Virus record (IMG/VR): IMGVR_UViG_3300009152_000002
Source: an uncultured virus (IMG/VR IMGVR_UViG_3300009152_000002)
Lineage: Duplodnaviria; Heunggongvirae; Uroviricota; Caudoviricetes
Length of the DNA stretch: 23,317 nucleotides
Strand: one strand, 5' to 3'
Shown: in pieces, positions 1 to 23,317 of the stretch
Position numbering within the stretch: position 1 is the stretch's first letter
Layout of the letters: each line of letters opens with the position of its first letter
Translations under genes and position numbers: made by a program
Notes under the pieces: model-generated
What the model was told of the DNA's origin: nothing
Database searches by the model: none
The model's input: the letters and a program-made list of their open reading frames with translations, nothing else

Positions 1-1560
1 TTCAGTCAATATTTCTTGAAGTGCTTTGGTCAACACGGGCACTATCTTGGCATTATCTACAGCCCAAGCATCTTGTACCTCTTCGCCATCGTCACCCTTT
101 TTGACTGCATCGGGGACCACCTGATGCAGTTCTTGTGCAATAAAACCATAATTAACCGTATAACCTGTTTCAGTCCAGGTGTAAGAACGAACCTGAATAG
201 AAGAAAGAAGGTTAAGTGCGCTTGGTGCCGGTTGAATTGCGGACTTAAGGCGTTGATCAGATGTTATATTGTACCGAAGTTGACCAGCAGCACGATTGTA
301 GTCGATTGTGCCTCTGCTGGAAAACCCTGCTTCTGTTCCAAAATTAACAAAAACATTGTCCCCAGTTGTTGCAGCATTGAGCAAAGCAATTACATCAGAA
401 CCCGTAGTAGTGGTTTTAAAAAATGCAGCATTAGCTGCTACTTCAACTTGCAACGGACAAGCTACTCCAAGAATGGGTGCATTGGTCCCAACCAAGAGCC
501 GCCCGGAGGAGTCAATAAATACTCTTCCAGTACTATTTGTAGCCAAAGCAACCGTATTAGCCGCACTTAGATAAATTCCATTGGTCGGCACAGTCGCACT
601 AGTTGGAATAAAACTAGCCGCAGTACTAATGCCAGTAGTTGTAACGTTTTGCGAACCAAAATTAGGACTAATTTTTGTACCAACAATAGCTGCACTAGCA
701 TTTACATCAGCATCAAGAATAGTTCCGTCAAGGATCATGGTGCTGGTAACTGTTCCAGTATCACCTGTAGTTACAACAGTTCCTGTTACGGCAGGAAGCG
801 TTAATGTTCCCGATGCGGTTGTAGAAGCAAGAAGCGTTGTAGTCCCTGAAGTGGACCCACTGAACCTAACTCCAGTAGTTCCAAAAGTTGGAAGAGTGGA
901 AAGTACAACAGTAGATCCGGTGCCTGTAGTACTGGCAAGCATTGTTGCCGTAACTGTTCCAGTATCGCCAGACCCTACCAAGGTTCCCGCCAAGGTGGGG
1001 AACGTAACGTTGACTGCCCCGCCTTGAATTAAAGACGTTTGACCAACCTTCGTTACTGCAGTCGGCAGTTGAACGGTTCCAGTTGAAGAACCAATCGTAA
1101 TAGTTTTTGTATTAGCACCTGTACCGATACTGACCGCTCCAGTAGTGCCAGAATCAATAGTAACGATCCCGGTAGTACCAGAAGTCAAAGAAAGATTAGA
1201 AGCAGCCGCAGTTGTCAGGCTGATCGCACCTGAGCCTGTAATATTTCCTACAGAAGTAAGGTTTCCTGTTACGTTTGCACTTCCGTTAAAGGACTGGCCC
1301 CACAGGGTTCTGGAAGTGGTTAACGTAGCAGCAGAGCCGTCAATACTTGTAATGCCCGTAAGCGCTTGCGCAGCCGAAGCGCGATTCAAAGCAATCGCAG
1401 TGGTACCGACGTAAGTAGAGGAACTAGCTAACGGCCTTAAGAAAACATCCGAATCAACACTGGTAAGAGCGTTGATTAGCCGCGTTACGTCATGAGCTAA
1501 CGTATTGGTTCCGTTTGGTAATTCGTATCCTTGGTGGATCGTTACGTTATCAATCGACAT
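1..1560 (-). CDS. Tail fibre/tailspike with C-terminal peptidase S74 intramolecular chaperone domain (3' end truncated by window edge)
   Basis: Absent from the ORF track because it runs off the edge. Segments translated by hand from ATG 1560: MSIDNVTIHQGYELPNG...LTTSRTLWGQSFNGSANVTG (fibre repeat), Thr/Gly/Ser-rich body, then ...NITSDQRLKSAIQP...YGFIAQELHQVVPDAV...IVPVLTKALQEILTE. SDxRLK plus GFIAQE is the S74 signature (from ~261 to the edge). TAAAAT lies 21 nt upstream. Confidence 0.88.
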   Translation of the reverse strand, partial: MSIDNVTIHQGYELPNGTNTLAHDVTRLINALTSVDSDVFLRPLASSSTYVGTTAIALNRASAAQALTGITSIDGSAATLTTSRTLWGQSFNGSANVTGNLTSVGNITGSGAISLTTAAASNLSLTSGTTGIVTIDSGTTGAVSIGTGANTKTITIGSSTGTVQLPTAVTKVGQTSLIQGGAVNVTFPTLAGTLVGSGDTGTVTATMLASTTGTGSTVVLSTLPTFGTTGVRFSGSTSGTTTLLASTTASGTLTLPAVTGTVVTTGDTGTVTSTMILDGTILDADVNASAAIVGTKISPNFGSQNVTTTGISTAASFIPTSATVPTNGIYLSAANTVALATNSTGRVFIDSSGRLLVGTNAPILGVACPLQVEVAANAAFFKTTTTGSDVIALLNAATTGDNVFVNFGTEAGFSSRGTIDYNRAAGQLRYNITSDQRLKSAIQPAPSALNLLSSIQVRSYTWTETGYTVNYGFIAQELHQVVPDAVKKGDDGEEVQDAWAVDNAKIVPVLTKALQEILTE

Positions 1561-1599
1561 AATACAGTTCCCTTAAAGTTTATTTTACTGCAGACATTA

Positions 1600-2019
1600 T
1601 CACACTGCAGGTAACCACGTGGTGGTTGCTAGGTCATAAACATAAAGCTTAGAAAGCGTTTTGTCATAATGAAGTTGACCATCGACAGGATTAAGAGGTT
1701 TTCCTGCGCTGATAGACGCCACAGCTTTTGGTGTTTGCCACGCAGACCCGTCATAAATTTTTAAGATTTGAGTGCTGGCCGTATCTAACCAGGATTCACC
1801 CTTGGATAAAGAGGTGTAGCCTGTGGGCGACAGGTTCGGAGCGGTGCTACCGATAAACGTGGGGCCGATCTTAATCAGCGTCGCGTTGGCGCTATCCGCA
1901 AAGTAAAGGCCAGGATCACCTGCATTGGCGTTCAAGGCGATCTCACCAACACCTAAGCGAGTCGGTAAGGGGCGGTCATAAAGAAGGGTGGAGCGGCGAC
2001 TAAGGACTTGAACGGTCAT
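1600..2019 (-). CDS. Short tail-fibre-associated protein
   Basis: 139 aa. RRS...P...LGVGEIALN...GLYF and GESWLDT/LKIYDGSAW/DGQLHYD segments resemble fibre N-terminal/adaptor repeats. Lies directly upstream of the S74 fibre. Confidence 0.6.
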   Translation of the reverse strand: MTVQVLSRRSTLLYDRPLPTRLGVGEIALNANAGDPGLYFADSANATLIKIGPTFIGSTAPNLSPTGYTSLSKGESWLDTASTQILKIYDGSAWQTPKAVASISAGKPLNPVDGQLHYDKTLSKLYVYDLATTTWLPAV

Positions 2020-2021
2020 TG

Positions 2022-4352
2022 TTAGTTACTGTATGTTCCTCCATCAATTGTAAACTCCTGGTTGACATACGGATCATAAATGCCACAATCCAAAGCTGTG
2101 ACTGTAGCTGGATCTTCCGTGACCCCGCCCGCAATAGTGGTTCCGGCCAGTGCAACAGAATACGGAACACCATTCAAATAATTAGAATTATTTATTAATC
2201 CGTATTGGTACTCAGGTGTGTAGTTATATAAAGGTTGATCAAGCATGCCAAACTTTTCTCCCAAAAGCACGGCAACATCTATGTTGAATAACTTGCTAAT
2301 TACAAAAACTAACTGTTGAGTACCGTTTTGAAGTTTTCCAGAACGGTTAAGGGTGTCGCCAATTCTTCTAATGTTGTCAGTCAATAAAGCTGAAACAAGT
2401 TCAGGCAGATAGTTAGCTGTTTCTTGCGGTAAATTCCCAGAGCCTGTTGTAGTTGTAGTGCCAACCCACTTTGTACTCATTCTTTTCATGTACAAAGTTT
2501 CAGCAGCTTTGCGCAATTTTGTGCTTTCATTGTCAAAGTTGTTATAAAACACATCTAACCCATCACCAATTGGTTTATCATTTGGCTCCAACAACCACGC
2601 ATCAACAAATTGGTGACGGCGAATATTTGTTAAAGAACAGTAACCATTGGTTACATTGCTGAAAGGATAAACAATCTTAAAGGTGTCGGGGTCAATAACT
2701 TCAGTTACTGTGTACTCTCCTGAAATTGCCGAACCACTTGTAAAATCAAGTTGAATTGTGTTGTTTTTAGCAAGACCATGCTGAGTTATGGTTACCGTAA
2801 TGTTTGCTTCAGCTTGAGAATATTTCCCGCTGCTTAAAACTTTGGCGTTACCTTCATCGTGGTTGATGGAAAATAAAGCAGCATAAATATGTTTGCACCA
2901 CCTCAACTGGTAATAATACAGACTGTAATAAGATTTGTTAGCGGTATCTCCATAATCAGGAAGCTGATAAAAATTAGAGCTAGTAGCAACAAATCCCAAG
3001 TCATGAAAAACCCCGTTGTCATCTCTTTCATTGACCAGGTTATTGTCTTTATCTAAACGTTGTCCAGGCTTAACCGATCCAATTGGAGTAACTGGAATTT
3101 TTTCTGACGTAGTTTTTTTATATAAGTTGTACCCAACGCGCCTAGTAAAATCTTGACAGCTGCATTGATACCTCATCTCTGTTGTTAAAAACCTTCCAAC
3201 AATAAAGCCACGTTCAGCCGGAACGGTAGTAACCGGTTTATTGTTTATGGTTTTAGCGCCATAACTGTCATTTTTTTGGAAAACAAGCTCTGTGTTAACA
3301 TAGTCAATACTTGTCAAAGTGTACCCAACGTAATTTGTATAATCAAATCCAGCTATCAATCTACTGACAATCAACGTTCCGCCAGTAACACCGCTATCAA
3401 TAGTTGTAAATTGTAATTGAGTAGTCGACGTTACAGTTACTATATATTTTTGCGAAACAACGCCACCACCCAGAACATTGGCAAAAATAGTATTACCAGT
3501 TGCTAAACCATGTGGAGTTGGACAGGTTACAGAAACTGTTGATCCCACTCGTGTGTACGAAGACGTGATGCCAGGATCACGCTCTACAGCACGATCAACC
3601 AAGCGTTCTCCAATTAAATCAGGTATTGGAGTAAAAATAGAACGCAAACGAACACGTGTTTGAGTCCACCGCACATCTGAAAAGTCAGTAGAAATTTGTA
3701 CGGAAACCGATCCACTTGTTGTTAATGGTGCTGCAGCAAGACAGGTAAAAGTATCTTCGGTTCTGCCAGTAATTGGAAGTGTTGCTGTTACAGCTGTACC
3801 ACTAGTAAAAACTAAGTAAATATTCTCACCAACTTTAAACCCATGCTTGGGCAGAGAAACTGTAATATTGTTAACAGATTGTACATAAGTAGCCGTCTGC
3901 ACATCACTTAAATAGCGAACAGCAAGTATAGGCAAACTGTAATCATATAAGTTAATTCCGTTTGCATCCCTAATACCCACAATCTGCTCATTGGTTTCTT
4001 CACTAGTTGTAGGAAATGTAAATAAACGTGCCGGAACAAACACACCAGGGTATAACTGGTATGTGCAGTAAAAACGATAATCCCCTATGAGAGATCTTTT
4101 ATCTGCACCAGAACCTAAGAAACTTTGTGTAATTGAATATAGTTCGTAACCACGGCGCCAACGTGTCCACAATGCGTCACGGTCATAAAACTGGATGCGA
4201 CTTGTGTAATTATTGTTGGGCGTAAATCTAAACGGATTATCGATTGAAGCAAAATCTACTTCTTTTTTCTCACTAGGATTTTTAAATCCTTTTGATAACC
4301 CGCCGTCGAATCCCTTGGCTAAGTTGTTAAATTTATTGCTGCCAAAGGCCAC
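2022..4352 (-). CDS. Large tail/virion-associated protein with three ~65-aa beta repeats and a split SWIM-like Zn motif
   Basis: 776 aa, GTG start. Repeats of form Y.Q...ITV....HG...G..I.L.FTSG; CSC (3156-3164) and WCKH (CKH 2889-2897); C-terminal IDGGTY. Confidence 0.6.
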   Translation of the reverse strand: MAFGSNKFNNLAKGFDGGLSKGFKNPSEKKEVDFASIDNPFRFTPNNNYTSRIQFYDRDALWTRWRRGYELYSITQSFLGSGADKRSLIGDYRFYCTYQLYPGVFVPARLFTFPTTSEETNEQIVGIRDANGINLYDYSLPILAVRYLSDVQTATYVQSVNNITVSLPKHGFKVGENIYLVFTSGTAVTATLPITGRTEDTFTCLAAAPLTTSGSVSVQISTDFSDVRWTQTRVRLRSIFTPIPDLIGERLVDRAVERDPGITSSYTRVGSTVSVTCPTPHGLATGNTIFANVLGGGVVSQKYIVTVTSTTQLQFTTIDSGVTGGTLIVSRLIAGFDYTNYVGYTLTSIDYVNTELVFQKNDSYGAKTINNKPVTTVPAERGFIVGRFLTTEMRYQCSCQDFTRRVGYNLYKKTTSEKIPVTPIGSVKPGQRLDKDNNLVNERDDNGVFHDLGFVATSSNFYQLPDYGDTANKSYYSLYYYQLRWCKHIYAALFSINHDEGNAKVLSSGKYSQAEANITVTITQHGLAKNNTIQLDFTSGSAISGEYTVTEVIDPDTFKIVYPFSNVTNGYCSLTNIRRHQFVDAWLLEPNDKPIGDGLDVFYNNFDNESTKLRKAAETLYMKRMSTKWVGTTTTTGSGNLPQETANYLPELVSALLTDNIRRIGDTLNRSGKLQNGTQQLVFVISKLFNIDVAVLLGEKFGMLDQPLYNYTPEYQYGLINNSNYLNGVPYSVALAGTTIAGGVTEDPATVTALDCGIYDPYVNQEFTIDGGTYSN

Positions 4353-4361
4353 AATTTAAAA

Positions 4362-5138
4362 TTAATAGTAGCCAGCTTGTACGTTAACGTAGAATCCAGT
4401 GGTCAATGAGACGGCGCCACTAACAGCAGCGTAGATGGAGGAACCACGGGGGAGCATCAGCCCAAGCAGCTTGGGAGCGATGCCCCTGTTCGTGCTGAGA
4501 ACGTTATCACTGCCTGATTGAACAACAGGGTGGTTAATAAAAGGTAAATCCTGTGCAAGCGTCAGGCTGTATGATTGGTTTTCCCAGGTTGCAGCAACGT
4601 GGCTCGTGAACAGAGGGAAAAGTTGGTTGGTATTGGTAATTGAAGAAGAGTTTGCTTGATAAAAAGCAATATCAATAGGAGGGTTATAGCTAACGTTGCC
4701 ACTGGTGGTTAAGCTGCTAGCAGACGTACCAGTGAATGTGGTGGCGGTAAGAGAGGTAACAGTGATAGTTTCATCAACACCAGCGCCGCTCGTGTAATTA
4801 AGATAAACTTTATCGCCAATTAAAAGGTTGTGACCAGAAACAGCAGTAACAGTAACAACCGTGCCCGATTGCGAGTACGTACCAGCCGTAGCGGGTTGTG
4901 AATCAATATAAATGTTTACCGTTTTTCCGTATTGAAGATAAATTTCATCGATATAAGCACCACTGATTGAGGTATCTGTTAAAGCAGAGTCAACATCAAA
5001 AACCTTGGTGATGTTTCCAACTGCGGTTGGAAGGATGTTGGTTGAAAAAAGTTGTCCCGATGCAACCGTCAGCAAGGTGCTTGTGCTTGCTGGACGGTCA
5101 AGCATCATCGGTTGTTTGTTCGAAGATGAACTGGACAC
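4362..5138 (-). CDS. Virion structural protein with one copy of the same beta repeat
   Basis: 258 aa, Thr/Ser/Val-rich, GTG start. TYSQSGTVVTVTAVSGHNLLIGDKVYLNYTSG matches the repeats of the downstream gene. Confidence 0.6.
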   Translation of the reverse strand: MSSSSSNKQPMMLDRPASTSTLLTVASGQLFSTNILPTAVGNITKVFDVDSALTDTSISGAYIDEIYLQYGKTVNIYIDSQPATAGTYSQSGTVVTVTAVSGHNLLIGDKVYLNYTSGAGVDETITVTSLTATTFTGTSASSLTTSGNVSYNPPIDIAFYQANSSSITNTNQLFPLFTSHVAATWENQSYSLTLAQDLPFINHPVVQSGSDNVLSTNRGIAPKLLGLMLPRGSSIYAAVSGAVSLTTGFYVNVQAGYY

Positions 5139-5163
5139 GCTCTTCCCTTTTAATCAGTTAATT

Positions 5164-5304
5164 CTATTGTAGCGCAGCTTTTTTCTTCACTTCTTTTTGA
5201 CGTTTTTTCTCGGCCAACCAACGCTCCATGTACTGGAGGTCAGCCGAGGCAAATCGCTCTGGATGCTCTAAAGCTTTCTTAACCAGCTTCTTGCTTTTTG
5301 TCAC
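5164..5304 (-). CDS. Small basic hypothetical protein (MTKSKKLVKKALEHPERF...)
   Basis: Start moved from 5409 to GTG 5304, which has GGAGG 7 nt upstream and cuts the overlap with the upstream gene to 26 nt. 46 aa, Lys-rich. Confidence 0.55.
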   Translation of the reverse strand: MTKSKKLVKKALEHPERFASADLQYMERWLAEKKRQKEVKKKAALQ

Positions 5305-5485
5305 CACCTTTCCTCCGGCTACTTTCTTCCATTCTAACCCGCGCTTTCTTAACTGCTTCTTTACGTTTCTCTTTGTCACCTTCTTTCTTCTCTTCAACAG
5401 AAGACTCACCCTGCTCGCCCTTCCCCTCAGCTTTAGCTTTGAAATGAGCTAAGAGCTGGGGAGGCATTTTTCCTTTTTCGGCCAT
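5279..5485 (-). CDS. Small Lys/Glu-rich hypothetical protein
   Basis: 68 aa, ATG start, TAGAAT 23 nt upstream; fits the gene tiling. Confidence 0.65.
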   Translation of the reverse strand: MAEKGKMPPQLLAHFKAKAEGKGEQGESSVEEKKEGDKEKRKEAVKKARVRMEESSRRKGGDKKQEAG

Positions 5486-5511
5486 GAGAAATTTTAAAAC
5501 CTTTTAATATT

Positions 5512-5769
5512 CTAGGCTACGTAACCAGTTGCCTTCTGGGTTTGTTGCTGCTTTTCGATGTCTTCATCAGTGCGGACATCAACTGGTTGGCTGGCCCAAC
5601 CCTTAGCCAAATTAAGATTTCTATTCTGTTCTTCCGCTGACATATTCTGAGATGCACCAGCCTGAGCCTGGGCATATTGACCAGCCATCCTGGTTTTTAA
5701 TTCTGGACTGACTGGGGCGGCATCCATGATTTTTCCGACCCTTGTGCCGGGTCCAAATTGTTGTCCCAT
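5512..5769 (-). CDS. Small Gln/Ala-rich hypothetical protein (RMAG motif)
   Basis: 85 aa; tiles tightly with neighbours. Confidence 0.65.
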   Translation of the reverse strand: MGQQFGPGTRVGKIMDAAPVSPELKTRMAGQYAQAQAGASQNMSAEEQNRNLNLAKGWASQPVDVRTDEDIEKQQQTQKATGYVA

Positions 5770-5774
5770 GATCG

Positions 5775-6098
5775 TTACTGAGGAATGTTGGGGGTGCGTA
5801 ACTCTGCAGAACCCATCATAGATTCTGTAGGCACTGCAGGAAAACCGGTGCCACGAGTTATCTGCATATTAAGAGCTTGTCCTGCCATTCGTGGCCTACC
5901 AGGTGTCTTTCTGCTTTTTGCAAAGTTTCCTCCAGAGGGCGCGTAACCTTCATTGGGTGGTGCGTTACGTGCAACACCTAGAGTGTAACCGTCCGTTTGT
6001 AACGTTTTAACTGCAGGACGATCTCCCCTGGAAGGAACGTGATCTTCTGTGTGCCTTGGAAGATTGACGCGTTGATTGAAACTTCCGAGCGTTCTCAC
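5775..6098 (-). CDS. Hypothetical protein, probably disordered (RMAG motif)
   Basis: 107 aa; GTG start overlaps the upstream TAG (TAGTG coupling). Confidence 0.65.
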   Translation of the reverse strand: MRTLGSFNQRVNLPRHTEDHVPSRGDRPAVKTLQTDGYTLGVARNAPPNEGYAPSGGNFAKSRKTPGRPRMAGQALNMQITRGTGFPAVPTESMMGSAELRTPNIPQ

Positions 6099-6394
6099 TA
6101 CCTGTACACCCCGTTTAAGTTATTTTGCTGAGAGTTTCTTGCCAGATCAACAGGAGGAAGCGGATCCGCATGAGAACGGCTAACCTCCTTCATGTAAGCA
6201 GGATTGTTCAACTGAAACTGCGGTTTCTCAATCCCGTTATAGGCTACAACGTAAGGACAGTGCATAGTTTGCACATTGCGTTTCATGTTGAACGGGTCAC
6301 TAAATCCGGAAGTTGTTATGCTGCCATCACCATATAAGTTTCCGTAGGTGACCGGAAAGCTTGGTTCGTAGCCAGGGGCTTGAGCAAACCTCAT
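6098..6394 (-). CDS. Hypothetical protein
   Basis: 98 aa; ATGA overlap with the upstream gene and TAGTG overlap with the downstream gene. Confidence 0.65.
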   Translation of the reverse strand: MRFAQAPGYEPSFPVTYGNLYGDGSITTSGFSDPFNMKRNVQTMHCPYVVAYNGIEKPQFQLNNPAYMKEVSRSHADPLPPVDLARNSQQNNLNGVYR

Positions 6395-7017
6395 GTCATT
6401 AAAGTGCCACTGGAATTAAAAGCTGACGCCAGCATCGACAACGGATTAAAGAGGGGCTTGTCTTGCGATCCAGAATCACTCATCAATTTTGACGCGTAGT
6501 CATTTAAAAAATCAGTAGTATCTGGATTTTTTTTACTACCTTGCAAATAAAAATTGTAAGTACTTCCCGTAACACCTGGAGTTTGTTGCTGTTGAGCAAT
6601 CTGTTGTCCCCCAGGCATAACGTCAGTCAACTTACCACTTGCGTCTTTTGTACGACCCGTGAAGGCCCACTCCAGTTGCTGTGGCGTTAAGTTGGCATTT
6701 TCCGCCAGGGCTGCGTGTACGTGTGTTGCATGACCCGGATCACCTGGACCAAGCACTTCAGTTAACTGACCAAGCTTCCCAAGACGGTACTTAAGTTCAC
6801 CGGTTCTCTGTTGCCAAGAAATTGGTTTGCCGCCCGCATAGGCAGGAGCTACGTCAACATTTGTCGGAGCAGTAATGTCAACTGCTTTACCTGAATAGTG
6901 GTAAGAACCTGGAGCGTGACCGCCTACACGACCAGTTCCAAAAGCAGGGTTCTCTCCTACAACCCAACCATACTGTTGTGCTGCTTTTCCAAAATCAGTA
7001 ATGTTGACGCCTGCCAC
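6391..7017 (-). CDS. Putative Zn peptidoglycan peptidase (peptidase M15/LAS-type) with shared C-terminal module
   Basis: SYHYSGKAVD (H-x6-D) and HATHVH (HxH) Zn-ligand pattern of the LAS/M15 fold; TAGTG-coupled to the upstream gene. Confidence 0.7.
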   Translation of the reverse strand: MAGVNITDFGKAAQQYGWVVGENPAFGTGRVGGHAPGSYHYSGKAVDITAPTNVDVAPAYAGGKPISWQQRTGELKYRLGKLGQLTEVLGPGDPGHATHVHAALAENANLTPQQLEWAFTGRTKDASGKLTDVMPGGQQIAQQQQTPGVTGSTYNFYLQGSKKNPDTTDFLNDYASKLMSDSGSQDKPLFNPLSMLASAFNSSGTLMT

Positions 7018-7598
7018 TAGATCTCTCCGTAGTTACCGCCGCTATTGAAAGCCGCAGTCAACAATGAAATCGGATTAAACATAGATTCGGGCTTTGCTGG
7101 TTGCCCTGTTACTTTGGGAAGATAAGACGTTAAGAAATCTTTAGTGTCTTGATTGTCGCCACTCAAGTAGAAGTTGTATGTATTGGCTCCAGGATTTTGC
7201 TGTGAGGTTTGCGTAGTAGGAGGGTTGTTAGGTAGTCCTGCAGCAGTTTTTTGAATTTCGGGTAAAAACTGTTTGTAGGTTCCTGACTTAAATGTTGTCC
7301 ATGCGCCAAAGCCTGAAGAATCTTTTACTTGTTTAGCAGCACGAAGATTTGTTTGTGGATCAAGGAGCTGTTCGTTGCTCTTCAACCCAAACTGTTTACG
7401 ACGGGCGGGGCCGAGGGTGTCGATCATGTTGATCTGAGACAGCCCATAAGAGTTGTCGCCAGTAGCCCTATTTGTGTTGTGTGCGTACTGGTTGCCACTG
7501 GACTCAGCCTTGATGATGGCAGCCATTGTTTGCGCATCATTACCACTAAAGCCTGCACCTTGTGCAAGTTGTAGGAGTTGAGCAGAAGTCAGTGGCAT
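7017..7598 (-). CDS. Lytic transglycosylase (SLT/lysozyme-like) with shared C-terminal module
   Basis: AIIKAESSGN (catalytic Glu), SYGLSQIN, DPQTNLRAA, AWTTF motifs. Start moved to ATG 7598 (MPLTSAQLL), removing the overlap with 7609-8088. Confidence 0.85.
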   Translation of the reverse strand: MPLTSAQLLQLAQGAGFSGNDAQTMAAIIKAESSGNQYAHNTNRATGDNSYGLSQINMIDTLGPARRKQFGLKSNEQLLDPQTNLRAAKQVKDSSGFGAWTTFKSGTYKQFLPEIQKTAAGLPNNPPTTQTSQQNPGANTYNFYLSGDNQDTKDFLTSYLPKVTGQPAKPESMFNPISLLTAAFNSGGNYGEI

Positions 7599-7608
7599 GG
7601 GTCTAGGC

Positions 7609-8088
7609 TTAGCGGAAGCTGTTTTCGAACATAAGACGAGTGCCAACAGCAACGTCAGCTGGACCGGGAAGGGCTTGAATGAACTCAGCACCTTCCCGAT
7701 TAAATCGGTACCGCGCTTGTTCAGGATTTCTGTAATTAGGAACATAGAGATGGGAAGCTAATCGATCCGTCTCGTATATATAGATTTGCGTCCAGGTTTT
7801 GAGGGTTTCTTTAAAGTCCGAAGTTGAAATCGTACGCGAAACATCACCAGCAATGTTTTCAAGACGATTCTTCGGTGTTATGAAATTATTTACACTACCC
7901 GTCATATCGGTGCGCTTTTCAGCTTCGTCGCACCGAGAAACCTGTTCGGAAATCTTGCTATACCAGAACGAATCTGGAACATTATTCACAGCCTCCTCCA
8001 ATCGAGCTTGGTCGCCAGCAGGGACAGATGTGTTGTTGTATCCCAGGTGCCAGCGGACTTTCGACTGGAGGAAAGTGTCAAGTTGCAT
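7609..8088 (-). CDS. Hypothetical virion protein, possibly head-completion/adaptor
   Basis: 159 aa, helical-looking, downstream of the capsid genes. The CDS is solid; the function is inferred from position only. Confidence 0.45.
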   Translation of the reverse strand: MQLDTFLQSKVRWHLGYNNTSVPAGDQARLEEAVNNVPDSFWYSKISEQVSRCDEAEKRTDMTGSVNNFITPKNRLENIAGDVSRTISTSDFKETLKTWTQIYIYETDRLASHLYVPNYRNPEQARYRFNREGAEFIQALPGPADVAVGTRLMFENSFR

Positions 8089-8137
8089 TACTTAACAACA
8101 GTGAATAATTGACGTACACAATATGTAGCGTACTCAA

Positions 8138-8578
8138 TCATTCTACACGGATAAGATTCTCAGTGATGATCTCATCCCAATCAACGCGTTTGATTGTTTT
8201 AAGTTGATCAAGGCGTGCAAACTTTTCGCCAGACATTGAAGTTTGTAAATCTTTAATGTCGCGTGCAGTCTTCAAGCCGACACCAGGGAGAGTGTCTGCA
8301 ATCTGCCGAGCACTGGCGGTGTTGATGTTGAGCCTGGTATCAAGAGGAAAAGTTTCTTTATTAGTTGGTTTTGCTGGGTTAACGCCCTCTTGTTTCAACT
8401 GTCCTGTCAAGCGTTCTTCCACTTGCAGTTTTTCAGTTGTAGCGTCCAGCTGGGGGACAAGATCGTCCTCCTCAACATAAAGGACTTCGTCTTGTGAGTC
8501 CACACACATGAAGATTCCTTCTCCGTGCATGGTGACGACTTCGAGGAGTGCTCCTGTTGGCTTGTACCGGTACAGCAT
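8138..8578 (-). CDS. Helix-hairpin-helix (ComEA-like) DNA-binding protein
   Basis: C-terminal RLNINTASARQIADTLPGVGLKTARDI...F..LDQL..IK is the ComEA/HHH_3 pattern. Start moved to ATG 8578 (MLYRYKPTG); the longer ORF crosses a terminator and overlaps 8688-9554. Confidence 0.8.
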   Translation of the reverse strand: MLYRYKPTGALLEVVTMHGEGIFMCVDSQDEVLYVEEDDLVPQLDATTEKLQVEERLTGQLKQEGVNPAKPTNKETFPLDTRLNINTASARQIADTLPGVGLKTARDIKDLQTSMSGEKFARLDQLKTIKRVDWDEIITENLIRVE

Positions 8579-8635
8579 TCGTAAAAGATAGTGACTACCA
8601 GTACAATACCAAGGTTTACCCAAAAGCGCTAGGTC

Positions 8636-8665
8636 AATAAAAAAGCGGGCCACTGGGACCCGCTT
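8636..8665 (-). terminator. Rho-independent terminator after the capsid/decoration genes
   Basis: Minus strand AAGCGGGT-cccagtg-GCCCGCTT followed by TTTT, ~22 nt after the 8688 stop. Confidence 0.8.
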
Positions 8666-8687
8666 AATTACTGATTCCAGAAATGGA

Positions 8688-9554
8688 TCAGGTGTCGTCG
8701 CCGCCCACTTGGGAAGCAAAGTCAATGAAGCCTTGGATATCATTCCAAGACACAGCAGCAGCTGCCTTGACGTAGTTAATACGGGCAAGAATGTAGGCTT
8801 TCTTACCAGCAGCAATATCAGCATCAGAGATATACACGCCGCCGCCAGAAGCGGTGGTAGCAGTGATCGCAGTAACAGTGGTAGCACGGAACGTGGTAGC
8901 CGCAGTAACTTTGTACACCATTGAGTTATCAAAGCCGGTGAGCTTGGCTGCACTGGTGTCAGTGGTAGCAGCAACAACGGAGCTAACGAAAGGAACAAAA
9001 CCGCCGGTAGTACCGCCGCCAGTGGTGGCGCCAGAACCTTGAGCAACTGTGTTGCTAGAAGCTGTCAGCCAGGAGCTAGCAGCTGCGATACCGTTGAGCT
9101 GAGGCGTGGCGGTAACACCAACGGGAAGACCGCTGGAGGTGGGGCCAAACATCAGAATATCTGAAGCGTTAGTGAACTTCAGATCAGCGGTCACAGGGTC
9201 GGCGGGGAAGCCGGGGGCTGGATCAGCCGTGGTACCAGCGGGAAGGTCCTTAGCAACAGCGATAGAAGCGCCGTAAACGTAAGAAGGAGATGCACTGGAG
9301 CCAGGAACAACCAGGGTCGTGATGTTGTCACGAACGCGGTCGTCGGTACGGCGATCAGGAGAAGGGATGATCAGATCCAAGCTCTTGTAGCTAGCAGCGG
9401 CGCCACTTGCATTGCTGATCGGCACATAGGCGATCAGTTCGTAAGCAGCGAAACCAGGCCAGCCAAACACACCTTCAGAGTTGAAGGAGGAAAGGCGATT
9501 GATCTGAGCACCAGGCTGGAGAATCTGGCCAGCACCAGTTTTATAAGTTGCCAT
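8688..9554 (-). CDS. Probable capsid decoration/minor capsid protein
   Basis: 288 aa, Ala/Thr/Ser/Gly-rich, directly after the MCP, GAGGT RBS, same GC-rich codon style as the MCP, followed by a terminator. Confidence 0.55.
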   Translation of the reverse strand: MATYKTGAGQILQPGAQINRLSSFNSEGVFGWPGFAAYELIAYVPISNASGAAASYKSLDLIIPSPDRRTDDRVRDNITTLVVPGSSASPSYVYGASIAVAKDLPAGTTADPAPGFPADPVTADLKFTNASDILMFGPTSSGLPVGVTATPQLNGIAAASSWLTASSNTVAQGSGATTGGGTTGGFVPFVSSVVAATTDTSAAKLTGFDNSMVYKVTAATTFRATTVTAITATTASGGGVYISDADIAAGKKAYILARINYVKAAAAVSWNDIQGFIDFASQVGGDDT

Positions 9555-9565
9555 TGTTAGTTACC

Positions 9566-10708
9566 TCAGGGAGCGATGGTGAAAGCAGAGGTAATGAAGT
9601 CCTTGTTCAGGTTGGCGAAGCCAGCGTACAGTTGCCAAATCAGGATGATAAAGCGGCTGAAGTCATCGTTGTTGTTGATGAGAACCTGAGCATTAGGACC
9701 GCCAATACCGACGCCCACTGCTTGAGGACCGAAGAACAGACCAGGAGGAGTGTTGTAGGTCAAAGAACCATCACCACCGCCAAGATCAACAGTTGCAGTC
9801 TTGTTAGCAAAGTTAGTGGACTCGAAGAAGCGAACGCCTTCAAACACGAAACCTGTAGGCATCACGGGCTCACCAGCAACGAACATGGCTTGGCCGTACT
9901 GACCACCACCGTAGATTGCTTGGTTAGGACCGCCAGCACCCATCAGAGGGTTGCCTTGGCCCATGCCGGGATAACGCGCAACTTCGCGGAAGCCCTGGTC
10001 AGCACGGAGGTCGCGCATGAACGTGGGGTCAGCGATACAACGGTAGTAACCGTCTTGGAACACGGGAACGTTGCGCTTGCGCAGCTGACGAACCACTTCC
10101 AGAAGGTCGGTTTTAACGTTGAACTTATAACGCTCCGAAGCATATTCGGTGGCGGTGTAAGTAGAAACGGTGCCGGAGGTGCGGGAGTGACCGTTGGGGT
10201 AGTAGTAACCACCTTGGGTATCGCCAGACTGACCACGGGTTTCCGATTTGGCCATTTCGTCCAGGAACACCCGGTCACGCCAGCGACGATAGTCGTCAAG
10301 CAGGGTCAGCGAACCGATGGACTGGTGGAACATGTTAAGGTTCCCGGTGTCCAGCAGCAGGCGCTGAGCTGTCATCAGAGTCTCACGAGCGATCTTGAAG
10401 GTGCTCGGAGCGTTGGCGTTGTTCGGGTCAGCAGGGCCGGTGTACTCACGCAGAGACACCAGAACCTTGTCCTTGACAATAGCCCGGCTGCTTGCGGTAC
10501 CGATGGTTTGATCCTGGGTACGCTCGCGGCTGGTCTTGGTACCAGGGTTGCCCCAGAAACGGTACCGGTCAAGTTGCACGGTCTGGCCGGGCTGCTTTGT
10601 AAAGTCGTGAACGACCACAGGTTCTGCGGCCATTTCCACGATGTAAGCCGGGTGGGGGCGATAAAGCTCCGCACCTAACAGCTTAGGAAAATCATTATCA
10701 ATAAACAT
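9566..10708 (-). CDS. Major capsid protein (HK97 fold, resembles N4-gp56-type MCPs)
   Basis: 380 aa. QPGQTVQLDRY (GxTVxF-like E-loop region), YYRCIADPTFMRDLRAD (YxxxxHP-like), GFVFEGVRFFESTN, LFFGPQAVGVG, IWQLYAGFANLN. Position downstream of terminase-portal-scaffold. Confidence 0.85.
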   Translation of the reverse strand: MFIDNDFPKLLGAELYRPHPAYIVEMAAEPVVVHDFTKQPGQTVQLDRYRFWGNPGTKTSRERTQDQTIGTASSRAIVKDKVLVSLREYTGPADPNNANAPSTFKIARETLMTAQRLLLDTGNLNMFHQSIGSLTLLDDYRRWRDRVFLDEMAKSETRGQSGDTQGGYYYPNGHSRTSGTVSTYTATEYASERYKFNVKTDLLEVVRQLRKRNVPVFQDGYYRCIADPTFMRDLRADQGFREVARYPGMGQGNPLMGAGGPNQAIYGGGQYGQAMFVAGEPVMPTGFVFEGVRFFESTNFANKTATVDLGGGDGSLTYNTPPGLFFGPQAVGVGIGGPNAQVLINNNDDFSRFIILIWQLYAGFANLNKDFITSAFTIAP

Positions 10709-10802
10709 GTGGGTTACTCAGCGTAAAGAAGTTAGCTGACACCAGAGGACGTGAATCCTCTATGCACATGGAACGAATGTTCCACTAGTAATAATTATAA
10801 CA
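10709..10802 (-). promoter_or_regulatory. Extended -10 promoter (TGtTATAAT) and structured 5' leader of the capsid gene
   Basis: TATAAT at 10794-10799 preceded by TG-n; three inverted repeats at 10769-10784, 10744-10761 and 10718-10739. Confidence 0.6.
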
Positions 10803-10823
10803 ACAACTTACTTATAGCCGTTA

Positions 10824-11096
10824 TTAACTTCCGGGAACGTATCCACCGCCGATGACGTTACCAGGGTTGTAGTGGTTGTTGAGCATCTGGCCCATGCGGT
10901 GATAAGGGTTCACCGTTTGAGTTTGATCTTGCATTGCAATGTTCTGAGCCTGAATTTCAGGTGTCAAACCTTGTGCAGCCATTTGCTGTTGTTGCAGGGC
11001 TCCCAGTTGAGCAGCTTGTTGAGCGGAGTCCGCTGCTTTTTGTTTTGTCCGTGCTTTGGCCTTGGACTTAGCTTGTTTTGCTTTAGATGAATCCAT
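10824..11096 (-). CDS. Small basic/Gln-rich hypothetical protein
   Basis: ATG 11096 (MDSSKAKQAK) lies just after the upstream TGA and is preferred over TTG 11102. Confidence 0.65.
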   Translation of the reverse strand: MDSSKAKQAKSKAKARTKQKAADSAQQAAQLGALQQQQMAAQGLTPEIQAQNIAMQDQTQTVNPYHRMGQMLNNHYNPGNVIGGGYVPGS

Positions 11097-11098
11097 GA

Positions 11099-11566
11099 TC
11101 AACCCCGTGCACGTTGTTGTGCTGCTTTTGCGCCCATTTGTTGAGCGGCTGCAACAGCGTTACCAATTGGAAGTTGCCCGGTAAAAGGCATCATCCCGGT
11201 CATCATGCGCTGATCCATCGTGAGCATGCTGTCTTGCGTAATCTGAGCAGCTTTGGTGTTGTGCGGGGCCATCAGGCCGTACATGGGAAGAGGAGAACCT
11301 TGCTGGTTCAGCATCAGATACCCGTCAGACAGGTTAGCAGGCATCGGTACGGCTTGGTTGTGTGGGGAACCAATCACAGCTGTTGATCCAGCTCCACGTT
11401 GCCTGGCGTATTGGTCGCTATTTCCTGCAACCAGTTGTTCTTGGATATTGCCAGCTCCATAAGTAACAAGGTTGGGTGCCGTCATCGCACCCACGGGGCC
11501 ACCAGCAGTACCAATCTGCGAAAGAAACTGGGAAGCTCGATCACCGACGCTAGCTTTTCCTGCCAT
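11099..11566 (-). CDS. Gln/Met/Gly-rich hypothetical protein, possible internal virion protein
   Basis: 155 aa, ATG start, TAGAAT upstream (11610-11615). Confidence 0.65.
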   Translation of the reverse strand: MAGKASVGDRASQFLSQIGTAGGPVGAMTAPNLVTYGAGNIQEQLVAGNSDQYARQRGAGSTAVIGSPHNQAVPMPANLSDGYLMLNQQGSPLPMYGLMAPHNTKAAQITQDSMLTMDQRMMTGMMPFTGQLPIGNAVAAAQQMGAKAAQQRARG

Positions 11567-11626
11567 ATTTATAACCTTAATTTAAAAAGGAGCTGTACTC
11601 TTGTTTACTATTCTAAACTTAGTTGA

Positions 11627-12031
11627 TCAATAAACAATTGGCATCTGAACGCCAAGTTGAGCACCCAAATCACGGCCAGCCATACGTTCACCTCTTTTTT
11701 TATTCCCACGTGCAATGGCTGTTGCAGCTGCACCAAGCCCTAAGGCTCCTGCTCCTAGAACACCTGCTCCAACGTTCTGTGCAACCTGTGGGTTCAACAT
11801 TTGAACTTGCATATTCTGTGCGACTTGGGGTAGCCCCATGGCCCCCAATAAGCCATGTGTGGGAGGAATAACTTGCCGATGGTAGCCACCAAAAGGATCT
11901 TGCGCCATTTGCGCTTTCCCAGGAACTCCAGCAACGGCTGTTCCTACAGCAGAACCAATTTGTCCAAGTTTGGGTCCAACTTGAGCACCTAACTGGCCAA
12001 GGAACGCAGCAGCTTTATCACGAATAGCCAT
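11627..12031 (-). CDS. Gly/Ala/Gln-rich protein with glycine-zipper-like hydrophobic segment (RMAG motif)
   Basis: 134 aa; VGAGVLGAGALGLGAAATAIA followed by basic RGNKKR; PQVAQN occurs twice. Confidence 0.65.
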   Translation of the reverse strand: MAIRDKAAAFLGQLGAQVGPKLGQIGSAVGTAVAGVPGKAQMAQDPFGGYHRQVIPPTHGLLGAMGLPQVAQNMQVQMLNPQVAQNVGAGVLGAGALGLGAAATAIARGNKKRGERMAGRDLGAQLGVQMPIVY

Positions 12032-12041
12032 ATTAACAAAT

Positions 12042-12075
12042 AAAAAGGGGCAGCCTTTGCTACCTTTTATTTTAC
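12042..12075. repeat. Direct repeat copy A (-10 box plus weakened terminator hairpin)
   Basis: aaaaaggggcagcctttgctaccttttattttac; 31/34 identical to 12832-12865. Confidence 0.9.
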
Positions 12076-12091
12076 AAGCACTTTGTTTAGG

Positions 12092-12829
12092 CTAAACAGC
12101 TTCAGGATCTTCAATAATTTCAGTTTTTTTCAAACGGCTTTTTATTTTTTCTCCGGCCATCCTCAATCCCCTTCCTGCTGCTGTTGCCAAAAGACCCGTT
12201 GCGGCTGGCGCAAGAAGATATGGTACGGCTTGACTGACAGCAAGTTTCCAGTTGCCAGGGGTGCCAGCAGCGCTTAAATACTTCATCCCCCTTCTCGTTG
12301 CTTCTATTTCCGAAGCAATTAGCGGAGCTTGTGCCAAATAAGATAATCCAACAGTATTGGCTAATGCTCCAATATTGCTTTTTTTGCTTGCCGCTAACCC
12401 AATTAAGGCAGGAAGGGCCAAAGGAGAGCTTGCTAGATCTGGTGCATTTTCTTGAATGCTGCTGAAAATTCCTGGCTGCTTGTGAATTGCCCTATGCCCC
12501 AATTCATGTGCCAGAGTAAATAGATGTGCGTTGGGACCATAACTTACATAACCAGAGCCGCCCGGCTCCATGGTGTAAGATCCTAGGTTATTTGGATCAT
12601 TTGATCTGTAAACTGTTGGTTTTTTTAATCCTGAAATATTTTGATGCGCTTGTATTACTTTGTTTTTTAATTCTTGCGAAGAGGGATCCGATAAAGTTAA
12701 GTAATTAGCGTGCTTTGCTTCTTGTTCAAAAGTTCTCCAAACAGCTGTAGGTACTGCTTTTTTGTTAATTAAATGTCCGGCACCTGCTGCTGCTAATGCA
12801 AACAAACTTTGTTTTACAGCATCATTCAC
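12092..12829 (-). CDS. Putative Zn metallopeptidase (HEXXH), possibly membrane-associated
   Basis: LAHELGH, hydrophobic segments, then SEIEATRRG (third-ligand Glu), the arrangement seen in neutral zinc peptidase (Zn_peptidase_2-like) proteins. GTG start; visibly more AT-rich than flanking genes. Confidence 0.65.
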   Translation of the reverse strand: MNDAVKQSLFALAAAGAGHLINKKAVPTAVWRTFEQEAKHANYLTLSDPSSQELKNKVIQAHQNISGLKKPTVYRSNDPNNLGSYTMEPGGSGYVSYGPNAHLFTLAHELGHRAIHKQPGIFSSIQENAPDLASSPLALPALIGLAASKKSNIGALANTVGLSYLAQAPLIASEIEATRRGMKYLSAAGTPGNWKLAVSQAVPYLLAPAATGLLATAAGRGLRMAGEKIKSRLKKTEIIEDPEAV

Positions 12830-12831
12830 AA

Positions 12832-12865
12832 AAAAAGGGGCAGCCTTTGCTACCCCTTATTCTAC
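12832..12865 (-). terminator. Direct repeat copy B: intrinsic terminator after the scaffold gene, abutting a TAGAAT -10 box
   Basis: Minus strand gTAGAAT-AAGGGGTAGC-aaag-GCTGCCCCTT-TTTTT, directly followed by the GTG at 12829. Confidence 0.75.
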
Positions 12866-12911
12866 GTTTAGTTAATTTCTCGATAAATGGCGTTTACCCG
12901 TTTTCCGAGTA

Positions 12912-13928
12912 TCACTCCATCACCAAGAGCTTCTGACGGAACACTTCGGGGTTAGACGAAGCTTGGTTCAGATAGCGCCAAGCGTTTGCAGGATCGCGCT
13001 CTGCCAGGGAGCCGAAGCTATTCCAGAAGTCGCCAGGGTTGCCCTGTGCTTGAGGCTGCGGAGGAGCAGGCATCTCAGGACGCTGAGGAGCCACAGGAGG
13101 AGCACCAGCTGGACGTACAAACTGTTGGCCAACTTGCTGACCGTAGACAGGAGCGTCATCGGGAACGGGGTAGGGACCGTTTTCGCCGAAGAACTCGCAG
13201 GTGTAGTCGGCCAGAACATCAGGATCAGTCAGGATGGTCTCATAAGCGCGATGCTCTTGAGACATTTCCTGAAGCAGGTTCACTGCATGGACCAACTGCT
13301 CATTGGTCTGGATGAGAGCATCCTCAATGTTGCAAGCGTAGTTGTTGAGAACAGCCGGAGCATCAGCACCGAAGTAATCAATAACCTGTAGGCTGGCGTC
13401 ACTTACTCCGTTTGCGCGGAGTTGATCCGCCGTTATTTCCTGAGAAGTTTGGGAATAGTTGTTGGAGTAAGCCTGGTTGCTGTTGATCCCAGGCGAATAG
13501 GTCTGCGTCCCCTGGTTGCTGTACTGAGTTGGTGCTACCTGGGAACTGTAGTTGGCGGGAACGGTCTGCTGAGTCCCGTTCGATTGTTGACCCTGGAAGG
13601 GGAATTGGACGGGCGAACTCAGGAGCCCTACCAGGCTGTTGAACGCCGACTTGTAGGGGTTGTCCCCCTGGGGCGCTTGTGGGGCTGCCTGGTACGCTTG
13701 GGGGTACGACGCTGTAGGGTTGAACTGGGGTTGTTGGACCCCCATCTGGGCCTGCATTTGCGGGGCTGGGGCCACCGCTGTTTGGTAGGGCGCCACCCAC
13801 TGCGAAGTTGTTGCCACCGAAGGTGCCTGAGCCGCCGTCTGCTGCATTACTGGAGCCGCGTAGCTGATCGGCTGGGTCTGGGATACTTGGGGTGCCGACT
13901 GGGTCGGCATTACGGTATCGGCCTGCAT
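12912..13928 (-). CDS. Putative capsid scaffolding protein (Gln/Pro-rich N-half, helical C-half)
   Basis: 338 aa, follows the portal; GAGGT RBS at 13934-13938 inside the portal CDS; helical acidic segment IEDALIQTNEQLVHAVNLLQEMSQE. Function from position and composition. Confidence 0.6.
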   Translation of the reverse strand: MQADTVMPTQSAPQVSQTQPISYAAPVMQQTAAQAPSVATTSQWVAPYQTAVAPAPQMQAQMGVQQPQFNPTASYPQAYQAAPQAPQGDNPYKSAFNSLVGLLSSPVQFPFQGQQSNGTQQTVPANYSSQVAPTQYSNQGTQTYSPGINSNQAYSNNYSQTSQEITADQLRANGVSDASLQVIDYFGADAPAVLNNYACNIEDALIQTNEQLVHAVNLLQEMSQEHRAYETILTDPDVLADYTCEFFGENGPYPVPDDAPVYGQQVGQQFVRPAGAPPVAPQRPEMPAPPQPQAQGNPGDFWNSFGSLAERDPANAWRYLNQASSNPEVFRQKLLVME

Positions 13929-15660
13929 AGGTTACCTCTTTTTGTAGGCTTTCGAGAGTTCGGTAAAGGAAGGGGGTGAGATCAAGTCTCGGATCCGCAG
14001 CCATCGGAAGATTAGGTTGCTGCGGATGGGGGGTCCTCATTTCTTGATTTACGAGATCAATAAATGTGGCCATTGCCCTCTGTACTTCTCCCACCATCCG
14101 GAACGGGAATCCGCCGAGCATGCCAGCGACTTCGTCGTCCGTTTTTGAAGGGAATAAATACTTCAGTGCTTCTATGCTATCAACACCTAACTCCTGTAGG
14201 TTTCGAGTAAAGATCGATTGGTTAAGTTTGTCCTGTGTTGTGTCTTCATAAACAGGTCCCATCCAGCGCCAGCAAACCGTTCTATCCCCATCAGGAGCTA
14301 ATCCAAGAACACCGGGGGGGATCTCTTTTGTTTCAACTGCAGTATCAATTGCTTTCTGAAGTTTCTTTTCATATACTGCTTTTTGTTTTTCGTATTTAGC
14401 TTGTAAAGCTTCGTCACTAAGATCGGCAGGAGGATCAGGAAATTTAATTCCGGAAGCGTAAGCGAGCGACTTACGGAAAATCTGCTCCTCCTGGAAAACC
14501 ATTAACTCAAGGCACTTACAAACACCATAGGTATAAAGTTGTAAGCACTTTTTCTTGGCCGTTGCACTTACCCGTCCATAAGCTGATTTAATCTCCGTAG
14601 CGGTTACATTGGTAATACTAAGATCGTCGATGCCGCCTAAAGCAAGCCGGATCTCACTACGAAGCTGTTCGGCATACCGTGCCTGGTCAGAACTGATCGC
14701 ATTAGGTGTAATAAAACCAACACGATCTGATGGCTCCAGGTTGGCAATAACCCGTGGAACACGCATGCCACTACCTGGTTTACCGTAATAACCAGGATGC
14801 TGACGAGTTACGTTATCAGATTTATATGTAGAGCTGGAAAGACTGAACTCTGATTGGAAGCCAGACTGACTGGAAATACTAGGGCGTTGGGAAACATCAC
14901 CATCTGTTTTCTCAATAATGTCTTGCTTCGGCCTAGAAGACAGAAGAGTTGGGTTACCAAAGAACGAAAGGTTTGCCCTGATGTTTTTAACCATCTCATC
15001 ATGAGCGATGATTTGGTTAGACAACCATTCAAACTCACCATGCCCGTCAGTACCAAAAGCATCGGGATTATTAAAAACTTCAACACACGGAATAAACTCC
15101 ATGGTGTTGACAGTTGTGGTGGTATTTCCTAACGTGGCGTACTCAATTTCAGTGTCAAATGATAATTCTTGTTCGCTGTGACATTCTTGAATTTCAGTGG
15201 CGGTAATCCGCAACCGCATGTAGCGCTTGTCAGTTGAAAGGCCGATGCCGCCAAACCCACGGCTAGATTTGACCTTGTATGGATAAATAATGATAACTTC
15301 TTCCAGATCACCCTCTGGCGTGTAGTAGGTTCGGTACGCGTCTTTGTCGAACCAGTACAGGCGGTACGTTTTCTTGGTGGGACGAATATAGAAAAGACCT
15401 TTGCCGTATGCCAAAAACCGATCCCACATGGAATCAAGCCGGGCGTCTAGCTTGTTAAATTTGATGACTTGTTGAATAAAGTCAAACCGTTGAGTGCCAA
15501 AGTTGTCCTGATGCGGATAGAACTCGACGCCCTGACGGATGCCGAACATCTTCATCTGAGAAAGATGAGCGTTCAACAGCATGGTATCGGCGCCACCGTC
15601 CGAATCCCTGTTGACGATTGACCGGATGAAATCCTCTAGGACTGTTTTGTTTTCGGACAT
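13399..15660 (-). CDS. Portal protein with long Gly/Pro/Ser-rich C-terminal tail
   Basis: 753 aa after terminase. Portal-like segments: FLAYGKGLFYI, MEFIPCVEVFNNP..GxxEFE, NLSFFGNP, TATEIK. The last ~176 codons overlap the scaffold gene. Confidence 0.8.
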   Translation of the reverse strand: MSENKTVLEDFIRSIVNRDSDGGADTMLLNAHLSQMKMFGIRQGVEFYPHQDNFGTQRFDFIQQVIKFNKLDARLDSMWDRFLAYGKGLFYIRPTKKTYRLYWFDKDAYRTYYTPEGDLEEVIIIYPYKVKSSRGFGGIGLSTDKRYMRLRITATEIQECHSEQELSFDTEIEYATLGNTTTTVNTMEFIPCVEVFNNPDAFGTDGHGEFEWLSNQIIAHDEMVKNIRANLSFFGNPTLLSSRPKQDIIEKTDGDVSQRPSISSQSGFQSEFSLSSSTYKSDNVTRQHPGYYGKPGSGMRVPRVIANLEPSDRVGFITPNAISSDQARYAEQLRSEIRLALGGIDDLSITNVTATEIKSAYGRVSATAKKKCLQLYTYGVCKCLELMVFQEEQIFRKSLAYASGIKFPDPPADLSDEALQAKYEKQKAVYEKKLQKAIDTAVETKEIPPGVLGLAPDGDRTVCWRWMGPVYEDTTQDKLNQSIFTRNLQELGVDSIEALKYLFPSKTDDEVAGMLGGFPFRMVGEVQRAMATFIDLVNQEMRTPHPQQPNLPMAADPRLDLTPFLYRTLESLQKEVTYAGRYRNADPVGTPSIPDPADQLRGSSNAADGGSGTFGGNNFAVGGALPNSGGPSPANAGPDGGPTTPVQPYSVVPPSVPGSPTSAPGGQPLQVGVQQPGRAPEFARPIPLPGSTIERDSADRSRQLQFPGSTNSVQQPGDADLFAWDQQQPGLLQQLFPNFSGNNGGSTPRKRSK

Positions 15661-15682
15661 TCGTTAGGAGACTCTGTATCTA

Positions 15683-15865
15683 TTATGCCTCAATTTCGTA
15701 ACCGGCGTGCAGCCTTTTAAGGGTGATTACATCATCCTCCACTTCAACGTCAAAACGTTCACCTGGGGACAACCCCATGTCGTGGCACAATTCGTCGGGC
15801 AAGGGCACAACAGCAGAACCGTATGCATCCTGGTCTAATTCGATGATGTAGTATCCGGTAGACAT
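15683..15865 (-). CDS. AbrB/MazE/SpoVT-family DNA-binding protein
   Basis: GSAVVPLPDELCHDMGLSPGERFDVEVEDDVITLKRL is the swapped-hairpin signature. Confidence 0.85.
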   Translation of the reverse strand: MSTGYYIIELDQDAYGSAVVPLPDELCHDMGLSPGERFDVEVEDDVITLKRLHAGYEIEA

Positions 15866-15907
15866 TGTTGAGTGATTTTATAAGTTTAAATCCAGATTAC
15901 TTTAACC

Positions 15908-17431
15908 CTAATATTCCAACTCAAGCTTACCCCTGGTCATTAACCCGTTGCAGAGCCAAATTAAGGCGTCGACGCAGTCGTCGTGAGAGCTTACGCCAAA
16001 GTTAATGATTTCATCAGTCAGGGCCTGAAACTTTCGATATTTGTTAAACACGAGTTTTCGCTGTTCAAACAGGCCCATAATCCCCCTGAAGCGTGCAACC
16101 TTGTCCCCACGGAACCCTTTGACCGCATGCCAGTTGATATTGTAAAGTCCATGGTCACCAAGGCAGATCCGTTTGAAGTCCGCTTCTAGGGAAGCTTGAT
16201 AGGCGACCGCTTCAGACCAGACATCAATACTACTGGCACCAGCGTGGTACTGGTTTCCGTCTTTGTGAACGATTCCCCACTCGTAACACATCTCCATTAA
16301 AGACTCTAATTTCTCCAGGTTTCCCATGATCCGGATGCGTTTGCAATCAATGATGTGGATCTTGTCTCCAACACGTCCACCAAGGACCATAACTGTGTAA
16401 TCGTTACGTTCCCTGACGCCAGCAGAAAGGTCAACACCAATTCCTAAACAATCAAATTCAGTGGAAATTTGACCTTTGACAATCAAATCTGGTGAGATCG
16501 ATAGCTCACTGGTTTGAACAATTTGGTTTTGATACTGAAAACTGAAACTGATAGGAGCTTGACGACGGCGATCTTGGAGATATTCCAAAGACCACATGTC
16601 AGGCCAGTAAGAAATTTCATCTCCGATAGTGTCAACAGTGATTGCGGATTGAACGATTTGAACCCAGTCATTTACAGGTGTAAAGGTAGTGCTGTGAATG
16701 TCGTCGTGACGAAACCTAGTACCAAGACAGATGGCCCTACCGCCTTCAAACATAGTAGGAACAATAACTGAGTTCCAGTTATCTTCCATCATTTGTCGGA
16801 TGTCACGGTTTTTAATATCGTCAGCACTCTTTACAACGTCATCCAAAATACAAAGGTGTGAACGTTTGGAGGTCACTGCACCTTTAAGACCTGCACAGCA
16901 GATGGTAAATTCTTCTTCACCAGTGGATTTAATTCCTGCAAACTTCCAGTCAATACTCCAATATTCATTGGAGTTGATACCTTTGGCAATCTTCACCATT
17001 GGGAAGATTTCTCTATAAATTTTACTTTCTTCAATAATTCGTTTGATTGCAGCGCTCTTGGGCCGCGCAACATCAACCGTGTAAGAAATATAAAGAATTT
17101 TTAGCGGTTTTTTATGGAGTGCGTGTACTCCAATTGACCAAGCTGTGTATAAACCAAGTACTGTTGATTTTGCTGATCCTCGTGGCGCCAGGATGTCGAT
17201 ATTGGGGCCGCCAATGCCAACTAAACATTCAGTGTTGTCACCGGTACAAAGGTACCGATGCCACTCTTTATGGTGAGCAGCAGGAGGCTTATCTCCAACA
17301 ACATCGCAAAAATAAGCGAAGTCAGTACGAGCCCTTTCAATGTCAATGTTGGAAGTTTTTTTAACAACCTGTTGCTTTGCTGCAGCACGAGCGGTTCTGC
17401 GGTAAACGGAATAAAGACTGGTCCCTGCCAT
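15908..17431 (-). CDS. terL: Terminase large subunit
   Basis: Walker A APRGSAKST, Walker B LCILDD, coupling region LGTRF, nuclease motifs GIGVDLS, NDYTV and HDDCVDAL. Confidence 0.95.
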   Translation of the reverse strand: MAGTSLYSVYRRTARAAAKQQVVKKTSNIDIERARTDFAYFCDVVGDKPPAAHHKEWHRYLCTGDNTECLVGIGGPNIDILAPRGSAKSTVLGLYTAWSIGVHALHKKPLKILYISYTVDVARPKSAAIKRIIEESKIYREIFPMVKIAKGINSNEYWSIDWKFAGIKSTGEEEFTICCAGLKGAVTSKRSHLCILDDVVKSADDIKNRDIRQMMEDNWNSVIVPTMFEGGRAICLGTRFRHDDIHSTTFTPVNDWVQIVQSAITVDTIGDEISYWPDMWSLEYLQDRRRQAPISFSFQYQNQIVQTSELSISPDLIVKGQISTEFDCLGIGVDLSAGVRERNDYTVMVLGGRVGDKIHIIDCKRIRIMGNLEKLESLMEMCYEWGIVHKDGNQYHAGASSIDVWSEAVAYQASLEADFKRICLGDHGLYNINWHAVKGFRGDKVARFRGIMGLFEQRKLVFNKYRKFQALTDEIINFGVSSHDDCVDALIWLCNGLMTRGKLELEY

Positions 17432-17455
17432 GCGCTTACCTTAGCGCACTACACT

Positions 17456-17941
17456 TCAAGACTCTTCTTGCAGGATCTTCGTCCACACAGCCATAGAAGC
17501 TTCTTCAAGCGGACCTTCGATAGGGTCATCACGAAAGATCAACAGCACCTCCCTGAGAGCACGGTCGGCTCCGGCAAGGATCAATCCTTGTTTGTCGGTT
17601 AGGTGCTTTTCATCATTTAATTGTTTAATGGTGCCGCGAAGCTCTTTTTGTAGCATGGCAATACGTGAGGCTCCCATATCTTGTTTGATCATGCCAAGAT
17701 CAATTGCATCACGGAGTTTGGAAATATCTTGCTGCATGGAGTCAATCTCCATTTCCATAATTCCGTTGAAGTTCCTTTTCTTGAACTCTTCTTTAGACCA
17801 CTCATCACACTCCACGATGGATCCTACGTTTCCCAGGAACCGGGAATACAAGTACATCTGAATTGGAGAAGAAGTTTTCTTACAGAAAGCAAGAAAGGAT
17901 TCTCGGTCTTTTTCAGTTAAAGACTGAATCCAGCTCCGCAT
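17456..17941 (-). CDS. Probable terminase small subunit
   Basis: 161 aa, helical/coiled-coil, directly upstream of terL. Confidence 0.5.
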   Translation of the reverse strand: MRSWIQSLTEKDRESFLAFCKKTSSPIQMYLYSRFLGNVGSIVECDEWSKEEFKKRNFNGIMEMEIDSMQQDISKLRDAIDLGMIKQDMGASRIAMLQKELRGTIKQLNDEKHLTDKQGLILAGADRALREVLLIFRDDPIEGPLEEASMAVWTKILQEES

Positions 17942-17945
17942 TGAG

Positions 17946-17978
17946 AAAAAGCGTCAGGTATTTATTGTAACGCTTTTT
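17946..17978 (-). promoter_or_regulatory. Hairpin (AAAAAGCGT...ACGCTTTTT) enclosing a TACAAT -10 box
   Basis: 9-bp inverted repeat ending in a T-run after the 17977 stop; TACAAT at 17964-17969, 22 nt upstream of the ATG at 17941. Confidence 0.55.
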
Positions 17979-18468
17979 ATTCAACAAGTCCTGGTTGTGC
18001 TGAACTGGGCTGTGAGGCGCTAGGGCCACCCATACGGTACGCGTCTTGCGCCCAATCATGCTGCCGACCTGCAACGTAATTCTGCTGCATGTTCTGTTGC
18101 AGATTTGTCTTACGGGTTTCTTTACCTTGCGTTTGGTATCCGAGACGCTGTTGCTCGCCCTGGGTTACAGTTGTCTTGCGGGTTTCTTCCCCAGTGGCGC
18201 CGACAGTGGCACGTTCTTGTTCGCCTTGGGTAGCAAGGGTTGCACGGGTTTCGCCACCAGTGGCTTGAGTTTGGCGGATGTCTTGGGTCGTGAAGAACTC
18301 TTTGTTCTGCTGATCCAATTGAGCGCCAAGTGTCATGTTAAGGCGCGACTGAGCACCGGAGACTTCGTTCAACGCCGTTTGAGTTTGCAATGACTGCGTT
18401 GGCACTGCAACGGGAGCCGGTGCTGCGGGCGGCGGTGGAGCGGGTGCAGGTGAACGTTTCGTACCCAT
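17977..18468 (-). CDS. Hypothetical protein with 11-residue repeats (candidate pilot/ejection protein)
   Basis: 163 aa, Pro-rich N-terminus, five hendecad repeats; TGnTATACT 23 nt upstream. Confidence 0.7.
   Translation of the reverse strand: MGTKRSPAPAPPPPAAPAPVAVPTQSLQTQTALNEVSGAQSRLNMTLGAQLDQQNKEFFTTQDIRQTQATGGETRATLATQGEQERATVGATGEETRKTTVTQGEQQRLGYQTQGKETRKTNLQQNMQQNYVAGRQHDWAQDAYRMGGPSASQPSSAQPGLVE
18100..18264 (-). repeat. Five tandem 11-aa (33-nt) coding repeats
   Basis: ATGGETRATLA / TQGEQERATVG / ATGEETRKTTV / TQGEQQRLGYQ / TQGKETRKTNL; invariant G and R. Confidence 0.85.
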
Positions 18469-18512
18469 GACAGTTTCGGTTCTTAATTAACAGTATAACA
18501 AAAAGATTTAAA

Positions 18513-19052
18513 TTAGGCAGTGCGGAACGTTGTCCCAGCGTAGCCACGAGCAAACTCTTTTGCTGCTAGTGCCTGTGCGGCTGTTGCCCGGTCACGTTCT
18601 GCTTCGGCGCCAGCAGCAGAGGTCATTTGGCTTTGAGCAACTGCATTGCGTGCGGCTTGGGCCGTAGGTGTCTGTTCTTTAGTAAGAAGAAACTGTGTAC
18701 TGGCCGCAAGGTTGCGGGCAGTTGCTTCAGCTGATGCGGCACTCAGATACGGAAACAAATCCGACATCTGTTGGCGAGTTGCTTCGGCACCAAACTTGGC
18801 TTGTGCTTGAGCTTGTTGCAAATAAAGGGGTTGTAACTGTTTTTCAAGTTCAACCTGTGCTTTTATTTTGTCAGCATAATCAGAGGGAAGCGCAGAAACA
18901 GGGGGCAGAGTATATGCAGGTGCCTGGGTTCCGCTAGCATCTGACCCATAACCAGTAGCAGGTTTAAATTTACTGGCATTCAACCAATCTTTTGCAGTCC
19001 CAAAAGAACTAGACCCTGCAGGGTTGAAATAAGGGAAAGAGGAACCAGTCAT
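18513..19052 (-). CDS. Ala/Gln-rich helical protein, candidate internal virion protein
   Basis: 179 aa; TGATG coupling to the upstream gene. Confidence 0.65.
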   Translation of the reverse strand: MTGSSFPYFNPAGSSSFGTAKDWLNASKFKPATGYGSDASGTQAPAYTLPPVSALPSDYADKIKAQVELEKQLQPLYLQQAQAQAKFGAEATRQQMSDLFPYLSAASAEATARNLAASTQFLLTKEQTPTAQAARNAVAQSQMTSAAGAEAERDRATAAQALAAKEFARGYAGTTFRTA

Positions 19053-19831
19053 CAGCTGTACTGATATTGTGCTGCCAATGCGCTGCCCATTTGTGAAGCT
19101 GCGTTAACTCCCATTTGCTGAGAAGCACGGAGACTGCTACGGATCGCATCAGCTTGGGTATCAATATTAGAGCGAATCTGAGCTGCTGCCAGGTTGCGCT
19201 GCATTTCGTCTTTCTTTGCTTGAGACAGTACTGGGTACTGGAGGTTGATCAGTTTTTGCATATTCCTGATCTCAGTGTCCATATCTTTTTCAGATGCCAG
19301 GCGACCAGCGGCAAACGCTTTGTTAGGATCCATGACATCTAAAGATCCCAACTGACGATTAATACCCTGGAGATCGGAAGGAACTGCGGGAACTGGAGTA
19401 AAAGGTCCGGGCTGTGCTGCGCCCAAGCCTGGAACTCCCATTGCACCGCCAGCCCCAAGGGCTGCTTGAGCTGCTCTTCCGGGACCACCGGCTAATCCAG
19501 CGGCAAACCCAGGAATCGCCATTCCAGCAAGGCCAGCAGCTCCGGTGCCTGCAAATTTAGCAAGTTGACCAGCTGTAACGGCTTGTGCCGGTCCAACAAG
19601 TCCTAGGGCTTGGCGTCCGGCTGTAGCTGCTTTTGTTAAGCCGCCTGCTAGAGGGGCAAGCAGCCCTGTACCTTCCAAAACCGTGCCTGCCATGCGACCG
19701 GCACCTGGTACCAAGGCACCCAAGCCGCCGGCAAGTGCAGCCCCGCTAAGGGTCTTGCCCAAATCACCTCCGCTTTGCTGATAAGCTTGGAGACCTCCAA
19801 GAGCAGCGCTACCTAATACCCAGGGCCACAT
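19052..19831 (-). CDS. Gly/Ala-rich protein with hydrophobic N-terminus and C-terminal coiled coil, candidate ejection/pilot protein (RMAG motif)
   Basis: 259 aa; GAGG RBS and TAAAAT 22 nt upstream. Confidence 0.65.
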   Translation of the reverse strand: MWPWVLGSAALGGLQAYQQSGGDLGKTLSGAALAGGLGALVPGAGRMAGTVLEGTGLLAPLAGGLTKAATAGRQALGLVGPAQAVTAGQLAKFAGTGAAGLAGMAIPGFAAGLAGGPGRAAQAALGAGGAMGVPGLGAAQPGPFTPVPAVPSDLQGINRQLGSLDVMDPNKAFAAGRLASEKDMDTEIRNMQKLINLQYPVLSQAKKDEMQRNLAAAQIRSNIDTQADAIRSSLRASQQMGVNAASQMGSALAAQYQYS

Positions 19832-19882
19832 AATTTAAATCCTCTTAGTAGTTATTTTAGTAGAGATAAGCTTTTGTTTTAA

Positions 19883-20431
19883 TTAACCAAATGCTCCGCC
19901 AGCAGCACTACCAAGAGCAGGACCAAGCGCCATACTTGCACCACCAGTTACAGGAGCGAGAGCAATACCAGCCACGGTTCCTAGGATGCCTCCAATAGAA
20001 CTACCTAAGCCGCTCTTTTTCCCTTCAATTACAGTCGGCGATTGTGGGTAAACAATTGTCAAATCACCACTTTGAGAAACACCGCCACCACCACCGCCAG
20101 CAAAGCCACCACCTTGTCCATACCTATTTTGTGCATAAGAACTTAGTTTATCGCCAGCAAAACGAGCAACGTCTCCCCAAGGGGATTGTTTTTTATTCTG
20201 ATTTAAAGTTTTATTGAATCCGTAAGGATCATCACCTTGTGGAATTTTTGACCAATCAGTTGAGGTTGAATTGCTACCTGGAGTGGGGTCTGATCCAGAG
20301 TCCCAATACTTAGACGTATCATTGCCAAAATTAAAATTCCCACCGCTACCGGAAAAACCAGAGCCAAAAGAACTACCGCCGCCGCCGGAAGATCCTGAAG
20401 AGTTAAGCCAACTACTTGTATCAAATCCCAT
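19883..20431 (-). CDS. Gly/Ser-rich protein with C-terminal glycine-zipper hairpin (RFAG motif)
   Basis: 182 aa; ends GLGSSIGGILGTVAGIALAPVTGGASMALGPALGSAAGGAFG. Confidence 0.65.
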   Translation of the reverse strand: MGFDTSSWLNSSGSSGGGGSSFGSGFSGSGGNFNFGNDTSKYWDSGSDPTPGSNSTSTDWSKIPQGDDPYGFNKTLNQNKKQSPWGDVARFAGDKLSSYAQNRYGQGGGFAGGGGGGVSQSGDLTIVYPQSPTVIEGKKSGLGSSIGGILGTVAGIALAPVTGGASMALGPALGSAAGGAFG

Positions 20432-20434
20432 GAT

Positions 20435-21688
20435 TTATTTAATATGAGGAACAAGTTGTTGCCAGCTTTGCGCTTGAGGTTGGCCTAAAGCTGTGCTGGC
20501 TTGCTCCAGGGAGCCATGTTTGTGCCTTAAGTATTCTACAGGGTTTTCTTTTTTAATTCGACGTTCTGCAGATTTTTGAAAGAGTTTTTTTGCAGCATGA
20601 CCAACAGCTGCAGCAGTAACCGCACCAGCAGCCAAAATTGCAGGTTCAGTATATCCACCCAGTTTTTCTGCAATCTGTACCCCTAATCCTTGTTGACCAC
20701 TTATCTTTACGTTAGCAAACCCAGGGTATTGTTTTTGTTCTAAATTGTAATTTCCTTGCACATCTGTTCTTGCCGGTTCAATTTTTAATTTTGGTTCAGC
20801 AGCGTACGTTAACGCTTTAATTGCACCAAGACCAGCAGCTGTTCCCAAAGCAGCACTAGCGGTAATGGGAACACCTTTTAAACGAATCTCAGGATCATTA
20901 AGGCCACGTGCGGTACCGCGAATAACGCCACCAAAAGCAGAAAAAGATTGAGATTCTGGATCAATAATAATGTTTTTTCCGGCTTCCGGTTTTAACGCTT
21001 GATAACGACGGTACTGAACAAACTCAGATGGCGCCACGTCAGGACGTTCTTGTTTGAATTCTTGATAAGGCAGAAGTTGGCTCTTCTGGCCAAGCCCATA
21101 ACGCATAGCTGCTTCCAACGCTGCAGATCTTGTTTTGCGACCGGAGGGGTCTTCTTCTTTGGAAACAGGCGCAACAGCCTTATATCCTTTGGGGCGTAAT
21201 CCTTCGGTGATAGGGCCAATTTGACCGCTCATCGCCCCCAATGCAATCGGAACAGCCGCAGCAACTGCAGCACCAGCAAGCGTCGACTCTAGCCCCAACC
21301 TGGGGCCTACATGTTGGCCTACATCACTCATAAGGCGATGCATGTTTGTGTACTTCCAAATATCTCTACGCGTTGCATTTGTTAATACATCGGCAGGGAC
21401 ACCAGCAACTACAGGTGTTGCGGAGGGAACATTAAATTCTTGTTTATTACCAACGGAAGAATAACTCCCACTGGGGTATACACCTTGTGTTTTTTTAACC
21501 GTTGCTGCTGCTTTTACATTTTTTAGCTGCTCCCCAACCAACTCCGACGTAGTCCCTTGAGTACTCTGATAGTAGCCCCAAGGTCTCCGTTCAATGCTGC
21601 CTTGTAATTTAGAAACAGCCTGCCCAACAAACTGTTGAGCTTTCGTTAAACTGTTTGTTAAGTAATTAGGGTTGGTATTCGGATTCAT
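20435..21688 (-). CDS. Hypothetical protein with three Ala/Gly hydrophobic segments, candidate internal virion protein
   Basis: 417 aa; tiles within 2-3 nt of both neighbours. Confidence 0.7.
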   Translation of the reverse strand: MNPNTNPNYLTNSLTKAQQFVGQAVSKLQGSIERRPWGYYQSTQGTTSELVGEQLKNVKAAATVKKTQGVYPSGSYSSVGNKQEFNVPSATPVVAGVPADVLTNATRRDIWKYTNMHRLMSDVGQHVGPRLGLESTLAGAAVAAAVPIALGAMSGQIGPITEGLRPKGYKAVAPVSKEEDPSGRKTRSAALEAAMRYGLGQKSQLLPYQEFKQERPDVAPSEFVQYRRYQALKPEAGKNIIIDPESQSFSAFGGVIRGTARGLNDPEIRLKGVPITASAALGTAAGLGAIKALTYAAEPKLKIEPARTDVQGNYNLEQKQYPGFANVKISGQQGLGVQIAEKLGGYTEPAILAAGAVTAAAVGHAAKKLFQKSAERRIKKENPVEYLRHKHGSLEQASTALGQPQAQSWQQLVPHIK

Positions 21689-21690
21689 CC

Positions 21691-22257
21691 TTAGTACCGA
21701 ACATTAGGATTTAAAAGATTACGTACGGTTTCTAGTTCTGCGCTAGGATTTTTGTGAACAATCGTTGTCACTGGGCTGTGATAGTTTTTAGCTAAAGCAA
21801 GGTTAATTTCGTTGGTATAACGTTGCTGCTCCTGTGCGGCATGAAACTGCTGAAGCTGTTGTAAATCCTGTCCATAAACCTGTGGCGAATCATTGGTTTC
21901 AGGATCGATAGCTTGTGCTGGGGCCATAGCACGTAAAAGTGAATGCGACCCGACTGCCCCAGTAATTTGGCCCACAGTCTGCGCTGCCGCACCAGGCACT
22001 CCCATGGCAGTCAAACCGCCACTTACTGGTGCAGCAATAGCAGAATGAAGTCCAGTATTTGCAAGTGTTCTTAGCGGACCAACGGCAGGGGTTTGCCCCA
22101 GCAAACGGGGAACTCCTTGAGAAACTGCTGTGCCTAAAGCGGTCTCTGTTGCAATCTGTTTACCCAGTTGCGCTGCAGTCTGCGGGCTACTCAAGTACGC
22201 ACCAAGTTTCTTGCCAGCTAGCCGAATTCCTTGTCCGGCGTTCCCTAAAATACTCAT
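21691..22257 (-). CDS. Ala/Gly/Gln-rich hypothetical protein (RLAG motif)
   Basis: 188 aa; ATGA overlap with the upstream gene. Confidence 0.65.
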   Translation of the reverse strand: MSILGNAGQGIRLAGKKLGAYLSSPQTAAQLGKQIATETALGTAVSQGVPRLLGQTPAVGPLRTLANTGLHSAIAAPVSGGLTAMGVPGAAAQTVGQITGAVGSHSLLRAMAPAQAIDPETNDSPQVYGQDLQQLQQFHAAQEQQRYTNEINLALAKNYHSPVTTIVHKNPSAELETVRNLLNPNVRY

Positions 22258-22724
22258 GATGTCTGCGTGCCCGACGCACCTGGATATCTAATTCTACTAG
22301 CAGCAGTCACATTGCCATCCCCAATTCCTTGTCCAGGTTGTTGGCTTTGAAAAGCTGCAATAGTTTGCTGATTAATTTGTTCTTCTTTAGGAACTAACCC
22401 TCGCTCCCCACCTTGCGTATATTTGGTAAGAAAATCTTTAGCTAATGTCTGATCTCCAGAATTAGAAAAATTTGATTGATCATTAAGAGAATTAATTCTG
22501 TTTTGCGATTCTTCGGCATCTTTTGCCGAAAACACTTTATCGTAAAACTGCTGAGATGGTGGGTTTCTTTTTAGTTGAGAAACAAATTTATTTTTATACG
22601 ACGTAGGGTCGGCGCCAGCAGGAGAATACGGTCCCGTCGTGCCTGCGGCTACACGCGTCCTATTGGGATCGTCACGAACACCTTGATCATCAGGTCCATC
22701 GTATCTTTGGCTAAAAATTGCCAT
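22254..22724 (-). CDS. Hydrophilic hypothetical protein
   Basis: 156 aa; GAGGT RBS at 22732-22736. Confidence 0.65.
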   Translation of the reverse strand: MAIFSQRYDGPDDQGVRDDPNRTRVAAGTTGPYSPAGADPTSYKNKFVSQLKRNPPSQQFYDKVFSAKDAEESQNRINSLNDQSNFSNSGDQTLAKDFLTKYTQGGERGLVPKEEQINQQTIAAFQSQQPGQGIGDGNVTAASRIRYPGASGTQTS

Positions 22725-22736
22725 TTACGTTACCTC

Positions 22737-22937
22737 TTATTTGCCTTTGTGCTTGCGCAGTTTTTTAAGGGTCTTAGCAAGATTTGCCTGACGCACCGTG
22801 GTTTTATCGTACTTGTCTGGATTAGCAGTTACTTTGGCAGCAAATTCAGACGTGGACATTCCCTGCTCTTCCGCTTTCTTTGTAAAAGCACCTGGATGCT
22901 TGATTGCACCTTGAATCCAATTTTTATCTTCTGCCAT
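22737..22937 (-). CDS. Small basic phage protein (WIQxAIKxPGA...ANLAKTLKK type)
   Basis: 66 aa; resembles a small protein type I recall from other phage structural regions; function unknown. Confidence 0.7.
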   Translation of the reverse strand: MAEDKNWIQGAIKHPGAFTKKAEEQGMSTSEFAAKVTANPDKYDKTTVRQANLAKTLKKLRKHKGK

Positions 22938-22996
22938 AACTACTACTGCAAAAAACCTGGTTTACTTAGCTAATCTTAATTTAGCAGAGGCAACTA

Positions 22997-23317
22997 TCAG
23001 AACAATGAAGTCTGACGTGCACTGGCTTTTGCTAGTGCTTTCTGCATAGCAGAACGGAGCTGCTGACCAGGGCGGGTTCCCATGTAACGCTCTGTTGCAA
23101 CTGCTTCCTCCAGTGCTGGCGTGGTGCTAATTTGCGGAGCAAGACCTGCGCCAGGAATAGAAAGCTGTTGCGGTTGAAACTCGCGGGTAGTGCGAACTGG
23201 GCCTGAAGTACCTGGGCTTTCCAATGGGATGGTTTGAGAAGGTGCTAGTCCTTCTCCCCATACGGCTGCATGTAACCGTGCCCGAGCATAAGATTGTTCG
23301 GCTGAAGTTGCCGAACG
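22997..23317 (-). CDS. C-terminal part of a hypothetical protein entering from the right edge
   Basis: The frame of ORF 22997-23224 stays open to the edge (RSATSAEQSYARARLHAAVWGEG...), so the true start is probably outside the window. Confidence 0.65.
   Translation of the reverse strand, partial: RSATSAEQSYARARLHAAVWGEGLAPSQTIPLESPGTSGPVRTTREFQPQQLSIPGAGLAPQISTTPALEEAVATERYMGTRPGQQLRSAMQKALAKASARQTSLF

Follow-up and report, generated by a model that had tools for sequence, protein, structure and literature searches.

The window analysed in this study, a stretch of 23,317 nucleotides (nt), is the end of an 85,317-bp contig from a lake virus, an S-EIV1-like phage that infects cyanobacteria. 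The first-pass annotation had singled out a peptide, R-[M/L/F]-A-G, at seven places in this window, and all seven sites were recovered in frame on the minus strand, one per ORF (Table 1). The Arg lies anywhere from residue 12 to residue 223 of the seven proteins, and its codons are AGG, CGA, CGT, AGG, CGC, CGT and CGG. As that annotation also held, the coding sequences of the major capsid protein (MCP), portal and TerL in the window contain no strict R[MLF]AG, and a six-frame scan of the whole contig found no exact RMAG outside it. Both here and in relatives, the families carrying the motif flank the terminase, portal and capsid genes, and no replication or early gene carries it except for one orphan. 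Far from the head module, an accessory gene (contig 14539-14901) begins MRFAG.

Table 1. Motif sites, degenerate sites and head genes of the window
Position	Strand	Feature	Conservation or match
5680..5691	-	RMAG, residue 27 of polar 85-aa ORF 5512-5769	kept in 3/3 close homologues
5880..5891	-	RMAG, residue 70 of basic, low-complexity 107-aa ORF 5775-6098	strongest case
11675..11686	-	RMAG, residue 116 of 134, near the C-terminus of Gly/Ala-rich ORF 11627-12031	conservation rank 1/131
12152..12163	-	RMAG, residue 223 of 245-aa HEXXH ORF 12092-12829	motif in 1/6 homologues only
19685..19696	-	RMAG, residue 46 of Gly-zipper ORF 19052-19831, candidate ejection protein	R[MLFIVY]AG in 47/70 family members
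20153..20164	-	RFAG, residue 90 of Gly/Ser-rich ORF 19883-20431	22/39 members
22213..22224	-	RLAG, residue 12 of ORF 21691-22257	16/17 members
11387..11398	-	RGAG, residue 57 of ORF 11099-11566, degenerate; aligns with relatives' RMAG	15/77 members strict
18534..18545	-	GYAG, residue 170 of ORF 18513-19052, degenerate, C-terminal; orthologues RFAG/RYAG	14/51 members strict
21326..21337	-	RLMS, residue 118 of ORF 20435-21688, degenerate; orthologues RMAG	RMAG 8, RLMS 4, RLMG 2 (n=17)
9566..10708	-	major capsid protein; candidate receptor	phrog_1357, E=1.8e-17; 71% to S-EIV1
12912..13928	-	putative scaffolding protein, 338 aa, start overlaps portal tail; candidate receptor	conserved in both clades
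13399..15660	-	portal	phrog_20475 and phrog_64

Among the 32 curated ORFs of the window (7,617 residues), RMAG occurs in 5 proteins against 0.09 expected and R[MLF]AG in 7 against 0.48 when 15-residue blocks were shuffled (0/2000 in both cases), which bears out the first-pass estimate of well below one RMAG by chance and answers its call for a composition-matched shuffle with a clear enrichment. None of 1000 whole-protein shuffles produced a 4-mer that scored as high as RMAG (G=16.6 versus a maximum of 14.7), thus the enrichment survives correction for selection by eye. An enumeration across 57 families of the phage's own clade, with the repeat family of ORF 17977, TerL, TerS and MCP left out, again ranked this 4-mer first (RMAG 6.4 versus 0.10; R-h-A-G 11.6 versus 1.09), and the next unrelated pattern reached G=4.8 versus 20.7 for the motif.

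Taken over relatives, the motif reads R-[MLFIVY]-A-G. Whether homologues keep it while their flanks diverge, a check proposed in the first-pass annotation, received a mixed answer: the motif columns are more conserved than the flanks in five families, while the strict form is present in 189 of 365 genes of ten tagged families (a relaxed form in 31 more), and the subset of tagged genes differs from genome to genome. The carrier families align weakly with one another (hhalign probability at most 30%), and these alignments are mostly centred on the motif. In the family of ORF 5775-6098, R70, A72 and G73 are the sole invariant columns besides M1 (26 sequences, 26% mean column identity), the motif window ranks first of 104 in conservation, and strains X3 and X5 carry a synonymous GCA>GCG change at the site. 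R12, A14 and G15 are likewise invariant in 15 sequences of the ORF 21691-22257 family. Homologues of ORF 11627-12031 have RLAG (5), RMAG (4) or RKAG (2) at the site (n=12), and its motif and tail stand as a 65-aa gene in loci L021 and L024. The motif window ranks 6/256 in ORF 19052-19831 and 2/179 in ORF 19883-20431, in the latter with the Arg kept in just 37%. The homologues of ORF 5512-5769 are too alike to inform on motif conservation.

The site in the HEXXH ORF represents either a recent gain or chance. This gene has a weak PF04298 match (E=0.057), is present in few loci, is bordered by a 39-nt direct repeat and is skipped in strains (joint 12041-12832), and a homologue search returned one relative, which is without the motif. 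Two near-matches named in the first-pass annotation, RMGG in ORF 17977 and RMGQ in ORF 10824, were rejected as members since neither is conserved as a motif, the R-x-A-G window of the former ranking 140/160. The ORF 17977 family, a core gene upstream of terS, contains 11-residue repeats, often R-x-[AT]-G-[EQ], with strict matches in 35 of 95 members.

Codon, position, copy-number and periodicity counts were made with the ORF 17977 repeat family and TerL left out. A single copy is present in 224 of 241 tagged proteins, in line with the one copy per protein noted before. The motif may be N-terminal, internal or C-terminal according to family, with Arg found from residue 2 onwards and Gly up to 4-6 residues from the C-terminus. 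Met is the commonest hydrophobic residue (43% family-weighted), while 104 of 206 non-redundant sites are non-ATG and orthologues swap M, L, F and K at this position; all six Arg codons and all Ala and Gly codons are used. Given the six Arg codons and the non-ATG half of the hydrophobic codons, the motif is not a repeat at DNA level and does not mark an internal start. The first-pass claim of conservation at protein level rather than as a DNA repeat is thus upheld, whereas its alternative that the Met marks internal translation starts is rejected. The commonness of Met, the MAG start of terL in 84 of 112 cases and some relatives in which a gene begins a few codons ahead of the motif would suit such starts. 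The Arg codon formerly noted ahead of the terL start is not conserved (Arg at 26 of 83 loci counted). A by-product of low-complexity sequence is countered by the local-composition shuffles and by the 26-sequence family in which, Met1 aside, R, A and G alone are invariant. Altogether, internal starts, a DNA-level signal or a compositional by-product are very improbable explanations.

Downstream of the motif, Q/D/E is preferred, followed by L/F/I at +7, and these residues have a 100-degree (helical) periodicity of 0.275 versus 0.224 ± 0.013 (0/300), with no 170-degree signal. The residue after Gly at 366 sites is E in 101, Q in 87, D in 45 and T in 36; there is no Cys, as a lipobox would have, and Phe (1) and Met (3) do not indicate a prepilin site. 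Tagged families are nearly Cys-free (12/13 versus 19/38, p=0.008), and in this phage 1,320 residues contain 0 Cys. For long uncharged runs, the enrichment in tagged families falls short of significance (10/13 versus 19/38, p=0.11). The Ala-Gly followed by helical periodicity, the glycine-zipper segments of several tagged proteins and the repeats of the ORF 17977 family would also suit a helix-packing module through which carriers bind each other, as an internal core or ejected channel, without a separate receptor. We regard this as improbable, as very small polar orphan genes and the distant accessory gene carry the motif too, and it has no fixed position from one family to the next.

The head proteins themselves are without the motif: [RK][MLFIVY]AG occurs in 0 of 126 distinct scaffold ORFs, the motif in 0 of 86 MCPs and its strict form in 0 of 118 portals. 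The scaffold function is assigned from position and architecture, there being no family match. For the capsid, PDB sequence searches gave no usable template, and a capsid profile matched a solved major capsid protein at no better than E=0.0037. The portal has two look-alikes, RMVG (14089-14100), which is RMVN in part of the S-EIV1 clade, and YAGRY (13915-13929), located where the conserved part joins a low-complexity tail; of 64 distinct loci, 63 keep YAGRY, while the scaffold frame that overlaps it is variable. That these are originals mimicked by the motif is a post hoc lead. An Atlas search with the HhH protein added nothing.

These data bear on proteolysis. The small-small residues ending the motif resemble double-glycine-type sites, and the nearly invariant portal YAGRY at the junction with the low-complexity tail would also suit a cut after Ala-Gly or inside the motif. 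The enzyme could be a host peptidase or be encoded by the phage, where the candidates are the C39-like peptidase (contig 55636-56250), the HEXXH protein and some unrecognised enzyme. A host cut of this kind is documented for P22 gp7, which is cleaved by OpdA (PMC8402733, in part). In the C39-like gene the Cys/His/Asp pattern is intact, and eight of nine other genomes have homologues (G001-G004, G006-G008 and S-EIV1), the exception being the 79%-complete G005. Pfam had shown it in two of five genomes, and with G008 added by BLAST it is near-core. However, it matches the endolysin family phrog_10051 (E=3e-48), and in G002, G003 and S-EIV1 its domain is joined to a second one that looks lysozyme-type or otherwise muralytic; it was set aside as a reader of the motif on this endolysin architecture, not on absence. 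The HEXXH protein was set aside as a maturation protease, being an accessory insert of few loci with the strain gaps and flanking repeat described above. No prohead protease was matched in Pfam (110 proteins) or PHROGs (29 and 50 proteins), and the usual substrates of such an enzyme, scaffold and MCP, lack the motif, unlike in T4, where gp22 and gp23 are cut (PMC9026906, in part). Sites at residue 2 or six from the end would free tiny peptides only, and the conserved flank is helical and lies downstream of the motif. We thus consider cleavage unlikely. The first-pass interpretation is supported in part, as a short linear protein motif backed by enrichment, conservation and codon diversity, while its maturation cleavage is weakened by the untagged scaffold and MCP and the want of a prohead protease match.

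The signal is limited by clade. A whole-genome excess is found here (12 versus 2.2), in G002 (8 versus 1.65) and in S-EIV1 (9 versus 2.2), with little or none in G005 (1 versus 1.3), G007 (3 versus 2.2) and G008 (2 versus 2.2). In the S-EIV1 clade, where scaffold and capsid remain conserved, exhaustive enumeration gave a weaker signal, displaced towards h-A-G-[KR]-Y and P-h-A-G; an EM motif search there returned noise. Folded core proteins there also match, namely TerL (RFAG, 17/51), TerS (RIAG, 15/53) and MCP (RYAG, 11/27, inside the conserved body). Two distant relatives with capsids about 40% identical share the head module but have no clear tag, and inspection found no protease gene between their portal and capsid; a scan with another distant capsid gave no match. 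Drift of the motif against a conserved scaffold and capsid might suggest that it tracks a host partner, such as a chaperone, protease adaptor or membrane insertion factor on which it docks late in infection or after injection, and one carrier is a candidate membrane-type zinc peptidase. On the other hand, the carriers cluster in the head-gene module and all but spare the replication and early genes, and the sites are neither lipobox nor prepilin in kind, hence docking on a host protein appears doubtful.

The absence of the motif from scaffold, MCP and portal, the lack of a detected maturation protease and the helical downstream residues favour a docking tag over a cleavage site, and occurrence near either terminus is more in keeping with a tag than with the cutting of a propeptide. 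We propose, with a probability of about 0.5, that R-[MLFIVY]-A-G with its short predicted amphipathic helix is a conserved motif of unrelated accessory proteins in S-EIV1-like cyanophages, likely an uncut docking tag that would load these proteins into the procapsid, which is consistent with the gene position and composition of the carriers. The putative receptor would be either the scaffolding protein or the capsid protein on its inner face, with Arg and the hydrophobic residue inserting into a pocket and Ala-Gly permitting close helix packing. Head assembly would be P22-style without a maturation protease, and the tagged proteins would be internal or ejected virion proteins, freed as the scaffold leaves or the shell expands; part of this cargo may build an envelope-spanning channel and part may be delivered to the host. 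More tentatively, the scaffold could read the motif as an uncut four-residue address that works at any position and brings a dozen unrelated proteins into a head without a protease. New genes would then join the virion by acquiring four residues, a step that the HEXXH insert and the MRFAG orphan seem to have taken, and tag and receptor would drift together between clades.

Encapsulins load their cargo through short peptides that stay uncut, lie in flexible regions and bind inside an HK97-fold shell, on its luminal side. These peptides differ in sequence from the present motif, are terminal on folded enzymes and serve a cellular compartment without portal or scaffold. The capsid-targeting sequence (CTS) of T4 IPI-III and Alt is similarly a short peptide common to unrelated, poorly conserved proteins and an inferred prohead address, ten residues of IPIII being enough for head targeting; it is, however, an N-terminal propeptide of ten residues that gp21 cuts off after L/I-X-E (PMC9026906, in part), whereas the present motif has no Glu cut site, lies at either end or internally, and comes with no detected gp21-like protease. 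P22, with gp7, gp16, gp20 and scaffold gp8, resembles the present phage in its portal-scaffold-capsid module without a detectable protease, and its scaffold is required for loading the ejection proteins (PMC8402733, PMC12005531, both in part). The candidates here are Gly/Ala-rich and Cys-free, and one carrier, ORF 19052-19831, is weakly like gp7/gp14 (nearest named Atlas clusters T7_gp14 0.80 and P22_gp7 0.79, under the 0.9 lead threshold), with no Pfam match of the carriers to these at E<=1. Unlike here, where at least ten families per clade share one motif, the three P22 E-proteins each have their own binding site, with no common motif in the cited parts of PMC8402733 and PMC12005531. PhiCrAss001 also stores several proteins (gp45-gp50) in head and tail and then ejects them, but gp45 binds the portal via a folded domain, and no common short motif was found in the cited part of the source (PMC10172136). 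We found no published description of the motif in the literature on S-EIV1, phage capsid RMAG or procapsid short linear motifs, a search lying outside the original S-EIV1 paper and its supplements.

The route by which ejection and other internal proteins of short-tailed phages enter the procapsid is called poorly understood even in P22 (PMC8402733, in part), and a minimal common motif provides a direct handle on loading, by mutation, reporter graft or partner pull-down. If the motif is a tag, it would offer a very short loading label for phage-derived protein containers, and would mark a large number of hypothetical genes, in a cyanophage lineage that is widespread, as candidate virion cargo.

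The window is the final 23,317 bases of a virus contig of 85,317 bp, whose capsid protein is 71% identical to that of Synechococcus phage S-EIV1, the sole match among 50,697 phage records. S-EIV1 is short-tailed, with a long spike seen on empty heads. TerL, portal, capsid and tail genes, assigned by PHROGs, lie on the minus strand, and ORFs tagged with R-[M/L/F]-A-G form three groups: one upstream of terS, a second between the scaffold and capsid genes, and a third beyond the adaptor and lytic genes. All seven sites listed in the first-pass annotation are present at the positions given there, and the enrichment over shuffled proteins that it called for was borne out, RMAG occurring in 5 and R[MLF]AG in 7 of 32 curated window ORFs vs 0.09 and 0.48 expected (local block shuffles, 0/2000). 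The RMAG score exceeds the best 4-mer of each shuffled proteome (n=1000), and when every 4-mer was counted across 57 families, RMAG and R-h-A-G (h, hydrophobic) led by far. A six-frame scan of the rest of the contig returned no RMAG; called genes there hold three R[MLF]AG vs 0.73 expected, one of which begins a Gly/Ala/Gln-rich orphan (start MRFAG) present in one other contig. This orphan is also among the genes preceded by TA-N-AAT, a pattern picked by eye and a lead only; it stands 8-55 nt ahead of 11/26 late-module genes (minus strand) vs 4/43 plus-strand genes.

Relatives were sampled as 80 terL, 80 capsid and 80 S-EIV1-type terS loci, each set being the best 80 of about 600. Among the terL and capsid loci so chosen, strict R-[MLFIVY]-A-G occurs in 37/43, 16/17, 9/13, 47/70 and 22/39 members of five window families. 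It occurs in 0/86 capsid, 0/118 portal and 0/87 TerS proteins, extending to relatives the earlier observation that capsid and portal lack it; it was likewise found in 0/126 scaffolds. By conservation, the R-x-A-G window ranks 1/104, 1/131, 2/185, 2/179 and 6/256 in these families (not in the order of the counts above). The ORF 5775-6098 family (26 sequences, 26% column identity) has no invariant columns other than Met1, R70, A72 and G73, the motif being kept while its flanks diverge. Profile comparison of 14 window families gave probabilities of at most 30%, with alignments mostly on the motif itself. With TerL and the repeat-protein family set aside, 44 families (some singletons probably chance) give 206 non-redundant sites, which use all six Arg codons and have a non-ATG codon at position 2 in 104 cases, thus ruling out a DNA signal or an internal start; conservation at protein level stands, and the suggestion that Met marks translation starts falls. 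The motif is real and selected.

The pattern is not uniform. RMGG and RMGQ, initially noted as near-matches, are not conserved as a motif, and the HEXXH-gene copy is found in 1/6 homologues. In three more window ORFs, sites that read as the full motif in relatives are degenerate, and the strict form occurs in 189/365 genes of ten families, the subset differing genome by genome. Whole-genome excess is clear in this contig (12 vs 2.2 expected) and relative G002 (8 vs 1.65), modest in G001, G003, G004 and G006, and absent from G005, G007 and G008; the S-EIV1 count of 9 vs 2.2 includes TerL, tail and one wrong-strand ORF. K-h-A-G variants occur in G003 and G005 within the corresponding gene block. 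In the S-EIV1 clade the signal is fainter and takes the altered forms P-h-A-G and h-A-G-[KR]-Y; strict matches also fall inside conserved regions of TerL, TerS and capsid. A portal YAGRY, similar to that clade's form, may merely end a conserved portal helix; the scaffold frame beneath it varies (MQADT/MQDAT/MPDVI).

Features of the window and of the contig beyond it (window coordinates unless marked contig)
Feature	Coordinates	Strand	Remarks
Putative scaffold	12912-13928	minus	338 aa; overlaps portal tail; conserved in both clades examined
Portal YAGRY	13915-13929	minus	exactly over scaffold start codon; in 63/64 distinct loci
39-nt direct repeat	12037-12075, 12827-12865		87%; flanks HEXXH gene; -10-like box, hairpin, T run
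MG-x-x-x-P ORFs	17977-18468; contig 46243-46707 (L084:10443-10907)	minus (first)	both begin with it and have a polyproline run
D-F-L-x-x-Y ORFs	6391-7017, 7017-7745, 22254-22724	minus	first two share C-terminal FNP-x-S-x-L-x-x-AFNS
Adjacent ORFs	11627-12031, 11099-11566	minus	common N-terminal helix D[KR]A-x-x-FL-x-Q-[LI]-G (hhalign 10%)
MRFAG orphan	contig 14539-14901 (L082:14539-14901)		
NblA-like ORF	contig 50379-50600 (L084:14579-14800)		weak match, E=0.0007; conserved in four relatives

Other shared segments were seen. The ORFs with D-F-L-x-x-Y or FNP-x-S-x-L-x-x-AFNS possibly carry a second shared address. ORF 17977-18468 contains 11-residue Gly-periodic repeats whose copy number varies widely in relatives (136-683 aa). 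In marine-type relatives (L056:3561-3788, L055:636-1448), the family beside ORF 19883 has a CDERLKVDIAPL segment at its end, and a 75-aa gene comes next; the two together resemble a split intramolecular-chaperone (S74-like) domain.

A single copy is present in 224/241 tagged proteins, anywhere from residue 2 to 4-6 residues before the C-terminus. Upstream there is no clear residue preference; downstream, Q/D/E come first and position +7 is hydrophobic, the periodicity being that of a helix rather than a strand. Mutual helix packing among cargo proteins seems improbable as an explanation, and docking onto a host partner slightly more so. Cys is nearly absent from tagged families, and for one carrier the nearest named Atlas protein clusters are T7 gp14 and P22 gp7, both under the reliability threshold.

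That the motif is a short linear one holds at protein level; the proteolytic maturation proposed with it fares worse, and a protease site appears unlikely, if marginally less so than helix packing. Passages of PMC9026906 describe the T4 prohead protease as cutting scaffold and capsid, whereas both lack the motif here, and scans of the phage proteins, including PHROGs, found no prohead protease. The HEXXH gene is missing from close strains and, with the 39-nt repeats on its flanks, forms a moron-like cassette. The C39-like peptidase is nearly core, yet it matches an endolysin family and, in relatives, occurs as a fusion with muralytic-type domains. Moreover, a single asymmetric cut could not, we infer, free N-terminal and C-terminal cargo alike. 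The P22 scaffold, according to PMC8402733 and PMC12005531, is required to load ejection proteins and exits the procapsid upon DNA packaging. Given this precedent, the motif-free scaffold and capsid, the lack of a detected prohead protease and what was seen of the two peptidases, we favour over a protease site, helix packing or a host partner an uncut docking tag (probability about 0.5), which would stay on its carrier and be bound by the scaffold or by the capsid lumen; ORF 12912-13928 is the putative scaffold, judged by its position and architecture.

The tagged carriers would then be virion proteins, and the tag would act much as the capsid targeting sequence of T4 or the cargo peptides of encapsulins do, although the T4 sequence is N-terminal and removed by gp21, neither of which applies to R-h-A-G. 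No published description of the motif was found in literature searched on S-EIV1 and on the motif with phage heads. This analysis adds corrected motif statistics, the finding that none of 126 scaffolds carries the motif, its turnover among orthologues, the helical flank downstream of it, and the assessment of the HEXXH and C39-like peptidases.

Follow-up and report, generated by a model that had tools for sequence, protein, structure and literature searches.

Both frames of a 530-nt overlap between a portal gene and the neighbouring head-module gene are kept open under purifying selection in a cyanophage lineage

In the window, i.e., the whole 23,317-nt stretch of DNA analyzed, which comes from a freshwater cyanophage, the 3' end of the portal gene and the 5' end of a gene in scaffold position (ORF B) share 530 nt of the minus strand. 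Both frames are under purifying selection, and the sequences of relatives argue strongly for real dual coding and against chance or an assembly error. The comparison suggests that, very probably, the 530 nt give rise to two separate proteins, the second by way of an independent internal start.

Layout of the locus

The coordinates of the features are collected in Table 1. An earlier sequence-only reading of this DNA had described a 530-nt overlap with the second gene in the +1 frame and a GAGGT element within the codons for KEVTY, and all of these coordinates were reproduced; the +1 frame of ORF B relative to the portal ORF follows from the ORF list, with the coordinates rechecked. The GC content of the overlap was 0.598, versus 0.458 in the portal body. 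ORF B runs 487 nt past the portal stop, and the second gene is thus not wholly inside the first, unlike in an embedded pair of the Rz/Rz1 type. ORF B is located between the portal and major capsid genes, and four more small ORFs lie between it and the capsid gene. The ORF B gene is followed by a terminator-like hairpin with a 10-pair stem, including 6 GC pairs, and then TTTTTGTG; this putative terminator was assigned by consensus match only. One of the four small ORFs, directly upstream of the capsid gene, encodes a 92-aa Q/A/K-rich protein, which is an alternative scaffold candidate.

Table 1. Features of the portal-ORF B locus in the window.
Feature	Coordinates	Strand	Remarks
TerL	15908-17431		PF17289, phrog_38; portal gene just downstream
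Portal gene	13399..15660	-	753 aa; TGA at 13399-13401
ORF B, gene in scaffold position	12912..13928	-	338 aa; ATG at 13926-13928
Dual-coding stretch	13399..13928	-	530 nt; portal 578-753 in frame 0, ORF B 1-177 in frame +1
Shine-Dalgarno-like GAGGT	13934..13938	-	5 nt before the ORF B ATG; inside the portal K-E-V-T-Y codons (E-V)
TAA, +1 frame	13932..13934	-	one codon (CCT) before the ORF B ATG
ORF B start ATG	13926..13928	-	last two bases of the portal Tyr578 codon (TAT) and first base of the next Ala codon
ORF B residues 90-104 (NPYKSAFNSLVGLLS)	13617..13661	-	only predicted helix in the overlapped half; ORF B frame dominates
Portal tail motif PIPLPGSTI, residues 685-693	13582..13608	-	island of higher confidence; pLDDT block 681-690 = 75
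Portal residues 714-739, including PGLLQQLFPNF	13444..13521	-	portal frame dominates constraint
Terminator-like hairpin and T-run	12835..12858	-	54 nt after the ORF B stop
Major head protein	9566-10708		phrog_1357

The two proteins

The portal protein matched phrog_20475 (E 2.6e-207, residues 5-744) and, weakly, portal phrogs. A search of PDB sequences with its sequence profile gave no match. The structure was predicted with AlphaFold (mean pLDDT 71; residues 1-580 mostly 80-90) and compared to the PDB using Foldseek, where the top matches were all phage portals (SaPI1/80alpha, LME-1, T7 and Carin1; E down to 3e-10, probability 1.0). This comparison confirmed that the predicted fold of the first protein is that of a portal. 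In the model, residues 1-580 make up the folded body, and residues ~581-753 a G/P/S-rich tail with a basic end that is predicted to be disordered (pLDDT < 50 at 591-678, 697-730 and 740-753). A motif of the PIPLPGSTI type was also present in the tails of P0249, P0257, P0300, P0313 and L247, and across 44 portals, the most distant at 25% identity, P687 reached a conservation of 90% or more. Portals at 34-41% identity again had an LFP[NT]F-like motif with a basic end after it.

The ORF B model (mean pLDDT 52, pTM 0.23) contained two Q/P/A-rich segments that are predicted to be disordered (residues 1-89 and 105-163, pLDDT < 50), a short helix at residues 91-104, a helical domain at 167-247 and three C-terminal helices at 298-337. 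The low complexity of both products in the overlap, which the sequence-only reading had pointed out, was reflected in a pLDDT < 50 over most of both segments. The same reading had placed the portal stop near the start of the ordered-looking half of ORF B, and indeed the stop falls at ORF B residue ~177 and the predicted helical part begins at residue 167.

Searches for ORF B homologues returned 1057 proteins at E<=1e-3, mostly of 326-349 aa and full length. No match to ORF B was found in Pfam, PHROGs, the ESM Atlas or by sequence profile in the PDB, and its sole significant match in BFVD was an unnamed 133-aa protein with 38% identity. As regards the earlier designation of ORF B as a scaffold, its position between the portal and capsid genes fits, but neither in sequence nor in fold did it match a known scaffold, and ORF B appears scaffold-like only in gene position and predicted helices. 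In the helix within the overlapped half, N90, P91 and A95 were invariant or nearly so (21 sequences from five clades). A complex prediction of portal residues 1-580 with ORF B residues 75-125 scored 0.00 in two runs, which is uninformative either way.

Both frames are open across relatives

The only named phage relative found was Synechococcus phage S-EIVl (KJ410740), whose portal is 50.7% identical and in which AHV82224 (767 aa) and AHV82225 (133 aa) correspond to the same locus. Both frames are open in S-EIVl, with an overlap of 554 nt and the ATG one codon after a stop.

In the window's clade 82 sequences were examined, of which 4 do not reach the junction and 7 break off within it; both frames were open in all 71 loci, with overlaps of 512-563 nt. 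The S-EIVl clade gave the same result in 77 of 77 loci (81 examined; 1 without the region and 3 cut), with overlaps of 539-692 nt. An alignment-based scan of 78 sequences, 7 of them cut and some on contigs that repeat those of an earlier scan, again showed both frames open in 71 of 71 loci (overlaps 467-638 nt), 11 of which were supplied by a third clade at 43-46% portal identity. Contigs binned in MAGs or SAGs were open in both frames in 12/12 cases (16 examined; 4 cut), among them the MAG contig L247, at 34-36% portal identity, with an overlap of 602 nt. In a clade at 30% identity, both frames were open in 3/3 loci over a 179-nt overlap. The expectation that homologous loci would keep both frames open thus held in every locus that spans the junction.

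Counting distinct overlap sequences, stops were absent from both frames in 63/63 sequences of the window's clade and 70/70 of the S-EIVl clade, S-EIVl itself being counted in both sets. The third sense frame was open in 0/63 and 0/70, and the three antisense frames in 0, 0 and 15 of 63 and in 0, 0 and 5 of 70, respectively. In one genome the openness of both frames exceeds chance only partly, while across relatives it is far beyond chance.

A false overlap caused by an assembly or sequencing error, be it an indel near 13930 or in the tail, is refuted. More than 200 contigs, drawn from many independent metagenomes, and the cultured phage S-EIVl have the same architecture, and no gaps were seen where contigs of one other DNA run and of two RNA-library runs cross the region. 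The contig from the other DNA run spans 13390-14203 without gaps and crosses the junction without indels, which speaks against the assembly error considered in the sequence-only reading. The RNA-library contigs cover the overlap; they were not counted as evidence of expression because such libraries can hold DNA and the contigs show neither strand nor ends.

Selection on both frames

A tree of 56 distinct sequences was used to count the changes of each substitution class, which were then expressed relative to the rates at 4-fold sites in the flanks; the counts are approximate, as they were obtained by parsimony on the portal-body tree and metagenome lineages recombine. In the window's clade, changes altering both proteins occurred at 0.139 of neutral (355 changes), portal-only changes at 0.416 (554), ORF B-only changes at 0.267 (407) and changes synonymous in both frames at 1.30 (48). 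With a fake +1 frame in the portal body as control, portal-synonymous changes were at 1.34, portal-altering changes that were silent in the fake frame at 0.125, and changes altering both at 0.122. A second control, a fake portal-like frame in the ORF B body, gave 1.10 versus 0.14. The pattern was replicated in the S-EIVl clade (61 distinct sequences), with 0.207 for changes altering both, 0.582 for portal-only, 0.327 for ORF B-only and 1.37 for doubly synonymous changes, and controls of 1.35 and 0.20.

Just upstream of the overlap, at portal residues 481-577, the synonymous rate was halved. Since this makes the local neutral rate uncertain, internal contrasts, which are independent of that rate and were bootstrapped over codon columns, outweigh the absolute ratios. 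The portal effect was 0.52 (0.40-0.67) and 0.32 (0.21-0.58), with control values of 1.42 and 1.12, and the ORF B effect was 0.33 (0.26-0.41) and 0.21 (0.13-0.38), with control values of 0.98 and 0.67. Both frames are thus under purifying selection. A conserved antisense ORF was considered as the cause of the dip at 481-577 and rejected, because its boundaries differ from locus to locus. The stretch showed no conserved RNA structure, covarying pair or sigma-70-like promoter, and the likeness of its 4-fold sites between clades was no greater than elsewhere.

The constraint on the overlap forms a mosaic, in which motifs specific to one frame or the other are still seen at 34-41% portal identity. 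Relative to neutral, the portal segment 669-683 had values of 0.53 for portal-only and 0.12 for ORF B-only changes, and in the segment 714-728 the respective values were 0.14 and 0.80. The first 15 overlapped codons were almost frozen in both frames (0.024 and 0.11).

These data bear on the possibility that only the portal frame is functional, that ORF B starts near the portal stop, and that the +1 frame is open since a G/P/S-rich tail seldom makes +1 stops. When the portal residues were fixed and synonymous codons redrawn with the codon usage of the window, a calculation on a single genome, the +1 frame was open in 36% of 20,000 trials, and both the predicted disorder of ORF B residues 1-89 and the S-EIVl record, which annotates just 59863..60264 (133 aa), would also fit. 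However, portal-synonymous changes that alter ORF B were at 0.27-0.33, versus 1.34-1.35 in the control, which is the suppression of synonymous variation that the sequence-only reading had proposed to look for. Third positions changed ~10 times per site in both flanks, and in the overlap portal positions 1, 2 and 3 changed 4.1, 1.5 and 3.0 times per site, a drop from 10.1 to 3.0 at third positions. The position of the ATG is kept down to 30% portal identity, the N-P-W/Y-x-x-A-F motif of ORF B is conserved across five clades, and gene callers gave full-length database forms of ~330-340 aa. We consider it extremely unlikely that the portal frame is the only functional one.

The converse, that only the ORF B frame is functional and the portal tail is tolerated junk, open by composition, is judged very unlikely. 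Portal-only changes are the least constrained class (0.42-0.58) and approach neutrality in some segments (0.59-0.85), with values of 0.59 in the window's clade and 0.78 in the S-EIVl clade being reached; disorder is predicted for the tail, and a deep portal group has tails of 18-47 residues, though its member P0310 has one of 147. Nevertheless, with the ORF B residues fixed and codons redrawn in the same way, the portal frame was open in 0/20,000 redraws, with a mean of 10 stops, and no stop occurred in 133 distinct sequences. Portal-altering changes were depleted 2- to 3-fold relative to matched classes and the control was undepleted, the segment 714-728 was dominated by the portal frame, and P-x-P-G-S/T-T, LFP-x-F and the basic end persist at 34-41% portal identity. 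As the portal constraint is uneven, parts of the tail may stay open just to reach the conserved C-terminal motifs.

The relative age of the two frames was approached through codon usage and the portal tree. The fit to codon usage in the overlap was poor for both frames (-0.15 versus -0.19 in the window's clade and -0.11 versus -0.14 in the S-EIVl clade), and the portal frame fitted slightly better in 39/56 and 50/65 loci, which are not independent. In a midpoint-rooted tree of 44 portals, short tails were found in 3 of the 4 members of one deep group, the fourth having the 147-residue tail, and in one nested case. The polarity of the tail is therefore ambiguous. Portals of the P0249, P0253 and P0257 types, at 35-42% identity, carry long tails, and those of the P0306 and P0355 types short ones. 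A search of viral-contig DNA for the distant portals P0257, P0313, P0306 and P0253 found none, and among named phages it returned S-EIVl only.

Start site of ORF B

The TAA that, according to the sequence-only reading, closes the +1 frame just upstream of the ORF B ATG is present, with a CCT codon in between. The window's clade, the S-EIVl clade, the third clade and the 30%-identity clade (L240-242) all have an ATG where the homologous Tyr-Gly/Ala codons meet. Exceptions were L194, with the start 5 codons on at another Tyr-Glu junction, L247, with the start 3 codons on at an Asp-Gly junction, and L252, which is without an ATG there and has a GTG one codon on, the frame still being open. The S-EIVl clade carries AAGGAG 7 nt upstream of the ATG; in the third clade and L240-242 just purine-rich stretches were seen upstream, and there is at best a weak Shine-Dalgarno-like element. 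Most loci of both large clades, as well as L240-242, have a +1 stop one codon ahead of the ATG. The nearest upstream +1 stop was at 8 codons in L057 and L070, and at 36 codons in L059, L061 and L062.

Programmed ribosomal frameshifting yields products such as lambda G/GT and T7 10A/10B, and a +1 frameshift in the overlap might, besides the two proteins, produce small amounts of a portal-ORF B fusion by which ORF B is tethered to the portal. With the two frames offset by +1 and open over the same 530 nt, a fusion would result from a +1 slip anywhere beyond 13932, and the near-frozen first 15 codons would agree with such a site. Yet no slippery or stall motif was identified, short of a systematic search, and the conserved ATG, the upstream Shine-Dalgarno-like element and the +1 stop one codon before point to independent initiation. 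Around the ORF B start there was no conserved RNA structure either (no pairs covaried, and the consensus energy was -4 kcal/mol), and fold energies at the start in four clades were no different from those of shuffles (z -0.97 to +0.82). The probability of such a fusion appears very small.

Discussion

Two separate proteins from one stretch of DNA could arise as follows. Ribosomes from the portal ATG would extend the folded body, still in frame 0, by a disordered tail of ~175 residues whose end is basic. Other ribosomes would initiate independently, after GAGGT, at the internal ATG within the conserved Tyr codon of the portal; in the +1 frame they would make the disordered N-terminal half of ORF B and, beyond the portal stop, its helical half. 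ORF B may then act in head assembly. The sharing of DNA would work because both segments are disordered with only short conserved motifs, which are interleaved, so that a constrained patch in one protein faces a tolerant patch in the other.

The ORF B start lies within the last motif of the portal body that is conserved, and it has kept this place down to about 30% identity. The overlap may be a working assembly device instead of tolerated compaction, with the portal tail and the ORF B arm acting together to nucleate the prohead; the arrangement might, for instance, bring ORF B to the portal vertex or set the ratio in which both proteins are made. We regard this as unlikely. Genome compression is a weak explanation, because the nearest cultured relative, S-EIVl, has a 79-kb genome.

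In the spanin genes Rz/Rz1 of lambda, and in other spanin pairs, two functional proteins that serve one process are encoded by the same DNA, the second in the +1 frame. Rz1 is short and lies wholly inside Rz, whereas here the 3' end of one gene overlaps the 5' end of the other over 0.5-0.7 kb. Furthermore, unlike Rz/Rz1, the overlap described here is in the head module and joins two segments predicted to be disordered. Lambda C/Nu3 and Mu I/Z are in-frame nested head-assembly genes with an internal start in the upstream head gene. The likeness is that head-assembly proteins share coding DNA through an internal start; the difference is that C/Nu3 and I/Z use one frame and have residues in common, while here the frames differ and no residues are in common. 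In common with viral overlapping genes in general (reviews PMC8227390, PMC7017920), the locus shows dual coding with adaptive conflict, selection on two frames and suppressed synonymous change. The best-studied cases are mostly from small RNA or ssDNA viruses. By comparison, the present overlap is from a dsDNA tailed phage, involves two core head-module genes and is kept to about 30-35% portal identity. A literature search, with most subscription journals outside its reach, found no description of this overlap.

The S-EIVl record differs from our reading of the locus in that both genes are hypothetical and just the last 133 residues of ORF B are annotated, and the overlap is absent from the annotation for that reason. 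Gene callers that forbid long overlaps trim ORF B to a stub; in S-EIVl, 133 of about 325 residues are listed. This cyanophage lineage is widespread in fresh water and in the sea, and many of its metagenomic genomes probably carry the same annotation error; 553 relatives were matched in one scan and at least 593 in a second.

Selection maintains the two reading frames throughout a large and old lineage of phages. At 0.5-0.7 kb the overlap is long, and in this dsDNA phage group it persists to a portal identity of about 34%. The locus would illustrate a way for two disordered segments to use the same DNA, with the constrained motifs of one set between those of the other. As S-EIV1 is in culture, the expression and function of the overlap, including the role of the 175-residue portal tail, are open to experiment.

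Portal and ORF B occupy overlapping reading frames

The 753-aa product of the portal frame matched phrog_20475 end to end (residues 5-744, E 2.6e-207) and the named portal PHROGs only weakly. In an AlphaFold model built from 44 diverse homologues, residues 1-580 were well folded, and residues 591-678, 697-730 and 740-753 had pLDDT values below 50. A Foldseek search of the PDB with this model returned phage portals as all of its top matches (SaPI1/80alpha, LME-1, T7, Carin1 and cyanophage P-SCSP1u; E down to 3e-10, probability 1.0). Judged from the model, the protein is a portal with a tail of ~175 residues that is predicted to be disordered. ORF B, the next gene of the head module, starts inside the portal gene. 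A GAGGT motif, the ribosome-binding site named in the sequence-only reading, lies 5 nt 5' of its ATG; the TAA that shuts the +1 frame stands one codon ahead of this ATG. In some related loci this stop is gone and the +1 frame is open further upstream, by 36 codons in L059, L061 and L062 and by 8 codons in L057 and L070; the first ATG of ORF B is still at the usual position in each of them. A terminator-like hairpin is located 3' of ORF B.

Features of the head-gene region
Feature	Position	Strand	Remarks
Large terminase	15908-17431		upstream of portal; PF17289, phrog_38
Portal ORF	13399..15660	-	753 aa
ORF B	12912..13928	-	338 aa; +1 frame relative to portal
Portal/ORF B overlap	13399-13928	-	530 nt
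ORF B start ATG	13926-13928	-	last two bases of portal Tyr578 codon and first base of next codon
245-aa ORF	12092-12829	-	after ORF B; H-E-x-x-H motif
92-aa ORF	10824-11102	-	Q/A/K-rich; directly 5' of major head protein gene
Major head protein	9566-10708	-	phrog_1357; downstream of ORF B past four small ORFs
Antisense open frame	9548-10678	+	376 codons; opposite almost all of the major head protein gene
Overlapping ORF pair	8138-9046 and 8688-9554	-	359-nt same-strand overlap

Both frames are open in related loci

Judged from one genome, the open +1 frame is not clearly beyond chance. When the portal residues were kept and their codons redrawn, the +1 frame was open in 36% of 20,000 trials; when the ORF B residues were kept, the portal frame was open in 0 of 20,000, with a mean of 10 stops. 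For the second frame, the comparison of relatives is the decisive evidence. Both frames were open at every locus holding the whole region, in all four sets of loci: 71 of 71 in the window's clade (73-99% identity; 82 sequences examined, of which 4 end early and 7 are cut; overlap 512-563 nt), 77 of 77 in the clade of the cultured Synechococcus phage S-EIVl (81 examined; 539-692 nt), 71 of 71 in an alignment-based scan to which a third clade, 43-46% identical to both others, contributes 11 loci (78 examined; 467-638 nt), and 12 of 12 on MAG/SAG-binned contigs (16 examined; 482-602 nt, from the 11 loci with an ATG start). The last set includes L247, with 34-36% portal identity and a 602-nt overlap, and L252, which lacks an ATG at the usual site and carries a GTG one codon further on. 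S-EIVl is the only named relative; its portal is 50.7% identical and both frames are open across 554 nt, and in its record the portal is followed by an annotated ORF of just 133 aa. The 63 and 70 distinct overlap sequences of the window's and S-EIVl clades had zero stops in both frames; their third sense frame always had 3-12 stops and their antisense frames were mostly closed.

Two disruptions were seen elsewhere in these genes. The one in-frame stop of L009, a member of the window's clade, is confined to the non-overlapped helical part of ORF B (~5425), and the portal frame of L258 is broken upstream (~3234), with 544 codons of open stretch remaining; a sequencing error or a defective copy may explain either case. 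An assembly error had been raised as a possible source of the overlap, and the contig of an independent DNA run spans 13390-14203 without a gap. Two RNA-library runs, each from a different study, gave contigs of 90-95% relatives that cross the overlap free of indels; DNA may be their source. A literature search for the portal/ORF B overlap found no description of it, and a preprint dealing with a related marine lineage speaks of portal, capsid and terminase genes.

The MAGs that contain contigs of the phage family belong to many unrelated taxa, Methanobacteriota and Bacteroidetes among them, and that of L247 is labelled Leptolyngbya; mis-binning is the probable cause. The single-cell genome L251, labelled uncultured Prochlorococcus, with a 72%-identity portal and a 521-nt overlap, hints at a marine host.

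Selection acts on both frames

Changes were reconstructed by parsimony along a tree of the window's clade (56 distinct sequences), classed by their effect in each frame and scaled to the 4-fold-site rates of the flanks; the S-EIVl clade (n=61 sequences) served as replicate. Changes altering both proteins had rates of 0.139 (S-EIVl clade 0.207), those altering the portal only 0.416 (0.582), those altering ORF B only 0.267 (0.327), and those synonymous in both 1.30 (1.37). With a fake +1 frame imposed on the portal body, portal-synonymous changes had a rate of 1.34 regardless of their fake-frame effect, and the corresponding mirror control within the body of ORF B gave 1.10 vs 0.14. The suppression of synonymous variation that had been proposed as a check was found: from ~10 changes per site in either flank, third positions dropped within the overlap to 3.0 for the portal frame and 4.1-4.2 for the ORF B frame.

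An odd dip in the synonymous rate lies just upstream of the overlap, and therefore internal contrasts, which compare substitution classes within the overlap, were added. Relative to their matched classes, portal-altering changes were at 0.52 (0.40-0.67) and 0.32 (0.21-0.58) (control 1.42 and 1.12), and ORF B-altering changes at 0.33 (0.26-0.41) and 0.21 (0.13-0.38) (control 0.98 and 0.67). Together with the open frames in relatives, this upholds the earlier claim of real dual coding, and the comparisons show that the 530-nt overlap is real, conserved and selected in both frames. The dip is a sharp step down over portal residues 481-577 (13930-14220): relative to neutral expectation, the synonymous rate was 1.0-1.5 for residues 1-480, 0.58 for 481-570 and 0.27 for 571-577, with a matching dip in the S-EIVl clade (0.55 vs 1.22). 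No conserved antisense ORF, conserved RNA structure or sigma-70-like promoter was found in this stretch, and its 4-fold sites were no more alike between clades than elsewhere.

Windowed portal-only and ORF B-only rates showed that constraint across the overlap is a mosaic. The first 15 shared codons were near-frozen in both frames (0.024 and 0.11), portal windows 609-623 (0.59 vs 0.07) and 669-683 (0.53 vs 0.12) were ruled by ORF B, and window 714-728 (0.14 vs 0.80) by the portal. Window 669-683 contains the sole predicted N-terminal helix of ORF B, whose N-P-W/Y-x-x-A-F core is conserved across five clades. In portals at 34-41% identity, a P-x-P-G-S/T-T motif, an LFP-x-F motif and a basic end recur in the tail. 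With this mosaic, the few constrained residues of each protein sit opposite a tolerant part of its partner that is predicted to be disordered.

ORF B and its neighbors

ORF B had no matches in Pfam, PHROG, PDB-profile and Atlas searches, and its sole significant BFVD match was an unnamed 133-aa protein. Its model (mean pLDDT 52) predicted disorder for residues 1-89 and 105-163, one short helix between them (91-104), then a helical region (167-247) and three helices at the C-terminus. Because of the missing family match and the low-confidence model, the name scaffold used in the sequence-only reading is a guess drawn from the gene's place and the protein's shape; the gene does lie between those for portal and capsid. 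By position, the true scaffolding protein could instead be the product of the 92-aa ORF; a family search with it gave no match. The 245-aa ORF had sub-threshold matches only, to the zinc peptidase families Peptidase_M78 (E 0.023) and Zn_peptidase_2 (E 0.057), and may be a head-maturation protease.

The frame antisense to the major head protein gene could be either conserved or a mere by-product of codon bias. In the 359-nt overlap, the downstream ORF has a TTG start and its first ~140 residues resemble the A/T/G-rich end of the upstream gene read out of frame, so its true start is probably further down.

The embedded start is old

A search of 1.84 billion representatives yielded 301 portal relatives. 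Among 44 aligned portals, the tails past a conserved Tyr were 18 to 212 residues long, and tails below 70 residues occurred only in one deep group (3 of 4 members) and one nested sequence. In DNA of the deep group (L240-242, ~30% identity), the ORF B ATG occupies the homologous Tyr-Gly codons; a +1 stop again lies one codon ahead of it, and the two genes share 179 nt. By this conserved placement, the embedded start of ORF B is old; the portal tail varies in length. The overlap adds a new case to a known kind of arrangement and stands out by its length, its age and its location between two core head genes.
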